DNA from: Vicinamibacterales bacterium
GTDB taxonomy: Bacteria; Acidobacteriota; Vicinamibacteria; Vicinamibacterales; UBA8438
Assembly (NCBI GenBank): GCA_965249105.1
Contig: OZ252219.1
Span: 633,262-697,261, forward strand
DNA length: 64,000 nucleotides
Reading direction: 5' to 3'
Position 1 is the first letter of the stretch, and each line of letters opens with the position of its first letter. The position numbers were made by a program, and so were the translations under genes. Below, piece after piece: positions 1-64,000 of the stretch. The notes below the pieces were generated by a model. That model ran no database searches. It was not told where the DNA came from and saw nothing but the letters and a program-made list of their open reading frames with translations.

Positions 1-165
1 GATCGTCTCGCGCGCCAGGTTCGGTGGTCCGGGTTTGAGAGAGCCATGTACGACTGACCCTGTCAGTCGTCGGGTCCGCGGAGCGTCGGATTCCGGGATG
101 GATCCCGGCAAGTCCCGGAATATGCCGCTTCAAGAACTTCTCGCATCGCGGCGGCCGAGCCCACG
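1..165. repeat. Dispersed repeat segment, near-identical to 54411-54580
   Basis: GATCGTCTCG...CCAGGTTCGGTGGTCCGGG...CAAGAACTTCTCGC...GGCCGAGCCCACG is present at both positions. Confidence 0.9.
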
Positions 166-290
166 GCACTTTTCACCGGTATCCGGGTACCCTTCTTTTG
201 TTCAAGCACCCTCGCTCCTCGACCCCCTCCGGCGTGAGTCGGTTGGCAGCCGCAGGCTGCGTCTCGAAGCCGACGTTGGAGATGTTCCAG

Positions 291-406
291 GCCGCGTCCC
301 CGTAAGTCGTTGCGACCGCGAGAGTCGCATCCCGGGGGTCATCCCGGCTTATCCCGGCTTATCCCGGGATTAAAACTTTTGATCGACCTCACTTGCGCGC
401 TCCAGC
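291..406 (+). repeat. Iteron-bearing dispersed repeat, copy 1
   Basis: GTAAGTCGTTGCGACCGCGAGAGTCGC + 4x ATCCCGG-like units + TAAAACTTTTGATCGAC; shares a distal extension (CTCAC..GCGCGCTCCAGC) with copy 2. Confidence 0.9.
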
Positions 407-504
407 GTGGTCCCTCGAAACCGGCTTGCAGGAGCAGGTTTCAAACCACCTCAAGCTGCTGTCGTCAAGAGCGATGGTGGTGAGCGTTGAGGAAAAGGCC
501 GGAC

Positions 505-700
505 GCGATCCGGTCATCGTCCGCATGCGGTACCATCAGCCGACCGTCGACTACGTGGCTCGCCGCACGGCAAACGGGCGGACGAAGCGCGATATCATTC
601 GGTGTCTCAAACGCTTCCTCGCCCAGCGCGTGATGACCGACTTCCGCGCTCGCGAAAACGTCACACAGTCTAGAACTTTGTCTTGACATATAGGGGCGTC
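505..700 (+). pseudogene. IS110-family transposase C-terminal fragment and probable right end
   Basis: IVRMRYHQPTVDYVARRTANGRTKRDIIRCLKRF resembles IS110 C-termini; followed by CTTGACATATAGGGGCGTC, resembling IS110 ends. Confidence 0.7.
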
Positions 701-770
701 AATGCCGGCGACCAGGCAGAACCTATCTCCGCACCAGACGCACAGGGGACTTGCCGACTCGCTCACCTAT

Positions 771-1918
771 TGTGTGAGGTCAAACCATTGTGGACCGTTT
801 GAAGGTGTGAGATAAGAGAGACTTTGTTGCCTGGGGAGGAGGTCCCCATGAGCCAAGCAAAGTCAGCAGAGAAGGTTGTTCAGGACATCCGACGCAAGAC
901 GCGACGCCAGTTTTCCGCCGAAGAGAAGATCCGGATTGTCCTCGAGGGGATGCGGGGCGAGGAAAGCATCGCGGCGCTGTGTCGCCGCGAAGGCCTGAAC
1001 TCGAATCTCTACTACCGCTGGAGCAAAGAGTTTCTCGAAGCCGGCAAGAAGCGGCTCGTCGGGGACACGACTCGGGAGGCGACGTCGACGGAAGTCACGG
1101 ACCTTCGACAAGAGAATGGCCGCCTCAAGCACGTCGTGGCCGAGCTCGTGCTGGAGAATCGGCTACTCAAAAAAAGTGTAACGGCTTCCGACTCGGAGGG
1201 CGGTACGTGAGACGGACCGCGACCGAGAAGTACGCGATCATCCGGCTCGTCGAAGGCTCGGATCTGTCCGTGCGGCACACCTTGCGAGAACTCCAGGTGA
1301 ATCGGTCGACGTTCTACGCATGGTATCGCCGGTACACCGAGCGCGGCCGGGCGGGGCTCCACCCGAAGCCGTCGGCCGCGCGCCGCTACTGGAACCGGAT
1401 TCCGCCGCGGGTGCGCCAGCGGGTCGTCACGGCCGCGCTGGCGGATCCGGAGCGGTCGCCGCGGGAGCTGGCGTGGCAGCTGACGGACCGGGAGGGCCAT
1501 TTTCTCTCGGAATCGAGTGTCTATCGCATTCTCAAGACGTACGACCTCATCCCCAGTCCGGCCTTCATCGTGCTCTCGGCAGCGAAGACCTTTTCGCATC
1601 CGACGCATCGGCCGAATGAGCTCTGGCAGACCGACTTCACCTACCTCCAGGTCGTGGGCTGGGGGTGGTACTACCTCTCGACCGTCCTTGATGATTTCTC
1701 GCGCTACATCGTGGCCTGGACGTTGCGGACGTCGATGCAGGCCTCGGACGTGACCGAGACACTCGACCTGGCTCGGGCGAAGACCGGCGTCGACCAGGTG
1801 CGCGTGGTGCATCGGCCGCGGCTGCTCAGTGACAACGGTCCGTGCTACGTCTCGCAGGAGCTGGCGACCTATCTGGAGACCCACGGAATCGGGCATACGC
1901 GCGGTGCGCCGTATCCCC
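771..1918 (+). mobile_element. IS3-family element, 3'-truncated (orfA ~848-1210, orfB from 1207)
   Basis: orfA HTH (RRQFSAEEKIRIVLEG), A7G motif near 1169, orfB rve core (WQTDFTY...SDNG) breaking off at GAPYPQ before the catalytic Glu. Confidence 0.85.
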
Positions 1919-2004
1919 AAGGCGGCCCTCGGCGATCTAGCCGGCTGGGAACAAATATGGTACAAAACCCAGCGCCACCCTGACCAATCTCAGGAGATCC
2001 GACC

Positions 2005-4194
2005 ATGCCATTCACTTTTCGCCGTGTGTCCACATCGACGCTCGCCGTCGCTGCGACTCTGACGGGTGTCGGGCTAGCGTGGATCGGCACCCGGACGGCG
2101 GCTCAACCCGCTGTCATGATCGACGCCGACGACATCGGTGGAGTCGTACGCAGCGCCAGCGGGCCGGAGGCAGGGGTCTGGGTCATCGCAGAAACCGATG
2201 ACCTGGCTACGAAGTACCGCAAGACCGTGGTCACGGACGATCAGGGACGGTACGTCCTGCCGGATCTCCCCGACGCCAGCTACGGCGTGTGGGTTCGCGG
2301 ATATGGCCTCGTCGATTCGAGTCCGGTCACGGGCGAACCGGGGCAAACGCTCGACTTGACCGCCTCCACGGCATCGAGCCCTCAGGAAGCGGCTCAGGTC
2401 TACCCTGCCAACTACTGGTATTCGCTCATCGAAGTACCGGGTAAAGACCAATTCCCTGGCACCGGCGCCAGAGGCAACGGCATTCCGCCGAGGATGCGAA
2501 CACAGGCGCACTACATCGATCAGCTGAAGCAGGAATGTCAACTGTGCCATCAGCTTGGCAATAAGCCGACGCGAGAGCTGGTGAACCCGGAGGACTTCGA
2601 CTCGACCAAAGACGCCTGGGAGCATCGGCTCAAGGCGGGCCAGCGTGGCGCGTACATGTTCTCGGTGTTGAACTCAGGCGGCAGGGACAGCCTCCTCAAC
2701 ACCTACGCGTCATGGACTGACCGGATCACCGCCGGTGCCGTGCCGTCTGCCCCGCCGCGGCCGTCTGGACGCGAGCGTGACGTCGTGCTCACGATGTGGG
2801 ACTGGGGTAACCAGGTGTCGTACGTCCACGACGAGGTCGCCACCGACAAACGGAATCCGCAGATCAACGCGAATGGCCCGATCTACGGCGTCGACATCGG
2901 TAACGACAAGCTGGTCATCGTCGACCCGACGACCCACCAGGCGCGCGAGCTCAAGCTCCCGGTGCGAGATACGCCAGGTGAAGGTGACTTCCGTAGTTTC
3001 TTCCCGGACTCCCAGCCGGAACCCTCACTCTATTGGGGTGACGAACTGATGTTCAACAACCCCGGCAACCCGCACAACCCGATGATGGATGCCAAGGGCC
3101 GAGTCTGGTTCACGCATCAGATCAGAGGACCGGGGAATCCTGACTGGTGCCGTGAGGGGTCGGACAATCCGTTCGCCAAGCACTATCCGCGCGAGCGTGC
3201 CCCGCGACACGTGGCGTATTTCGATCCCGAGACTGAAGAGGTCGAGCTGATCGATACCTGCTTCAACACACATCACCTGCAGTTCGGGTCCGACGACGAC
3301 GACATGCTCTATCTGAACTCGGTGAACAACGTCATCGGCTGGATCAACACACGGGTCTACGACGAGACAGGCGATGCCGAACAGGCGCAAGGGTGGTGTC
3401 CCGCCGTCGTGGACACGAACGGGGACGGCAAGATCACCGACTGGGTCGGGCTGAACGAAGAGTTCGATCCGACGAGAGATACTCAGCTCGGGGACTGGTG
3501 GTATGGCATCATCCCGGATCCCACCGCCGAGAGGGTCGTGTGGGCCGCGAACGGCGGCGTGCCCGGATCGATCATCCGGATGTCACTCGGAGACAACCCT
3601 CCCGAAACCTGCAGGACGGAGTACTACGAGCCGCCGTTCGAGAATCCGAAGGCGTCGATCCAGGGCTACTCGCCGCGAGGCATCGATATCACCACCGACG
3701 GGATCGTCTGGACCGCGCTGTCCGGCAGCGGCCACATGGCGAAATTCGACCGCAGCAAGTGCGCCGTCGTCGACGGCCCGACCGCGACCGGCCAGCACTG
3801 TCCGGAGGGATGGACGCTGTGGGCGACCCCGGGCCCACAGATGGCGGGGGTCGATGACCACGGGAGCGCCGACTTCCACTACTACAACTGGGTGGACCAG
3901 TTCGACACGCTTGGGCTCGGACCGAACGTTCCGATTGCGACCGGGTCGACGTCAGACTCGTTGCTCGCCTTCCTTCCAAACGAGGAAGAGTACGTCGTGA
4001 TGCGTGTTCCGTACCCGCTCGGGTTCTATTCGAGGGGTCTCGACGGGCGGATCGACGATCCGGACGCCGGGTGGAAGGGCCGAGGTGTATGGGCCGACTA
4101 CGGGTCCGCCGCTATTTGGCACATCGAGGGTGGTAAAGGAGCCAAGGGGAGCCTCGTCAAGTTCCAGGTGAGGCCGGACCCGTTGGCACACTAG
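2005..4194 (+). CDS. Secreted protein with carboxypeptidase-regulatory-like domain, one CxxCH motif and a probable beta-propeller
   Basis: 729 aa; signal peptide; DIGGVVRSASGPEAGVWVIAET...TDDQGRYVLPDLP; CQLCH. Confidence 0.8.
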   Translation: MPFTFRRVSTSTLAVAATLTGVGLAWIGTRTAAQPAVMIDADDIGGVVRSASGPEAGVWVIAETDDLATKYRKTVVTDDQGRYVLPDLPDASYGVWVRGYGLVDSSPVTGEPGQTLDLTASTASSPQEAAQVYPANYWYSLIEVPGKDQFPGTGARGNGIPPRMRTQAHYIDQLKQECQLCHQLGNKPTRELVNPEDFDSTKDAWEHRLKAGQRGAYMFSVLNSGGRDSLLNTYASWTDRITAGAVPSAPPRPSGRERDVVLTMWDWGNQVSYVHDEVATDKRNPQINANGPIYGVDIGNDKLVIVDPTTHQARELKLPVRDTPGEGDFRSFFPDSQPEPSLYWGDELMFNNPGNPHNPMMDAKGRVWFTHQIRGPGNPDWCREGSDNPFAKHYPRERAPRHVAYFDPETEEVELIDTCFNTHHLQFGSDDDDMLYLNSVNNVIGWINTRVYDETGDAEQAQGWCPAVVDTNGDGKITDWVGLNEEFDPTRDTQLGDWWYGIIPDPTAERVVWAANGGVPGSIIRMSLGDNPPETCRTEYYEPPFENPKASIQGYSPRGIDITTDGIVWTALSGSGHMAKFDRSKCAVVDGPTATGQHCPEGWTLWATPGPQMAGVDDHGSADFHYYNWVDQFDTLGLGPNVPIATGSTSDSLLAFLPNEEEYVVMRVPYPLGFYSRGLDGRIDDPDAGWKGRGVWADYGSAAIWHIEGGKGAKGSLVKFQVRPDPLAH

Positions 4195-4195
4195 G

Positions 4196-5232
4196 TGTCT
4201 TTGCTAAGTACGTTGTTCATCCGGAGCACTCTGGCAAGAATGGTGTTGCGAAACAACCGTTCCCAACAGAGGAGGCCCCGGATGAGGATTCATCGTAATG
4301 CCAAGACGACTCCCGCTGCACGCGCGGTTCTGGTGCAGCGCGTGCTCCAGGAGCGGTGGACGTATGCTGAGACCGCGGCGGCCTTCGCCGTGAGCGAGCG
4401 GACCGTGGCCAAGTGGGTCCGGCGCTTTCGGACCGGCGGCCGGCGGGCCCTGGAAGATGGCTCGTCGCGGCCGGGGCCGGCGCCCCATCAAACGCCCGCG
4501 CACGTGGTCGCGCGGATGCGGCAGCTGCGCGTGGAGCAGGGGTGGCCCGCCTGGGCGATTGCCCGGGCCGTGGGGTGCCCCCGGTCCACGACAAGCGTCT
4601 GGTTGCGCCGGTTGGGGATCAGCCGGCCGCCGAAGGTCCCCGCGCCCCCGGTCCAGCGCTACGAGTGGCCGCACCCCGGCGACTTGCTGCACGTCGAGAT
4701 CAAGCCCCTGGCCCGGATTCAGGGGATCGGCCATCGGATCCACGGCGACCGGCGGCGGGGGCACCGCGGCGCCGGCTGGGAGGATGTGCATGTCGCCATC
4801 GATGACCACAGTCGCCTCAGCTTCGTCGAGGTCTTGCCGGACCAGCGCGGCGAGACCTGTGCGGCCTTCTTGCACCGCAGTGTCGCCTGGTTCGCGGCGC
4901 GCCAGGTCCCCATCCGCCGGGTCATGAGTGACAACGGCAGTGGCTACGTCTCCCGCCGGTTCCGCGCGGCGTGTCACGCCCTCGAGCTCCGCCATCTCCG
5001 GACGCGGCCCTACACCCCGCGGACCAATGGTAAAGCGGAGCGGTTCATCCAAACGCTCCTGCGCGAGTGGGCCTACGTGACTGCCTATCCGTCCTCGCAG
5101 GTCCGGCGCCGGCGACTCCGCTCATACCTGCGTTACTACCATCAGCGGCGACCGCACGCGAGTCTCGACTATCTCGCGCCCTCGTCCCGCATTTCGAGTG
5201 CTGCGTGATGAACAACGTACTTGCACTTAACA
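4196..5232 (+). mobile_element. IS481-family insertion sequence; transposase 4282-5208
   Basis: MRIHRNAKTTP N-terminus; SDNG; TNGKAERFIQT; IRs AAGTACGTTGTTCATC/GATGAACAACGTACTT; 6-bp TSD ACTAGG at 4190-4195 and 5233-5238. Confidence 0.95.
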
Positions 5233-5256
5233 ACTAGGGGACGGAGACTCGGACGG

Positions 5257-6051
5257 CTAGCCCTCGGGGCGTAGCGAGAATAGATACGCCACGAGGTCGT
5301 CGAGTTGACCGGCCGCCAAGTCACTCACGGCCGGCATCGTTGACGTCTTGACGGACTCCACCGACTGGACCTGACTCTTCACGAAGTGCCAGAGGTCCTC
5401 ATTGGTGTCCAGAAGCCGGACCGTAAAGGTATCTTCGTCCATTCGCAGACCCTCGACGACCGAGCCATCCGCGCGCGTCACCCGCACCGTCCACCATCGG
5501 GGCACGACTGTTTCGTCCGGATCGGTAAGCGAACTGCGGATCTTTCCCGGGTCGAGGCGGGTGCCAAGGGTCGTCAGATCAGGACCGAATCGGCCGCCTT
5601 CGCCTTGCAACCGATGACAGCGGGCACACTCGCGGTCGGCATAGACTCGTTGCCCCCGGGTGACGTCACCCGACAGCTCGTAGTCCGAGGGATCCACGCT
5701 GAACGAGTTGAGGTAGGTGACAATCTGCCAGACCATTTGATCGGACGCCCGCCGATTGATCCCGGTCATGGCGGTCCCAGGTATTCCCTCGCGAATCACC
5801 GCAAACAGTTCCGGGTCGGTGTTGGCGTCGAGGGGGACGGTGAGGTCGGGAGCCCCGGTCTCCTGGCCGCCGCGGGCGTCGCGGCCATGACAACGTCCGC
5901 ATTGTGCACGAAAGGTGTTCTGGCCCATTAGCTCGTCGACAGCGGCGGTGTACGGGTTCTCTTGCGCGGCGACGGAGCAGGCGAAGCCGGGTGCGACGAG
6001 CGCGGCGACCAGCGCGACCAGTACGAAGCCAACTCTCGGAGTTTTTCGCAT
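5257..6051 (-). CDS. Diheme c-type cytochrome
   Basis: Signal peptide; CGRCH and CARCH; GPDLT and C-terminal STMP motifs. Confidence 0.85.
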   Translation of the reverse strand: MRKTPRVGFVLVALVAALVAPGFACSVAAQENPYTAAVDELMGQNTFRAQCGRCHGRDARGGQETGAPDLTVPLDANTDPELFAVIREGIPGTAMTGINRRASDQMVWQIVTYLNSFSVDPSDYELSGDVTRGQRVYADRECARCHRLQGEGGRFGPDLTTLGTRLDPGKIRSSLTDPDETVVPRWWTVRVTRADGSVVEGLRMDEDTFTVRLLDTNEDLWHFVKSQVQSVESVKTSTMPAVSDLAAGQLDDLVAYLFSLRPEG

Positions 6052-6130
6052 CGTGGAACGTCCCTCGGCAAACAGACCGGAGCTATCATAGTCGACGCGT
6101 ATAATCTTCTTCCACATTGGAGACAGGCTC

Positions 6131-7786
6131 ATGACGCAGACTCGACGGATCGCGGTCGTCCTAATAGCCGGGGTTTTCGCTCTGGGCTCGCTCACCTCGG
6201 TCGTCCACGCGCAGCCAACTGCCGACGCCACGGTCGTGCCGGCGTTCAGCCCGGTCACCGCGGAACGTCTCGTCAACGCCCAGGCCGAGCCCCACAACTG
6301 GCTCATGTACTCCGGGAACTACTATGCCCAGCGTTACAGCGGTCTTGACCAGATCGATCGCCAGAACGTCGCCGGTCTCGAGATTGCCTGGGTTCGCCAG
6401 CTTCACGTGCTCGACCTCGCCCAGACGACCCCCTTGGTCGTCGACGGCGTTATGTTCATCACTGAATCGCCAAGCACCGTGATCGCGGTCGACGCCGGCT
6501 CGGGACGACCGTACTGGCGTTACGAGCATCAGCTCCCGGACGACATGGTCTATTGTTGCGGACGCAACAACCGCGGCGTCGCCGTTCAAGGCGACACCGT
6601 GCTCATGGGCACTCTGGACGCGCATCTCGTCGCCCTCGACGCCAAGACCGGAGATGTCTTGTGGGAGACCGAGGTGCACGAGACGTCGTCTGGATACAGC
6701 AAGACAGCGGCTCCACTGGTGGTGGGCGACAAGGTCTTCACCGGCGTGGCCGGCGGCGAATACGGCATCCGGGGAACGATCGACGCGTACAACTTGCATA
6801 CTGGAGCGCGCGAGTGGCGCTTCTTCACGACGCCGGGACCGGACAACCCCGACGTGCAATCGTGGTCGGGGGAGTCGTGGCGCACCGGTGGTGCGGCGAC
6901 TTGGATGACCGGGTCGTACGACCCCGAGCTCAACCTTCTTTATTGGGGCACTGGTAACCCTGGGCCGGATTACGACGGGACCGTGCGGGAGGGCGACAAC
7001 CTGTATTCGGATTCAGTGGTCGCACTCGACGCGGACAGCGGCGAGATGCGGTGGTACTTCCAGTTCACACCGCACGACATCCACGACTGGGACTCGACGC
7101 AGATTCCAATCCTGGCGAACACGACCGTCGGCGGCGAGGAGCGCAAGGTCATGCTCTTTCCCAACCGGAACGCGTTCTTTTACGTCCTCGACCGTGAGAC
7201 CGGTGAGTTCCTGCTCGGGAAGCCGTACGCGAAGCAAACCTGGGCCGAAGGACTCGATGAGAATGGACGTCCGATCTTGTTGCCGGGCAAGGAGCCAACT
7301 CCCGAGGGCACGGTCGTGTCGCCCGCTATCATTGGCAGCTCGAATTGGTGGTCCCCTTCGTATAGCCCGCGGACCGATCTCGTCTACGTGACGAGTCTGG
7401 ATGGCGAAACGAAGTACTTCATCCGACCGGTCGAATACGAAGAAGGACAGAGCTATCGGGCCGGCGGGGGCGAAACGCCCGAGCCAATGGAGAACTACCA
7501 TCGCGCCGTGCGCGCGATCTCTCCGCAGACCGGAGACATCGAGTGGGAGTTCCCGGTTGACCCGCGCACGACATCCGGGCTCATGTCCACGGCCGGAGAC
7601 CTCGTCTTTGGTGGCACGGCGGACGGATTCTTCTTTGCGCTCGACGCGGAGACCGGCGAACAGCTCTGGAACAAGAGCCTTGGCGGACGCGTGCACGCCG
7701 GACCGATGGGGTACGCCGTGAGCGGCCGGCAATATGTCGTGATCGCCGCCGGCAACGCCATCTTCGCGTTCGCACTCCCTGAGTGA
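6131..7786 (+). CDS. PQQ-dependent dehydrogenase, methanol/ethanol family
   Basis: Vicinal Cys (YCCG), GGEYG, WGTGNP, PHDIHDWD, Trp-docking repeats, signal peptide. Confidence 0.93.
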   Translation: MTQTRRIAVVLIAGVFALGSLTSVVHAQPTADATVVPAFSPVTAERLVNAQAEPHNWLMYSGNYYAQRYSGLDQIDRQNVAGLEIAWVRQLHVLDLAQTTPLVVDGVMFITESPSTVIAVDAGSGRPYWRYEHQLPDDMVYCCGRNNRGVAVQGDTVLMGTLDAHLVALDAKTGDVLWETEVHETSSGYSKTAAPLVVGDKVFTGVAGGEYGIRGTIDAYNLHTGAREWRFFTTPGPDNPDVQSWSGESWRTGGAATWMTGSYDPELNLLYWGTGNPGPDYDGTVREGDNLYSDSVVALDADSGEMRWYFQFTPHDIHDWDSTQIPILANTTVGGEERKVMLFPNRNAFFYVLDRETGEFLLGKPYAKQTWAEGLDENGRPILLPGKEPTPEGTVVSPAIIGSSNWWSPSYSPRTDLVYVTSLDGETKYFIRPVEYEEGQSYRAGGGETPEPMENYHRAVRAISPQTGDIEWEFPVDPRTTSGLMSTAGDLVFGGTADGFFFALDAETGEQLWNKSLGGRVHAGPMGYAVSGRQYVVIAAGNAIFAFALPE

Positions 7787-7929
7787 CCCCGACGGGTGCA
7801 AATGCTTGGCTGAGGGGCGGAGTTAGTGCAGTGCCCTCGGCCACGTGTCGTCTCCCTTCGGACGGTTGTTCTTGGCAAACTCGCCCGCGGGTGTCAGTGG
7901 TGGGAAACGTCCGTCTGGCGGGTCCACGA

Positions 7930-8286
7930 TCATCGACGTCCGATTTGAACTTGCGCCTCCTCTTTCGCCTGGTCTCGCTGAAGGTCGCGGGTCAGTATCT
8001 CTAGATACTCGACAACTCGACGAACCTGCTCATCGCTGAGCTCGCGCGTCGAGATCGGTGGCATCTTTCCATAGCCCTCTCGCGCGATGGCCAGAATGTA
8101 GTCGACCTCGTACGCCAGCGGCACCAGGGGTGGCGCCGCTTCCCCGCGTCCTTCGGGACCGTGACAGAATCCGCAGACCTGATTGTAGGGCTCAACACCC
8201 GGATGGTCTTGTGCGTTGGCGACTCCCGCAGCCGGCCCGAGTAGGAGCAGCCCCAACGCGCACGGTGCGATGTACCGTCGTACCAC
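7930..8286 (-). CDS. Small monoheme cytochrome c
   Basis: Signal peptide; CGFCH; distal GKMPP. Confidence 0.85.
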   Translation of the reverse strand: MVRRYIAPCALGLLLLGPAAGVANAQDHPGVEPYNQVCGFCHGPEGRGEAAPPLVPLAYEVDYILAIAREGYGKMPPISTRELSDEQVRRVVEYLEILTRDLQRDQAKEEAQVQIGRR

Positions 8287-8295
8287 CCTTCCAGC

Positions 8296-10269
8296 CTATC
8301 CTTCCGGCAGCGCAAACGCGACCAGAGACGCATCGGGGCCTGCACCCGTTGCGATGACCACGAACTGGCGTCCCTCTCGCGTGATGTAGGTTATTGGGTT
8401 GCCGCCGGTGCGGAACTCGGTCGACACCCTGGTCACCTCTCGTCCGGTCGCGGCATCGAAGGCGTAGAGATAGCGCTCCCCACCACCGACGAACACCAGC
8501 CCGCCGGCTGTCGCCATCGGTCCGTTCTGGCCGATGGTACCCAGGCGTGCCGGTAGCTCGACGTCACGAAGCAGTGGGTGGCTCCGGAGCAGCGGACTAC
8601 CCTCTCCGAACGGCACCTTCCACGCGATCTCACCACGGTTGAGATCTATGGCCACGAGATTGGCGTAAGGCGGCTTGATGAGCGGGATCGGACCAAGACG
8701 ACTGCGTGCGGCTCGCACACCGCCCGGCTGGTTGTCGAAAATGCCCGCCGACGCGCCGTAGGCGCAGTTGTTGGAGTAGTCGACGTCGACCCCAGGCAGG
8801 TCGGGGTCAGTCTCACACACCTGGTTGGTCGACACCTTCTCGGTCGACCGGACAAACAGGTAGCCAGTCCCGGGGGAGAAGGCCGCACCACCCCAGTTGG
8901 CTCCACCGGCCTCATACGGGCGCATGAGAGTTCCCCGGAGACTCGGCGGCGTGAAGATCGGGCCCAGGCGAAAGCGTTGCATCTCCTCGATAGCCAGTGC
9001 GTGAATCTCGGGCGTGAGGTCGTTGGCGTCATCAAGCGAGGTGCCCTGTCGGGCGAACGGCGGCGGCTTCGTGGGGAAGGGTTGGGTCGGATACGGCACT
9101 TCGCCCGGCACATCAGTTTCGACGTCGACTGGCCGCTCCTCGATCGGCCAAACGGGCTCGCCGGTCACGCGGTCGAAGACATAGGTAAAACCTTGCTTCG
9201 ATACTTCCGCCACGGCATCGATCGTCCGGCCGTCCACCGTGAGCGTCACGAGATTGGGTGGCGACGTGAGGTCGTAGTCCCATAGGCCGTGATGCACAGC
9301 CTGGAAGTGCCACTCGCGCTCACCGGTGCGCGCGTTCAGACAGAGGAGCGTCTCCGCGAACAGATTGGCGCCGAGCCGACGACCACCCCAGTAGTCACCG
9401 CTTGGCGTGCTCGTCGGCACATACAGAAGGCCCCGCTCGGGATCGAGGGACATCAACCCCCACACATTGGCGTGTCCGGTAAAACGCCACGACTCGTCCT
9501 CCCAGGTGTCGGCACCGAACGAGTCATTGGACTGTGGCACGGTGAAGAACACCCACCTGCGCTCGCCCGTGTGCACGTCGAACGCCTGCACGGAGCCCGG
9601 GGTGTCGAAACGGTGCTGAATGCGGTCGGGTACACGGCTCCCGACAATAACCAGGTCCTCGAAGACGACCGGCGGAGACGTCTGGTCAAACTCCTTAGGC
9701 GACACGTCGTTTGGAAACCCCTCGGTCAGCGGAACCTGACCGTCATCGCCAAACGTCTCAATGAGCGCGCCGCTCTTGGCGTCGATCGCGTAGAGCGTGT
9801 CGCGACTATTGAGGAGGATGCGCATCTCGTCACCGTCACCATGGACCGCAAGGCCGCGGTGCACCCATAGAGATGCCCCGCCGCCCTCGTACCCCTCGTA
9901 CGCCCGCGGATCGAACGCCCAGAGCTCTTCCCCGGTTCCTGCATCCAAGGCGACCACACGCGTGTACATCGTGGAGACATACAGGATGTTGTCGATCATG
10001 AGCGGGGTCGCCTGGAAGCTCCCGGGCCGGGTGCGGTACTCCTGGAGTGGCAGCTCGCTCGGTTCCCATTCCCAGGCGATCTCGAGTTGGTCGACGTTCT
10101 CCGGCGTGACCTGCGCGGCGGTTGAGAATTTGGTGTGGGCCTGGTCGGCTCCAACGAAGGGCCACTCGACCGTGACGCTCTCCTGAGTCTGCGCTCGCGC
10201 ACCCAGGAAAACCGCGGAGGCGACGGCCGCTGCTGAAACACACACCCGACAAACGCTGCGCCCGTTCAT
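8296..10269 (-). CDS. PQQ-dependent dehydrogenase, glucose/quinate family (soluble form)
   Basis: FQATPL, HHGLWDYD, TGEPVWPIEERPV, PTQPFP, KPPY motifs. Confidence 0.9.
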   Translation of the reverse strand: MNGRSVCRVCVSAAAVASAVFLGARAQTQESVTVEWPFVGADQAHTKFSTAAQVTPENVDQLEIAWEWEPSELPLQEYRTRPGSFQATPLMIDNILYVSTMYTRVVALDAGTGEELWAFDPRAYEGYEGGGASLWVHRGLAVHGDGDEMRILLNSRDTLYAIDAKSGALIETFGDDGQVPLTEGFPNDVSPKEFDQTSPPVVFEDLVIVGSRVPDRIQHRFDTPGSVQAFDVHTGERRWVFFTVPQSNDSFGADTWEDESWRFTGHANVWGLMSLDPERGLLYVPTSTPSGDYWGGRRLGANLFAETLLCLNARTGEREWHFQAVHHGLWDYDLTSPPNLVTLTVDGRTIDAVAEVSKQGFTYVFDRVTGEPVWPIEERPVDVETDVPGEVPYPTQPFPTKPPPFARQGTSLDDANDLTPEIHALAIEEMQRFRLGPIFTPPSLRGTLMRPYEAGGANWGGAAFSPGTGYLFVRSTEKVSTNQVCETDPDLPGVDVDYSNNCAYGASAGIFDNQPGGVRAARSRLGPIPLIKPPYANLVAIDLNRGEIAWKVPFGEGSPLLRSHPLLRDVELPARLGTIGQNGPMATAGGLVFVGGGERYLYAFDAATGREVTRVSTEFRTGGNPITYITREGRQFVVIATGAGPDASLVAFALPEG

Positions 10270-10354
10270 CACGTCCGGAAGGGTACTCGAAGTCGTTACT
10301 ATAGGCAGTCCTACGTTGTGAGACAATTCCGGCGGTAGAGATAGGAGAGTCCAG

Positions 10355-11796
10355 ATGCCTGAGAGACCAGGGAGCACCGGCGCACGGGGTCAACGGGAAA
10401 GCCGCCGACGGTTTTTCAAGCTGTTGGCGAGTAGTCCGCTTCTGGCGACGGCGTATCCGGTCCTGCCGTCGAGCTGGCAGGACGCGATCGCTAAAGAGGC
10501 CGTGCACGGCGCAGCGGCCGGTCCCCGACCGGCAGGCATTCCCTGCCCTGACTGTGGAGCGGAGATGGTCTTCCCGCCGAGTCCCGACACGCGGCTCTCC
10601 GCACAGGATTCCGCCAACCCGCTCACGCTCGACCGCAACCGCTTCCTGGAGGCGCAACTCGCGGGTCAGGTTGTCGAGTCGCCCGAGCAGGCGGCCAACG
10701 TGTGGGACATGGAGATGACGACCCACGCACACAACTTGCCCGAGCACTGGGCCTACCTGCACCTCGGTGTCGACGATTTCGAGACGCGTGTGGCGAATCG
10801 GGAAGGCTTCAACCGGATAGCCGTGCGTCCCAGGCGCCTAGGTCAAGACACGTCCAACCTGGACACCTCGGTCGAGCTGTTCGGCAAGCGATACGGAACC
10901 CCGCTCTTCACCTGCCCGGTCGCCGCGCTCCAGGCTTACCACACGCAGGGCGAGGTAGGGGCCGCTCGGGCCGCCAGGGGCCAGGGTGTGTTCGTCTGCC
11001 AGTCGCACAACAGTTCGCAGTCGTATGAGGAGATCGCCGAAGGATATGGCGAGCCCCACTGGTTCCAGCTCTACATCCGATCGGACTGGAACCAGGTGAC
11101 ACACACGCTCGACCGGGTCGAATCGGCGGGCTGCGAGGTGCTGGTTTGGACGGTCGACTCGCTTGGTGGAAGCAATCGCGAGCTCATGCGACGCGTCGAC
11201 GGGACTGAGGGGAGGAGCGCGGCGTTCTGCCAGAACTGCCACAATCACCGCGAGGGGTATCAGCGGCCGATGCTGCGAGACCTCGAGGGCCCAGCAGGCC
11301 CCCGTCCGATGCCAGACTGGGACTACCTCAAGCGGCTCAAGGACTACACGTCGATGAAGGTGCTCGTGAAGGGTATCGTGACGCGTGAGGAGGCCGAGCT
11401 GGCGGTTGAGCACGGAGCGGATGGCGTCTTGTGTCCAACCACGGTGGTCGTGGCGTCAACATGCTCCGCGGGACCATCGATGCGCTCCCCGAGGTCGCCC
11501 AGGGGGTCGACGGGCGGGTGCCCGTACTCATCGACAGCGGTGTTCGACGGGGTGCGGACATCTTCAAGGCGCTTGCGCTTGGCGCCGACGCCGTGGGGAT
11601 CGGTCGCCCGTACGTCTGGGGACTGGGCGCGTTCGGCGAAGAAGGCGTCGATAGACTACTCGAGATCATTTTGGACGAGTTCAGGATGGTCATGCGACAG
11701 ACGCGCACGACGGCTATCGACCAGATCGGGCCCGGATTCGTGATGGAAGGACAGCCGATCATGACCCGTGACAACAGGCTGGGCTTCGGTCTCTGA
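10355..11796 (+). pseudogene. FMN-dependent alpha-hydroxy acid oxidase with Tat signal; frameshift at ~11431
   Basis: SRRRFFK; WFQLY; WTVD; VKGI...GADGVL then SNHGGR...DSGVRRGADIFKALALGA in the next frame (one base missing). Confidence 0.85.
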
Positions 11797-11818
11797 ACTC
11801 TGAACGCTGACCGGTTGG

Positions 11819-13330
11819 CTAACGCGAGCCCGAGTTGGTCACCGACGCGGGCGCGCGCAGCTCCGCGATCTCGAGCTCGTTTACCTGATCGATGATGTGC
11901 GCATAGGCCCGGGTCATCGCCTCGAGCCCGGCTGCTGGCACATACTCGGGCATGTCATGGTCGGAGTGATAGACCCACGGCGACTCGACCACCTGCACCG
12001 ATGGTGCGTCTAGACTGACGTCGCGCATATCACCGCTGGCAATCGGCTCCATCTCGTGATACACGGCCACGCCGAACAGCTGATACGACTCAAGCACCCG
12101 GCTCGCGAGCTTGTCGCTGCCAAACACCCACCAGCGCCGGGCGTCCGTCGTGTTCGACTTGCGCAGCGCTGGCCCGTATAGATACGTCTGCGTAACCGAG
12201 ATGTGCTCGGCGTTGAGGATCAGCGCCGTGTCCACGAGAAAGGTGTCACGGTTGTCGTGCATCCAGAGTGCGCCCGGCGCTCCCGCATGGTGCGCGGCCG
12301 TCGAGACGAAGCGCAGAGTGCGACGCCGCTCGGTCCGTGGCAACCCGGCGAAGTACTGCGCCAGACCCAACATGGCCGCGGTGCCCGAGGCGTTGTCGAG
12401 CGCGCCTTCGAAGTAGGCGTCGTGATGGGCCATCACGATGATCGTCTCGTCGGTCATGCCGGGCAGTGTGCCCCAGATGGAGGCGCACTCGAGCCCGTCA
12501 CGGATCTCGGTCGAAAGCCGTACGTCGATGCTCACCGGACGCCCCGCCTCGAGTGCTTCTCGCACGTGGTTGCCGTCATCGAGGCCGATCGAGAAAATCG
12601 GCACATCGGCTCCCAGTGACAGGCGTGAAAGGCGGCCGTCAACGAGTGTGGTGTTGAGTTGGGTCTGGAAGTTGCCCGGAAGCGCGAGCACGACGAACAC
12701 GGCGGCGGCGCCCCGCTCGGCAGCCCGCTCGGTTGCGCCATAGGTCTCGGCCGTATGCCGGAGTGCGCTGGGCCTCGGCGTGCTGTGGATGAAGACGGCC
12801 TTCCCCCGCACGTCCCGCCCGAGGAAATCGGCCTCCTGCCCGAGCCCGACCCAGACCGGATCGAGCGTCAGCCCCCCAGCCGGTGTCGCGGCAGAGTCCT
12901 GCCCCGGATGCGCGCTCGCTAGCGCGGTCGTCCCGCCGGCGCCGGAGACCTCGACCGACCACGCGGTGGGAATCCATTGCGGAGCGAGCTCGAACCCCTG
13001 GCGCTCGATGTCCTCCAGCCCGACCCGCTCGAACTCCTCTGCCATCCAGTCCTCGGTCTGTAGGTCCGAGTCGAGTCCGGCGATGCGACCCCAGTACTGA
13101 TGGCCGGCGTCACGGCTACGACGCGAGATCGCCGTCATGTCGACTACCCACTGCTTGAGCTCACCACCGTTGATGCGCCCGTATTGCTCGGCGCCCGCTG
13201 GCAGCGGCCATCGCAGGTAGGACGACTCCAGGTCGTACTGGTGTGGCGTAATGGGCGGCTGGGCGACGGCCAACCCGGCGGCTACAAGGGCGCAGCCGAG
13301 CACGACGATCAGTGGAATCTTTCTTGGCAT
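11819..13330 (-). CDS. M28-family metallopeptidase with PA-like insert
   Basis: AHHDAYFEGALDNASG; YHSDHD; signal peptide. Confidence 0.85.
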   Translation of the reverse strand: MPRKIPLIVVLGCALVAAGLAVAQPPITPHQYDLESSYLRWPLPAGAEQYGRINGGELKQWVVDMTAISRRSRDAGHQYWGRIAGLDSDLQTEDWMAEEFERVGLEDIERQGFELAPQWIPTAWSVEVSGAGGTTALASAHPGQDSAATPAGGLTLDPVWVGLGQEADFLGRDVRGKAVFIHSTPRPSALRHTAETYGATERAAERGAAAVFVVLALPGNFQTQLNTTLVDGRLSRLSLGADVPIFSIGLDDGNHVREALEAGRPVSIDVRLSTEIRDGLECASIWGTLPGMTDETIIVMAHHDAYFEGALDNASGTAAMLGLAQYFAGLPRTERRRTLRFVSTAAHHAGAPGALWMHDNRDTFLVDTALILNAEHISVTQTYLYGPALRKSNTTDARRWWVFGSDKLASRVLESYQLFGVAVYHEMEPIASGDMRDVSLDAPSVQVVESPWVYHSDHDMPEYVPAAGLEAMTRAYAHIIDQVNELEIAELRAPASVTNSGSR

Positions 13331-13432
13331 GTGTCGACCTCTGTAGGCGGCATCATACAACGGGGCCAGTGGATGACCTGGCGACCGCCATCTCGATGTT
13401 CCTATACTTGGGGTTGTCGCTGGAGGGTTGAG

Positions 13433-14674
13433 ATGCAGATCCCTAACTTCGCTGGAGTTGCCGCTGTCGCGGTCGGCCTGTTCTTCGCCGCGACGCCGGT
13501 ATTCGCTCAGACGCAACCACCGACCGAGGGACCGGCGGTCAACGGGTCACCAGCCTGGTTTTTGCAGGGATCATTTCCCGACTCAGGTGTGCGAACCATC
13601 GTTGACTCGGAGGGAAACGCGACGATCGCGCCTCCCAGCGAGTCGGGCGACTCTCGTACGGCCACTGCGGAGACACCGGGATGCAGTCACTCACCGCTCT
13701 GTCGCAATCGTCTGGGCCGCCCCTCACAGTCACTGCAGCGTGTTCAGTGGGAACAAACGCTGGGCTATGCCTTCTCGTACCCCTATCGGCTGCCAGCGGG
13801 GCCCGGCGGTGTCCCGGCGGTGGCTCTTGATTCGAACGACAACCTCTGGGTGTTTCAGCGGGCGGAGGCGGGTAAACCGCGGCTCTTCAAGTTCGATCCG
13901 GATTTCAACCTCATCCTGAAAGTCGGGCCGGACGTGATCGGCTACCAGGACAAGGCGCACGGCATGGCCGTCGATGCAGACGACAATGTCTGGATCACCG
14001 CCACACATGGTGCCACCGTGATGAAGCTCAGTCCCGAGGGCGAACTGCTCTTGACGATCGGTGAGAGCGGGCGCCGGGGGGACTGGAATGAAGCCGAAGG
14101 GCAACGGCTGCTCTGGGAGCCAGTCATGGTCGCCTTTTCACCGAACGGCGACGTCTATATCGGCCAAGGCCATGGGAACGAGAGCCCCAACGATACCGAC
14201 TCCGGTGATCCGGCCAACAACCTCGGCGCGTCGAGGATCCTGCACCTCAACAGGAACGGCCAGTTCATCAACCAGTGGTATGGCAACGAGGCCGGACCGG
14301 GGAAGTTCAACTCGGCCCACGGGCTGGCCGTCGATCCCACGAACGGCGATGTCTGGATCGGCGACCGTGAGGACTATCGCATCGTCGTCTATGCCGGTGA
14401 CGGCAAGTTTCTCAAGACGCTGCAAATGAGAAACCTGTCATGCGCCCTCTATTTCGATTCGCATGGCCAGCCATGGATGGCGACAGGGCTGGACGGCCAG
14501 TTCCTGAAGCTGGACCGGAACGGGAAGGTGCTCGGTGCGGTCGGAAACGGAATGGGGATCGGGACCGGCCAGTTCATCGAAGCTGGCTACTGGGCGATGG
14601 ACAAGGACGACAACCTGTATGCAGGAGACACGGTCGTGGGCCGGGTCACGAAAATGGTTGCGCCCGAGGAGTAG
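13433..14674 (+). CDS. Secreted NHL-repeat protein
   Basis: AHGMAVDADDNVWI, GKFNSAHGLAVD, WIGDREDYRI repeats. Confidence 0.85.
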   Translation: MQIPNFAGVAAVAVGLFFAATPVFAQTQPPTEGPAVNGSPAWFLQGSFPDSGVRTIVDSEGNATIAPPSESGDSRTATAETPGCSHSPLCRNRLGRPSQSLQRVQWEQTLGYAFSYPYRLPAGPGGVPAVALDSNDNLWVFQRAEAGKPRLFKFDPDFNLILKVGPDVIGYQDKAHGMAVDADDNVWITATHGATVMKLSPEGELLLTIGESGRRGDWNEAEGQRLLWEPVMVAFSPNGDVYIGQGHGNESPNDTDSGDPANNLGASRILHLNRNGQFINQWYGNEAGPGKFNSAHGLAVDPTNGDVWIGDREDYRIVVYAGDGKFLKTLQMRNLSCALYFDSHGQPWMATGLDGQFLKLDRNGKVLGAVGNGMGIGTGQFIEAGYWAMDKDDNLYAGDTVVGRVTKMVAPEE

Positions 14675-14814
14675 AGCATCCTTATCGGCAGAGCTGGACG
14701 ATTGTGCGACGAACAGAATTTCGTGCGCTCGGCGGCGGTCGGGTGTATAAAGGTGCCGTCCGGGGCAGGCACGACGGAAACCCCGGTTTACACCACCGAA
14801 AAAGGAGTCTCATC

Positions 14815-15927
14815 GTGAAACCCGCAGTTCTCGGCTTCGTGGCCGCTGTCGCACTGACCCTTGTCCTCTTCCCAGCCATCGGCCTCGCTCAGGCGCAGCA
14901 GCCTGACAACAGCGACGCTCCGCTGATTCCGTTCGTGTCTGTACCCAACTACTTGAAGTATTCCGCGGACATGAACCTGGGTGAGATTCTGGGGGTCGCG
15001 GAGAATTCGAAGGGCCACCTCGTGGTGCTGAACCATCCGGGGTCGGCCACAACCGGCCCGCTCTACGGCAACGCCACGCATCAGCTCCTGGAGTTCGACG
15101 ACCGGGGCCATTTCGTGCGCGAGATCGGAAAAGGAGTGTACGGCCTGGGGTACTCGCACTCCGTCCGATTCGACAGATATGACAACCTCTGGGTCGTCGA
15201 CAAGGGCACCAACGCCGTCGTGAAGTTCGATCCAGCCGGCTACGTGGTCTTGAACCTCGGGCGACGCCCGGAGGGCTATGACCCGCACGTGCACGTCAGC
15301 CAGGAGGACGCCCGGCCGAGAGATGGTTTCTTCCAGGGCCCGACCGACGTCGGATGGGACGCCGATGACAACATCTACGTGAGCGACGGGTACGTCAACT
15401 CTCGGATCGCCAAGCTCGACAAGCATGGAAACTGGATCACGTCCTGGGGCACCTACGGATCGGAGCCTGGCCAGTTGTCGACGCCTCACAACATGCAGGT
15501 CGACAGGGACGACAACGTGTACGTCGCCGATCGAGATAACAGGCGGATTCAAGTGTTCGATTCCGACGGCAACCTACTGCGCATCCTCTATCTCAACGCC
15601 CCGTACGACAAGACACGGCAGCCAGTCTTGGGCAACCCCAACCCAAACCGCCCGGACAACACCGAACCGTGGACCCTGTGCATTTCCGACGGCCCGACGC
15701 AGTACCTGTTTGCAGCGGACGAAGAACCGGGCCGCGTGTACAAGATGACGCTCGAAGGCAAGATTCTCGGCATGCTCGGGGAATCCGGACGTCAGCTCGG
15801 CCAGTTCAACTGGCCGCACGGCATCTCATGCCGGTCGGAGGACACGCTGTACATCGCCGACATGAACAACTGGCGAGTACAGAAGATCTTGCTGAACGAG
15901 TCGACGGGTTCGTCTGGCGATCAGTAG
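14815..15927 (+). CDS. Secreted NHL-repeat protein (PAL-like family)
   Basis: HSVRFDRYDNLWVVD, PTDVGWD...SDGYVNSRI, PHNMQVD...ADRDNRRIQVFD; RBS AAGGAG. Confidence 0.88.
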   Translation: MKPAVLGFVAAVALTLVLFPAIGLAQAQQPDNSDAPLIPFVSVPNYLKYSADMNLGEILGVAENSKGHLVVLNHPGSATTGPLYGNATHQLLEFDDRGHFVREIGKGVYGLGYSHSVRFDRYDNLWVVDKGTNAVVKFDPAGYVVLNLGRRPEGYDPHVHVSQEDARPRDGFFQGPTDVGWDADDNIYVSDGYVNSRIAKLDKHGNWITSWGTYGSEPGQLSTPHNMQVDRDDNVYVADRDNRRIQVFDSDGNLLRILYLNAPYDKTRQPVLGNPNPNRPDNTEPWTLCISDGPTQYLFAADEEPGRVYKMTLEGKILGMLGESGRQLGQFNWPHGISCRSEDTLYIADMNNWRVQKILLNESTGSSGDQ

Positions 15928-15988
15928 TGTGGCGGCCCGCCGAGGGTCGAGCTCATCGGCGGGCGCCTCGGGGCGATCGAGGTAAGTC

Positions 15989-17761
15989 TCATCGGCCCTC
16001 GCCTTCCGTGAGCCACGTGTATTGGTCGATGGGCACGTCACGCCACTCCTCGACCCGTCCGCTCGGCCACATGACGCGAACGTCCGGTGCGTTCGCCTGC
16101 TCGCCGAGGCCGACGAGCACCCGCGGATCGTTCGCCGAGGCGTAGCTCCCATCCGCTCGAGCCCGGCGCCACAGTGTCGAGCCATCCGACCGAAGAACCG
16201 CCACCCGCGCACCGAGCATGTCCCGGGCCGGGCGTCCGCCGACGAGTCGCAACCCGATCCAGTGGTGCCGGGTGCCGATGTCGTTGACGAGGAGTCGAAC
16301 CGGGCCCTCCGCGTTGGCGATCACGACGTCGGTATCGCCGTCGTTGTCGATATCGCCAAACGCCGCCCCGCGGCTCACCTCGGACCGCTCGAACGCCGCG
16401 CCGGCGAGGCCGGTGACGTCCTCGAACGTCTGCCCGCTCAGATTGCGGAGTAACAGATTGGGCTGCTGCATCGGGAACGGGTTATCGGGTCCCAGCGCGT
16501 CGTAGTTCTGGATCACGGAGCCGTTCACCTCCAGGATGTCGAGCCACCCATCGTTGTCAAAATCAATCCAGCCCGCGCCGAACCCCGTAAACGGGAGGCT
16601 GGCGAGCCGGAGACCGAGCGGGCCGCTCCGTTCTTCGAACGCTCCGGTGCCGTCGTTGACGTACAGCGTGCTGCCCTCTCCGGTAAACTCGGTGATGACG
16701 AGGTCCTCGTCGCCGTCGTTGTCGAAGTCGCCGGCGTCGACTCCCATGTCGGCATTGCGCTCACCGGAGGCAGCCAGCGCCGTGCCCGCCGAAAGCGCCA
16801 GGTCGCGGAACGTACCGTCCTGCTGGTTGAGCCAGAGCTGGTTTTCCTGCATGTCGTTGGCGACAAAGACATCGGTCCAGCCGTCGCCGTCGAAGTCGGC
16901 GGTCGCAATGCCGAGTCCCGGCCCAAATGTGGCCGCCAGTCCCGCGTCGACCGTCACATCGACGAATGTCCCATCCCCACGATTGCGATACAGCCGGTCG
17001 GGCTGGGCGCGATATTGCTGGGGCCGGCAATAGTCCCGACTGCCTGACTCGCTGTAACAGGGCACGTCCTGATCGATGTCGTAGACGAGGTAGTTGCCGA
17101 CGAAGAGATCGAGCCAGCCATCGCGGTCGACATCGAGGAGCGCCGCCGGCACGCTCCAGCTCGGGTCCGCCGTGCCGCTCGCCTGCGACACGTCGGTGAA
17201 CGTGCCGTCGCAGTTGTTGCGATACAGCTGGTTCGGTCCGTAGTGGGTCAGATACAGATCCACGCACCCGTCGTTCGTGAGGTCGCCCGCCGCGACACCC
17301 ATCCCGTAGCCTCGGGCATCGATGCCACTCGCGTCGGTCACGTCGGTGAAGCGCAAGGCGTCGGGACCGGCTGCCGAACCCAACTCATTCCGGTAGAGAC
17401 GCCCCGTGAGCGGGACGGGCGACGGCGGCGCGCCGCGAGCATCCGGCGTGACGGGCGCGCCCAGCCTCTGCCCTTGGACCAGGTACACGTCGAGGTCGCC
17501 GTCGTTGTCGTAGTCGAAGAGCGCGGCGCCGGGACCCAGGATCTCGGGCTGATAGAAACGCCCCGACCGGCCGGTCGTGTGGACAAAATCGAGCCCGGCG
17601 GCCTGAGCCCGATCGACGAACCATGCCGGTTCGGCGGTCTCGACGTCGGCTGGTTCAGCCACGCTGGATGTCGGTGGATCGGTCGTGCCCCCGGCACAGC
17701 CCCCGACTCCGGACGCCGCCACGCAGAACGCCCAAGCGATCGGGCCCCTGCGTCTACACAC
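15989..17761 (-). CDS. CRTAC1-family FG-GAP/ASPIC-UnbV protein, copy C
   Basis: DYDNDGDLD-type repeats; C-terminal GARV...GSYAS...GLG...WPSG. Confidence 0.92.
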   Translation of the reverse strand: MCRRRGPIAWAFCVAASGVGGCAGGTTDPPTSSVAEPADVETAEPAWFVDRAQAAGLDFVHTTGRSGRFYQPEILGPGAALFDYDNDGDLDVYLVQGQRLGAPVTPDARGAPPSPVPLTGRLYRNELGSAAGPDALRFTDVTDASGIDARGYGMGVAAGDLTNDGCVDLYLTHYGPNQLYRNNCDGTFTDVSQASGTADPSWSVPAALLDVDRDGWLDLFVGNYLVYDIDQDVPCYSESGSRDYCRPQQYRAQPDRLYRNRGDGTFVDVTVDAGLAATFGPGLGIATADFDGDGWTDVFVANDMQENQLWLNQQDGTFRDLALSAGTALAASGERNADMGVDAGDFDNDGDEDLVITEFTGEGSTLYVNDGTGAFEERSGPLGLRLASLPFTGFGAGWIDFDNDGWLDILEVNGSVIQNYDALGPDNPFPMQQPNLLLRNLSGQTFEDVTGLAGAAFERSEVSRGAAFGDIDNDGDTDVVIANAEGPVRLLVNDIGTRHHWIGLRLVGGRPARDMLGARVAVLRSDGSTLWRRARADGSYASANDPRVLVGLGEQANAPDVRVMWPSGRVEEWRDVPIDQYTWLTEGEGR

Positions 17762-17805
17762 GTGAGACGACGCTCCACGGTCCGTAGGCCGTCGTTCGAC
17801 TGACG

Positions 17806-19194
17806 TTATCGGTCACCGATGCCCTTCTGCAGACTCAGCACGGCCTCGACGACATCCTGCAAGGCGGTGAGCTCCGGCTCGTCGACGTGGATTCGCCGTG
17901 CCGCCACGAGCCAGTCACGGGCCTCCTGGTAACGCTCGAGACCGATGAGGACGTTCGCCCGCTCTTTCCACCCGTCGACATGCCGGGGGTCGAGCTCGAC
18001 GACGCGGCGGTACGGCTCGAGCGAGTCCTCGGGGCGTCCCAACGCCTCGAGGCTAAGGGCCAGCCCCATGTGCGCCTCCACGTGATTTGAATTGTGCCGA
18101 ACGGCAAGGGCAAAGCGGGACGCCGCCTCCTCAGGTCGCTCCTGCCGGGCGAAGATCACCCCCAAGCTGTAGTGGGCTTGCGCGTACGTCGGCGACTGCC
18201 GGACGACGGCTTCGAACTCCGCGATCGCGGCGTCGGTCTCGCCCATCCGACCCAGCGCCAACGCCCGCTGATGCCGAAGCGCGAGGTTCTCTGGCTCCAG
18301 CTCCAGCCCTTTGTGGAACAGCGCCGCCGCCTCGGCCCATCCTCCGGCTTGGAACGCTGCCCACCCACGCCTCTGATACGCCTGGCCGCTTTCCAGCAGC
18401 CTGTCGTATTCGTTCATGAGCGGGTCGGACAGCGTCGGTTTGCCATCCCCGCGCTGCTGCAGATGCGCGTCCGTGTTGTTCGGTTCCCCGAGACCCCGGT
18501 ACGCCATCGCCAGCGGGTAGTGCAGGCTCGTTGCCTCGGGCTCGAGCGTCAACGCCCGCGTCAGTAGCTCCACCGCCTGCGCATGGTCACGTCGAGCGAG
18601 GGCCACATGGCCCCGGCCGGCCAGGGCCACAGCCGAGCGGGGATCGTGGTCGAGCGCTTGCTGAAAGAGCACCTGTGCGTCGTCGAGTCGACCCTGATCG
18701 ACATACAGCCCAGCGAGACGGATGAGGATCGGGACGTCGGCGGGGCGCAGCTCGAGCGCGCGTTCGAATAACGCTATCGCCCGCGCGTGCTCGCTCCGGT
18801 AATTGTGGAAGTGGCCGAGATAGTAGGGCCAGCGTGGATCGTGCGGCGCGACCGCCTGGGCGTTACGGAGACTGGACAGCGCCGCGGTGTCGTAGTCGGC
18901 CGCCATCAGAATGAGGCCGAGATCCCCATGGGCGCGACCGAGCTCGTCGGCGGGCGTCTCGGGGCGATCGATCCGCGTCAGCGCGGTGTGGCGCTCGCGG
19001 ACCTGGTCGCGCACCGACTCGGACAATCGGGACAGATCCGGAAGCGTGACGGGCCTCACCTCGCGGGGGCTCTCTCCTTCGGCGTCGCGGGATGCCGGGC
19101 GCGTCGCTCCCGCATCGTCCGGAGGGGCACACGCGCTCACGCCGGCAACGAGCAGTCCGGTCAGCACGACGCGGGCGATCGAGGGGACGCTCAT
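17806..19194 (-). CDS. TPR-repeat putative lipoprotein, copy B
   Basis: VSAC lipobox-like motif; multiple TPR helices. Confidence 0.9.
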   Translation of the reverse strand: MSVPSIARVVLTGLLVAGVSACAPPDDAGATRPASRDAEGESPREVRPVTLPDLSRLSESVRDQVRERHTALTRIDRPETPADELGRAHGDLGLILMAADYDTAALSSLRNAQAVAPHDPRWPYYLGHFHNYRSEHARAIALFERALELRPADVPILIRLAGLYVDQGRLDDAQVLFQQALDHDPRSAVALAGRGHVALARRDHAQAVELLTRALTLEPEATSLHYPLAMAYRGLGEPNNTDAHLQQRGDGKPTLSDPLMNEYDRLLESGQAYQRRGWAAFQAGGWAEAAALFHKGLELEPENLALRHQRALALGRMGETDAAIAEFEAVVRQSPTYAQAHYSLGVIFARQERPEEAASRFALAVRHNSNHVEAHMGLALSLEALGRPEDSLEPYRRVVELDPRHVDGWKERANVLIGLERYQEARDWLVAARRIHVDEPELTALQDVVEAVLSLQKGIGDR

Positions 19195-20981
19195 CGGCCC
19201 TCGCCTTCCGTGAGCCACGTGTATTGGTCGATGGGCACGTCACGCCACTCCTCGACCCGTCCGCTCGGCCACATGACGCGAACGTCCGGTGCGTTCGCCT
19301 GCTCGCCGAGGCCGACGAGCACCCGCGGATCGTTCGCCGAGGCGTAGCTCCCATCCGCTCGAGCCCGGCGCCACAGTGTCGAGCCATCCGACCGAAGAAC
19401 CGCCACCCGCGCACCGAGCATGTCCCGGGCCGGGCGTCCGCCGACGAGTCGCAACCCGATCCAGTGGTGCCGGGTGCCGATGTCGTTGACGAGGAGTCGA
19501 ACCGGGCCCTCCGCGTTGGCGATCACGACGTCGGTATCGCCGTCGTTGTCGATATCGCCAAACGCCGCCCCGCGGCTCACCTCGGACCGCTCGAACGCTG
19601 CGCCGGCGCGGCCGGTAACGTCCTCGAACGTCTGCCCGCTCAGATTGCGGAGCAACAGATTGGGCTGCTGCATCGGGAACGGGTTATCGGGTCCCAGCGC
19701 GTCGAGGTTCTGGTTCACGAAGCCGTTCACCTCCAGGATGTCGAGCCACCCATCGTTGTCAAAATCAATCCAGCCCGCGCCGAACCCCGTAAACGGGAGG
19801 CTGGCGAGCCGGAGACCGACCGGGCCGCTCCGCTCTTCGAACGCTCCGGTGCCGTCGTTGACGTACAGCGTGCTGCCCTCTCCGGTAAACTCGGTGATGA
19901 CGAGGTCCTCGTCGCCGTCGTTGTCGAAGTCGCCGGCGTCGACTCCCATGTCGGCTTTGAGGTCCCCAGCGGCACCCACCGCCGTGCCCGACAAAAGCGC
20001 CAGGTCGCGGAACGTACCGTCCTGCTGGTTGAGCCAGAGCTGGTTCTCCTGCTGATCGTTGGCGACGAATATATCAACCCACCCGTCGCCGTCGAAGTCG
20101 GCGGTCGCCACGCCGAGTCCCGGCCCAAACGTGGCCGCCAGTCCCGCGTCGGCCGTCACATCGACGAATGTCCCATCCCCACGATTGCGATACAGCCGGT
20201 CGGGCTGGGCGCGATATCGCTGGGGCCGGCAATAGTCCTGACTGCCTGACTCGGTGTAACAGGGCACGTCCTGATCGATGTCGTAGACGAGGTAGTTGCC
20301 GACGAAGAGATCGAGCCAGCCGTCGCGGTCGACATCGAGGAGCGCCGCCGGCACGCTCCAGCTCGGGTCCGCCGTGCCGCTCGCCTGCGACACGTCGGTG
20401 AACGTGCCGTCGCAGTTGTTGCGATACAGCTGGTTCGGTCCGTAGTGGGTCAGATACAGATCCACGCACCCGTCGTTCGTGAGGTCGCCCGCCGCGACAC
20501 CCATCCCGTAGCCTCGGGCATCGATGCCACTCGCGTCGGTCACGTCGGTGAAGCGCAAGGCGTCGGGACCGGCTGCCGAACCCAACTCATTCCGGTAGAG
20601 ACGCCCCGTGAGCGGGACGGGCGACGGCGGCGCGCCGCGAGCATCCGGCGTGACGGGCGCGCCCAGCCTCTGCCCTTGGACCAGGTACACGTCGAGGTCG
20701 CCGTCGTTGTCGTAGTCGAAGAGCGCGGCGCCGGGACCCAGGATCTCGGGCTGATAGAAACGCCCCGACCGGCCGGTCGTGTGGACAAAATCGAGCCCGG
20801 CGGCCTGAGCCCGATCGACGAACCATGCCGGTTCGGCGGTCTCGACGTCGGCTGGTTCAGCCACGCTGGATGTCGGTGGATCGGTCGTGCCCCCGGCACA
20901 GCCCCCGACTCCGGACGCCGCCACGCAGAACGCCCAAGCGATCGGGCCGTAGGCCGCCGTTCGGCTGACGTTATCGGTCAC
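19191..20981 (-). CDS. CRTAC1-family FG-GAP/ASPIC-UnbV protein, copy B
   Basis: Near-identical to copy C, offset by 3202 bp. Confidence 0.92.
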   Translation of the reverse strand: MTDNVSRTAAYGPIAWAFCVAASGVGGCAGGTTDPPTSSVAEPADVETAEPAWFVDRAQAAGLDFVHTTGRSGRFYQPEILGPGAALFDYDNDGDLDVYLVQGQRLGAPVTPDARGAPPSPVPLTGRLYRNELGSAAGPDALRFTDVTDASGIDARGYGMGVAAGDLTNDGCVDLYLTHYGPNQLYRNNCDGTFTDVSQASGTADPSWSVPAALLDVDRDGWLDLFVGNYLVYDIDQDVPCYTESGSQDYCRPQRYRAQPDRLYRNRGDGTFVDVTADAGLAATFGPGLGVATADFDGDGWVDIFVANDQQENQLWLNQQDGTFRDLALLSGTAVGAAGDLKADMGVDAGDFDNDGDEDLVITEFTGEGSTLYVNDGTGAFEERSGPVGLRLASLPFTGFGAGWIDFDNDGWLDILEVNGFVNQNLDALGPDNPFPMQQPNLLLRNLSGQTFEDVTGRAGAAFERSEVSRGAAFGDIDNDGDTDVVIANAEGPVRLLVNDIGTRHHWIGLRLVGGRPARDMLGARVAVLRSDGSTLWRRARADGSYASANDPRVLVGLGEQANAPDVRVMWPSGRVEEWRDVPIDQYTWLTEGEGR

Positions 20982-22371
20982 CGATGCCCTTCTGCAGACT
21001 CAGCACGGCCTCGACGACATCCTGCAAGGCGGTGAGCTCCGGCTCGTCGACGTGGATCCGCCGTGCCGCCACGAGCCAGTCACGGGCCTCCTGGTAACGC
21101 TCGAGACCGATGAGGACGTTCGCCCGCGCTTTCCACGCGTCGACATGCCGAGGGTCGAGCTCGACGACGCGGCGGTACGGCTCGAGCGAGTCCTCGGGGC
21201 GTCCCAATGCCTCGAGGCTAAAGGCCAGCCCCATGTGCGCTTCCGCGTGATTTGAATTGTGCCGAACGGCAAGGGCAAAGCGGGACGCCGCCTCCTCAGG
21301 TCGCTCCTGCCGGGCGAAGATCACCCCCAAGCTGTAGTGGGCTAGCCCGTTCGTCGGCGACTGCCGGACGATGGCTTCGAACTCCGCGATCGCGGCGTCG
21401 GTCTCGCCCATCTGAGCCAGCGCCAACGCCCGCGGATGCCGAAGCGCGAGGTTCTCTGGCTCGAGCTCCAGCCCTTTGTGGAACAGCGCCGCCGCCTCGG
21501 CCCATCCTCCGGCTTGGAGTGCTGCCCACCCACGCCTCTCATACGCCTGGCTGCTTTCCAACAGCCTGTCGTATTCGTTCATGAGCGGGTCGGACAGCGT
21601 CGGTTTGCCATCCCCGCGCTGCTGCAGATGCGCGTCCGTGTTGTTCGGTTCCCCGAGACCCCGGTACGCCATCGCCAGCGGGTAGTGCAGGCTCGTCGCC
21701 CCGGGCTCGAGCGTCAGCGCCCGCGTCAGTAGCTCCACCGCCTGCGCATGGTCACGTCGAGTGAGGGCCACATGGCCCCGGCCGGCCAGGGCCACAGCCG
21801 AGCGAGGATCGTGGTCGAGCGCTTGCTGAAAGAGCACCTGTGCGTCGTCGAGTCGACCCTGATCGACATACAGCCCAGCGAGATGAACGAGGGTCGGGAC
21901 GTCGGCGGGGCGCAGCTCGAGCACGCGTTCGAAAAACGCTGTCGGCCGCGCGTGCTCGCCCCGAATCAGGTGGAACTTGGCGAGATAGTAGGGCCAGCGT
22001 GGATCGTGCGGCGCGACCGCCTGGGCGTTACGGAGACTGGACAGCGCCGCGGTGTCGTAGCCGGCCGCCATCAGAATGAGGCCGAGATCCCCATGGGCGC
22101 GACCGAGCTCATCGGCGGGCGTCTCGGGGCGATCGATCCGCGTCAGCGCGGTGTGGCGCTCGCGGACCTGGTCGCGCACCGACTCAGGCAACCGGGAGAG
22201 GTCGGGCATCGTGAGAGGCCGAACCTCGCCGACACTGTCTCTTGTGTCTTCGGCTCCGGCCAGGCGCGACGCCGGGAGCGTCGATGCGACCTCCTCCGAT
22301 GAGGTACACCCGCCCGTCACGGAAACGAGTAGTCCGGCCAGGGCGGCGTGGGCGATGGAGGTGACGGTCAT
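20971..22371 (-). CDS. TPR-repeat putative lipoprotein, copy A
   Basis: TGGC lipobox-like motif; near-identical to copy B beyond the N-terminus. Confidence 0.9.
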   Translation of the reverse strand: MTVTSIAHAALAGLLVSVTGGCTSSEEVASTLPASRLAGAEDTRDSVGEVRPLTMPDLSRLPESVRDQVRERHTALTRIDRPETPADELGRAHGDLGLILMAAGYDTAALSSLRNAQAVAPHDPRWPYYLAKFHLIRGEHARPTAFFERVLELRPADVPTLVHLAGLYVDQGRLDDAQVLFQQALDHDPRSAVALAGRGHVALTRRDHAQAVELLTRALTLEPGATSLHYPLAMAYRGLGEPNNTDAHLQQRGDGKPTLSDPLMNEYDRLLESSQAYERRGWAALQAGGWAEAAALFHKGLELEPENLALRHPRALALAQMGETDAAIAEFEAIVRQSPTNGLAHYSLGVIFARQERPEEAASRFALAVRHNSNHAEAHMGLAFSLEALGRPEDSLEPYRRVVELDPRHVDAWKARANVLIGLERYQEARDWLVAARRIHVDEPELTALQDVVEAVLSLQKGIGDR

Positions 22372-24125
22372 CGGCCCTCACCCTCTGTGAGCACCGTGTA
22401 TCGATCGACCGGCATGTCGGTCCACTCCTCGACCCGGCCGCTCGGCCACGTGACGCGAATCTGGAGCGCATGCTCCTGCTCACCAAGTCCTACGAGCACC
22501 CGGGGATCGTTCGCCGAGGCGTAGCTCCCATCCGCCCGGGCCCGACGCCACAGTGTCGAGCCATCCGACCGAAGAACCGCCACCCGCGCACCGAGCATGT
22601 CACGGGCCGGGCGTCCGCCGACGAGTCGCAACCCGATCCAGTGGTGCCGGGTACCGATGTCGTTGACGAGGAGTCGAACCGGGCCCTCCGCGTTGGCGAT
22701 CACGACGTCGGTATCGCCGTCGTTGTCGATATCGCCAAACGCCGCCCCGCGGCTCACCTCGGACCGCTCGAACGCGGGACCGGCGCGGCCGGTGACGTCC
22801 TCGAACGTCTGCCCGCTCAGATTGCGGAGCAACAGATTGGGCTGCTGCAGCGGGAACGGGTTATCGGGTCCCAGCGCGTCGTAGTTCTGGGTCACGAAGC
22901 CGTTCACCTCCAGGATGTCGAGCCACCCATCGTTGTCAAAATCAATCCAGCCCGCGCCGAACCCCGTAAACGGGAGGCTGGCGAACCGGAGACCGACCGG
23001 GCCGCTTCGTTCTTCGAACGCTCCGGTGCCGTCGTTGACGTACAGTGTGCTGCCCTGTCCGGTCAGCTCGGTGATGACGAGGTCCTCGTCGCCGTCGTTG
23101 TCGAAGTCGCCGGCGTCGACCCCCATATCGGCCTTCCGGTTACCGGACGCACCCAGGGCGACGCCCGACCCGAGCGCCACGTCCCGAAACGTGGCGTCCT
23201 GCTGGTTGAGCCAGAGCTGGTTCTCCTGCTGATCGTTGGCGACGAATATATCAACCCACCCGTCGCCGTCGAAGTCGGCGGTCGCCACGCCGAGTCCCGG
23301 CCCAAACGTGGCCGCCAGTCCCGCGTCGGCCGTCACATCGACGAATGTCCCATCCCCACGGTTGCGATACAGCCGGTCGGGCTGGGGACGATATCGCTCG
23401 GGCGGGCAATAGTCCCGACTGCCTGACTCGCTGTAACAGGGCACGTCCTGATCGATGTCGAAGGCGACGTAGTTGCCGACGAAAAGATCGAGCCAGCCGT
23501 CGCGGTCGACATCGAGGAGCGCCGCCGGCACGCTCCAGCTCGGGTCCGCCGTGCCGCTCGCCTGCGACACGTCGGTGAACGTGCCGTCGCAGTTGTTGCG
23601 ATACAGCTGGTTGGGTCCAAAGTGGGTCAGATACAGATCCACGCACCCGTCGTTCGTGAGGTCGCCCGCCGCGACGCCCATCCCGTAGCCTCGGGCATCG
23701 ATGCCACTCGCGTCGGTCACGTCGGTGAAGCGCAAGGCGTCGGGACCGGCTGCCGAACCCAACTCATTCCGGTAGAGACGCCCGTTGAGCGGGACGGGCG
23801 ACGGCGGCGCGCCCAGCCTCTGCCCTTGAACCAGGTACACGTCGAGGTCGCCGTCGTTGTCGTAGTCGAAGAGCGCGGCGCCGGGACCCAGGATCTCGGG
23901 CTGATAAAAACGCCCCGACCGGCCGGTCGTGTGGACAAAATCGAGCCCGGCGGCCTGAGCCCGATCGACGAACCATGCCGGTTCGGCGGTCACGACGTCG
24001 GCTGGTTCAGCCACGCTGGATGTCGGTGGATCGGTCGTGCCCCCGGCACAGCCCCCGACTCCGGACGCCGCCACGTAGAACGCCCAAGCGATCGGGACCC
24101 ATTCAGTTCGGCAGCGCAAAGACAA
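22368..24125 (-). CDS. CRTAC1-family FG-GAP/ASPIC-UnbV protein, copy A
   Basis: Same motifs as copies B and C; lacks the 9-aa VTPDARGAP insert. Confidence 0.92.
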   Translation of the reverse strand: MSLRCRTEWVPIAWAFYVAASGVGGCAGGTTDPPTSSVAEPADVVTAEPAWFVDRAQAAGLDFVHTTGRSGRFYQPEILGPGAALFDYDNDGDLDVYLVQGQRLGAPPSPVPLNGRLYRNELGSAAGPDALRFTDVTDASGIDARGYGMGVAAGDLTNDGCVDLYLTHFGPNQLYRNNCDGTFTDVSQASGTADPSWSVPAALLDVDRDGWLDLFVGNYVAFDIDQDVPCYSESGSRDYCPPERYRPQPDRLYRNRGDGTFVDVTADAGLAATFGPGLGVATADFDGDGWVDIFVANDQQENQLWLNQQDATFRDVALGSGVALGASGNRKADMGVDAGDFDNDGDEDLVITELTGQGSTLYVNDGTGAFEERSGPVGLRFASLPFTGFGAGWIDFDNDGWLDILEVNGFVTQNYDALGPDNPFPLQQPNLLLRNLSGQTFEDVTGRAGPAFERSEVSRGAAFGDIDNDGDTDVVIANAEGPVRLLVNDIGTRHHWIGLRLVGGRPARDMLGARVAVLRSDGSTLWRRARADGSYASANDPRVLVGLGEQEHALQIRVTWPSGRVEEWTDMPVDRYTVLTEGEGR

Positions 24126-24234
24126 ACCCTGTGGGAGGATAACCCAGGTTTTCCCACCGGCCGTATCGGCGAACCGACCTCACCCTCCAGCTCTGTGTCC
24201 GTGAGGACCGGCCGCTCCTACTAAGGCAACGGCG

Positions 24235-25290
24235 CTACGGTGCCCCCTGGATGTTGGCTGCCGTTCCGGACGGCAACGTGGCGCGTTCGACCTTGCGCCA
24301 GGAGGCCGGAGGCGTGCCGACCGATCGTTTGAAGGCGCGATTGAAGGCGGCTTCTGAATCGTAGCCGACGCGCTGGGCCACCTGTGCCACGCTGTTCTCT
24401 TCGCGCAGCAGATGTTTGGCGAGTTGGATGCGCCACGCCGTGAGGTATTTTATCGGTGGGTGGCCAATCAATTCGGTGAACCGCTCTGCAAACCCGGACC
24501 GGGAGATACCCGCTTCGCGCGCCAATTCATCCACGGTCCAGTTGTGCTGCGGCTGTTCGTGCATCAAGCGCAGGGCCTTGCCAACTTGCGTGTCGTTCAG
24601 CCCGACCAGCCAGCCGGACTGGTCGGCGGGGAGCTGCCTCATGTACTGCCGGAGCACCTCGACGAACATCAGCTCGGTCAGTCGGCCGAGCATGGCTTGG
24701 TTTCCTGGGCGCCCTTCGCCCGCTTCGTGGACCGTGTACTTTAGCGTGGTGCTCAGCCAGGAACTTGATCCGTGCGGGACCTGAGCCGGGCGCAAGCCGT
24801 CGCCGTCAATCGCTTCGACGACGCTATAGGCGTTGCGGTTGCGCACCACGAGGATGTTCGGCAGCGCACCGAGCAGCGGATTGAACCTCTGGTCGCAGTT
24901 CAAGTAGCCACAGATGAAACGCGTGGTCTTTCCGCCCCCGCCTAGCACAAGCTGATCCAGAGCTCCCTCTGCCGAGGATCGTGGCATTGCGGGATTCAGA
25001 GGTCGGCAACGCAGGCCGAGCTCGCTGCTCATCGTGTGCGGGTCGCCATGTGGGAACACGATCACGTCGCCGGACGTCAGGTGTACCGGTGGCAGCCCCG
25101 GGGCTTCAAAAAACCCATCGCCTTCCACCAGGATGTGGAATAGCACCAGGGATTCCGCATCGGGGATGCTGAAGGCAGCCAGCTGGTCGGGATCGGGTTC
25201 GTTCATCAACCATGGCGCGGAGAACTCGCCAATGAAAATCACCGAACCCGTGAGGCGTATTACCCGCAGGACATCTGACAACACGTCCAT
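24235..25290 (-). CDS. AraC-family regulator with cupin N-terminal domain
   Basis: MDVLSDVLRVIRL; WTVDELAREAGISRS; VGYDSEAAFNRAFKR. Confidence 0.93.
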   Translation of the reverse strand: MDVLSDVLRVIRLTGSVIFIGEFSAPWLMNEPDPDQLAAFSIPDAESLVLFHILVEGDGFFEAPGLPPVHLTSGDVIVFPHGDPHTMSSELGLRCRPLNPAMPRSSAEGALDQLVLGGGGKTTRFICGYLNCDQRFNPLLGALPNILVVRNRNAYSVVEAIDGDGLRPAQVPHGSSSWLSTTLKYTVHEAGEGRPGNQAMLGRLTELMFVEVLRQYMRQLPADQSGWLVGLNDTQVGKALRLMHEQPQHNWTVDELAREAGISRSGFAERFTELIGHPPIKYLTAWRIQLAKHLLREENSVAQVAQRVGYDSEAAFNRAFKRSVGTPPASWRKVERATLPSGTAANIQGAP

Positions 25291-25427
25291 GAGCCGTCCT
25301 CCTTTCATGCAGGTCAGCGTGGACGCTCGAGCAAGGTTCGCAGAGCCCTAGTCAATTCGTCAAGAGGTTTAATAGGGTATCGTTCAAGCTACACATAGCT
25401 GAAGATCCTAAAACTGGAGGGTCAAGA

Positions 25428-28400
25428 ATGTTGTCCGGTAGAACTTTCGTCTTAGTTTTACTCCTCTCCGCGGTGGCGATGCTGTACCCGCTGGCCGCGT
25501 ATGCTCAGACCGGGACCATCTCCGGCACGGTGCGAGATGACACTGGCGGCGTGTTGCCAGGGGTCACCGTGGAAGCGGCGAGCCCTGCTCTCATCGAAGG
25601 AACTCGGACTGCCATCACCGACGATCAGGGCATCTACCGGCTCGTCGATCTCCGCCTCGGTGAATACGCCGTCACGTTCACCCTCCAGGGTTTCAACACG
25701 TTCGTGTCGGACGGGGTCGTGTTGCCGGCTGGCGTCACGGTCACCGTCAACGCCGATATGGCCGTGGGCACGGTCGCGGAGACGATCACCGTCTCGGGGG
25801 TGGCCCCGGTCGTCGACACGCAGAACGCGACTCAGCAGCGGACAATCACGCGCGCGGTCATGAACGAGCTGCCCACAGGGCGGGACCCGAACAACTATGT
25901 CATCACCGTCCCGGGCGTAACCACACAAATCCAGAATATGGGGGGTATTAAACTGGGCGCCGCTCTGAGCGACATCATGGAGATTCACGGCAGTGAGCCG
26001 GAGGACGCGCCACTGATTGTTGACGGCATGAAATACGGGGGCCTCGGCGGGTCGGGTGGCGGCGACGCCACCGGTGGCTACCGGCCCAACAACGCCATGG
26101 TCGATGAGCTCGCCGTGGTCACGTCGGGCGCCACGGCCGAGCACGAGGTCAGCGGGGTTGTGACCAATATCATCATGAAGCAGGGCGCGAACGCGTTTTC
26201 CGGGCAGTTCTTCGGCGGCGGGACGGGCGGCGGGCTCCAGCGCGACAACTTTGACCAAGAGTTGGAAGACCGCGGGGTGAGTACCGGCCTCAACATCTCT
26301 AGAATCTGGGATTCCAGCTTGGCGGTCGGCGGACCGATCGCGCAGGACAAGCTCTGGTTCTATGGGGCTTTCCGGCATCAGGGCAACCACACGGAGCCGA
26401 TTGGCGCTATTCACGAAGCTAACCCGGGGTCCCTCATCTTCGAGCCCGGCGGCCCCGCCAACAAGTCCGCCAAGACCCGCAACGAGAATTTCCGAGTGAC
26501 GTGGCAAGCGGCGCGCAACAGCAAGCTGTCGTTCTACTTCGATAATAACGACCGCGAAGAAAAGGGTGGCGGGGTCAGCTCGACCTGGACCAAGGAGGCG
26601 TCCTGGGACTTTGACGGCGAACAACAGCTCTACCAGCTCACGTCGAACACGACCCTCTCGAATGATCTGCTCCTCGAGCTCGGCTGGACCCACGCACGGG
26701 GCAGTTCGGGCTTCCCCCGGAATCGCGACATCCCAGTGGAGATGCCGGGGCTCCGGGATCTTGGGACTGGCGTTTGGTATGGGGCAGCCCCTTGGGTTGA
26801 AGACGGCTCGACCAACAGGCAGTACAACGGTAAGGCCATCATGACCTGGGTCACCGGCGCACACAGCCTCAGGTTCGGGGGGCAGTGGCTTCATGGAAAT
26901 CGCGTAGGAATCGCGGATGGTTCCCCAGTTAACTACCGCTTCCGCAACGGAGTGCCGGACAGTTTGCAACTGCGGGCCATACCAAGATTAGACACAAATG
27001 AGGTCAACCTGAACCTCGGGCTCTTCGTCCAGGAACAGTTGACCCTCGACCGGGTCACGATCAACATGGGCGTGCGGTTTGACCAAATCAAAGCAGGCGT
27101 CCCTGCGCAGACTGTTCCAGCGGGCCCGTTCGTGGGCGAGCGTAGCTTTGACGCGATCCCAAACATCCCGAACTGGAAAGACATCACGCCGCGCCTGGGC
27201 GTGGCCTACGACCTGTCTGGCGACGGGCGCACGGCCCTCAAGGCTAACCTAGGCAAGTACATGCGCGCCATGGCGACCGGACTCGCCGACCAGGTCAACC
27301 CGGCGGGTTCTTCGAATTTGGCCACCACGCGCGCCTGGAACGACTTGGACGGGGATCTCTTCCCCGATTGCGTGTTGGAAAACTTCGCGGCGAACGGTGA
27401 GTGTGAGGCAATCAGCAGCTCGACCTTCGGCCAAGCGCGAGCCATCCCCGTTCGCTTCGACCCGGCATACAACACGGGCTGGGGCAAGCGTGACTACAAC
27501 TGGGAAGGGATGGTTGGCATCCAACATGAGTTCCACCCGGGCGCGTCGGTTGAGGTGTCCTACCACCGGCGCTGGTTCGGCAATCACCGGGTCACCTATA
27601 ACGCGGCGGTGACGCCAGACGACTTCGACGAGTTCAGCGTCCCGGTGCCCATGGACCCGCGGCTCTCGACCAGCGGCGAGAACCTGGGTGGCTTCTTCAA
27701 CATCAGCGAGGAGGCCTTTGCCGACCGCGATGAAGTCATCACCTCGGCGGAGAACTTCGGGGGCATCAGTCAGGACTATCACGGCGTGGACGTCCTCCTC
27801 AATGCGCGGCTCCCGAACGGGATCTTGCTGCAGGGGGGCACGAGCACCGGGCGCACGCAGACCGACCTGTGTAATGTGCTGGACGGGAATCCCCACATCA
27901 CGGCCGTCGGTCCGTTCACCCGTACCAGCGGACAACGTTGGCAGACCGTGTCCGAGGTATCAACGGAACACTGCGACATCAAGCCGCCAGTCCAGACGAA
28001 CTTTAAATTCTCCGCGGTCGTCCCGCTGCCGGGTGACGTGATGTTCAGCGCGGTCTTCCAGAGCTTCCAGACGCCGGTAGACAGTATCGTCCCACGCGTC
28101 GCCGGCATCCGAGCGAGGTGGACGGCGCCTGCGGCGGCTATCGAGCCCTCGTTGGGTCGTCCCCTGTCGGGCGGGGCGTCGTCCTTTAGGGTGAACCTCT
28201 TACCGTTCGGCGATACGTATGAAGACGGCCGGCTCAACCAGGTCGACTTGCGGCTCGCGAAAAACCTCAACGTGGGAGACATCCGCTTCCAGCCGCAGTT
28301 TGACGTCTACAATCTGTTTAACAGCAACCAAGTCCTTAGAGTGTCCGACACTTACGGGGGATCCTGGCTACGACCCGTTGATGTTCTGCTGGGTCGGCTG

Positions 28401-28430
28401 ATCAAATTCAGCCTCCAGGTCGATTTCTAA
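25428..28430 (+). CDS. TonB-dependent receptor (Oar-like), divergent from the AraC gene
   Basis: GTISGTVRDDTGGVLPGVTV; PRLGVAYDL; terminal Phe; 1000 aa. Confidence 0.92.
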   Translation: MLSGRTFVLVLLLSAVAMLYPLAAYAQTGTISGTVRDDTGGVLPGVTVEAASPALIEGTRTAITDDQGIYRLVDLRLGEYAVTFTLQGFNTFVSDGVVLPAGVTVTVNADMAVGTVAETITVSGVAPVVDTQNATQQRTITRAVMNELPTGRDPNNYVITVPGVTTQIQNMGGIKLGAALSDIMEIHGSEPEDAPLIVDGMKYGGLGGSGGGDATGGYRPNNAMVDELAVVTSGATAEHEVSGVVTNIIMKQGANAFSGQFFGGGTGGGLQRDNFDQELEDRGVSTGLNISRIWDSSLAVGGPIAQDKLWFYGAFRHQGNHTEPIGAIHEANPGSLIFEPGGPANKSAKTRNENFRVTWQAARNSKLSFYFDNNDREEKGGGVSSTWTKEASWDFDGEQQLYQLTSNTTLSNDLLLELGWTHARGSSGFPRNRDIPVEMPGLRDLGTGVWYGAAPWVEDGSTNRQYNGKAIMTWVTGAHSLRFGGQWLHGNRVGIADGSPVNYRFRNGVPDSLQLRAIPRLDTNEVNLNLGLFVQEQLTLDRVTINMGVRFDQIKAGVPAQTVPAGPFVGERSFDAIPNIPNWKDITPRLGVAYDLSGDGRTALKANLGKYMRAMATGLADQVNPAGSSNLATTRAWNDLDGDLFPDCVLENFAANGECEAISSSTFGQARAIPVRFDPAYNTGWGKRDYNWEGMVGIQHEFHPGASVEVSYHRRWFGNHRVTYNAAVTPDDFDEFSVPVPMDPRLSTSGENLGGFFNISEEAFADRDEVITSAENFGGISQDYHGVDVLLNARLPNGILLQGGTSTGRTQTDLCNVLDGNPHITAVGPFTRTSGQRWQTVSEVSTEHCDIKPPVQTNFKFSAVVPLPGDVMFSAVFQSFQTPVDSIVPRVAGIRARWTAPAAAIEPSLGRPLSGGASSFRVNLLPFGDTYEDGRLNQVDLRLAKNLNVGDIRFQPQFDVYNLFNSNQVLRVSDTYGGSWLRPVDVLLGRLIKFSLQVDF

Positions 28431-28469
28431 ACACCACGCCAAGGTGCAGCGCACGCACCAATACCTCAC

Positions 28470-28869
28470 CAATCGCGCGGAGGGTAGGGGACGCCGTGTC
28501 CCCGTCGATGGCAACTACGGTCGCCTCGAAGTGGTGAACCTCGAAACCAAAGAGACCGCGTGGATCGAGCGCCAGCGGGCGCCGTTCACGTCGGGCACGC
28601 TTGCCACGGCGGGCGGCCTCGTGTTCGCGGGCGCCCTCCACCGCACCTTTAGCGCCTACGACGCCGAGACGGGGACCAAACTGTGGCAGACCCGCTTGAA
28701 CGACGTCCCCAGCTCCTCGCCGATCAGTTACTCCGTCGACGGAACCGACTATGTCGCAATGGTGGTGGGGGCTGGCGGCGCTCAATCGATGATCTTCAAC
28801 CTTCTGGTGCCCGAGATCCAGAATCCACCCGATCGGAGCCCGACCGTCTGGGTGTTCAAGCTTCCCTGA
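28470..28869 (+). pseudogene. C-terminal fragment of a PQQ dehydrogenase
   Basis: LATAGGLVFAG...AYDAETGTKLWQTRL...PISYSVDG...VWVFKLP with no N-terminal part. Confidence 0.8.
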
Positions 28870-28952
28870 CAGCCTCACGGCCCGGACCTTCTCCACTCAA
28901 GGCTGAGCGCGACCCACTGCGCGGGGACTGCGTAAAGAGGTTGTCGCCCGGC

Positions 28953-30932
28953 TTACGGCTCGGTGATGGTGAAGACTTGGTTCGTCTCGATGGGACCGTC
29001 GACCACCTGGGTGCCTGTCTCCGATAGCCAGGTTACTTCGATCTGGTCGACCTGGGTCGCCGCGTCGAGCCCAAAGTAGAGCGGATAGATACTCTGTGAG
29101 AGATAGCCCGACTGGCCGTCCTGGACCTTTGTATAGGACTGGCCACCGGCCGTGACACGCACGCGAGCCCCGATGCCGCTGCGATTCGACTTGGAGCCAA
29201 CCAGGTCAACCTTCAGGTACCGCACGTCCGGCTTCTGCTCACTGAGATTGCTGATAAGCACCATCGGCTCGGAGTGGAAGTCGTTGGTCACGATGTCGAG
29301 GTCGCCGTCGTTGTCGAGGTCGAAGATCGCCGACGACCGACTCCCCAGCGCGCCCTGGACCTCGAACTGCCCCGTTTGTCCTTCACACCCTCGGTGGTCT
29401 TGGTCCGCGCCATCGCAGTCCAGATCGAACCAGTGCGAACTGAAGCGCCCCTCTCGGCGCGGCTCGACGCCGAGAATGAACTCGCTGTCCAGGAACTTCT
29501 CGCCGCGGTTGTTCAGGAAGACCGAGTTGACACCGTACCGCCAGGGGAAGTTCATCGATGAGGCAAGGAACGCGTCTTCCCAGCCATCGGCGTTCAAGTC
29601 GCCGACGCTCAGCCCCCACGGCCAGTAGTTCTCCGCATTAATCTCTTCAGAGATCTCCCGAAACGTGCCATCGCCCTGGTTGTGGAAGAACGCGTTGCCG
29701 AGCACGTGATTCCCATCGCTCATGAGATAGTCGGGTGAATGCCGCTCGGTCATCTTCATCTTCTCCGCGTACCAGTGGCGCCGCAGATCCTGGACACCGT
29801 CGATCATGTCGGTGTGCATGTCGGTGATGAAGATGTCCATGTGCCCGTCGTTGTCGAAATCGAGGGTCTTGATTCCCATCGCCCCCCACGAGGTTTGCGG
29901 GAACACCTCACGGCTCTTCCGGACGAATCTGTTGCCCTCGACGTTCTCGTAGTAGTTGTCGTGACCTTGCATGCTCAATACATAGAGATCGAGCCACCCG
30001 TCGTCGTTGACATCCATAGGGCTTGCGGCGCCGGTCCAGCTCGTATCGGTGATTCCCATCGACACCGACGTGTTCTCGAAACGGAGATCACCCACGTTGC
30101 GGAACAGGATGCTCTGCTCGTAGCGCTCCGGGTACAGCTGCCCGAGGAAGGCGTCGGTCATGCCCACGTAGTAGTCGCCCTCACCGATCTCGTCCGTCGT
30201 GTACTGCCCGACGTTCGTCAGATACAGATCGAGCAACCCGTCGCGGTCGTAGTCAAAGAACACTGCCGACGAGGAGTGCCCCCTGTAGCCGAGCCCCGAC
30301 GGTTCCGTGATGTCCTCGAAGGTGCCGGTACCGTCATTCTCGAACAGCACGTTTCCGTGCCGAACCGTAGTGACGTAGAGATCGGGATCGCCGTCGTTGT
30401 CGATGTCAGCAAACGACGCGGTCACGGCTACTCTGTCGGCCAGGCCGACACCTGCAGATTCAGTGATCTCTTCGAACCTCCCGCCGCCGGCGTTCTTCCA
30501 CAACTGGTTCGAGCCGAGCTGGGTCACGAAATAGATGTCGTAGAGCCCGTTGCCGTCCACGTCGGCGACGGACACCCCGTTTCCGTGGTCATAGTGGACA
30601 TTCTTGTAGAGCTTGGCGCCGTCATCGACCGTGCGGTGCCTGAACGTAATGCCACTCTCCGGCAGCTGATCTATGAAGCGGAAGTCGTGAAATACCTGAA
30701 ACTGGTCAACCGTGCTCACCTGCAGCGCGGCGCGCTCCACCATCCAGCGTGACTCGTATATCTCAGCGGGCCGATAGTGGCGACGGTCCACGGTGTATAC
30801 GTTGTTCGGTCGCGGAAACGTGATCGGCCGATCGTCCTGCGCTACGAGAGACGAGAATGAGCCCAGCAGGAGCGCCACGGCCAAGCACCCAACAGTGACG
30901 AGAATCTTTGGGCGGAACATGATCGCCATCAT
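28953..30932 (-). CDS. Divergent CRTAC1-family FG-GAP/ASPIC-UnbV protein
   Basis: DVDGNG/DIDNDGD repeats; SNRSGIGARV...GYLSQS...FGL; start position uncertain. Confidence 0.9.
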   Translation of the reverse strand: MMAIMFRPKILVTVGCLAVALLLGSFSSLVAQDDRPITFPRPNNVYTVDRRHYRPAEIYESRWMVERAALQVSTVDQFQVFHDFRFIDQLPESGITFRHRTVDDGAKLYKNVHYDHGNGVSVADVDGNGLYDIYFVTQLGSNQLWKNAGGGRFEEITESAGVGLADRVAVTASFADIDNDGDPDLYVTTVRHGNVLFENDGTGTFEDITEPSGLGYRGHSSSAVFFDYDRDGLLDLYLTNVGQYTTDEIGEGDYYVGMTDAFLGQLYPERYEQSILFRNVGDLRFENTSVSMGITDTSWTGAASPMDVNDDGWLDLYVLSMQGHDNYYENVEGNRFVRKSREVFPQTSWGAMGIKTLDFDNDGHMDIFITDMHTDMIDGVQDLRRHWYAEKMKMTERHSPDYLMSDGNHVLGNAFFHNQGDGTFREISEEINAENYWPWGLSVGDLNADGWEDAFLASSMNFPWRYGVNSVFLNNRGEKFLDSEFILGVEPRREGRFSSHWFDLDCDGADQDHRGCEGQTGQFEVQGALGSRSSAIFDLDNDGDLDIVTNDFHSEPMVLISNLSEQKPDVRYLKVDLVGSKSNRSGIGARVRVTAGGQSYTKVQDGQSGYLSQSIYPLYFGLDAATQVDQIEVTWLSETGTQVVDGPIETNQVFTITEP

Positions 30933-31006
30933 AACTCGGGCCACGTCCCTCTTGCCGCCAGTGACGACGATACGGGTATGGTGGTGGGGGCTGACAGCCT
31001 CTCCCT

Positions 31007-32974
31007 CTACTGGAGGCTGAGCGCGACCCACTGCGCGGGCACGTCGAACCCGCCGATGGGGACGACGATGTACTGTTTGCCCTCGTGCATGTACGTCATC
31101 GGCGAGCCGGTCGTTCCCGCCTCTAGCTCGATTTCCCACACGATCTCACCCGTCATCTTGTCGTAGGCCCGAAACCACGGCTCGCCGTAGGTGGGTTCGA
31201 TCTCGGGAGGCATGCCGACGGGCACACGCGCCGACTCGCGGTCTCCGGAGACGTCGGATCCCTCGCCGATGAAGAGGAGCGTCTTCGTCAGGAGCAGACC
31301 CGGACGGCCCGGATAACCGAGACGACCCAGGTTGAGGTGGGAGATGGCAGGATGATCGCGCGGCCCTTTTCCGTTTGGTACCTGCCACACGACCTCACCT
31401 CTGTTCATGTCGATCGCCGTGATTCGGCCGTAGGGCGGCTTGAACATCGGGAGCCCGCGTGGCCCGGCAATCCATCGGCGTCGACCCTTTACGTAGGCCA
31501 GGTTCGTCCGGTCCGGGTTCCCTTCGACAATGTCGGCGACAAAGGGAGCCGTGATCGACGGGACGTACAAGTAGCCGGTGTCGGGATCGAACGCAGCGCC
31601 TTGGGCGTCGGCGCCCCCCTGTGATCCGGGGAGCTGTATCGTTCCCTGATTGTCGTTCGGGCCATCGCCACGGATCGACGGTGGGGTGAACATCGGTCCG
31701 ATTGTGTATCGGGTGAGGATCTCGAGAGCCTCGTCTCGTAGCTCCGGCGTGAAGTCGATCAGGTTCTCGATCGTGGCACCCTGGCGATCGTACGCCGGCG
31801 GCTTGGTCGGAAACGGCTGCGTCGGCGACGTGACCTCGCCTGGGGTCGTCGCCTGCGGAACTGGCCGTTCCTCGATCGGCCAAACCGGTTCGCCGGTGAC
31901 GCGATCGAAGGTGTAGGCAAAGGACTGCTTCGTCAACTGCACCACCGCCTTGATGTCGCGACCGTCGACGGTGATGTCCATGAGGATGGGCCCTGCCGGC
32001 ATGTCGTAGTCCCAGAGACCGTGATGGACGATCTGGTAGTGCCACACTCGCTCTCCGGTCTTGGCATCGACGCACACGAGCGACTGCGTGAAGAGGTTGT
32101 CGCCCGGGCGATGGCCGCCGTACATGTCGTTCGTCGCCGACGACGTCGGCATGTAGACGTAGCCAAGCTCCTCGTCAACGGCAAAGGGCGCCCACACCGG
32201 TGCGTGCCCGGTGTACTCCCAGGAGCGGTTGCCCCAGGTGTCGGTGCCGTACTCGCCCGCCTGGGGGATCGTGTGAAACACCCACCGCAGCGCCCCGGTT
32301 CGCACGTCGAACGCGCGTACATCGCCTCGCACGTCCTCCTTTGTGTAGAAATCGTCGCCCATCGACTGGCCTACGAGCACGACGTCGCCGATGATGGCAG
32401 GCGTCCCACGCCAAGCGTAGCGTGCGCCTTCCTGCAGACCGGTCGTGAGATCGACACGTCCGTCGAGCCCGAAGTCCGGATAGGACTCACCGGTCTCGGC
32501 GTTCAGCGCGGCCAACCACGTGCCACGCTGCATGACGATTCGGCGGTCCCTGCCGTCCGTCCAGTACGCGACACCACGGGTCTGGCGGCCACGGTACGCG
32601 CTCGGACCGGCATCGTTCGGTTGCTGCACCCACAGTGTCTCGCCTGTTCCGGGGTCAAATGCCTCGACCAGACCGACCGCGTTCGGGGCGTACAGCACGC
32701 CGTCCACCATCAGGGGGGTCGTCCGGTTGCTGCGGCCGGGACGTAGGTTCGGTTCGGCATCGAGGATCGACTGATCGACCGTGGGCCGAGCCCAGGCGAT
32801 CTGGAGCCGGCCGACGTTGTCGGGCCGAATCTGGTCGAGGGACGAATACTTCGTGTTGCCGTTGGCGGCAGCTGCGGCGCGCCACTCCCCGTCGACGGCT
32901 CCGTACTGCGCCGCGGCCGACGACGCAAGGAGTGATCCGCACACGACCAGGGTGGCGAGTCTGAAACGCTCCAT
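31007..32974 (-). CDS. PQQ-dependent dehydrogenase, glucose/quinate family
   Basis: HHGLWDYD, TGEPVWPIEERPV, SPTQPFPTKP, KPPYGRITAID. Confidence 0.9.
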   Translation of the reverse strand: MERFRLATLVVCGSLLASSAAAQYGAVDGEWRAAAAANGNTKYSSLDQIRPDNVGRLQIAWARPTVDQSILDAEPNLRPGRSNRTTPLMVDGVLYAPNAVGLVEAFDPGTGETLWVQQPNDAGPSAYRGRQTRGVAYWTDGRDRRIVMQRGTWLAALNAETGESYPDFGLDGRVDLTTGLQEGARYAWRGTPAIIGDVVLVGQSMGDDFYTKEDVRGDVRAFDVRTGALRWVFHTIPQAGEYGTDTWGNRSWEYTGHAPVWAPFAVDEELGYVYMPTSSATNDMYGGHRPGDNLFTQSLVCVDAKTGERVWHYQIVHHGLWDYDMPAGPILMDITVDGRDIKAVVQLTKQSFAYTFDRVTGEPVWPIEERPVPQATTPGEVTSPTQPFPTKPPAYDRQGATIENLIDFTPELRDEALEILTRYTIGPMFTPPSIRGDGPNDNQGTIQLPGSQGGADAQGAAFDPDTGYLYVPSITAPFVADIVEGNPDRTNLAYVKGRRRWIAGPRGLPMFKPPYGRITAIDMNRGEVVWQVPNGKGPRDHPAISHLNLGRLGYPGRPGLLLTKTLLFIGEGSDVSGDRESARVPVGMPPEIEPTYGEPWFRAYDKMTGEIVWEIELEAGTTGSPMTYMHEGKQYIVVPIGGFDVPAQWVALSLQ

Positions 32975-33221
32975 TCCTTTGGGAGGCGGCACGTGTCTTT
33001 TCGTCGTCGTCCGGCAGTAGCACAGTGTAGCAGGCGCGGTAGACGGTTGACGCAAGCCGATCTCGGCCGGTACGCGGCCTTCGCCTACCCGGCGGAACCT
33101 TGCCGATGCTTAGGGCTGTACCGCTCGAGAGCGGCGCATCGAGCGAGAGTTCGTAGATGGAATGCGTGCCGGGGTCTTGGATCGCAAGGGTCGCGTGGCG
33201 AACGGCGGCGAGCAACGACTA

Positions 33222-33506
33222 TCAGGGTTCCGCGGTCACCGGATCGATCATTTTCGACACCGCAGTAACGATGGTCGCGGGAAATCCGCTGCGCTCGGCG
33301 TGTTCCATGATCAGCGCCTCGCTATCGGCGATGTAGATGCAGAACGTCTTGTCCTGCACTACGTAGGAGTGCTCCCACTGAACGTTCTTGTGCTCCGCCT
33401 TCATCTCGGCGAGTACGGAATTGGACTTCTGCGCGGCTTCCCGCAGCGCGGCGCGCTCGGCGGTGCCGATGTCGGGAATATCTCTTTCGATTACGTATCT
33501 GGGCAT
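33222..33506 (-). CDS. DUF4242-like small protein
   Basis: MPRYVIERDIP...WEHSYV...KTFCIY...HAERSGFPA. Confidence 0.8.
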   Translation of the reverse strand: MPRYVIERDIPDIGTAERAALREAAQKSNSVLAEMKAEHKNVQWEHSYVVQDKTFCIYIADSEALIMEHAERSGFPATIVTAVSKMIDPVTAEP

Positions 33507-33730
33507 GTCTACCCTCGTGGCGATATGGAGCAATGCAGGTCCCGCGCGGTTGTGAACGCGGCACGTAAGTGCAGAACGATACCAGATACTGGAGCTGGTC
33601 GAGACACTTCCTCCCGGTTCCGATCCGTCCATCGCGCCGAATGGACCCTAGCAGGGACAATCCCGGGGACAATCGACGATTCGAAGACGATCCAGTGAGC
33701 CGCTATGATCGCGCTAACCCCTTGAAAACA

Positions 33731-33771
33731 TGGGGTTCGAACCCAGGGAACGGTTTCACGTTCAACGGTTT
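33731..33771 (-). pseudogene. tRNA-Ser-like fragment (variable arm plus T-arm), possible att remnant
   Basis: Minus strand AAACCGTT-GAACG-TGAAAC-CGTTC-C-CTGGG-TTCGAAC-CCCA; no intact acceptor stem. Confidence 0.55.
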
Positions 33772-33859
33772 GCTCGGGGGCCACTCCGGACTGACCGACA
33801 AAGGGGTTGTCAGCTGCCGAACACGGGCGGGAGGTTTCCCGCTTCTCCGGAGCCACCCG

Positions 33860-34458
33860 GTCGGGTAGACCAGGGTCGTTGCTGACCCTGGCCCCCCACA
33901 GATCCGGACGTGCGGGTTCTGCCGCATCCGGCTCCTCGACAGATGGCTTCGCTACGCGCCGTCGCGTACCCGTTGGTCCAGGAAGCCAGGCGATGGCCAC
34001 CGCCATCCCCAAGGCTTGTCTGGCCAGTTCGGCTATCCGTTGTCGTGACGTGGAGACGGGACCCAACCTCGGTGTGTTGGCCGTCTTTCCCTCCACCGGT
34101 GCCACCTGCCGGTGCCCCCTTCCCTCCACGGGGTCTCGTGGGCTCAATTCCCCCGCTTCGGCGGTACTATGAGACACTCCGACTCCTCGCCGTCCATCCC
34201 CCCGCGCTTCGTTGCCTTCGCCCGGCGGTACCATCCGAGCACCTGCGGCTTCGCTCCGTCGGACGCCAGGTGCTGCGTCCACGGCCTCGGGCTTGGTGAG
34301 CCGGTGCCCGCCCCCCGGCGGTCTTTAAGATGGAGACGACGAGGCCTCCCGGGTTCCCGGGAAACCCACCCGCACGCATGCCACGCGCTCCGACCCCGGC
34401 GAGGTCGCCGCCTCCACGGCCTCTGAGATGCGGCGAGATAGCCTTCCGTCCAACGCAC
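33860..34458 (-). mobile_element. Group II intron relic, RT ORF deleted, domain I truncated
   Basis: Domain V GAGCCGGATGCGGCAGAACCCGCACGTCCGGATCT; domain VI ending CTACCCGAC; domain III-like GAGTCGGAG..CATAGTACC..GGAGGGAAGGG. Confidence 0.85.
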
Positions 34459-34459
34459 G

Positions 34460-34758
34460 TGTCAATGGCAACCGAAAACCGCACATTTGTGGCAACCGAA
34501 AACTGCACACTTCTGGGGAGGACGTCTCGGGCGGAGCGGACATTCTCCCGGTGATGCCCGACGGGAAGCTGCGGAGCCGGCGGTCACGTGGCGACTCCCT
34601 CACGCTGTTCGTCCGACGCTGTCCTCAGCCAGTGCTGATGCTCCCGCATCCGGTAGCTGTTGCCCCGGATGTTGACGATGTGGCAATGGTGCAGCAGCCG
34701 GTCGATGAGCGCCGCCGCCATAACCTCGTCGCCGAGCACGTGTCCCCATTCCTCGAAG
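34460..34758 (-). mobile_element. istB: IS21-family right end with istB 3' fragment
   Basis: FEEWGHVLGDEVMAAALIDRLLHHCHIVNIRGNSYR; TGT terminus with tandem GGCAACCGAAAAC repeats. Confidence 0.88.
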
Positions 34759-34887
34759 GCTGGAGCGCGCACAGTGAGGTCGATCAAAAGTTTTAATCCG
34801 GGATAAGCCGGGATCATCCGGGATGACCCCGGGATGCGACTCTCGCGGTCGCAACGACTTACGGGGACGCGGCGGCCCCAGCGGGGG
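34759..34887 (-). repeat. Iteron-bearing dispersed repeat, copy 2
   Basis: Reverse complement of copies 1 and 7. Confidence 0.9.
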
Positions 34888-35329
34888 ACGCCCGCGCGAG
34901 TCGGCATCCCACCGATCCCGGGTTATCCCGGCGAGGGTGCGGCCCACTGATCTTGATGGCCGTTCGTTACCAGCAGGTCGCGCCTGACGGCCTTCAGTCC
35001 GATCAAGCCTACGCGACGTCGGGATATTGTGGGACATAGTCGGGATCCATCCACATTCGACTGTTGTTCGCCCACGACGCACGGGGCGAGAATCGCGGGG
35101 AGACGGGTTCGCGCGAGACTGCCCCCTCCGCCATGTTTCTTCTTTGGACACAGGTAGTTAGCGATAGAATTTGTCCCCAGCATATTTGCGTCCTGGACGC
35201 CGCTACAAGGCCAGGTGCAAACGGATTGCAAACTCCAACTCAGCCACGACCTAGGGGCACCGCCCTGTTTACTTCCTACACGTCCAGAGGGTTCTCGTTG
35301 GGGGACCAGGAGCGACTGCAGCAGGTCGT

Positions 35330-35510
35330 GGACGCTCAACAACCAGCTTCAACTGCCCAGTGCGATCGAGCTCCAATTGAGTTACATCTACTACGCTGAG
35401 CGCAACGTGCCTCAGGGCAGGGAGAAGGCTCGTTCTTCGGTCGACCTCGCTGCCACGTGGCCGCTGATGGACGAGCGCGCCGAGCTCCTGTTCACCTTCA
35501 CTGACATGAA
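35330..35510 (+). pseudogene. Outer-membrane beta-barrel (TonB receptor-like) fragment
   Basis: NNQLQLPSAIELQLSYIYYAERNVPQGREKARSSVDL...ELLFTFTDM shows an amphipathic strand pattern. Confidence 0.5.
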
Positions 35511-35595
35511 TCTTACGGGATCGGAACTCTGCCACCAGCCCCGCCTTGACACGACCCAAGAGGCCAGATTGCTACGGGGCGGGCGAGCGCGAGTG

Positions 35596-35850
35596 GACGC
35601 CTGCTTATCATCCGGCCCCGCGCGGCGCGGCGGCAGAGTGTCCACGACGGGGGACACTCCCGCGAAATCCCCCCCATGTTGAGGGTCTCAAACCCCCGGA
35701 AAACGCCATGTGAAGGCAATTTCATGGATCAAAAGTTTTGCACCACAATTCTGTCGGCCGATCCCCGTAAGTCGTTGCGTCCGCGCGAGTCGCATCCCGG
35801 GGGCATCCCGGATGATCCCGGATTATCCCGGATTAAAACTTTTGATCGAC
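35596..35850 (+). repeat. Iteron-bearing dispersed repeat, copy 3 (~250 bp, inverted relative to 44755-45004)
   Basis: GACGCCTGCTTATCATCCGG...GTAAGTCGTTGCG...TAAAACTTTTGATCGAC. Confidence 0.9.
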
Positions 35851-35892
35851 ATCACCCGAACGCTGCAAGGTCGCTAGCCACCTTAGCTTCTT

Positions 35893-36468
35893 TCAAGGAC
35901 GTGCCGCGCGATCTGTGCACGAACGTTCGACTCGGGTCATCAATTTATCGAACCAGGCCTTACCTCCCGGGCCATGCTTGACGAAGCGGTTCTCTACTTG
36001 AGCCTTCTTGCCCCAGTCACGAATTACAGACGCGAACAATGGTTTGGACGCAAGATGTAGTTCCTCAGCATCCTCGATGAAGCCAGCCTGCCAGTCCGCA
36101 AGTGCGTCAGACGAGCAACCAGCGTGCGTCTCTGCGTTCTTGATCTGATTGTAGAGTCCGGCAAGATAGCTCCACTGAGATGCGAACCTCGCATACAGCG
36201 CCGTATAGATCCCGGCGAAGACCGCCGCATACCACTCGGCAGACGCAATGACTTGAAGCCTGAGCTCCGTAAGACTGAATTCCCACGTTCGAGAGGGGTC
36301 GAGCATATTCTGCCCAAGGAGGATTAGCGCATAAACGTAGAGTGCAGTGAGAAGCGACCGGAGAATGATAACGCTACTGCCGTTGTCTAGACGGCACCAT
36401 GTAAGAAGCCATTCCGACTGAAGGAAGCTCAACACGCACGCAACGCTCGCCTCGACGCCTCTGCACAT
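35893..36468 (-). CDS. Hypothetical membrane protein (two TM helices)
   Basis: 191-aa ORF; two hydrophobic segments; visibly lower GC than the flanks. Confidence 0.65.
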   Translation of the reverse strand: MCRGVEASVACVLSFLQSEWLLTWCRLDNGSSVIILRSLLTALYVYALILLGQNMLDPSRTWEFSLTELRLQVIASAEWYAAVFAGIYTALYARFASQWSYLAGLYNQIKNAETHAGCSSDALADWQAGFIEDAEELHLASKPLFASVIRDWGKKAQVENRFVKHGPGGKAWFDKLMTRVERSCTDRAARP

Positions 36469-36487
36469 GCGATCAGCGTAGCACGGG

Positions 36488-37722
36488 CGTACTGTCCAAG
36501 TATTCGATCGGCGCAGCTTGACTGGCTGATTCTAGCGTGAAGGCCGCCAGGTTGCGGCATTCGAGACCGCCGTGGGCCTCTGGTAGGCTCGCCCGGTATG
36601 TCGCCATTTCCACAAGTGTTTCAGTTCCTTATCGTGGCCGTCGCGGGCTGGATCAACCAGCAGCAGCGTGACGTCATCGACTATCTCCAGGAGGAGAATC
36701 GCGTCCTCCGGGAGCAGCTCGGCCCCGGCCGGCTGCGGTTCACGGACTCCCAGCGCCGACGGCTAGCCGCGAAGGCCAAGAGCCTCGGTCGACAGGCGCT
36801 TCAAGACCTCGAGACACTCGTCGGCCCAGACACCTTGCTGCGTTGGCATCGACAACTGATCGCGAGGAAATACAATGGCAGCGGCCGGCGCGGACCGGGT
36901 CGTCCACGGATCATGGGCGAGATCCGCCGGCTCATCGTCCGGATGGCCACCGAGAACCGCGACTGGGGCTACACGCGCATCCGGGGTGCCCTCGACAACC
37001 TCGGGCATCACGTGGCGCGGGGCACCATTGCCAATGTGCTCAAGGCGCACGGGCTGGAACCCGCGCCAGAACGCAAGAAGCGCGGGACCTGGCGGGAGTT
37101 TCTGGTGGCCCACTGGGACGTCCTCGCCGCCGCCGACTTCTTCACCATCGAGGTCTGGACGCCACGCGGCCTGACCCGCTTCACGGTCCTGGTCCTGATT
37201 CATCTGGCCAGCCGGCGCGTCCAGATCGCCGGTATCAGCGCCCAGCCCGACGGTCCCTGGGTCACCCAACTCCTGCGAAACGCGACCGACGTCGAAGACG
37301 GATTCCTCCGGAACATGCGGTTCCTCATTCATGACCGCGACCCGCTCTTCCGTCCGGCCATGCGCGACCCGCTCCCGCCGGCCGGGGTCACGCCCGTCCG
37401 ACTCCCGGCCCGCTCGCCAAACTTGAACGCCTATGCGGAGCGCTTCGTGCGGACCATCAAGGAATCCTGCCTCGAGCGGATGGTGCTCATCGGCGAGGGC
37501 TCGCTGCGTCGCGCCGTCCGCGAGTTCGTCGCCCACTACCACCACGAGCGGAATCACCAGGGCCTGGACAACCGCCTGATCCATCCGCCGCCGACCGCAA
37601 CACCGCCCCGCGGCCCCGTCCAGTGCCGTCAGCGCCTCGGGGGCATGCTGAACTACTACTATCGGTCAGCGGCGTGATACCTGACCGCCACCACGCCCAC
37701 GATCGTGTTTTTGGACACTACG
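36488..37722 (+). mobile_element. Unclassified IS with rve integrase-core transposase (36598-37677)
   Basis: [35 protein letters not shown]; IRs CGTACTGTCCAA/TTGGACACTACG. Confidence 0.88.
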
Positions 37723-37725
37723 GGA

Positions 37726-37964
37726 TGGCGGAGGGGGCAATCTCGCGCGAACCCGTCTCGCACGTCGCCAAGCGAATAAAAGACGAATATTTGATGGGTC
37801 CCTACTATGTCCCGCTTCAAACTCCTTGACCGGCTCAGGGGGAGTGTCTTGGCGGGCAGCGTCGGTACCTCCGCATCGGAGGATAGTTGTTGTCCTCGCG
37901 CGAGTCGCATCCCGGGGTCATCCCGGATTATCCCGGCTTATCCCGGATTAAAACTTTTGATCGA
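37726..37964 (+). repeat. Iteron-bearing dispersed repeat, copy 4 (~240 bp, inverted relative to 54035-54265)
   Basis: TGGCGGAGGGGGCAATCTCGCGCGAACCCGTCTC...GAGTCGCATCCCGG...TAAAACTTTTGATCGA. Confidence 0.9.
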
Positions 37965-38012
37965 GCTCAGCGGATTATGTTCCGCGCTTTCGCCACCCCG
38001 TGCTCCAGATAA

Positions 38013-39444
38013 GAGTGTGAGCGAAACTTAGTTGGAAATTGAAGCGGCTCCAAACCCTGTGGTTTGATGACGTTTGAGAAGACGGACATCAGCCCACGAG
38101 AGAAAGGAGCCGAGATGAGCAGTGTCCTACGATCGGTCAGGAAGCGCAAGAAAGGTCACACGTTGGGCGCGGTCGACGTCATCGACCGCGAGGAGTACGC
38201 CGAGCTGGAGGTCGATGCCAAGGTGGCGTTGATCCGGTCGTTGGTTCCGCTGGGCTTGATGCACATCGAGGAGTTGCTCGACGAGGAAGTGACCGCGCTG
38301 GCTGGCGAGCGCTACGCCCGCAAAGCCCCGTCAGTCGGCGGGCGCCGTCATGGCAGCAACCCCGGGACGGTCGGGTTGGCCGGCCAGCGCGTGCCGATTC
38401 GCGTGCCCCGGATTCGCCATGTCACGGAGCGCGAGATTCCCCTGCGGTCGTACGAGGCGCTGCATGGCGATCGCGCAGTCAACGACCTGTTGCTGAGGCG
38501 CGTGCTGTATGGGATCTCGTGCCGCAACTACGCGGCGGCCGCCGAGGCGATTCCCAGGGCGATCGGCCTATCGGGGTCGACGGTGTCCCGCGCGTTCATT
38601 CAGGCCAGCGCGACGAAACTCCGCGAGCTCCAGGAGCGGGACCTCTCCGGGGAGGACGTCGTGGCCCTCGTGCTGGACGGCAAGACGTTCGCCGAGGCGA
38701 CGATGGTCGTCGCGCTGGGCATCACGATGACGGGGGACAAACGGTTCCTGGGCGTCGTCGAGACGGACACGGAGACCGAGAAGGTGTTGACCCCGTTCCT
38801 CCGGTCATTGGTCGAGCGGGGCCTCGATGTCTCCCAGGGGCTTCTGGTGATCGTGGATGGCGGCAAGGGGCTCCGGGCGGCCGTGCGGAAAGCCTTCCGC
38901 CACCGCGCCCTGGTGCAACGGTGTCAGTGGCACACGCGCGAGAACGTGGTGAGTTACGTGGCCAAGCGTGAGCAGCCGGTGTGGCGGCAGCGTCTCCAGC
39001 GCGCCTACAACCGTCCGGAGTACGACGAGGCCCTCGCCGCCCTCAAGTCGCTCCAGCATGAGCTGGAGGATCGGAACCAATCCGCGGCCGGCAGTCTGGC
39101 GGAAGGCCTCGACGAGACCCTGACGTTGCATCGCCTCGGGGTGTACGGTGTGCTGGGCCGGTCGCTGAAGACGACGAACAGCCTCGAGTCCATCAACGCG
39201 CTCATTGAGGAGCGCTGTGCGAAGGTCGATCACTGGCAGAACTCGAGTCAACGCCATCGCTGGCTGGCCACTGCGCTCCTGGACATCGAGCCACGCCTGC
39301 GCAAGGTGATGGGCTACCGGCACCTGCCCAGGCTTCGTGACGCATTGAAGCGAGAGCTGAAGATCGACACGACGACGTCGACGAAGAAAGCCGCGTAAGC
39401 AATCAGGAGCCGCGGAGAGTTTCAACTAGGAATGGGCTTGACTC
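38013..39444 (+). mobile_element. IS256-family element, 1432 bp; transposase ends at 39398
   Basis: LVLDG, IVDGGKGL, QRCQWH, TTNSLES; 8-bp TSD CCAGATAA. Confidence 0.93.
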
Positions 39445-39696
39445 CCAGATAATGACGTAACAGCACACGTTTCTCCCGCATATACATAGGAGGCACTTGC
39501 AAAACTCCTGGCCGACAGTGGAACAAGCGTCAGGGTTTGGGTGCAAACTGGTCACTCGGGCCCAGGGCACCGGGATCGAGGCACCGATTCATGAGGAGAC
39601 GCAGGCCCGCCCGGGCATTGGGCGAGGGTCTGGCAAGAGCTGCCGCCTTCTGCGCGTAGGCAGCTGGGTGGATCGAGGTCATCACGTCACCGATGG

Positions 39697-40836
39697 CTAC
39701 GTGACGAGGCGCATGAGTTGGTCAGCGGTGAGTGCGAGCACGCCGAACATGCAGTGGCACATCACCTTCGCCGGGCCGCGGACCCGGACATGGCGACCGC
39801 CGAATTCGTCCTTGAGGCGGCCATTGACCCGCTCAACGGCCGTGCGTTCGTTGTAGCGAACGTCCTCCGGAAGCTGGAAGCCAAGCACCTGTCGGCGCCG
39901 AGCTTCCGCTTGGCGTTCTTCCTTCAGCGCCGTGTTGCGGCGCGTGTTGATGTCGATCAGCGGAACGTGGTTCAGCGAACGGCTGTGTGCCCGAATCTCC
40001 TGCGCATCGTAGGCGGCGTCCATCACGTCGTACAGATTGGTGCTCCGCTCGGCGGACAGGGTTGCGAGCGGAATAGCGGCCTGGCTGTCATGAAGGGAGG
40101 CAGCGGTCAGTAGGCAGCTGATGGGGATCTGGCCATCGGCCACATCGATATGCAGCTTGTAGCCGACCCAGGTTTCCTTGTAGCCCTTGCTGTTCTTTTT
40201 CGTCCCGACATCGCAGGCCGTCGGGAGATCAGCGAGCATCTCCGGCTTGGTCATGGTGCCCTGCCGCTGCAGACGCGTGGGCTCGTGAGGGCGCTCCTCT
40301 CCCTTCTTCGGTCGTCCCCGCTTCCGCTGCGAGGGCGCGGGCGGCTTGTCCTTCGTGGCGGGCTTCTCGCGTGCCGCAATCGCGGTGGAGTCTCGCGAGA
40401 GATGACCGACCAATCGGTCGTGATGCGTCTTCTGGATGACCGTCTCGTGCACGCGCAGAGGCAACTGCGTGGTCGCAAACTCGTCGAAGGCGTGTGAGAA
40501 CAAGGATTCGCTCGGGACCTGGCGCCTAGTCTCCCAGCCGCAGATCCGGCGCAAGGGTCGATCGGTGGCCAGCCGATCGAGCAGCCTGCGTGTCGTCGGC
40601 AGGTCGTAGACGGCCTTGGCGACAAACGCGCGGGCTACGGCCGCGCGATCCTTGCGAGGTCGGCCGGGCATGCGGACGCGTCGGGGAATGTGGTCCTCGA
40701 CCCGGATGACCTCCAAGGTCTGCACGAACTGCTGCTGTTTCTCCGTGAGTGGTCCCAGCTCTTCCTCCAGCCATGGAAAGAGTGCGGTCTGAATGGACAG
40801 CCAGTGTGGTGCGAAGCACTCTCGGAGACGGCTCAT
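39697..40836 (-). CDS. DDE transposase
   Basis: SRDSTAI, WVGYKLH, MDAAYD, RTAVERVNGRLK. Confidence 0.9.
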   Translation of the reverse strand: MSRLRECFAPHWLSIQTALFPWLEEELGPLTEKQQQFVQTLEVIRVEDHIPRRVRMPGRPRKDRAAVARAFVAKAVYDLPTTRRLLDRLATDRPLRRICGWETRRQVPSESLFSHAFDEFATTQLPLRVHETVIQKTHHDRLVGHLSRDSTAIAAREKPATKDKPPAPSQRKRGRPKKGEERPHEPTRLQRQGTMTKPEMLADLPTACDVGTKKNSKGYKETWVGYKLHIDVADGQIPISCLLTAASLHDSQAAIPLATLSAERSTNLYDVMDAAYDAQEIRAHSRSLNHVPLIDINTRRNTALKEERQAEARRRQVLGFQLPEDVRYNERTAVERVNGRLKDEFGGRHVRVRGPAKVMCHCMFGVLALTADQLMRLVT

Positions 40837-40899
40837 TTTCTTCTTGACTCCTGGGGCCAGGTCTAGCAGTATAACAACTGCTAGACCGAATGGCACGAC

Positions 40900-41247
40900 A
40901 TGCCCACCCGTGACCCAACAACCGACACGCAGCGCTACGACGCGCTCAAGCGCACCGTCGCTGAGGTGGGATTGCTTCGACGTGGCAGCCTCGTGCAACG
41001 TTTCATGCCGTGCGGCAAGCCGAACTGCCGCTGCCAAGCGACGCCCCCGCAGCTACACGGGCCGTACTATCAGTGGACCCGCAAGGTCCGCGGCAAGACC
41101 GTCACCGTCCGTCTCACCGAGCAGCAAGCCGAGCGTGTCCTGGACTGGATCGAGAACGGCCGACAGCTAGACCGAATCGTTGTGGAAATGGAGACGTTGT
41201 CGCTGCGGATGACTGAGCGCCTGCTTCGTCAGCTCACGCCTGTGTGA
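40900..41247 (+). CDS. DUF6788-like small Cys/His protein
   Basis: RGSLVQRFMPCGKPNCRC...HGPYYQWTRKVRGKTVT. Confidence 0.8.
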   Translation: MPTRDPTTDTQRYDALKRTVAEVGLLRRGSLVQRFMPCGKPNCRCQATPPQLHGPYYQWTRKVRGKTVTVRLTEQQAERVLDWIENGRQLDRIVVEMETLSLRMTERLLRQLTPV

Positions 41248-41369
41248 TGTGGCCCGCACCGTGCGCAAGCCGCCAAAAAACTTCTCTACGCGCAGGGTTT
41301 TGCAAGTGCCTCATAGGCGACTCCACTCTCGCGTGGTCGCCATGGGAAACGGCGGCAGTCGCCGCCGTC

Positions 41370-41425
41370 AACACGTGTGCAATTTTGGGCCGCCGGATCT
41401 GTGCAATTTACGCCCGCCGCTTACA
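41370..41425. mobile_element. Orphan IS21-like terminus
   Basis: 2x TGTGCAATTT..CCGCCG ending in TTACA. Confidence 0.55.
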
Positions 41426-41451
41426 CTCAATCGGGCTGACCTGCACCAGCT

Positions 41452-41559
41452 ATGGCCTTAACCGTCGGTTCCCACCTTGCCACTCGTATGACCGCTCTCA
41501 TCGGCGAAGGCGGCATGGGACAGGTCTATCAGGCTACTGAAAGCGTGCGTCACAAATGA
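41452..41559 (+). pseudogene. Ser/Thr kinase 5' stub 1 (35-aa ORF)
   Basis: MALTVGSHLATRMTALIGEGGMGQVYQATESVRHK*. Confidence 0.8.
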
Positions 41560-42236
41560 CCGTCACAGTGGTTCGGGTTTTCATCTTTTCGATCCTGCCG
41601 CTCTTGGTGGCAGGAGCACACGTTGCATTGGACAAGAGCGTGAGGTCCCGCGAACGTAGGCTGGAAGTCTTGCTTCTATACCTCTTTGCTCTTGGTGTCG
41701 CTGGAGGTGGCATTTCTGGCTTCTTCGGCCATCTTTTCCTCTCCGACTTTGTTGCCGAATCGATCGGTTGGCCGTCAGGCAATCCTTTTCAGCTGGAAGT
41801 GGGCTTCGCTAATCTGGCTGTTGGTAGTCTGGGGATCATGGCCATGGGACGGCGTGACGGCTTCCGCGAGGCCACAGTGATCGCAGTGGCCGTATTCGGC
41901 GTCGGGGCCACCATCGTCCACCTGATGGACATCGCCGAGACGGGCAACTTGGAGCCCGGCAATACGGTCCAAAACGTGAGTAATCTGCTCCGCCCGGCCC
42001 TTCTGATCGGATTCTTGGCTGCGAGCAGGTCAGCCGAACGGAAGCCGATCTCGGAAGCTGGGTCGTCAACGTTTGCGAAGTGGCGAGCGCCCAGGGTCCG
42101 GGCGGCCGGATGGATGACTGCGGGCGTTGCCACTGGATTTGGGATCGGGTTTGGTCTTGGCCAGCCTACGATCGGAACAACCCTCGGGATCGTGGCCGGA
42201 GCCGTCCTCGTTGTAGCTGCCCTGAGAGGAAGATAA
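41556..42236 (+). CDS. DUF6790-like membrane protein
   Basis: FFGHLF..DFVAESIGWPSGNPFQLEVGFANLA; multiple TM segments. Confidence 0.75.
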   Translation: MTVTVVRVFIFSILPLLVAGAHVALDKSVRSRERRLEVLLLYLFALGVAGGGISGFFGHLFLSDFVAESIGWPSGNPFQLEVGFANLAVGSLGIMAMGRRDGFREATVIAVAVFGVGATIVHLMDIAETGNLEPGNTVQNVSNLLRPALLIGFLAASRSAERKPISEAGSSTFAKWRAPRVRAAGWMTAGVATGFGIGFGLGQPTIGTTLGIVAGAVLVVAALRGR

Positions 42237-42331
42237 CCACCCTTTCGCCTCGCGGGAGCGGACGCAGCCTCGACGCGACAATCCATCTTAGAATGCTCCT
42301 GATCTGCGGTCGAGAGTTCCATCGCAGCCTC

Positions 42332-42510
42332 ATGTCCCTAAACATCGGCGACCGACTCGCCCATTACGACGTGACCGCCCTCATCGGCGAGGGCGGGATG
42401 GGGCAGGTGTATCAAGCCACCGATACCACGCTGAACCGCCAGGTGGCGCTGAAGATCCTGCCTGAGGCGTTTGCCGACGATCCTGATCGGCTGGCCCGGT
42501 TCCAGCGAGA
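42332..42510 (+). pseudogene. Ser/Thr kinase 5' stub 2
   Basis: MSLNIGDRLAHYDVTALIGEGGMGQVYQATDTTLNRQVALKILPEAFADDPDRLARFQRE. Confidence 0.9.
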
Positions 42511-42524
42511 GGGGTCCGTCAACA

Positions 42525-42559
42525 ACAGCCTCCGTCCTGCTGCGGAGGCTGTCTTTTTT
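42525..42559 (+). terminator. Rho-independent terminator-like hairpin
   Basis: 10-bp stem ACAGCCTCCG/CGGAGGCTGT followed by CTTTTTT. Confidence 0.6.
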
Positions 42560-42752
42560 GGGTACTGTCAAGTTCTCCATGTCTGCCGACACCATGACGC
42601 ATGAAACGCGATAGAGTGTGAGCGTGCATGGGTAGAGATGGGCATATGCCACACGTCAGCGGGAGTTGTAGTCGGACGGATGGAGGCGATAGAGTCCTTG
42701 ATCTCTGCTCTGGCGAGTTCTCAACGCTCAACAAGACTTGGAGGTTTCCGCC

Positions 42753-43727
42753 ATGCCTAACCAAATGCTCGTGACGGCTGTTGCCGCGGCCATGCTCGCG
42801 GGATGTGGGGCCGAGCCCGAGCCGCCCTCGCCCGAACCAGAAGCTTCGATGCCGGAAGCGGCTCCTTCCATGCCCACACCTGACCTCCCTCCGGCGATGA
42901 TCGTGGCGGAGCGAGGAGGCTTCATTCCGGAAGGTGTGGAGTACGACACCACGAACGGTCGCATTCTGGTTGGGTCGCTCTCCGAGGGCTCCATCTTTCA
43001 CATCCACAACGATGGCCAGGTGACGACCGTGGTGAGCGATCCCGATCTGGTCTCGTCAGTTGGCATCGAGGTCGACGAACCTCGAAATCGTCTACTGGTG
43101 GCGAACTCGGACCGGTCCGTGTTCCAGGGCGAAACGGCTGGGCAAGCGAAGCTAGGTGTGTACAACCTCACGACCGGGGAACGGGTTGCCATGGTGGACC
43201 TTGCCGCGGCCATCGTCGACGCTCCCAGTGACGCCGTCTACTTCGCGAACGACGTGGCGGTTGGGGAGGATGAAACGGCGTACGTCACCGATACACGGAT
43301 GGGCATGATCTACCAAGTCGACACCAACTACGAGGCCTCGGTGCTGCACCGATTCGATGACTTCGGACCCAACGGGATCGTCTATCACTCTTCGGGATAT
43401 CTCCTGGTGGGGGGCGGCGCAGCCCTTTGGAAGGTGCCGCTCGACGACCCGACTGGAGCCACCCAGGTGACGCTCCCGGAGGAGGTGCCAGGGCAGGACG
43501 GGATGGTGTGGACGGCTGATGAGCGCCTGGCCATCGTCAGCAATTCCGGTAACCGCGTGGTGGCGTTGACGAGTGAGGACAACTGGGCCACGGCACAGCT
43601 CGCAGGGGTCGCGCCATATGAGACTCAAGCGACGACCGCTGCAGTTGTCGGTGACGACATCTACGTGGTCCATCCACACTTCGCGGACGAGGATCCTCCG
43701 AGTGTCGAGCGCGTGGTGTTTCAGTGA
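42753..43727 (+). CDS. SMP-30/gluconolactonase-like beta-propeller lipoprotein
   Basis: LAGC lipobox; FIPEGVEYD, FANDVAV, GPNGI, GQDGM. Confidence 0.82.
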   Translation: MPNQMLVTAVAAAMLAGCGAEPEPPSPEPEASMPEAAPSMPTPDLPPAMIVAERGGFIPEGVEYDTTNGRILVGSLSEGSIFHIHNDGQVTTVVSDPDLVSSVGIEVDEPRNRLLVANSDRSVFQGETAGQAKLGVYNLTTGERVAMVDLAAAIVDAPSDAVYFANDVAVGEDETAYVTDTRMGMIYQVDTNYEASVLHRFDDFGPNGIVYHSSGYLLVGGGAALWKVPLDDPTGATQVTLPEEVPGQDGMVWTADERLAIVSNSGNRVVALTSEDNWATAQLAGVAPYETQATTAAVVGDDIYVVHPHFADEDPPSVERVVFQ

Positions 43728-43950
43728 GCCTGAAACGGCCGGGGGCGTGATGTGTGGCCAGTGTTCCGCTACGACAGTGGGTGGTTAACGGCGAGTCGTT
43801 AGTACGTCTGGTTCCAGGAACTCACCGAGGGCGTGCCCGGACCGTAGGCCGAGGGTCGCCAACTCATCTTGCATTGATCGAGGCCGGTCCCGTCCAACGC
43901 CAAGCTATGATTCGGCCTTAGCTATCCCGTCCACAGCCCAAGGGCGCCCA

Positions 43951-44238
43951 TCCCTCAATATCGGTGACCACCTCGCCCACTACAACGTCACGGCCCTCAT
44001 CGGCGAGGGCGGCATGGGCGTGGTCTACGAGGCCAGCGATCCGCGGCTCGAGCGCACGGTTGCCATCAAGCTCCTCCCGCCAGATCTGACGCGAGACGAG
44101 ACCGCCAAGCAGCGGTTCCTGCAGGAAGCCCAAGCGGCCTCGGCGTTGGACCACCCCAACATCTGCACCATCCACGAGATCAACGAGACCGACGACGGGC
44201 AACTCTCCACTTACGTTACCTCGCGGTCTGTCCACTAG
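43951..44238 (+). pseudogene. Ser/Thr kinase 5' stub 3 (start codon lost)
   Basis: SLNIGDHLAHYNVTALIGEGGMGVVY...VAIKLL...EAQAASALDHPNICTIHEI. Confidence 0.9.
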
Positions 44239-44289
44239 GATGCAGGCGGGGACGCCGAGACCAAGGCCCACTGGGGACCTGGAGCTGTG

Positions 44290-44754
44290 ATGAGATTCGG
44301 GGTGAGTCGCCACGCGCTGATACTCGCGCTCGTCTTGCTCTATACGGCGGGGTTCCGACTCGTCGTCCTCGACCGTCCCTTCGGCTACGACGCGGAAGGA
44401 GCCTCGGCCAGCCAGTACGGGATCCTGGCGAGGAACTACCTTCGGTTCGACTGGACCCAAACCCACGGCATGCCCGCCCTCACCGTCGGGCATCATCCGA
44501 CAGCACCGGTGGTTCTGTATCCCGATCACCCGCCCCTCATCCCACTGCTCGTCGCCCCGTTCTATGCGGGATTCGGCGTGGGTGAGTGGCAGACCCGGCT
44601 TCCGATTTCGATCATGACGATCGCGGCCGTGTATGTGCTGTATCGTCTGCTCGCCCTGACGGCCACGCGCCGCGCCGGCGTGGCGGCGGGCGCCGTGTTT
44701 GCGGCCAGCCCTTTGATCCTCTATTTCACCAGCGACCCACGGAGATCCCGGAAG
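44290..44754 (+). pseudogene. GT39/PMT-like membrane glycosyltransferase, N-terminal fragment
   Basis: YDAEG, YPDHPPL, FGVGEWQTRLP; ends at repeat copy 5. Confidence 0.75.
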
Positions 44755-45004
44755 GACCAAAAGTTTTAATCCGGGATAAGCCGGGATCATCCGGGATGAC
44801 CCCGGGATGCGACTCGCGCGGGCGCAACGACTTACGGGGATCGGCCGACATAATTGTGGTGCAACACTTTTGATCCATGAAATCGCCTTCACGGCGTTTG
44901 CCGGGGGTTTTGGCCCCTCAAAATTGGGGGGGGTCGCGGGAGTGTCCCCCGTCGTGGACAGCTCTGCCGCCGCGCCGCGCGCGGCCGGATGATAAGCAGG
45001 CGTC
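44755..45004 (-). repeat. Iteron-bearing dispersed repeat, copy 5
   Basis: Diverged inverted copy of 35596-35850. Confidence 0.9.
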
Positions 45005-45099
45005 TGGGGTATCCATTTAACCGGAGTAACCTGGGCACGCCTCTACGAGGCGGCGATTGCAGGAGTGCAAAAGGAAGGCATCCTGCGGTGCCGTTGCCG

Positions 45100-46570
45100 T
45101 CGGTTCCGCGTCATGGCCAACGTCGAGGAACTCGAACGGGCTCTCGATTTCCCCTGGGAGAAATGGACGGTCTTCCTTCATCCGGCCCAGCGGGAACTGG
45201 TCGAGCGTGACTACGAGGGTCCCGCACGGGTCGCGGGGTCCGCTGGCACGGGCAAGACGGTGGTAGCCCTCCATCGTGCTGCCTATCTGACCCGCAGCAA
45301 TCCCGCAGCCAGGGTTCTCCTCGCCACGTTCTCGGAAACGCTGGCGAACGCCCTCAAGAACCAATTGAAGTGCCTCGTCGGGAACGAACCCCGGCTGGCC
45401 GAACGCCTGGAAGTCTGGTCGATGACCGGCATCGGCAAACGGCTCTATGAGGCTCGGTTCGGGAAGCTAGACCTTGCGTCTGACGGCCGCGTGCGCCAAC
45501 TGCTCGAAGAGAAGGCTGCGACGGTCGAAGGACACAAGTTCAGCACGCGGTTCCTCTGGTCTGAATGGGCCAACACCGTGGACGCCTGGCAGCTGGCCAC
45601 CTGGGAGGACTACCGGGACGTGAAGCGTCTGGGCCGCAAGACACGGCTGGCACAAAGCCAGCGGACCATTCTGTGGGACATCTTCGAGAAGGTCCGCTCC
45701 GCCTTGAGCAGGGAGGGCGCAGTCACCAAGGCTGCGATGTTCACGGACCTCGCGGCGAAGCTTGGTGAATCTGATCACCCGCCGTTTGACTTTGCGGTGA
45801 TTGACGAGGCCCAGGACGTGGGCGTGGCTCAGCTACGCTTCCTCGCGGCCCTCGGGAGCAAGCGGCCGAATGGCTTGTTCTTCACTGGTGATCTGGGACA
45901 GCGGATCTTCCAAGAGCCGTTCTCGTGGGAGGCTCTTGGCGTGGATGTCCGGGGACGCTCGACGACGCTGAAGGTCAACTATCGAACCTCCCACCAAATC
46001 CGCACACAGGCGGATCGGCTGCTGGATCCAATGCTTGCAGACGTGGACGGTAACGAGGAGATCCGCACCGGGACGATCTCCGTCTTTAATGGGCCGACCC
46101 CAGAGATCCGCGTCTGCGATTCAGTAGAGGCCGAGACCCAGGCTGTCGCCGATTGGATCAAGCAGCGCCTCACAGAGGGCGTAGAGCCACACGAGATCGC
46201 GGTCTTCGTGCGATCTGGGGCTGAGCTACGACGGGCACAGGATGCTCTCGCCCGAGCGGACATCCCGCGTGAGACGCTGGACCAGAGGTTGAAGGTGACA
46301 AAGGGCTCGGTTTCCGTCACCACGATGCATCTGGCTAAGGGGCTGGAGTTCCGGGCCGTGGCGGTGATGGCCTGCGACGACGAGATCATTCCCTTGCAGG
46401 AGCGTATTGAAAACGTGGCGGACGAGTCCGACCTGAAGGAGGTCTACAGCACTGAGCAGCACTTGCTCTATGTTGCATGCACTCGGGCGCGGGACCATCT
46501 TCTCGTGACGGGCATCAGCCCGGCGTCAGAGTTCCTTGACGACCTGGAAGCCAAGGCTGCGGTGGCGTGA
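45100..46570 (+). pseudogene. UvrD/Rep-like SF1 helicase, probably missing its N-terminal domains
   Basis: GSAGTGKT, IDEAQD, GDLGQRI, NYRTS, TMHLAKGLEF, YVACTRAR; no convincing start codon or RBS. Confidence 0.8.
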
Positions 46571-46782
46571 GTCCCTGGTTGGAAAAGCCGTTTCCGACAT
46601 CGGGTTCGGAGAGCCGTCTGGCATCGTTCCCGGTGGACCGTTGCCCCCTGGCCGCAAGGCGCAACCCCGTGCATTCCCGCGCAACTCCAAACTGCAGTGG
46701 GGTCTTGTAGTCCCTGGAGTTACGGCGATTCTCGAGGTGTGTAGTTAGTGCAAGTTATTGATATAATTGACGTTACGTAACT

Positions 46783-46840
46783 CAGAGGCGGACCCCATCC
46801 TTTGGACAGGTTTTCGTCACAGCTAAGGTGGAATCCGGGG
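46783..46840 (+). mobile_element. Orphan IS3-type left-end remnant (related copy at 50786-50817)
   Basis: GGACCCC...TTGGACAG...GCTAAGGTGGAATCC resembles the IS3 left end at 53890-53933. Confidence 0.55.
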
Positions 46841-46999
46841 GCACTTCAATCGACACTCGCATTGCCGATTCGATCAAGCAGCTAGGGAGCAAGAACGTAA
46901 GCAATCCTCTCGCGTCGGTCAATTGGGATTGAACAGCAATCCCCGTGAACGAGCTCGCCCGATCCTCTTGCGGATCGAGCGCCCGCCACGAGTGTGTAC

Positions 47000-48037
47000 C
47001 TAGCGCCGGGGCCTTGAACGATAGTGGCCCCTCACGTATGTACCATCGCGCCGATAGTAGCCCCCGACGTAGACGGTCTTGGGACGGCCGGTCGCCGCGC
47101 TGATGTCGCCGTAGCAGCTCCCGTTTTCTGCACATTGAGGTTTCAGGACGCGGGCCGCCGGTTCGCTTCCCGCCGTGGCGAGCGCTCGCTGGGCCTCAGT
47201 GAGCTGGCCCTGGTTGCACGCGAACGAGTTGCCCGAGCGGCAGTTCACGAAGTTGCGCCGGAGTTCAGCCTGGCGAACCTCATCGCGTTGCGCGTCGCTG
47301 AGCTGGTCCTGGTTGCACGCGAACGAGTTGCCCGAGCGGCAGTTCACGAAGTTGCGCCGGAGTTCAGCCTGGCGAACCTCATCGCGTTGCGCGTCGCTGA
47401 GTTGGTCCCGGTTGCACGCGAACGAGTTGCCTGAGCGGCAGTTCACGAAGTTGCGCCGGAGTTCAGCCTGGCGAACCTCATCGCGTTGCGCGTCGCTGAG
47501 CTGGTCCTGGTTGCACGCGAACGAGTTGCCCGAGCGGCAGTTCACGAAGTTGCGCCGGAGTTCAGCCTGGCGAACCTCATCGCGTTGCGCGTCGCTGAGT
47601 TGGTCCCGGTTGCACGCGAACGAGTTGCCCGAGCGGCAGTTCACGAAGTTACGCCGGAGTTCAGCCTGGCGAACCTCATCGCGTTGCGCGTCGCTGAGTT
47701 GGTCCCGGTTGCACGCGAACGAGTTGCCTGAGCGGCAGTTCACGAAGTTGCGCCGGAGTTCAGCCTGGCGAACCTCATCGCGTTGCGCGTCGCTGAGTTG
47801 GTCCCGGTTGCACGCGAACGAGTTGCCTGAGCGGCAGTTCACGAAGTTGCGCCGGAGTTCAGCCTGGCGAACCTCATCGCGTTGCGCGTCGCTGAGTTGG
47901 TCCCGGTTGCACGCGAACGAGTTGCCTGAGAGGCAGTTCACGAAGTTGGACGTGCCGGTTCGCTCTTCCTGAGCGGTCACCGATCCCGTCGCTAGGATGA
48001 GCAGTAGGAAGGCAGTGGCGACGCTTCGCGAGTGCAT
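47000..48037 (-). CDS. Secreted Cys-containing tandem-repeat protein
   Basis: Signal peptide; 7 full and 1 partial 33-aa repeats; C-terminal CAENGSCYGDIS...GYYRRDGTYVRGHYRS. Confidence 0.85.
   Translation of the reverse strand: MHSRSVATAFLLLILATGSVTAQEERTGTSNFVNCLSGNSFACNRDQLSDAQRDEVRQAELRRNFVNCRSGNSFACNRDQLSDAQRDEVRQAELRRNFVNCRSGNSFACNRDQLSDAQRDEVRQAELRRNFVNCRSGNSFACNRDQLSDAQRDEVRQAELRRNFVNCRSGNSFACNQDQLSDAQRDEVRQAELRRNFVNCRSGNSFACNRDQLSDAQRDEVRQAELRRNFVNCRSGNSFACNQDQLSDAQRDEVRQAELRRNFVNCRSGNSFACNQGQLTEAQRALATAGSEPAARVLKPQCAENGSCYGDISAATGRPKTVYVGGYYRRDGTYVRGHYRSRPRR
47186..47947 (-). repeat. 99-bp coding tandem repeat
   Basis: Near-identical units encoding NFVNCRSGNSFACN(R/Q)DQLSDAQRDEVRQAELRR. 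Confidence 0.97.
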
Positions 48038-48806
48038 TGAACGTACCTCACTTCGTATTCTAGCGCATGTACACAAGCACTTGAGGCAGTTCAGCTACTG
48101 GATCGAACGGAGCTGCGGGAGCCGTTGCATCCGTGCCGTAGCGGGGATGGCCGCAGGCGCGCGGTAGTCTCGTGAAGCGGCAACGCGCGGAGGTTGCGTT
48201 GGGGCACGGAATCAGATCCCGCGGAACGGGCCCACCGACGGGCGGGGCCGAGAGCTAGCCGTGCGGCGTGGAGGGTCCGCGCCGGCAGCGCAATGGCGGG
48301 GGATGACCGATCGTCGAGGTGCTCAGTACTGCCAGCCGTACTGCCAGCCGTTTCGGATGCTGGCAGCCGTGTTGGGACCCGTTGGGGCCCTTTCAGATCC
48401 GCGGTCTCCCCCGTAAATCCGGCACTACTTGGGATTCTCGTTGCGTTGCGAACGGCTTCGTAGCCATATCGAGCAGATTATTACCGAACACTATGAAGTG
48501 ACATACGGCGCTATGTCTCAGGCTCTTTCTGATCTCGGGCAACCGTGCGAGCGGCATCGAGTCATACTGAGAGTCACCACGGGTGGGCACAGAAAATGGC
48601 ACACTCCACTTCCTCGGCGGCAACTGGCAACTTCCGTTGATTCAGCGCCTCGCTTATGATCCGCGCGAGCGCGGCGCGGCAGCCCACAGCGGGGGACGCT
48701 CCCGCGGAATCCCCCATTGTGACGAGCCTAGACCCCCTGGAAACAGCGGTGTGAAGGGCGTGTCAACGGCGCGAGCTTAGCGAGTCGAACCTCAGCCTGA
48801 CAACCC

Positions 48807-48885
48807 GTGGCCCTCCAAGTCGGCATCACGCTCGGCCATTACGACGTGACCGCCGAGATCGGCGAGGGCGGGATGCGCCAGGTCC
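48807..48885 (+). pseudogene. Ser/Thr kinase 5' stub 4
   Basis: MALQVGITLGHYDVTAEIGEGGMRQV. Confidence 0.8.
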
Positions 48886-48999
48886 GACACCAAACTGAAC
48901 CGGCAGGTGGCTTTCACGGTCGGGGGCTCTGGATGCGTGATCAGGGCCCCGATGCCCAGCGGCTCTCCAGTGGGATCATGATGTGCGCATACGGCGTAT

Positions 49000-49226
49000 C
49001 CGGCCGATCAGCTCCACCTTGGCGTCGAGTTCCAATGCGCCGTAGTCCGCCCGGTTCATGACGTCGACCGAACCCAACGTACGACCCTTCTTGCGCTTCC
49101 TGACCGATCGTAGGACACTGCTCATCTCGGCTCCTTTCTCTCGTGGCGTGATGGTCGTCTTGTCAACGTCATCAAACCACAGGGGTTGGAGCCGCTTCAA
49201 TTTCCAACTAAGTTTCGCTCACACTC
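49000..49226 (-). mobile_element. Partial, diverged IS256-family left end
   Basis: Same terminus as 38013; MSSVLRSVRKRKKGRTLG. Confidence 0.88.
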
Positions 49227-49406
49227 ATGAATTAGATTATGGTGGTAGTGACGTGCGGACGGCGAGTATGAGTTACCCACGCATTCTGTCCCTATCACGT
49301 GTCAGAGTGCGTGGAACTGCACCGGAGCATCGGTCGAAGGCTGGACAGCGCCAAATTCCAGCACGGAGGCAACTGCGAATATACGTCTCACGCTTGAGAC
49401 GAGTCC

Positions 49407-50783
49407 TGCGCCCTAGAGTTTTCTTGGACAGTGGTTTGAAGGTAATCACTTCTACGCTGCTGCGTCCAGCCCGACGAGATCGCGTCGCACCTGGGCTGGA
49501 CTTCGATAGTCGTACTTCTCCAGCATCCACTGCTCGTTGTACGTTTGCTTAAACGCGAGCAAGGCGAGGCGGAGCTCCTCGAGCGTCTCGAAGCTTCGCA
49601 CCCACAAGACGTTTTCCTTCAGCGTGCGGATGAAGCGCTCCGCGACGCCGTTGCCTTCAGGCTCCCGCACAAAACTCGGGGAACTCTCGATGCCGAAGAA
49701 CGCGATCTCGTGTTGAAAATCGTCGGCCAGGTCGTTCGACCCGTGGTCGTGACGCAGACCAAGCCCCCTGGCGACGCCTTCGCCGATGCCCCCGAAGCGT
49801 TCCCGGATGCCTTGGCGGATCGGCTCGAGAGCCTCGAACCGGCTCCCGCTCTTCGCCGCATGGAGGCCGATGCACTCGGTCGTACAGTGATCGACGGCCA
49901 CAAAGACGCACGCCGCCCCCTCGCCCACGGTCACCGTGGCCGTCATATCCGTCCCCCACATGACGTCGGGGGCCTCCGTGGTGATCGTGCCGTCGTGCGC
50001 CTTCGGGCCATGCGCGTGGCCCGCGCGGTACGGGGCCTGGAGGCCGTGCTCCCGCATCAACCGCCGCACCCGTTCCTTCGAGGTGCGGATCCCTGCGACC
50101 CGCAGTTTCGCCCAGACTTTTCGGTACCCCTCGCCATGAAATGGCGAGGCTTCGAGCACCCGGCGGATGTGGCCGACCAGCACCACGTCCGTGGCGGCAC
50201 CGACCGGCCCGCGGCGTCGGGGGGGGGCGCGACCGCGTCGCGTGCCGTCGCGCGTAGACGCTGGACCGCGCCCGTCCCCACACGCGGCAGACCCGGTGTA
50301 CGCCGTACGCCCGACGGGCGGAGATCGACTGGGCGCCACTCATCGCGTCGACCTCCGCCGAGCCAAAGGGCCGCCGGCCTCCAGGTGGTCCACCTTCGCG
50401 TAGAGCAGCTCGTTCTCCATGAGCAGCTCGCCGACCTTGGCGTGCAGTCGCTGGTGCTCCTCATCCCGGGCATCCGGCGCGCGGCTCTTCAGCCCCGCCT
50501 GGCCCGCGGCCAGGAACTGGTCACGCCATTGGGAGGCCCGCGCCGCCGTGATCCCCAATTCCCGCGACACCGACTCGAGATTCTCGCCCCGCAGCAGGCG
50601 GAGTACCGTCGCGCGTTTACGCCGGGCCGAAAAACGCCCCTTCCGGTCACGCTCGGCGGCCGGTCCAGTCGCCCTCCGGGCGCTCTCCGCCGCCGTCGAT
50701 TCTTCAACCTGCTTTCTCATCTCGACACTCCTCCTGCGAGAACTCTCTCGCAATCAAGGTGTCCAAGAAAACTCTAGGGCGCA
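49407..50783 (-). mobile_element. IS3-family element; orfB frameshifted near the G-run at ~50220
   Basis: Perfect IR TGCGCCCTAGAGTTTTCTTGGACA; orfA RFSARRK; orfB WGTDMT...HDHGS...NGVAERF. Confidence 0.88.
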
Positions 50784-50899
50784 GGAGGTTTTCGTTACAG
50801 CTAAGGTGGAATCCGGGGTCATGATTCAAGCGACCTTGGGCTGACGGGAGACGGGGCGTAGCCCCGGGCTCCGAGCAACCTCTCCGTCAGTGTACGCAA

Positions 50900-51655
50900 G
50901 GTGTCGTCGCAACACCGCGTTGTGTGATTGAGCATAGGTGATCGCCAAGTGCCTCCGCGGGTCTTCCAGCCGAGGGTCTTGCGGGGGCGACTGTTGAGAG
51001 CAGCAGCAACGGCGTCAAGATCATCACGAGAGTGTCTGGACAGGTCGGTGCCTTTGGGAAAGTACTGCCGCAGCAGGCCGTTGGTGTTCTCGTTCGTGCC
51101 GCGTTGCCAGGGGCTGCGTGGGTCGCAGAAGTAGATTGGCAGACCGGTGTCGATTCGGAGTGGGCAGCGTGATGATCGACGACGCGATGGCGTCTCGGCC
51201 GGCCTCGGCACCATGCCCCGCCAGGGCGGGACCGTTCTTGATCCGAGGCTGCCCATCGTCATCCATGCGAGGCAGATGCAGCAGCCTCGTGAATCGGCTG
51301 GTGCGTTCCACGAGGGTCCCAATCGCAGAGCTCCCCAGTCCGACAATCAGGTCACCTTCCCAGTGTCCTGGGACCGCCCGATCGTCTGCTTCGGCGGGGC
51401 GCTTGCTGATCATGATTTCGGCAGTGACGAACGCCTTGCCGCGTCCTCGTGTCCGTGCTCTTGGCACGCGCAGCGCCCGGCCGGTCCGCAAGCACGCCAC
51501 CAGGTCGCGTCGCAGTGCCCCTCGTCCCTGCACGTAGAGCGCCTGGTAGATGGCCTCGTGGGAGATCCGCATCGACTCCTCATCGGGGAAGTCGACCTTG
51601 AGTCTGTTGGCAATTTGCTCAGGACTCCATGACGCCGCCCAGCGTCGGTCTTGAC
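50900..51655 (-). pseudogene. IS30-family transposase fragments
   Basis: WSPEQIA, SHEAIYQALY, GHWEGDLI, YFCDPRSPWQRGTNENTNGLLRQYFPKG. Confidence 0.88.
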
Positions 51656-51664
51656 GGCGCCCGG

Positions 51665-53933
51665 GGCCCCGCTTGCGAGAGACCGTGTCGCCCTGACGGC
51701 GGAGCCAGCGTGTCATCTGACGCGAGCCGTAAAACGGCGTCTCCAAAAACTGCTCGTCAATCAACCGCATGAGGCGCAGGTTCAACGGGCTCTCGCCCGT
51801 GCCATCGTAGTAGAACGAAGACCGTGCGATCGACATCAGGCGACATTGCCGCGTGATGCTCAGCCGATCGTGTTCCGCATCGACCATCGCCACCCTCCGG
51901 CCGTGGCTCACCGACCGAAGGCCTTCGACAAAAAATCCCGCTCGATGACGAGTTCTCCAATCTTGGCCGCAGCTCCGTGATCTCGGTTTCCCGAGAGGCT
52001 TCCTGCCGCTCGTGGTTCCCCGAGAAGCCGGCCAGCACCGTCTGTCGAGCCTGCTTCTTCCAGTTGGCAATCAGGTTCGGATGCACATCGTAGCGGGCCG
52101 CCAGCTCCGCCATCGTCGCTTCCTCGCGCAGCGCCCTCCCTGCCAATATAAGCGAGACACTTTGTCCCCCAGAAATTAGTGTTCAGGGCGGGGAGATGAC
52201 GTATTGATGGAAGCAATGCGCAGCATGCTGTCAGGACAGACGATCGTGGGAGAGGCGCCCCGCAGCGGAGGGTCTCCCGCGATCGTGCGCGAGATGTCGT
52301 CAGCCCCACCCGATCCCGAGGTGACCGCCCGACACGTCTGGCGCCGGTTCACAACGGCCTACAAGCTGGCAATCCTTCGGAAGGCGGATGCTTGTACCCG
52401 CCACGGCGAGCTCGGCGCACTCCTGCGGCGGGAAGGACTCTACTCGTCCCACCTGATTACGTGGCGTCAGCAGCGTGAGGCAGGGTTGACGCCGAAAAAG
52501 CGCGGACGGAAGGCGAGGGCCGTCGATCCGCGCGTGAAGAAGCTCGAGCACGAGAATCGTCGCTTGACCTCGCGGCTGCAGAAGGCCGAAGCGCTCCTGG
52601 CATATCAAAAAAAAGTTTCCGAGCTTCTGCAGATCCCCCTGAAACCGTTCGTGAGCGACGAGGACGATTGATGATCGCGGTCAATGACGCGGCCGCGGGG
52701 ATGGGCGTCGCGCCCGCGTGTCAGGCATTGGGGCTGTCGCGGGCGACGCTCTATCGGGGACGTCGACCGGCGAGGGTCGCGCGTCCCCACCCTGCGCCGC
52801 CCCGCGCGCTGCACCCCGGCGAGCGGCAAGACATCTTGGATCTGCTCCATACGCGTTTCATCGACCAGGCGCCGGCGCACGTCCATGCCACCCTCCTCGA
52901 TGAGGGCACCTATCTGTGCTCGCCGCGGACGATGTATCGCCTCCTCGCCGCCGCGCACGAAATCAAGGAGCGGCGCGATCAGGTGCGGCGGCCGCACTAC
53001 GCCGCGCCAGAGCTCCTGGCGACGCGCCCCAACGAAGTCTGGAGCTGGGACATCACGAAGCTGCTGGGCCCGGCGAAGTGGACGTATTTCTATTTGTACG
53101 TGATCCTCGACATCTTCAGCCGCTACGTCGTCGGCTGGATGCTGGCGCCGCGCGAAAGCGCAGCGCTCGCCGAGCGGCTCATCGCCGACACCTGCGCGAA
53201 GCAGGGCATTCAAGCGGGCCAACTCACGATCCACGCGGACCGGGGCAGCGCGATGCGAAGCAAGTCGGTCGCCCTGCTTCTCGCGGATCTCGGCGTCACG
53301 AAGACGCACAGTCGCCCCCACGTCTCCAACGACAACCCGTTTTCCGAAGCCCAGTTCAAGACCTTGAAGTACTGCCCGGCGTTTCCCGAGCGCTTTGGGT
53401 CCCTGGCAGACAGCCGGGCGTTCGGTCACCACTTCTTCGGCTGGTACAACCACGACCACTATCACAGTGGCCTGGGATTCCTGACGCCCGCCGTCGTCCA
53501 CTACGGCCAGGCCGAGGTCGTGCACGCGCACCGCACGCGGGTCCTCGCGGCTGCCTACGCAGCGCACCCAGAACGATTCGTCAAGGGGACGCCCACACCG
53601 GCCGATCTGCCGCAGGCGGTGTGGATCAACCCGCCGGCGAAGAAAACAACCGCTCAGGATGCCCGAGAAACGACGAGCGGCACCCCGGTCGACCTACAGG
53701 ACCCCCTGATCTCACGGTCCGGCAACCACTCCGCCGCCACGACGATCGACCTTGGCGCGACTCTAATTACTTCGCCCTTGGTGTCTCAATGTCATTGACA
53801 GCTTCCGCGCCTCCACCGCGACCTTCGCCTTCAGCTCAGCAGGATAACTCCGTCGCTTCCGTGGCATGCCAGACTCCTTCTCCTTGGTCTGGATCCCACC
53901 TTAGCAAGCTGTCCGAATTCCGGGGTCCACCTC
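51665..53933 (-). mobile_element. Truncated IS3-family element interrupted by another IS
   Basis: orfA MPRKRRSYPAELKAKVAVEA (from 53867) continues as LREEATMAELAARYDVHPN after 52134; orfB LSITRQCRL...FYGSRQM. Confidence 0.85.
52135..53806 (+). mobile_element. IS3-like element (orfA ends 52671, orfB 52668-53798)
   Basis: Subterminal IRs TGCCAAT..GAGACAC/GTGTCTC..ATTGACA; GCGC duplication; WSWDIT, HADRG, NDNPFSE. Confidence 0.88.
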
Positions 53934-54019
53934 TGACAACAACTTATCCTCCGATGCGGAGGTACCGACGCTGCCCGCCAAGACACTCCCCCTGAGCCGG
54001 GGCGATGCGGTGACGGCCG

Positions 54020-54265
54020 GCTAGGCATGACCCAAGTTTTAATCCGGGATATTCCGGGATAATCCGGGATGACCCCGGGATGCGACTCGCGCGAGGACAA
54101 CAACTTATCCTCCGATGCGGAGGTACCGACGCTACCCGCCAAGACACTCCCCCTGAGCCGGTCAAGGAGTTTGAAGCGGGACATAGTAGGGACCCATCCA
54201 ATATTCGTCTTTTATTCGCTTGTCGACGTGCGAGACGGGTTCGCTCGAGACTGCCCCCACCGCCA
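54020..54265 (-). repeat. Iteron-bearing dispersed repeat, copy 6
   Basis: Inverted relative to copy 4; a 66-bp part is duplicated at 53935-54000. Confidence 0.9.
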
Positions 54266-54694
54266 CCCCGTCCTGCCGATGCTCGCACTTCGGGATCGCT
54301 CGAGGCTTGCCCTCGATTTCCTCGTTGGATTCAGGCGATTTCAGCGGTTACGGGCGCGGTGCCGGGGAGCTGAGTCGCGCCTGGGGCAAGGTGGCGGCCG
54401 GTGGCCGCGTGATCGTCTCGTGAGCCAGGTTCGGTGGTCCGGGGTTTTGAGAGAGCCATGTACGACTGACTCCTGTCAGTCGTCGGGTCCGCGGAGCGTC
54501 GGATTCCGGGATGGAGCCCGGCAAGTCCCGGAATATGCCGCTTCAAGAACTTCTCGCGGCGCGGCGGCCGAGCCCACGTCACAGAAACTGACCATGACGC
54601 GCGGCGCGCGTGGACCTGCACCGGCAGGTGCAACGTGGCGTCCCGGCGCTGGACTCGGCGTCAGTCGTTGAGCCCACAGAGCGTCGGATACCGG

Positions 54695-54900
54695 GATGGA
54701 TCCTTGCCACCGCCCACAAGCTGGTGCGCGTGATCCACGCCGTGCTGCACGACCGACCGTACACCGACCCGGGCATCGACGACGAACGCCTCGTCGTCGA
54801 GCGCAACGCGCCACGCTGGATCCGCCGCTCCGCGCCGTCGCGGCGGACGCGCGGCCGCCGGATCGCGACCTTCCGCCCACCCAGCACCACCTGACTGGGG
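54695..54900. pseudogene. IS110-like (+) and IS256-like (-) transposase scraps
   Basis: ATAHKLVRVIHAVLHDRPYTDPGID; VVLGGRKVAIRRPRVR. Confidence 0.55.
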
Positions 54901-54953
54901 GCCATCGACGACTGCATCGTCGGTGACGTTGTAGAGCCGCACCCGGCCCACCG

Positions 54954-55068
54954 ACCCCCGCTGGGGCCGCCGCGTCCCCGTACGTCGTTGCGACCGCGAG
55001 AGTCGCATCCCGGGGTCATCCCGGATGATCCCGGCTTATCCCGGATTAAAACTTGGGTCATGCCTAGC
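54954..55068 (+). repeat. Iteron-bearing dispersed repeat, copy 7
   Basis: Ends TAAAACTTGGGTCATGCCTAGC, the exact inverse of the copy 6 terminus. Confidence 0.9.
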
Positions 55069-55084
55069 TGAGCGGGTGGTTGTG

Positions 55085-55852
55085 TTCGTCAAGTTCATGC
55101 TCGACGGCTCGCCTCAGGGACGCACCGCATGGGTCACCGAGCCGTATTACGAAGGCCCGCCTGGAGCGGCAACCGACTATCGCGCATACGGCACGATGGA
55201 CCCCGACCTATATAAGGCTGGCGTCGCCGCGCTTATCGAGCGCGGGGTGCCGTTCCTCGCCCACGCCAACGGCGATGCGGCGATGGACCTCATGCTGGAC
55301 GGGGTCGAGGAGGCGAGCCGGGACATGGACGAGGCGCCGGACCACCGGTCGGTGATCATCCATGCTCAGCTCATGCGCGCCGACCAACTAGACCGCGCGG
55401 CGCGACTTGGCGTCGTGCCGTCGTTTTTCTCGGCGCACACGTTCTTCTGGGGTGACTGGCACGAGCGGAGTTTTGGCGAGGATCGAGGCACCAACATCAG
55501 CCCGGTACGCTGGGCCATCGATCGCGGCGTCAACTTCACGATACACAACGACGCACCGGTCGTCCCTCCCGACATCATGCGGTTGATCTCGATCACCGTG
55601 AACCGGAGGGGCCGCAGTGGCCGCGTACACGGACCTTATCAGCGGGCCACCGTCCAAGAGGCGTTGCACGCCGTCACACTCGGGGCGGCGTACCAATACT
55701 TCGAGGAAGACACCAAAGGCTCGATCACCGTCGGAAAACAGGCCGACCTGGTGATCCTCGGACAGAACCCGCTAACGACAGATCCGGCCGAGCTCGAACA
55801 CATCCGGATCCTTGAGACGTTCTCCCGGGGCAGATCGGTCTACCAGAATTGA
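55085..55852 (+). pseudogene. Amidohydrolase (YtcJ-like) C-terminal fragment
   Basis: VKFMLDGSPQGRTA, HANGD, IIHAQ, HNDAPV, KGSITVGKQADLVIL; 5' half replaced by repeat copy 7. Confidence 0.85.
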
Positions 55853-55865
55853 GCGGGGGTCCGCG

Positions 55866-58760
55866 CTAGAAGGACGACTGCAGGCCGAAGGTCAGCAGGC
55901 GGCCCTGCTCGACCCCCAGGATCCGGAGGAAGTCCGAACTCTTGACTCCCCCGCCCCCGTAGTTCCGATTCCGACTAGCCACCCGGGTCTGATTGAACAG
56001 GTTGGACGCGTCCATGTAGACCCGCGTCCGAACATTGCCAACCGTGGTCACCTTCGAGAATCGAATGTCAAGTTGGGTTCTGTAGGGGTCGAACTCGGTG
56101 TTCGGCTCGATCAGATTGTAGGAGAGGCTCGGGGGGACGCCTTCCCCCAGGTAGAGGCCGGGGAAGTCCGCGTCGGTGACGACATAGGTGGCGGCGATGA
56201 CATTCCCGGCCAAGATCTGGAAGTTGCCGGAGATCATCGTGTCCCACGGCAACGGCAGCGCCCCCGACAGCTTGGCCATCGGCCGGAACGGCGACGTCGT
56301 ATCGCAGTTCACGAGATTGTTGGGGCTGTCGTCGGCTGACTGGCAGAAGTGGTTCCTGGACTTACCACCCGTGAAGCTCGCGGTCATGAAGCCGCCGCGC
56401 GGGAGCTCGCCGTCGAGAATCACCTCGAACCCGTTCCACGACCGCCAGTCGTCCGGTGCCCCCTGCATGAGGGAATCGCCCCCTTCGATCACGAAGCCGT
56501 CGTTGACGTTGTAGATATCAATCGTGCGGGCGTTGGCGCTGTCCGGCAGGTCGGAGTCCGTCGGTCCGGTAAACGTCCCGGCGAAATAGTAGTCGTCGGC
56601 GGAGATATTGAGGTTCTCGGTCCACCGGAAGTCACCGTATTTCCGGTAGTGCCACATCCCGCTGATTGCCCACCCTGGACCCAGCTGGCGCTCGATGCCC
56701 GCGGCGTACTCCACGTTCGTGCCACGCGGCGTGTCTTCATCGTATTGAGTGGTAACGGTCCCAGTCCCAAAGTCCGGGTTGAACGACGCCCCAATCTCGT
56801 CGAACTGCGGCGTCCCGTCGAGGTGGAGTGCCGTGTTGTCCCCGTTGATGTCGTACCAAGGCCGCCAGTCGAGTGAATAGGGATCGATCGGGCTGAACCC
56901 GGAGGTGACGCCGGTCCCCATGTTCTCCACGTACTTCCCGGCGGAGAACTTCGCGGCCGTCGAGCCATCACCGAACAGGTCGTAGGCGACTCCGAACCGG
57001 ACCGTCCCATCCTTCCAATTCGGAACGTCCTCGACAGTAGGGTCGGCGAGCCTGACCTCAGGCGCGAAGAAACCGGCGGCCCGCGTTCCCCCTGGAACCG
57101 AACCGTTGTGCCAGTCGAAGCGGACACCCCCGTTTACGGTCAGCCGGTCCATCGTCCAGGCGTCCTGCGCGTAGATACCGCAGTCGCAGTTCATGTTGAT
57201 GACGGCAGGGTCCTGACCGTTGGCCGTCACCAACACCGCGAGCGGGAAGCCGTTGAAGAAGGAGCCGGAGAAGATCCCCCCCGGCGCGGTGTATTGAAGA
57301 TGCGTGTAGTTGTTCGCGAAGTTCAAACCGGTCTTGAAGTTGTGCGAGCCGGTCACATAGGACAACGCGAGGTTCGCGCGGCGGTGGTGGTCTTGGTTGT
57401 GGTGGTTCTGGAAGCTGCTGTGGTAGGCCGCGCCCGTGATGTTGTCAGTCTTGGCCATCCGCAACTCGCCACCATGGTCCATCGGACCAGTGTGAACGTC
57501 GGCTCGCTGATACGCCACGTCCGCCTCGACGAGCACCCGGTTGGTGAGCGGTGCCGTCCAGCGGGCGTTGGCCAAATACGTGGGGTTCCCCTCAAACCAG
57601 AAGGCCGCCTCCGCGCCCACCCCGCCAACAAGGTTGGCGTCCATATTCCGGTCGCTCGCCGCCGTCTGTCTCATGTAGTTGTAGGTCAGCTTGTGGCGCT
57701 GGCTGAGCTGGTGCGTGACCCGGATGGTCTGCTGGGATCCACGGCTGGGGTTGAAAACCCGAAGGTCGTCCGCGGTCACGCTATCCGGTGTCGATGGCTC
57801 GTCCAGGTCGAAGAACCTGTCAAGGATGAAGCTCTGGCTTCGCCTTTCGTACAACGAGGCGTAGAACCAGAGCTCGCCTTGCATGATCGGCCCGCCCACA
57901 GCGGGGTTGATGTTCCAGCTATATTGCGTCGGGGCAAACCGAAAGCCCTGTACCTTCAGGTCATCACTGATGTTGTCGGAGGCGAACGTGTCGGCGGTGC
58001 CCCTAGCGAAGATGTCGAAACTGAATGTGCTGCCGCCGGCCTTGGAAATGACATTCGTCCGGACCCCGCTCTGGGCGAACTCCGCATTCTGCGAGGAGGT
58101 GTCGAACACGACCTCGGTGACGATCGCTTCATTCGTCACCGCCCCGCCGACGCCGGCGCCCCACTCGTTCCGTCCTTGGAGCTGGGTCCCGGTCCTGACG
58201 CCGTCAATAGCCGGCTGGCCATCCAGGGGGTCAGACCCGTGAACGCTCGGTAGGTTCGCGTTGCCACCGCCGAGGGTCGCCCCAGGCACATACGCCGCAG
58301 ACGTCATGATGCCCGCCGCGCCCGGCAGGACGTTGACTCGCTCGGCGGTCAGCACCGACTGTTGCCGGGTGCTCTTGACGTCGACCAGCGGAGCCTCACC
58401 GATCACCGTCACCGTCTCCTCAGAGGCGCCCACGGTCATCTTCGCGTCGACTTCCGCCACGAATGCGCCCCGCACCTCGATGCCCTCGTGCACCAGCGCG
58501 CCGAAGCCCTCGAGCGTGAAGGTCACCGAGTAGGTGCCCGATGGCAAGTTGGTGACGCTGTAGTTCCCCGCGAAGTCGGTGACCGCTGTTCGGGGAGCGA
58601 GAAGCGAGGGGCCTCGCGCTTCGACTGCCACACCAGGCAGGACACCCCCAGTTTCGTCCTGGACGCGACCGGCGATGCTGGCCTCGTCTTGCGCCGAGGC
58701 CGGGAACGGCACCAGCGCGAGGCTGCTCAGGAAGAGAACATTCCCGATGAACTCACGCAT
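55866..58760 (-). CDS. TonB-dependent receptor (Oar-like)
   Basis: SIAGRVQDETGGVLPGV; RFGVAYDLFGDG; terminal Phe. Confidence 0.92.
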   Translation of the reverse strand: MREFIGNVLFLSSLALVPFPASAQDEASIAGRVQDETGGVLPGVAVEARGPSLLAPRTAVTDFAGNYSVTNLPSGTYSVTFTLEGFGALVHEGIEVRGAFVAEVDAKMTVGASEETVTVIGEAPLVDVKSTRQQSVLTAERVNVLPGAAGIMTSAAYVPGATLGGGNANLPSVHGSDPLDGQPAIDGVRTGTQLQGRNEWGAGVGGAVTNEAIVTEVVFDTSSQNAEFAQSGVRTNVISKAGGSTFSFDIFARGTADTFASDNISDDLKVQGFRFAPTQYSWNINPAVGGPIMQGELWFYASLYERRSQSFILDRFFDLDEPSTPDSVTADDLRVFNPSRGSQQTIRVTHQLSQRHKLTYNYMRQTAASDRNMDANLVGGVGAEAAFWFEGNPTYLANARWTAPLTNRVLVEADVAYQRADVHTGPMDHGGELRMAKTDNITGAAYHSSFQNHHNQDHHRRANLALSYVTGSHNFKTGLNFANNYTHLQYTAPGGIFSGSFFNGFPLAVLVTANGQDPAVINMNCDCGIYAQDAWTMDRLTVNGGVRFDWHNGSVPGGTRAAGFFAPEVRLADPTVEDVPNWKDGTVRFGVAYDLFGDGSTAAKFSAGKYVENMGTGVTSGFSPIDPYSLDWRPWYDINGDNTALHLDGTPQFDEIGASFNPDFGTGTVTTQYDEDTPRGTNVEYAAGIERQLGPGWAISGMWHYRKYGDFRWTENLNISADDYYFAGTFTGPTDSDLPDSANARTIDIYNVNDGFVIEGGDSLMQGAPDDWRSWNGFEVILDGELPRGGFMTASFTGGKSRNHFCQSADDSPNNLVNCDTTSPFRPMAKLSGALPLPWDTMISGNFQILAGNVIAATYVVTDADFPGLYLGEGVPPSLSYNLIEPNTEFDPYRTQLDIRFSKVTTVGNVRTRVYMDASNLFNQTRVASRNRNYGGGGVKSSDFLRILGVEQGRLLTFGLQSSF

Positions 58761-58824
58761 TCAATTCTCCGAGCTAGAGGCCCATCCGGTGCGATTATGC
58801 TACTTTTCGTCGAGGAGGTTGTTG

Positions 58825-60291
58825 ATGTCACATCAAGACCCGGCCATCGCCCATCTACTGCGGCGAGCCGGCTTCGGTCTCTCCGCCGCTGATGCCGACG
58901 TCTGGAATGAGCTCGGCTTTGCGGGCGCCGTGGCTCGACTCGTCGACTACGAGTCCGTTACCGACGATGTTGATGACCACATCGGCTCGAGCGGGTACCT
59001 CGGGACGACATCGCGCGGTCCCTTCGAGCCGAACCGCCGGATCTTCGACGCCCGACAACGTTGGCTGTTTCGCCTCGTGCACACACAGCGGCCACTTCAG
59101 GAGAAGATGGCACTGTTCTGGCACAATTACTTCGCGACCGGCTTCGGCAAGATCGCCGGTCAGCTAGGCCCGACGGCAGCCTCCCGCGCGCTGGCAGAAA
59201 GATCACCCCCCGACTTTCCCAGTGGTCCGCGGGGCCAGATCGAGCTCTTCCGCGATCGTGCGCTCGGCAACTTCGAGGTGCTCTTGCGTGCGGTGTCAAT
59301 GGATGCCGCCATGGTGGCCTGGCTTGACGGCGACACGAATACGAAGGAGAAGCCTCAGGAGAACTACGCCCGCGAGCTGATGGAGCTGTTCACGATGGGC
59401 GTGGACGAGTTCACTGAGTCAGATGTCCACGAGGGCGCGCGGGTGTTCACGGGTTGGAATCTCCGCATCGTCGGATACGACCCAGAGAATCTGGAAGAGT
59501 TTTACGCAGCGTTCTTCTACAACCAGACGCAGCACGATATTGAGCCCAAGACGTTCAGTTTTCCGATCTACCCCGGTGGCGGCCGGACCCTTCCGAGTCG
59601 CCCGGCGCTGATGGGGATGCAGGATGGCTATGATTTCATCGGTGCCCTCGTCCGCCACCCGGCAACCGGCCCCCGGATTGCGCGGAAGCTCTATGCGTTC
59701 TTCGTGAACGAATTCGATCGCCCTGACGAGGCGCTGATCCAACAGCTATCCACGACGTACTATGCCAGCAACTTCAATATGCGGGAGGTCGTCCGGCAAC
59801 TGCTGCTGTCGAGTGCGTTCCGGGACCCAGCCAACCAGTGGACGCGCTATTCATGGCCAATCGAGTTTGTCGCTCGGCTAATCCGGGAGGTCGGATGGAC
59901 CGGATTCTCAGCCGCATCCGCCATGGGCCCCCTCGCGAATATGGGCCAGACACTGTTCGAGCCGCCTGACGTCGCGGGGTGGTCGCTGGGGCCGGCCTGG
60001 TTCTCGACCGGCACGATGCTGGCCCGCATGAACTTCGCTGCCGCGCTCGCAGAGAACCAGCGCATTGCCCTCCGCAACGCCTCTCTCGGTTCAGCGACCA
60101 CCGCCGACTCGTTTCTCAATCACTTCCTCGAGCAGTTGACGCTGCCGGACCTCAGCGGCGAGGTGCGCGCCACGCTGATCCAGTATCTCAAGGCCGGTGG
60201 AGGGTGGACAGGGTCACCGTCGCAGGTCACGACCAAGTCCTCGGGTCTCGTCCATCTGCTGGGCGCGTCGTCCGAGTATCAGTTCGTGTGA
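58825..60291 (+). CDS. DUF1800-family protein
   Basis: HLLRRAGFG, LQEKMALFWHNYF, ENYARELMELFTMG, PPDVAGW; RBS GAGGAGG. Confidence 0.88.
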   Translation: MSHQDPAIAHLLRRAGFGLSAADADVWNELGFAGAVARLVDYESVTDDVDDHIGSSGYLGTTSRGPFEPNRRIFDARQRWLFRLVHTQRPLQEKMALFWHNYFATGFGKIAGQLGPTAASRALAERSPPDFPSGPRGQIELFRDRALGNFEVLLRAVSMDAAMVAWLDGDTNTKEKPQENYARELMELFTMGVDEFTESDVHEGARVFTGWNLRIVGYDPENLEEFYAAFFYNQTQHDIEPKTFSFPIYPGGGRTLPSRPALMGMQDGYDFIGALVRHPATGPRIARKLYAFFVNEFDRPDEALIQQLSTTYYASNFNMREVVRQLLLSSAFRDPANQWTRYSWPIEFVARLIREVGWTGFSAASAMGPLANMGQTLFEPPDVAGWSLGPAWFSTGTMLARMNFAAALAENQRIALRNASLGSATTADSFLNHFLEQLTLPDLSGEVRATLIQYLKAGGGWTGSPSQVTTKSSGLVHLLGASSEYQFV

Positions 60292-60311
60292 GCGTCCTGG
60301 AGGATCGAACG

Positions 60312-60439
60312 ATGGGTATGACACGACGAACATTCTTCAAGAACGGTGTGACGGCGTTCACGCTGGGCTTCGCCGCCCCTCGATTGCTGACCGATCTCGC
60401 ACTGGCCCAGAGTATGAGCGGCCGGTCGCTCGTCGTGCT
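60312..60439 (+). pseudogene. DUF1501-like gene, 5' stub truncated by an IS
   Basis: Tat-like MTRRTFFK...RSLVVL directly after the DUF1800 gene. Confidence 0.7.
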
Positions 60440-63086
60440 CGTATGGTCAAGAAACTCATGCGGCCGCCCGGTAGTAGAACTTGAGCAGCCCCCCGAGGCG
60501 CTCGCGGCATCGCACCGGGCCGGTCGTGGGGACCTCGTCCCGCGGAAAGAGCAAGAGATTGTCCTTGCCCTGGTGATTCCGCTCGCCGTGGAAGTGCCCG
60601 GTGTAGGCCCGCAGAGCCGTCCGCAACGCTGGCTCGCCGAACAGGATCAGCTTCGAGAGGCACTCGTCTTTCACCGACCGCACCCAGCGCTCCGCGTGCG
60701 GATTCAGGTTGGGGCTGCGCGGCGGCAAGCGCACTGGCGTGACGCCACCCTCCGTGATCGTGTCGTCGAACGCGGGGCAGTACTTGCCGTCGCGATCGTG
60801 AATCAGATACCGATGGTCCCCTAGGAAGCCCACGTCGGCCATCGTGAGGTTCCGTGCGACTTGGGTCATCCAGGACTCATCCGGGAAAGGTGTCAGGCCC
60901 GCGATGTGGAGTCAAGCCCATTCCTAGTTGAAACTCTCCGCGGCTCCTGATTGCTTACGCGGCTTTCTTCGTCGACGTCGTCGTGTCGATCTTCAGCTCT
61001 CGCTTCAATGCGTCACGAAGCCTGGGCAGGTGCCGGTAGCCCATCACCTTGCGCAGGCGTGGCTCGATGTCCAGGAGCGCAGTGGCCAGCCAGCGATGGC
61101 GTTGACTCGAGTTCTGCCAGTGATCGACCTTCGCACAGCGCTCCTCAATGAGCGCGTTGATGGACTCGAGGCTGTTCGTCGTCTTCAGCGACCGGCCCAG
61201 CACACCGTACACCCCGAGGCGATGCAACGTCAGGGTCTCGTCGAGGCCTTCCGCCAGACTGCCGGCCGCGGATTGGTTCCGATCCTCCAGCTCATGCTGG
61301 AGCGACTTGAGGGCGGCGAGGGCCTCGTCGTACTCCGGACGGTTGTAGGCGCGCTGGAGACGCTGCCGCCACACCGGCTGCTCACGCTTGGCCACGTAAC
61401 TCACCACGTTCTCGCGCGTGTGCCACTGACACCGTTGCACCAGGGCGCGGTGGCGGAAGGCTTTCCGCACGGCCGCCCGGAGCCCCTTGCCGCCATCCAC
61501 GATCACCAGAAGCCCCTGGGAGACATCGAGGCCCCGCTCGACCAATGACCGGAGGAACGGGGTCAACACCTTCTCGGTCTCCGTGTCCGTCTCGACGACG
61601 CCCAGGAACCGTTTGTCCCCCGTCATCGTGATGCCCAGCGCGACGACCATCGTCGCCTCGGCGAACGTCTTGCCGTCCAGCACGAGGGCCACGACGTCCT
61701 CCCCGGAGAGGTCCCGCTCCTGGAGCTCGCGGAGTTTCGTCGCGCTGGCCTGAATGAACGCGCGGGACACCGTCGACCCCGATAGGCCGATCGCCCTGGG
61801 AATCGCCTCGGCGGCCGCCGCGTAGTTGCGGCACGAGATCCCATACAGCACGCGCCTCAGCAACAGGTCGTTGACTGCGCGATCGCCATGCAGCGCCTCG
61901 TACGACCGCAGGGGAATCTCGCGCTCCGTGACATGGCGAATCCGGGGCACGCGAATCGGCACGCGCTGGCCGGCCAACCCGACCGTCCCGGGGTTGCTGC
62001 CATGACGGCGCCCGCCGACTGACGGGGCTTTGCGGGCGTAGCGCTCGCCAGCCAGCGCGGTCACTTCCTCGTCGAGCAACTCCTCGATGTGCATCAAGCC
62101 CAGCGGAACCAACGACCGGATCAACGCCACCTTGGCATCGACCTCCAGCTCGGCGTACTCCTCGCGGTCGATGACGTCGACCGCGCCCAACGTGTGACCT
62201 TTCTTGCGCTTCCTGACCGATCGTAGGACACTGCTCATCTCGGCTCCTTTCTCTCGTGGGCTGATGTCCGTCTTCTCAAACGTCATCAAACCACAGGGTT
62301 TGGAGCCGCTTCAATTTCCAACTAAGTTTCGCTCACACTCGCGATGTGGACCCGGCGCGTCGCCACGTGCATGACAAACAAGACGTAGTAGGTCACGAGA
62401 CCGCTTACCGTCCACACCTCGGTCGTAAAGAAATCCGTCGCGGCCAGCACCTCCCGGTGGGCACGAACGAAATCCTTCCAGGTCGTGGTCTTCTTGCGCT
62501 CGGGGGCAGGCAGGATACCGTGACGTTTCAGAACATTGCCGACTGTCTGGTCGCTCACTGCGTGGCCGAGGTTGGCCAGGGCCCCGGCGATGCGGTCATA
62601 ACCCCAGTCGCGGTTGTCAGTGGCGAAGCGGACAATCAGCTGCTCAATTTCCTGACCGACTCTGGGCCGCCCCGGATAGGTTCGCCGCTCCGAGCCGTCA
62701 AACTTCTTGGCGACCAGCCGCCGGTGCCAGGCAAGGATCGTCTCGGGCCGCACGATGCTCGCCACCTGCGCGAGGGCCTGGCGGCCGAGCCGCTTACCGA
62801 TCTCGGCCAACGTCCGGCGTTCGCCGTCGCTCAGTGTCACGCGGCCGGGGAGCTGCGCCCGGAGGATGCGATTCTCCGCCACGAGATACTCGTTGCGCCG
62901 GAGGAGCTCCTCATCGACGGAGCCCGTCACGTAGGCCAGCATGGTCTTCCAGTCCATCGCCGCTCCTGATTCTGCGTTCGTCTGGAACACCCATCAGTAT
63001 CCACAGTACCGACTGGCCGACCCAACCCCGGTCAGCGGACTCCGAAACTGCTCGCGGACGGCAGGTTCGGATTTCTTGACCCTACG
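60440..63086 (-). mobile_element. Unclassified rve-transposase IS (same family as 36488-37722) split by an IS256 copy
   Basis: IRs CGTA(T/G)GGTCAAGAAA; N-half within 62341-62990, C-half 60456-60908. Confidence 0.88.
60909..62340 (-). mobile_element. IS256-family element; transposase identical to that of 38013-39444
   Basis: Same 444-aa translation; 8-bp TSD GCGATGTG. Confidence 0.95.
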
Positions 63087-63148
63087 ACGTCGCGTCCGAG
63101 GGCGACCGGTACCTCTTCACGCTCGCGGATGAGGTATGGTGCTGTACG

Positions 63149-63970
63149 ATGTCCGGCCACGCCGTATGGGGCGTGGTGATGCCCCTCAAGGAAGGCTGGA
63201 CGCGCGTCGTAGGCAGGACCGAACGCTGTGGTGTGGGTCGCGACGTCGAGGAAGCACTGCGCCTTTATGACCTGTCCCTTCCGGTGAGTCCCGTCGACAT
63301 CAAGCGGAAGTACCGGGCGTTGGCGCTGGCCCACCATCCCGACCGCCACGCCGGTAATCCCGGCGCGGCAGAGAAGATGAAGGCGTTGAACAGCGCCTTT
63401 GAGGTGCTCACCGGCGTCGACCCGAACACGCTCGGGTTCGAGGAGTCCGACATCACGTATTTCGCGCGGCTGGCCCCCGACCAGGTGGTAGAGCTGAAGG
63501 GATTCCGATTCGAGATCACCCTGACAGGCGGTACGCCTCAAGACTGGGTCTACGCCGCCAGCTTCGCTGCGGCCGGCGGTGGCGCCTACGTGGCGACGTA
63601 CGCCGGCAAAGTCATCCTGCTCTCTCGGGAGGGGCAGCCGCGTGTCGTCTACGACATCGGAACCTGCCCGACCGAGATCATCGACATCGGTCGATACACG
63701 TACTTCCTGACGCCCACGAGGCTCTATGTCGTCGAGGACCGGACCAAGCTCGCGGCCTTTCTCGACGTCTTCCAGCAAGGACGGCTCCTCGTGTCGCCAT
63801 CAGGGTTCGGACTGCTCACGCGCAAGCAGCTCCAGTGGTTCACGGTCGCGGGGACGAAAGTGGGCGAGCTGCTGACCCGCGATCCCATCCGAGCCGTGCA
63901 CCCCACCGACGGCGGCGCGATTGTGCAGACACGACAGCATCAGGTGGAGGTACGGGGCCTCGCGTTGTGA
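63149..63970 (+). CDS. J-domain-containing protein, probably 5'-truncated
   Basis: DIKRKYRALALAHHPDR...AAEKMKALNSAFEVL followed by a beta-rich C-terminus. Confidence 0.7.
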   Translation: MSGHAVWGVVMPLKEGWTRVVGRTERCGVGRDVEEALRLYDLSLPVSPVDIKRKYRALALAHHPDRHAGNPGAAEKMKALNSAFEVLTGVDPNTLGFEESDITYFARLAPDQVVELKGFRFEITLTGGTPQDWVYAASFAAAGGGAYVATYAGKVILLSREGQPRVVYDIGTCPTEIIDIGRYTYFLTPTRLYVVEDRTKLAAFLDVFQQGRLLVSPSGFGLLTRKQLQWFTVAGTKVGELLTRDPIRAVHPTDGGAIVQTRQHQVEVRGLAL

Positions 63971-64000
63971 CAGCCGACGCGGGGGGGCGCCAGGGTCAAG

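Follow-up and report, generated by a model that had tools for sequence, protein, structure and literature searches.

A repeated core with four phased iterons as the probable subterminal block of non-coding, MITE-like transposon ends in a Vicinamibacterales genome

The ends of the Mu, Tn7, Tn402 and IS21 systems carry repeats of ~19-22 bp, and these elements bring their own transposase together with an ATPase and leave 4-8-bp duplications; replicative members of the group cause adjacent deletions and inversions. Pack-MULEs, hAT and CACTA elements, which are eukaryotic, possess long terminal inverted repeats (TIRs) with short repeated motifs, interiors made of captured fragments and duplications of 8-11 bp. 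Lambda-like attP sites have arm-type sites in the form of tandem ~10-bp repeats, one helical turn apart, beside a dyad-symmetric site. We describe here a ~85-bp core that occurs seven times in a window of 64,000 nucleotides (the whole stretch of DNA analysed) from a 6.1-Mb Vicinamibacterales genome. A sequence-only reading had proposed that it might be a recombination hotspot, or else an end or att site belonging to an undescribed non-autonomous element. In our assessment, the core is probably the conserved subterminal block of the 100-120-bp TIRs of lineage-specific, apparently non-coding, MITE-like DNA transposons.

The seven-copy repeat itself is real. The 14-mer GAGTCGCATCCCGG occurs exactly seven times in the window (322+, 34829-, 35787+, 37902+, 44802-, 54075- and 55000+), and each copy extends to a long alignment (74-100 bases at 85-100% identity by BLAST); in genome coordinates, the copies lie at 633552, 668134, 669023, 671158, 678101, 687368 and 688230. 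By our own arithmetic, ~0.0005 exact matches to this 14-mer would be expected by chance in the 128 kb of both strands. A search at up to 3 mismatches gave 18 matches against 17.1 expected, and because that figure includes mismatched sites, weight is placed on the exact matches only. The iterons are phased as first described, with ATCCCGG start-to-start spacings of 11, 10 and 10 bp in most copies and of 12, 10 and 10 bp in copy 1, where an extra G is present. The occurrence of both orientations, multiple inner arms and multiple outer tails was likewise borne out. Three inner arms had been counted; several do exist, but the genome-wide tally is at least nine, and what copies 1, 2 and 7 share of their arms is only ~14-31 bp beside the core. 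The placement of the repeat end at TAAAACTT did not hold, sharp tips being found 15 or ~30 bp farther outward.

Genome-wide, the core family comprises ~200 ends (204 BLAST matches, 182 of them of at least 40 nt), concentrated in a few IS-dense regions that span more than 1 Mb. Outward-facing inverted core pairs recur with an inner gap of 417-421 bp (12 pairs) or 594-596 bp (8 pairs), and element classes of ~627 bp and ~810 bp are each present at 7-8 or more sites with differing flanks. When 8 family-A and 7 family-B copies were aligned, the interior was near-identical and the sequences diverged beyond the tips. The TIRs are 100-120 bp long, and the core is their conserved inner part. Going inward, an end begins with its tip (ancestrally 5'-TG-N5), which is followed by an imperfect palindrome of 17 bp, GATCAAAAGTTTTAATC, then by four ATCCCGG iterons spaced by one helical turn, GCGACTC, CGCAACGACTTAC and an interchangeable inner arm. 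The ancestral tip, TG-N5-GATCAAAAG, lies 15 bp outside TAAAACTT, and most copies bear an alternative tip ~30 bp out; at up to 3 mismatches, the tip classes number 30 (T1), 38 (T2), 34 (T3a-d), 23 (T4), 6 (T5) and 3 (T6). Across these classes, flanks diverge directly past the tip, and sharply defined tips are joined to many unrelated sequences. Divergent subfamilies and two related genomes have the TG-N5-GATCAAAAG tip as well, again with differing flanks. TG...CA termini are a property of the ancestral tip and not of the extended tips T1-T6, the most abundant of which, T1 (...CTCCAG) and T2 (...GTTCCG), have no CA ending. Inverted pairs that recur with different flanks, together with sharp tips, support the part of the sequence-only reading that saw the end of an undescribed non-autonomous element.

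The seven copies in the window are not seven independent units. They group into two complete inverted pairs, one half element and two solo ends, which are listed here with their neighbours in window coordinates:

1..410, plus strand: right half of a ~815-bp family-A element, copy 1 (genome 632857-633671); its left part precedes the window
302, 322, 329-367 and 372-376, plus strand: landmarks of copy 1, namely the GTAAGTCG inner boundary, GAGTCGC, the iterons and AAAAC
391 and 410, plus strand: tips of copy 1, namely the ancestral CA tip and the extended T1-variant tip ...CTCCAGCGTGG
34458..34758, minus strand: final 301 bp of an IS21-like element, containing the 3' end of istB and joined to the T1 tip of copy 2
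34760..35872, no strand: complete 1113-bp element, an inverted pair of ends formed by copies 2 and 3
34760 and 34790, minus strand: end of copy 2, with its T1 tip and the end of AAAAC
35839, 35854 and 35872, plus strand: end of copy 3, with the end of AAAAC, the ancestral tip and the T5b tip
37720..37984, plus strand: copy 4, a solo end with arm "4/6"; GAGTCGC at 37902, end of AAAAC at 37954, T2 tip ...GTTCCG at 37984
38013..39444, plus strand: IS256-like IS (Transposase_mut), a neighbour outside the element that starts 28 bp past the copy 4 tip
39490..41312, minus strand: IS-G, a 1823-bp IS with a DDE_Tnp_1/DUF772 transposase, inverted repeat GAGGCACTTGCAAAAC and, here, the target-site duplication (TSD) ATAG
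44758..45003, minus strand: copy 5, a solo end with arm "3/5"; end of AAAAC at 44763, the tail stopping 5 bp past AAAAC where it is joined to a PMT_2 fragment
54008..55084, no strand: complete 1077-bp element, with copy 6 as its minus-strand end (T3b tip at 54008) and copy 7 as its plus-strand end (T3c-like tip at 55084)

The IS256-like IS has ~45 near-identical copies genome-wide. ORFs across the elements resemble GC-rich spurious frames; one ORF of a window element was scanned against Pfam, an inner ORF of the element formed by copies 2 and 3 (34603-35151), and it gave no domain, the other scanned ORF (35896-36468) lying outside that element.

Broken genes had been noticed on the TAAAAC side of several copies, and the IS21-like, PMT_2, Amidohydro_3 and IS110-type fragments were all confirmed. 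The PMT_2 (GT39-type) gene beside copy 5 breaks off after position 68 of the 160-position profile, and the Amidohydro_3 gene beside the copy 7 tip begins, directly past that tip, at profile position 232 of 472. Copy 1 adjoins an internal piece of a group II intron (Rfam RF01999, 407-519), after which comes an IS110-type C-terminal fragment. Because the intron piece directly follows copy 1, the T1 tail GTGCGCGCTCCAG was first considered as the 5' end of a group II intron; this was rejected, the piece being internal and having no other copy in the genome.

BLASTN of the core, which the sequence-only reading had proposed as a check, returned its 204 matches in the genome of origin versus 0-6 in each of 40 relatives. 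A 24-mer made of the palindrome and the first iteron was searched for in 61 genomes; it occurs 69 times here, and of the 60 further genomes from the family, two have it once each and 58 lack it. Judged by these comparisons, the core family has expanded in this genome only. The plasmid collection searched held no core match, and the single match of a metagenome scan was rejected as a chance match within a LysM-type gene. Among public sequencing runs, parts of window 41400-45400 were found in labelled sponge, seawater and sediment metagenomes and in three coded organisms, and the best-matching run may be the sample from which the genome came. The accessible parts of the literature on insertion sequences, MITEs and transposases of Acidobacteria and Vicinamibacter contained nothing on the core element. 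The element family would be previously undescribed, judged from this literature, Rfam and the sequence collections searched.

The absence of TSDs, first remarked in the window, extends to the wider sample: in 27 adjacent tip pairs, no direct repeat as long as 4 bp occurs at the tips, and there is no orphan signal. Reverse-complement matches between the flanks of any two tips showed no excess (at n=8, 6 versus 11, 11 and 9 in three controls), and among 31 flanks with an uninterrupted paralogue, none has its missing half beside another tip. The two flanks of one element are usually unrelated truncated sequences, which match unrelated repeats. One paralogous empty site was found, at which ~66 bp of target was replaced; the flanks of the copy at genome 4424116 are absent from 10 congeners. 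Target replacement of the kind seen at this one site provides a reason for the broken genes. Inward-facing tips enclose a 2.9-kb cargo, which is 99.8% identical in a genome from another family and has a truncation point that varies by copy. Contigs from four public runs are short and end at the repeat, and none of them spans the 44758 junction by 31 letters. After classical DDE insertion, a TSD would be expected in at least some copies; none was found, which counts against the MITE-like reading.

No cognate enzyme had been visible beside the seven copies, and the genome-wide search likewise yielded neither such an enzyme nor an autonomous copy, which also counts against the MITE-like reading. 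All ORFs that lie between paired ends are parts of other ISs, each of which has ends of its own (IS256-, IS21-, IS5-, IS6- or IS481-like). No parent IS that combines a transposase with such ends was found in the genome, nor was a complete element at the related loci examined; the work included a self-comparison by blastp of 1669 ORFs from IS-rich regions, with 20 family representatives compared with Pfam. Several candidate movers were rejected. For the IS481-like transposases (window 36598-37677; four 1346-bp T5a units), the side on which the core lies varies by copy; the IS481-like element's own TGTG... end is joined to a truncated arm. A 402-aa ORF with a Y1 domain beside arm 3/5 is a chimera of an IS200 fragment and an unrelated gene end, and the IS6-like IS and the IS21 that lie between two cores have their own ends, GGTATTGTCA and TGTCAAGGGCGGAG..., respectively. 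A genome search with PF01526 (DDE_Tnp_Tn3) gave no match, the tips have no GGGG start, and the combination that marks the Tn3 family, a transposase with 38-bp GGGG... inverted repeats, was not found. IstA and IstB genes are present, inside ISs that have their own ends; a TniB-type gene is represented by a single marginal match outside the islands, and a linked rve-type transposase with an AAA+ partner acting on core ends was not found. Among the other repeats encountered, a five-copy 937-bp repeat starting TGTAGGCGATCAAAAG represents the 3' portion of a tail-fibre-like gene.

If the core belongs to the TIRs of MITE-like transposons, the iterons and the palindrome would be putative multiple binding sites for a trans-acting transposase, by analogy with Mu, Tn7, Tn402 and IS21. 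This transposase is probably a DDE enzyme because of the TG...CA tips; the missing CA at the most abundant tips, T1 and T2, counts against the reading. Movement may be mainly intramolecular or replicative, or otherwise TSD-free, and each event would join a tip to new DNA while the intervening DNA is deleted or inverted. We propose that such fusions, with their deletions and inversions, could account for why genes are broken on the TAAAAC side, why the ends cluster in IS-rich regions and why reciprocal junctions are lacking. Recombination inside the conserved core would reassort arms and tails.

One observation is left aside by the MITE-like reading. The distance between tip and AAAAC is nearly constant (28-35 bp) despite unrelated tip sequences, some of which are pieces of another IS; the reading does not explain this constancy, which is a poor fit to an ordinary sequence-specific end and counts against it. 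A molecular ruler would address the point, unlikely as we consider it: a protein complex sitting on the four iterons plus the 17-bp palindrome would cut DNA, or join it, ~15 or ~30 bp outside, whatever the sequence, with foreign DNA that arrives between block and tip (the end of another IS, for instance) becoming the new tip, no TSD and loss of target. If true, it would be a transposition or end-joining mechanism undescribed for bacterial IS families. It is distinctly unlikely that the ends are set by distance in a form in which an enzyme bound to iterons and palindrome cuts ~15 or ~30 bp outside and the released or nicked DNA is linked to other DNA with no target duplication, for instance through end joining. 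At least ten unrelated tail classes stop 28-35 bp from AAAAC (a minor group stops at 13-21 bp), as expected of such an enzyme. T3 tails correspond to the initial 26-30 bp of an IS1595-like element, whose insertion at TAAAACTT produced an 8-bp duplication, as its intact copy (genome 4489095-4489830) shows; these chimeric ends have multiplied nonetheless, with 8 (T3a), 10 (T3b) and 14 (T3c) copies having different flanks. A 5-copy repeat supplied the target DNA that makes up the T5b tail, and in two copies the cut lies 18 or 23 bp from the ancestral tip. Raggedness of 1-3 bp within tip classes, the target deletion at one empty site and a Ku gene in the genome point the same way. However, no such nuclease was identified, and divergent subfamilies have kept the ancestral TG...CA tip, which points to a sequence-specific, DDE-type end. 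Moreover, the independent classes are few, about 10-15, and each may represent one rare event followed by ordinary spread, given a tip-tolerant transposase. If the mover is such an ordinary, tip-tolerant transposase, the finding would be a useful but ordinary addition to IS catalogues.

The hotspot idea holds in part, since the core does receive insertions of other ISs. Of the 21 copies of IS-G, 16 are inserted in the last core iteron, 14 of these 16 having CCGG on both sides, while the remaining 5 have unrelated 4-bp duplications; IS1595-like, IS256-like, IS21-like and IS6-like insertions also occur in or beside the core. It is not the whole story, though, since elements recur as units. That the core is nothing but a preferred target of several ISs, its copies spreading only as passengers, is very unlikely: whole inverted-pair units with identical interiors occupy at least 7-8 sites with different flanks, the sequences beyond the tips are not the ends of one element, and ~200 copies in one genome versus so few in its relatives would go unexplained. 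The constant tip distance and the attraction of IS-G to one iteron offer testable handles on end and target recognition.

More doubtful still is an att-type site, in which the phased 10-bp repeats would be arm-type binding sites and the palindrome the crossover region of a site-specific recombinase. Phased short direct repeats beside a dyad-symmetric site may recall lambda-type attP arms, the lack of a TSD would fit, and in 3 copies a large-serine-recombinase gene that lacks its 5' part (Pfam Recombinase only) stops ~184 bp before the core. Yet the flanks show no conserved attB and no intact recombinase is linked, the serine-recombinase gene copies all being fragments; tyrosine-integrase matches beside tips are C-terminal pieces, and intact integrase genes are unlinked to cores. 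Junctions lie 15-30 bp outside the palindrome and not within it, and the ends occur as inverted pairs. That the core works as a structured single strand, such as a REP/IS200-type hairpin end or an attC-like site, or else as a non-coding or guide RNA, can hardly be right, for although IS200-type Y1 transposase genes are abundant (61 matches) and IS200-type elements leave no TSD, the Rfam check proposed for the core gave no match to it in the window at the gathering score and none within 34600-38100 at E<=1, the only matches being two group II intron pieces outside the cores, four 121-125-nt ends folded single-stranded had z-scores of -0.3 to -1.3, and the long inverted repeats at both ends are unlike IS200/IS605.

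With no target duplication found, the elements do not fit among the usual IS families. Their expansion in one genome, within IS-dense regions, would illustrate that a single element can be the driver of gene truncation and rearrangement during IS expansion. Compared with known systems, the ends differ from lambda-like attP in having no linked integrase and no conserved attB, in forming inverted pairs and in numbering in the hundreds. They are like Pack-MULEs in their long TIRs with short repeated motifs and their variable captured interiors, one core pair enclosing a 516-bp IS21 fragment; the IS256-like (Mutator-type) IS of this genome has unrelated ends. As in IS26/IS6-type mosaics, copies stand between unrelated truncated genes without flanking duplication, with adjacent deletions and composite-transposon-like cargo units; IS26 differs in being an autonomous 820-bp IS with 14-bp inverted repeats and 8-bp duplications, and here there is no orphan 8-bp duplication signal and the genome's IS6-like IS has unrelated ends. 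With the ends of Mu, Tn7, Tn402/Tn5053 and IS21, they share TG...CA tips and several repeated subterminal sites per end, but the core iterons are 10 bp long, there is no 4-8-bp duplication, and the IS21 copies of this genome end differently. Like bacterial MITEs, the elements are small (0.6-1.1 kb), apparently non-coding and of high copy number, with TIRs and with subfamilies that have common ends and different interiors. They depart from bacterial MITEs in that neither a TSD nor a parent IS with the same ends was found, in their alternative tips and in TIRs of 100-120 bp with four phased iterons, and the combination of four helically phased 10-bp repeats and a palindrome is an unusual end architecture for a bacterial non-autonomous transposon.

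The repeat is real and forms the iteron-bearing ends of a lineage-restricted family of inverted-repeat transposons that look non-coding. The family has expanded in the window's own genome (G000), leaves no target duplication and is associated with truncated neighbouring DNA. It had been claimed that the window holds seven copies of the ~85-bp core, and the exact 14-mer GAGTCGCATCCCGG is indeed found seven times, against a chance expectation, by arithmetic, of ~0.0005 in 128 kb; every match centres a BLAST alignment of 74–100 bp with 85–100% identity. A shuffle control (18 found vs. 17.1 expected) is valid solely for matches with up to three mismatches. The claimed phasing of the iterons is also borne out, with ATCCCGG starts spaced 11, 10 and 10 bp (12, 10 and 10 bp in copy 1). 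As read from the sequence, the array ends in a 17-bp imperfect palindrome, GATTAAAACTTTTGATC, and the inner limit of the conserved block is (CCCC)GTAAGTCGTTGCG. At least nine different inner arms are joined to this block genome-wide, and some of these arms are fragments of other genes or of ISs; the three arms described earlier are real, and represent a subset of these. In all copies (window 302–391 in copy 1), the pre-iteron block GAGAGTCGCATC resembles the reverse complement of the ancestral tip GTGAGGTCGATC at ~10 of 13 positions, and thus the iteron array is itself bracketed by a short inverted repeat.

Adjacent cores in G000 are often arranged as outward-facing inverted pairs, the inner gaps being 417–421 bp in 12 pairs and 594–596 bp in eight. 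Two size classes were aligned, namely family B (~627 bp, seven units) and family A (~810 bp, eight units). Since the units are near-identical inside and diverge abruptly outside, they are MITE-like units with long inverted ends. The sequence-only reading, in which the core may be the end of a non-autonomous element, is thereby supported: cores are the ends of recurring inverted-pair units, which behave as DNA transposons of the non-autonomous kind whose ends carry multiple sites. Two mini-units, at 2965556–2965666 (111 bp) and 4489059–4489124 (66 bp), consist of two tails joined via AAAAC, the outer landmark of the core, or via iterons, with nearly all sequence between the tails deleted. The IS21-like, PMT_2, Amidohydro_3 and IS110-type neighbours, previously described as broken, are all fragmentary in the window.

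Repeat copies and neighbouring features in the window
322 (+), 34829 (-), 35787 (+), 37902 (+), 44802 (-), 54075 (-), 55000 (+): exact matches to GAGTCGCATCCCGG
Copy 1: right end of a family-A unit that starts 300–400 bp before the window
407–519 (+): internal piece of a group II intron (RF01999), beyond copy 1
Beyond copy 1, with the intron piece: IS110-type C-terminal fragment
34458–34758: final 301 bp of an IS21-like element, broken neighbour
34760–35872: element of 1113 bp, copies 2 and 3
Copies 4 and 5: solo ends
54008–55084: element of 1077 bp, copies 6 and 7
PMT_2 (GT39-type) gene: stops at profile position 68 of 160, broken neighbour
Amidohydro_3 gene: begins at profile position 232 of 472, broken neighbour

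The RF01999 fragment at 407–519 has no second copy in the genome; another group II intron fragment, RF00029, lies at window 33860–33936 (-), and intron RT genes are present elsewhere in G000 as a five-member ORF family. Three minus-strand ORFs (15989–17761, 19191–20981 and 22368–24125) are tandem ~590-aa paralogues at ~3.2-kb spacing that share GAGTCGCAACCCGA (at 16244, 19446 and 22623) and have no relation to the repeat.

The genome is a single contig of 6.11 Mb with 63.6% G+C, in which the window occupies C1:633262–697261. Searching it by BLAST with window 291–390 returned 204 matches (182 of at least 40 nt), which are limited to 0.42, 0.63–1.67, 2.79–3.04, 4.42–4.49, 4.83–4.88 and 5.28 Mb. 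The repeat family is rare outside this genome: five of 40 relatives gave a BLAST match, with one to six apiece, and an exact 25-mer was found in four stretches of three records among the species representatives searched. For the 24-mer of palindrome plus first iteron, G000 has 69 occurrences and the genomes G001 and G004 have one apiece, with none in the 58 other genomes of the family searched.

It had been proposed that the repeat stops at TAAAACTT; this proved incorrect, as tails stay conserved beyond it. Sorting 136 anchored matches (from an overlapping pattern that counts some sites twice) by the sequence beyond AAAAC yielded a few tail classes, each conserved up to a well-defined position, beyond which no two copies are alike.

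Tail classes beyond AAAAC (matches with up to three mismatches)
T1: TTTTGATCGACCTCACTGTGCGCGCTCCAG then tip, 30 matches
T2: TTTTGATCGAGCTCAGCGGATTATGTTCCG then tip, 38 matches
T3a–d: TTGGGTCATGCCTAG plus 13–17 bp, 34 matches (8+10+14+2)
T4: TTTTGTGACGATACGTGTGCCACCTCTGAG then tip, 23 matches
T5a/b: 6 matches
T6: 3 matches

Divergence points show a main peak at 30–35 bp, placed too far out by a few bases that match by chance, and a smaller group at 13–21 bp; copies that end in GATCGAnnTCA, 15 bp beyond AAAAC, have differing flanks. The same tip, TG-N5-GATCAAAAG, also occurs in diverged G004 and G001 copies, is present at the one site having an empty paralogue, and is kept in divergent subfamilies with other iterons, e.g., CCGAGATA; it is the ancestral terminus. 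T3 tails correspond to the initial 26–30 bp of an IS1595-like element. This element is intact at 4489095–4489830, where it lies inside a T1-type end and has the 8-bp duplication TAAAACTT; its remaining copies are at sites with different flanks, and one of them shows the duplication ATCCTTTT. The T5b tail consists of target DNA from a repeat present in five copies, the cut lying 18 or 23 bp from the ancestral tip. Extended tips are therefore, in at least some cases, of foreign origin. These foreign-derived tips lie at a distance from AAAAC equal to that of T1 and T2 and have multiplied nonetheless, and family-A copies with interiors 97–99% identical carry T2, T3a or T6 at one and the same end. 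The mover may accept any tip sequence; alternatively, in a rival and more novel explanation that we retain, it may place the tip by its spacing from the iteron block. Five ~937-bp repeats (1330868, 4777288, 5296164, 2442570 and 1300134), 85–92% identical, start with TGTAGGCGATCAAAAGTAATGAAACCTCGGATCAAAACTCTGCACC, extend over the 3′ portion of a gene resembling those for tail fibres, and have TG-N5-GATCAAAAG in common with the element tips.

The cognate enzyme, reported as absent from the window, was not found genome-wide either. All ORFs between paired ends belong to other ISs with their own ends, G000 has no Tn3-family transposase, and TniB gave a single marginal match. Assignment to each of the named IS families tried failed on target duplication, parent IS and end sequence. 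A 5′-truncated serine-recombinase gene lies ~184 bp before the core in three copies, but every copy of this gene is fragmentary. An RNA or hairpin element was rejected, the cores having no Rfam match and four ends folded as single strands giving z-scores of only −0.3 to −1.3. A Ku gene is present. The IS load is very high, including ~45 near-identical IS256-like copies, 12 IS91 and 15 IS110 matches, 61 IS200-type Y1 matches (46 at top score), 13 copies of a 1208-bp IS481-like IS, several IS21, IS30, IS3/IS481, IS5, IS630 and IS1-like families, and group II intron RT.

The core also serves as a target. IS-G, a separate 1823-bp IS of IS5/IS1182 type (DDE_Tnp_1/DUF772, inverted repeat GAGGCACTTGCAAAAC, 4-bp duplication; window 39490–41312), shows a striking preference for CCGG of the last iteron, which is its site in 16 of 21 paired copies, in both orientations; CCGG flanks it on both sides in 14 of these 16, and the remaining five copies have unrelated duplications. 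Further ISs inserted in the core are of IS256-, IS21- and IS6-like type. Public runs labelled sponge metagenome contain a third of window 41400–45400.

The absence of a visible target duplication extends beyond the window: among 27 adjacent tip pairs, no direct repeat at the tips reaches 4 bp, the best being 3 bp, in two pairs. Because recombination could have parted the two duplication copies, we paired 146 tips genome-wide in all combinations and compared the n bases directly flanking each for reverse-complement identity, a test with little power at n≤5; there was no excess over three controls at n=6 (107 vs. 129, 112 and 155) or n=8 (6 vs. 11, 11 and 9). Tip flanks recur elsewhere in 42 cases, and in none of 31 flanks with an uninterrupted paralogue does the missing half lie beside another tip. 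The family-B copy at 979433–980059 has sequence of one IS on one side and of a different IS on the other. The 422350 copy has an insert-free paralogous locus, 92% identical, relative to which ~650 bp starting with the TG tip stands in place of ~66 bp of target from a signal-peptide region; this insert is a one-ended unit, 561 bp of which is 100% identical to a second locus. Furthermore, a 2.9-kb segment (2937446–2940378), encoding an HTH/S24 repressor and a 504-aa protein that belongs to no Pfam family and has a hydrophobic stretch at its C-terminus, is 99.8% identical to locus L009 (8438–11370) of G040, a genome of another family, and is flanked by inward-facing repeat tips in both. This implies that the segment was transferred horizontally in the recent past. 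Other tips truncate the G040 copy, and a second copy in G000, at different points. Taken together, these marks suggest that ends are joined to new DNA while adjoining sequence is lost or inverted. Like marks are left through adjacent deletions by the replicative elements Mu, IS1 and IS26, with which this element family has them in common.

Follow-up and report, generated by a model that had tools for sequence, protein, structure and literature searches.

Integron arrays consist of co-oriented, unrelated single genes with a recurring element between them; they comprise an integrase (IntI), attC sites at the cassette ends and one shared promoter, Pc. In Rhs, CDI and polymorphic toxin loci, a conserved core serves as the homology for module swaps, and orphans displaced downstream keep the 3' end of the core together with toxin-immunity pairs. 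In promoter capture, a rearrangement puts a silent or newly arrived gene behind the promoter and 5' portion of another gene and so turns on its expression, with junctions in short microhomologies. Bacteria have been observed to activate foreign genes through such capture, by microhomology-mediated deletion or amplification (Li & Bock 2019, PMC6614815), and the case of Blount et al. 2012 is cited in PMC3575422. The latter source is itself a survey of putative mobile promoters, described there as highly similar upstream regions that stand before unrelated genes of a single genome and for which no means of mobilisation is known (Nijveen, Matus-Garcia & van Passel 2012, PMC3575422). Most families in that survey were pairs, and cases reaching into paralogous coding sequence were dropped. 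Here we describe arrays in which the 5' ends of Ser/Thr kinase genes stand before unrelated genes, a stub-then-gene arrangement of which we found no description in print.

The locus lies in a 64-kb window, the whole stretch of DNA analysed here. A sequence-only reading had located four kinase stubs in it, at positions 41452, 42332, 43951 and 48807; the sequence and a kinase profile search recovered all four at these positions. As that reading also held, the same-strand genes after the first three stubs encode a DUF6790 membrane protein, a lipoprotein and a glycosyltransferase (Pfam-type scan), and no HRD or DFG remnant is left, our own kinase profile finding no further kinase piece in the whole window. 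The window stubs cover at most positions 1-71 of the PF00069 model and positions 2-87 of our own profile, and none holds a complete Pkinase (PF00069) catalytic domain with its HRD and DFG regions.

On the left, the stub region is bounded by a multi-copy insertion sequence (39489..41312, minus strand) containing a 446-aa transposase-like ORF, for which blastn against the genome gave about 25 copies, 99.7-100% identical. Stub 1 (41452..41559, plus strand) is a 35-codon ORF ending at 41559 in which IGEGGMG is present; its kinase homology (41452-41547, profile positions 3-35) extends to about codon 32. The TGA of this ORF overlaps the ATG of the DUF6790 gene (ATGA), a plus-strand gene at 41556..42236 (PF20589, E 2.4e-39) with other copies at 978 kb, 2.99 Mb and 3.10 Mb of the genome. 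Comparison with a stubless copy at genome position 3101624 placed the junction between stub 1 and the DUF6790 gene inside an 11-nt microhomology (CAGGCYACYGA) with the native upstream DNA of the gene.

Stub 2 (42332..42512, plus strand) starts with an ATG at 42332, and its kinase homology reaches 42512 (profile positions 2-71); genomes of the same genus contain dozens of matches to this stretch, 72-93% identical. Directly 3' of it lies a terminator-like hairpin with a T run (42525..42562, plus strand), whose 11-bp stem has 7 G-C pairs. The lipoprotein cassette (42640..43837, plus strand) has its left joint at about 42640-42662, where contigs of four runs begin or diverge. RNA-library contigs span 42640-44024; being assembled contigs, they show neither transcription starts nor strand. 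The lipoprotein gene itself (42738-43727) encodes a lipobox, and its match to an SGL-like propeller scored 23 bits, under the Pfam cut-off of 26.3. At the end of the cassette, a kinase-family 3' stub (43806..43847, plus strand) represents the last codons of a kinase-type gene, reading ..VWFQELTEGVPGP and then a stop; the same C-terminal motif also ends full-length kinase-family ORFs elsewhere in the genome.

Stub 3 (43951..44238, plus strand) shows homology over 43951-44199 (profile positions 5-87) with a frame stop at 44238, and has no start codon ahead of the Met of GGMG in the Gly-loop. The PMT_2 glycosyltransferase behind it (44287..44769, plus strand; PF13231) is cut in the window at about 44727: a full-length 526-aa copy at 2.99 Mb (L012:4757-6337) is 100% identical, and identity ends at 44727. 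Just beyond this point begins a multi-copy repeat of about 250 bp, similar to an IS end or a MITE (44755..45003, no strand assigned), with more than 25 partial copies at 72-95% identity. Stub 4 (48807..48905, plus strand) starts with a GTG at 48807, has homology to about 48884 (profile positions 2-29) and carries no cargo. It reads IGEGGMR, after which the frame is lost and K5-like DNA runs on for some 25 nt. A duplicate of this stub is found at genome position 1250522(-), and an IS256-family fragment (49006..49226, minus strand), with about 50 matches of 87-90% to IS256-like copies, lies about 120 nt beyond it. Within the window, stub 1 alone plausibly drives its cargo, the DUF6790 gene, for which it is likely an active donor. 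The other three cannot be donors, given the strong terminator behind stub 2, the missing start codon of stub 3 and the frameshift in stub 4; in the best reading they are spent joints.

A genome-wide search with the kinase profile, which was built from this genome, gave 184 matches, made up of 39 intact kinases, 120 N-terminal stubs and 25 other pieces. Just four of these other pieces reach the catalytic core (past profile position 130, not near full length). The 5'-end bias noticed earlier on the window stubs therefore holds throughout the genome: with 120 N-terminal stubs against four pieces comprising only a later part, fragments are not evenly drawn from the gene. The stub pattern is not due to chance, and the four window stubs are members of a group of about 120. 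The 3' stubs of the kinase family are much rarer, with about 10 among 35 motif matches. In the FEYACHEGN control family, 108 of 134 frames were near full length, 7 were N-terminal only and 19 had no N-terminal part, the last often being two halves of one split gene. The sulfatase (43 matches) and adh_short families, in the same IS-laden genome, had no excess of 5' stubs. These three control families show that the 5' bias is specific to the kinase family. Since multi-copy DNA follows the junction in just 7 of the 120 stubs, IS elements are not their cause. The stubs are also co-oriented: 14 of 17 clusters with at least three members lie all on one strand, and two more consist of two co-oriented blocks.

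The Gly-loop DNA had been proposed as the recombination or capture site. This proposal fails, as the junctions spread over more than 300 nt, from the -10 box of the promoter to about codon 130, and also fall upstream of the coding region. Profile end positions had a minimum of 22, a median of 42 and a 90th percentile of 81 (n=109), with the Gly-loop at profile positions 21-27, and at least nine additional sites retain the promoter alone or fewer than 15 codons. Given this spread and the promoter-only sites, the common denominator of the junctions is the promoter-proximal end. The left limit of stub homology ranges from +27 to -400 (median at the ATG) and the right limit lies anywhere between codon 0 and about codon 130; most stub copies have unrelated DNA upstream. 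A MITE or an insertion sequence was considered as the identity of the repeated unit and rejected, as fixed ends are missing and both homology limits vary. Nor is the 5' end better conserved than the catalytic core (0.72-0.82 vs 0.77-0.79); homology alone therefore gives no preference for 5' crossovers. Microhomology was found at one of the two junctions examined, that of stub 1; the other, a second glycosyltransferase junction at 954 kb, had just 2 nt shared.

In 42 of 108 stubs, an ORF of 100 aa or more begins on the same strand between -30 and +60 nt of the junction, compared to 13% at random positions; in 62 of 108 it begins within 120 nt, compared to 22%. The other 46 have no ORF of this length within 120 nt, and some "in-frame fusions" are probably antisense artefacts. 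A donor 5' part joined upstream of an intact co-oriented gene was thus found at 62 of the 108 stubs, and stubless versions were found of two cargo genes. For a cargo gene with a stubless homologue in G006, homology begins about 13 nt before the ATG. Many stubs present -35/-10-like motifs about 25 nt before the ATG, as judged by eye, and a strict consensus promoter scan of 41300-44800 returned 0 promoter-like sites. The idea that stubs donate promoters is retained in part: the excess of ORFs and an ATGA junction kept in three species fit it, but in the window just stub 1 is a plausible donor.

That junction is orthologous in this genome (G000) and in the genomes G003 and G004, with 70-76% DNA identity, and its stub is conserved no less than the cargo. 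In G000, the stub at 1802288 has lost its ATG. Shortening of a stub was seen between two species: at one locus, G004 has kept about 190 nt, with kinase codons about 31-85 among them, that are missing from G000. A 574-bp stub-plus-ORF segment is 98% identical in these two genomes, compared to 67-88% for their other shared kinase pieces; this conservation may stem from an overlapping gene on the other strand. The earlier suggestion that stubs are sites of recombination is supported, though not at the Gly-loop, by several joints. The duplicate pair 2764151/3093714 has unrelated upstream DNA and matches at paralogue level over roughly the first 45 nt of the stub; from +50 to +1640 it is near-identical (mostly 24-30/30 identity per window). 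This 1.6-kb duplicated block thus has its left edge inside the stub and its right edge about 10 nt ahead of the start of the following stub. One G004 stub is a mosaic of two K5 subtypes, and the glycosyltransferase gene is also found behind a different stub, at genome position 954455(-). The lipoprotein cassette has differing downstream neighbours within G000; in the relative G001 it occupies two loci, 93-94% identical, with no kinase match (E<=1) in the 1.5-kb flanks fetched. Stub-then-gene arrays are present in same-genus genomes, which have fewer kinase matches, and two same-order genomes showed no stub arrays among the matches listed.

Altogether, the stubs appear to be recombination joints and, in part, ready-made on-switches for the genes behind them. 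The explanation we favour, at about even chances, is that they are scars of promoter and start-site capture in recombination-prone kinase arrays, reused as homology joints without a dedicated recombinase or a fixed site. The scars would stem from genes being replaced again and again within large tandem arrays of Ser/Thr-kinase paralogues, with unrelated, mostly accessory genes joined behind the first 0 to about 130 kinase codons. At one junction the genes were joined in a microhomology; at the rest, the joining would be by illegitimate recombination. The front end would persist, its promoter and translation start now serving the downstream gene, a role to which the anatomy and the junction conserved in three species point. 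The catalytic and 3' parts would have no such use and would be lost; between two species, a stub is seen to have been shortened. Multi-copy stubs would then offer homology for ordinary recombination that moves or swaps blocks between stubs, as two cases show; neither a dedicated recombinase nor a fixed site would take part. Promoter selection on its own does not account for the restriction to kinase genes, as the FEYACHEGN (134 frames) and sulfatase (43 matches) families are spared.

It is possible, if rather unlikely, that the arrays are instead maintained because they confer exchange, as an "integron without an integrase" based on homologous recombination. The unit would then be a kinase 5' stub plus a cargo gene, sometimes with a kinase 3' stub and hairpin-rich spacer. 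Stubs would be portable homology arms for RecA-type excision, insertion and exchange at more than 100 landing pads, also between species, and the promoter would be a bonus. Kinase front ends, and partly back ends with the spacer, could in this way act as att-like arms of a recombinase-free cassette system, in which a captured gene would be excised, copied to other pads and passed within the genus, arriving with a promoter and a coupled start. The crossover within the stub at the left edge of the 1.6-kb block is consistent with such exchange, as are the glycosyltransferase behind two different stubs, the varied contexts of the lipoprotein cassette (G000 and the two G001 loci), the 574-bp segment and the identity of stub DNA across species. 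So is a 22-copy subfamily in which about 12 copies share the kinase 3' end, a spacer with several palindromes, the promoter and the stub. However, most junctions are unique, and the model offers no source for the separate illegitimate event that each of them needs. Conservation of the gene does not peak at its 5' end, 3' stubs number about 10 against 120 5' stubs, and no circular intermediate or excision product was seen; moreover, contigs break at stubs, so that flanks in other strains are unreadable. Retention of the stub ORFs as functional leaders is an improbable alternative, in which promoter and short upstream ORF would put many genes for exported proteins under the control that the kinases themselves have and couple their translation, a regulon being built by copying one regulatory module. 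It agrees with the ATGA overlap kept in three species and the conservation of the stub there, and with a -4 overlap at 13 of 62 close junctions, a count that includes duplicated copies and is about twice a rough chance estimate. Signal- or TM-like N-termini are also enriched among the cargo by a crude hydropathy rule (26/59, vs 912/3660 control ORFs). The stub dN/dS of 0.225 points the same way, but it could reflect a past as working genes rather than present constraint. Against a leader function, stub lengths and end points vary freely, many stubs have no start codon or are frameshifted (stubs 3 and 4; G000 1802288), upstream DNA differs in most copies, with the median left homology limit at the ATG, and an RNA family search gave no match.

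Neutral decay of a redundant family in an IS-saturated genome, with the 5' bias as a detection artefact, is very unlikely. The genome does contain dozens of copies of several IS families, stubs 1 and 4 of the window adjoin IS DNA, and some stubs are frameshifted pseudogenes with their remainder in the next frame (3069003/3068936, 3561852/3561787). Decay is nevertheless largely refuted by the control families, which break into both halves and, for FEYACHEGN, remain mostly near full length. In addition, the catalytic core is the best-scoring part of the profile and hence detectable, yet core-only pieces number four; few junctions abut multi-copy DNA, same-genus genomes with fewer kinase matches carry the same arrays, and one junction is kept in three species. 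We give hardly any credence to site-specific capture at the Gly-loop by a dedicated recombinase, i.e. a true integron analogue. Co-orientation of the clusters would suit it, as would a tyrosine recombinase gene 1.1 kb upstream of the array at 3.81 Mb and the hairpin-rich spacers, which are limited to one promoter subfamily, in about 12 of its 22 copies. It is contradicted by the spread of the junctions, and the recombinase beside the 3.81 Mb array scores only 21 bits on the integron model. A search of the genome for IntI (TIGR02249) gave 31 matches, none over the 265-bit cut-off; the best was a 308-aa protein matching in two pieces (115 + 90 bits, model positions 177-211 skipped), which belongs to a 2.5-kb multi-copy element. 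No attC-type repeat with a fixed crossover at every cassette end was found, the junctions being variable. The integron-like array of the sequence-only reading is thus not upheld, for want of an integrase over the cut-off and of fixed ends to the repeated unit.

Known cases of promoter capture are rare and isolated events; here one family supplies the heads of about a hundred unrelated genes, many of which probably encode exported proteins, in arrays that occur across an entire genus of uncultured bacteria. Should the heads both drive expression and couple it, an expansion of paralogues would have been turned into a plug-in site for accessory genes. Annotation would then change, because current practice mostly labels stubs as pseudogenes or overlooks them and sets the cargo starts wrongly, and hotspots of accessory genes could be found from sequence alone. 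If the cassette reading were true, a paralogue family would form a functional analogue of the integron and a second, integrase-free route to integron-like gene exchange.

Compared with the described systems, the arrays resemble Rhs and CDI loci in that a conserved gene part serves as recombination homology and its fragments are left in arrays. However, the kinase fragments are 5' ends, with almost no 5'-truncated kinase bodies, and an orphan array of that type was rejected on this ground and because the ten proteins scanned are unrelated to each other and match no toxin or immunity family. With integrons they share co-orientation, unrelated single genes split by a recurring element, and a content that differs between relatives; they differ by the lack of IntI and of a fixed crossover or attC at each cassette end, and each unit would have a promoter-bearing head of its own, in contrast to the single Pc that serves all cassettes of an integron. 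Like the mobile promoters of the survey, kinase stubs place similar DNA before unrelated genes in one genome, but they are of the class that the survey removed: what they share is mostly coding DNA, and they exist in more than 100 copies. The anatomy of stub 1 and the DUF6790 gene is exactly that of promoter capture. In the sources cited above, each published case is one event in the laboratory, at an arbitrary gene, whereas here about 120 events concern one gene family, form co-oriented arrays and recur across a genus, at least one of them persisting through speciation.

All four stubs, i.e. 5' (N-terminal) pieces of Ser/Thr kinase genes, that the sequence-only reading had described in the window were found where it had placed them. 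Stub 1 (41452) is a 35-codon ORF. In stub 2, kinase homology extends from the ATG at 42332 to 42512. In stub 3, homology covers 43951-44199, the stop lies at 44238 and a start codon is absent before the Met of the Gly-loop (the IGEGGM-type motif). Stub 4 starts with a GTG at 48807, reads IGEGGMR and then goes out of frame. In the 64-kb window, a profile made from the kinases of this genome matched these four pieces and nothing else; therefore no remnant of the catalytic core (HRD/DFG region) is present, as had been claimed. The genes headed by stubs 1 to 3 had been read as those of a membrane protein, a lipoprotein and a glycosyltransferase, and this agrees with their identification as DUF6790, a lipobox protein with an SGL-like propeller (score under the Pfam cut-off) and PMT_2, respectively. 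Directly behind stub 2 is a hairpin that, with its T run, resembles a strong terminator. Past the lipoprotein gene and ahead of stub 3 come the final dozen codons of a kinase-family gene. Of the four stubs, stub 1 alone is arranged as an active donor would be.

The stub region of the window is a mosaic flanked by IS copies. Positions 41404-44727 are 100% identical to genome coordinates 2987873-2991196, while 41530-43727 is found again at 3.10 Mb in another context and 44771-50560 at 1.25 Mb. The glycosyltransferase gene is cut at approximately 44727, where identity with a full-length copy ends, and a multi-copy repeat begins past this point, at 44755. This repeat (44755-45003, about 250 bp), which could be a MITE or the end of an IS, has more than 25 partial copies of 72-95% identity; SRIPGSSR, a peptide word derived from it, occurs 131 times in the six-frame translation. 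The left joint of the lipoprotein cassette, at about 42640-42662, coincides with the limit of homology to two loci of the same-genus genome G001, and is also the point where contigs from four public runs start or diverge. Contigs of an RNA library cover 42640-44024.

The whole genome is crowded with insertion sequences: an IS256-family element has about 55 copies, a 1.8-kb element about 25 and another about 30, and there are diverged IS3-like copies as well (in the window, for example, 38013-39444, 39489-41312, 49408-50787 and 50897-51667). Identity among the majority of copies is 99-100%, as expected after a recent burst. The window also encodes a 358-aa exported protein (47000-48076, minus strand) with eight near-identical 33-aa (99-bp) tandem repeats (..NFVNCRSGNSFACNRDQLSDAQRDEVRQAELRR..); it is duplicated at 1.25 Mb, and no Pfam family gave a credible match.

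The RNA data were assembled contigs, which do not show transcription start, strand or level, and the absence of contigs of run X15 over the DUF6790 gene (41548-42231) and the glycosyltransferase gene (from 44284) is no sign of silence. Because the stubs are multi-copy, contigs of all runs break at them, so that the flanks in other strains are unreadable. Apparent contig joints between stubs were rejected as paralogue cross-matches, and run labels such as 'sponge metagenome' attach to runs with small shares. No Rfam family was detected in 41000-49400 at E<=0.1. A consensus promoter scan with a strict tool returned 0 sites, a result that neither supports nor excludes promoters.

The window belongs to a genome of 6.11 Mb in a single contig, in which dozens of Pfam Pkinase matches start at model position 1 and end at 24-85. 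With the genome's own profile (45 seed sequences, iE<0.01), 184 matches were counted, corresponding to 39 intact kinases, 120 N-terminal stubs and 25 other pieces, most of which also fall within the first 100 profile positions. One match counted as a stub (5506094) probably represents a complete but divergent kinase (Pkinase model 1-254). Near-full-length matches apart, only 4 pieces extend past profile position 130; since 8 of the 45 seeds are stub-fusion chimeras, alignments beyond about this position are unreliable in low-scoring matches. Kinase fragments are not drawn evenly from all gene regions: 5' ends predominate. Homology ended at profile positions 22-128 (n = 109 stubs; median 42, 90th percentile 81), the Gly-loop occupying positions 21-27, and for both stubs and intact genes the ATG is where homology among copies mostly begins. 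Stubs and intact kinases together form 17 clusters of at least three members, 14 of them on a single strand, two made of two co-oriented blocks and one mixed. The mean divergence of a stub from its closest intact kinase is 16%, and pooled dN/dS is 0.225; the stubs therefore trace back to numerous separate paralogues rather than to a single recent source. The GC-skew curve was irregular, and the count of 73 'co-directional' stubs among the 120 depends on a doubtful origin.

Other families of the same genome did not behave in this way. The FEYACHEGN family (about 350 aa, C-terminal motif) gave 134 frames with matches, 108 near full length, 7 N-terminal only and 19 without the N-terminal part, and several of its fragments pair as two halves of one split gene. 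Sulfatase fragments (43 matches in the family) come from both ends, and one gene is interrupted by an IS256 copy. Partial N-terminal adh_short matches sit within long ORFs of other Rossmann proteins. Moreover, multi-copy DNA follows the junction, the point where kinase homology ends, in only 7 of 120 stubs. The control families and this junction count indicate that the kinase 5' bias is real, family-specific and not an IS effect. Superior conservation of the 5' end was rejected as its cause, the 5' 230 nt of intact paralogues being 0.72-0.82 identical and the core 0.77-0.79. Transposases aside, FEYACHEGN is the largest protein family observed in the genome; its FEYACHEGNYG motif occurs at 92 sites, and one member, at 3101745 (minus strand), is beside the DUF6790 copy at 3.10 Mb.

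The frame of the stub continues for more than 60 codons in 12 of the 120 stubs, some of these probably being antisense artefacts. For the remaining 108, ORF starts were compared with 20,000 random positions. An ORF of 100 aa or more on the same strand started between -30 and +60 nt of the homology end in 42 stubs (13% at random), and within 120 nt in 62 (22% at random). At 13 of these 62 close junctions, including stub 1/DUF6790, the stub stop and the start of the cargo (the unrelated gene behind the stub) overlap as ATGA. Ten proteins were scanned and, except for one intact kinase, are unrelated; they include DUF6790, SGL-like, PMT_2, UvrD-type helicase, Sel1-repeat, M1 peptidase and metallo-beta-lactamase-fold families, while a 33-aa repeat protein and a 197-aa ORF had no credible match. 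By a crude hydropathy rule, signal- or membrane-like N-termini were present in 26 of 59 distinct cargo proteins vs 912 of 3660 control ORFs.

The origin of some junctions could be read from stubless copies of the cargo. The DUF6790 copy at 3101624 (minus strand) lies behind the end of another gene; comparison with it puts the stub 1 junction within an 11-nt microhomology between kinase DNA and native DUF6790 upstream DNA. For a TAT-signal cargo gene of the 3.82 Mb array, a homologue without a stub is present in genome G006, homology beginning about 13 nt before the ATG; the 36-nt spacer in the genome under study contains a fragment resembling the -10 region of a kinase promoter. Stub 3 precedes the glycosyltransferase gene in the window, in its 2.99 Mb copy and, with an IS in between, in G001; at 954455 (minus strand) the gene follows a different stub, joined 10 nt before the gene start.

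Heads can also be very short. One subfamily of 22 copies has a recognisable -35/-10 motif. Most of these copies precede stubs, and in two the -10 box is followed at once by some other gene. A wider search with kinase upstream DNA located at least 9 sites with promoter-only heads or heads of fewer than 15 kinase codons. The proposal that Gly-loop DNA acts as the capture site did not hold, given these promoter-only heads and the spread of junctions over the profile. Indeed, such heads indicate that the Gly-loop is not required and that the part kept is the promoter-proximal end. Breakage through a G-quadruplex or R-loop at the G-rich Gly-loop was likewise rejected, junctions not being centred there. 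Entry of cargo as cDNA was considered, but stubs carry promoter DNA from upstream of any transcript start. The genome contains ten RVT_1 matches, five of them equal-scoring (574-601 aa open frames at 1049851, 1502472, 1675158, 2479220 and 3025427), whose proteins look like group-II-intron-type reverse transcriptases.

Several loci suggest that stubs also serve as recombination joints. A stub-cargo block occurs in two copies, at 2764151 and 3093714. Upstream of them the DNA is unrelated; within the stub, roughly the first 45 nt match at paralogue level only, +50 to +1640 is near-identical (mostly 24-30 of 30 per window), and the right edge of the block lies about 10 nt before the start of the next stub. 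One junction is common to the genome under study and to G003 and G004, of the same genus (70-76% identity). The stub TGA overlaps the cargo ATG in all three, and in G004 the left side of the stub is of a different kinase subtype. At another locus shared with G004, about 190 nt kept there, including kinase codons ~31-85, are absent from the genome under study, which shows shortening of a stub. In one kinase subfamily, a spacer of about 250 bp, from the end of a kinase-type gene to the next promoter, carries three or four short perfect palindromes (upstream of 3706797 (-), 3983539 (+) and 3175650 (-), for example). Two such spacers contain the gene's last codons in two successive copies, as though repeated recombination had added one end to another.

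The pattern extends to same-genus relatives. N-terminal-only matches (model start <=10, end <=92; excluding two matches adjoined by the remainder of the domain in a different frame) made up about 20 of 44 kinase matches in G003, 16 of 29 in G004 and 11 of 24 in G001, all three of which also contain arrays of stubs followed by unrelated ORFs; G014 had many more such matches than these three. Two genomes from other families of the order (G008 and G009) had 33-36 kinase matches, with no N-terminal-only stub among the matches listed. A 574-bp segment starting at a stub ATG (2381004-2381576) is 98% identical to 5580-6153 of a G004 contig (L029), which may reflect recent transfer or conservation through an opposite-strand gene; other kinase pieces common to the two genomes are 67-88% identical.

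The best-supported account, to which we give about an even chance, is that the stubs are scars of gene capture within kinase arrays, with the promoter and start retained and the heads reused as homology joints. Genes would have been replaced repeatedly within the arrays, at junctions made by illegitimate recombination, with microhomology seen at one junction and presumed at the rest. The front ends would have been kept as putative suppliers of promoter and start site, the remainder of each kinase gene would have been deleted (as seen in one case), and numerous front ends would have been reused as homology for block exchange (as in two cases). Why the kinase family alone is affected is left unexplained by this account. 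Under a tandem-duplication model, a stub would be flanked by two copies of one cargo gene, an arrangement not observed in the arrays read. Orphan arrays of Rhs/CDI loci are a poor parallel, since the pieces retained in them are 3' and not 5'. The integron-like array proposed by the sequence-only reading was not supported, no match to the integron-integrase model scoring above cut-off in the genome; the recombinase beside the 3.81 Mb array is generic. A cassette system operating without an integrase and driven by homologous recombination appears unlikely.

A mobile 2.5-kb multi-copy element (2759062-2761603 and about 10 other places, copies 87-100% identical) encodes a 308-aa tyrosine recombinase, which the integron-integrase model matched in two pieces, skipping positions 177-211. 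About 5 of 10 copies of this recombinase lie within 15 kb of kinase clusters.

A literature search did not find a published description of kinase heads joined to unrelated genes. The nearest published process is promoter capture through microhomology-mediated deletion or amplification (PMC6614815). A survey of putative mobile promoters (PMC3575422) is also close; it differs in having excluded cases that reach into paralogous coding sequence.
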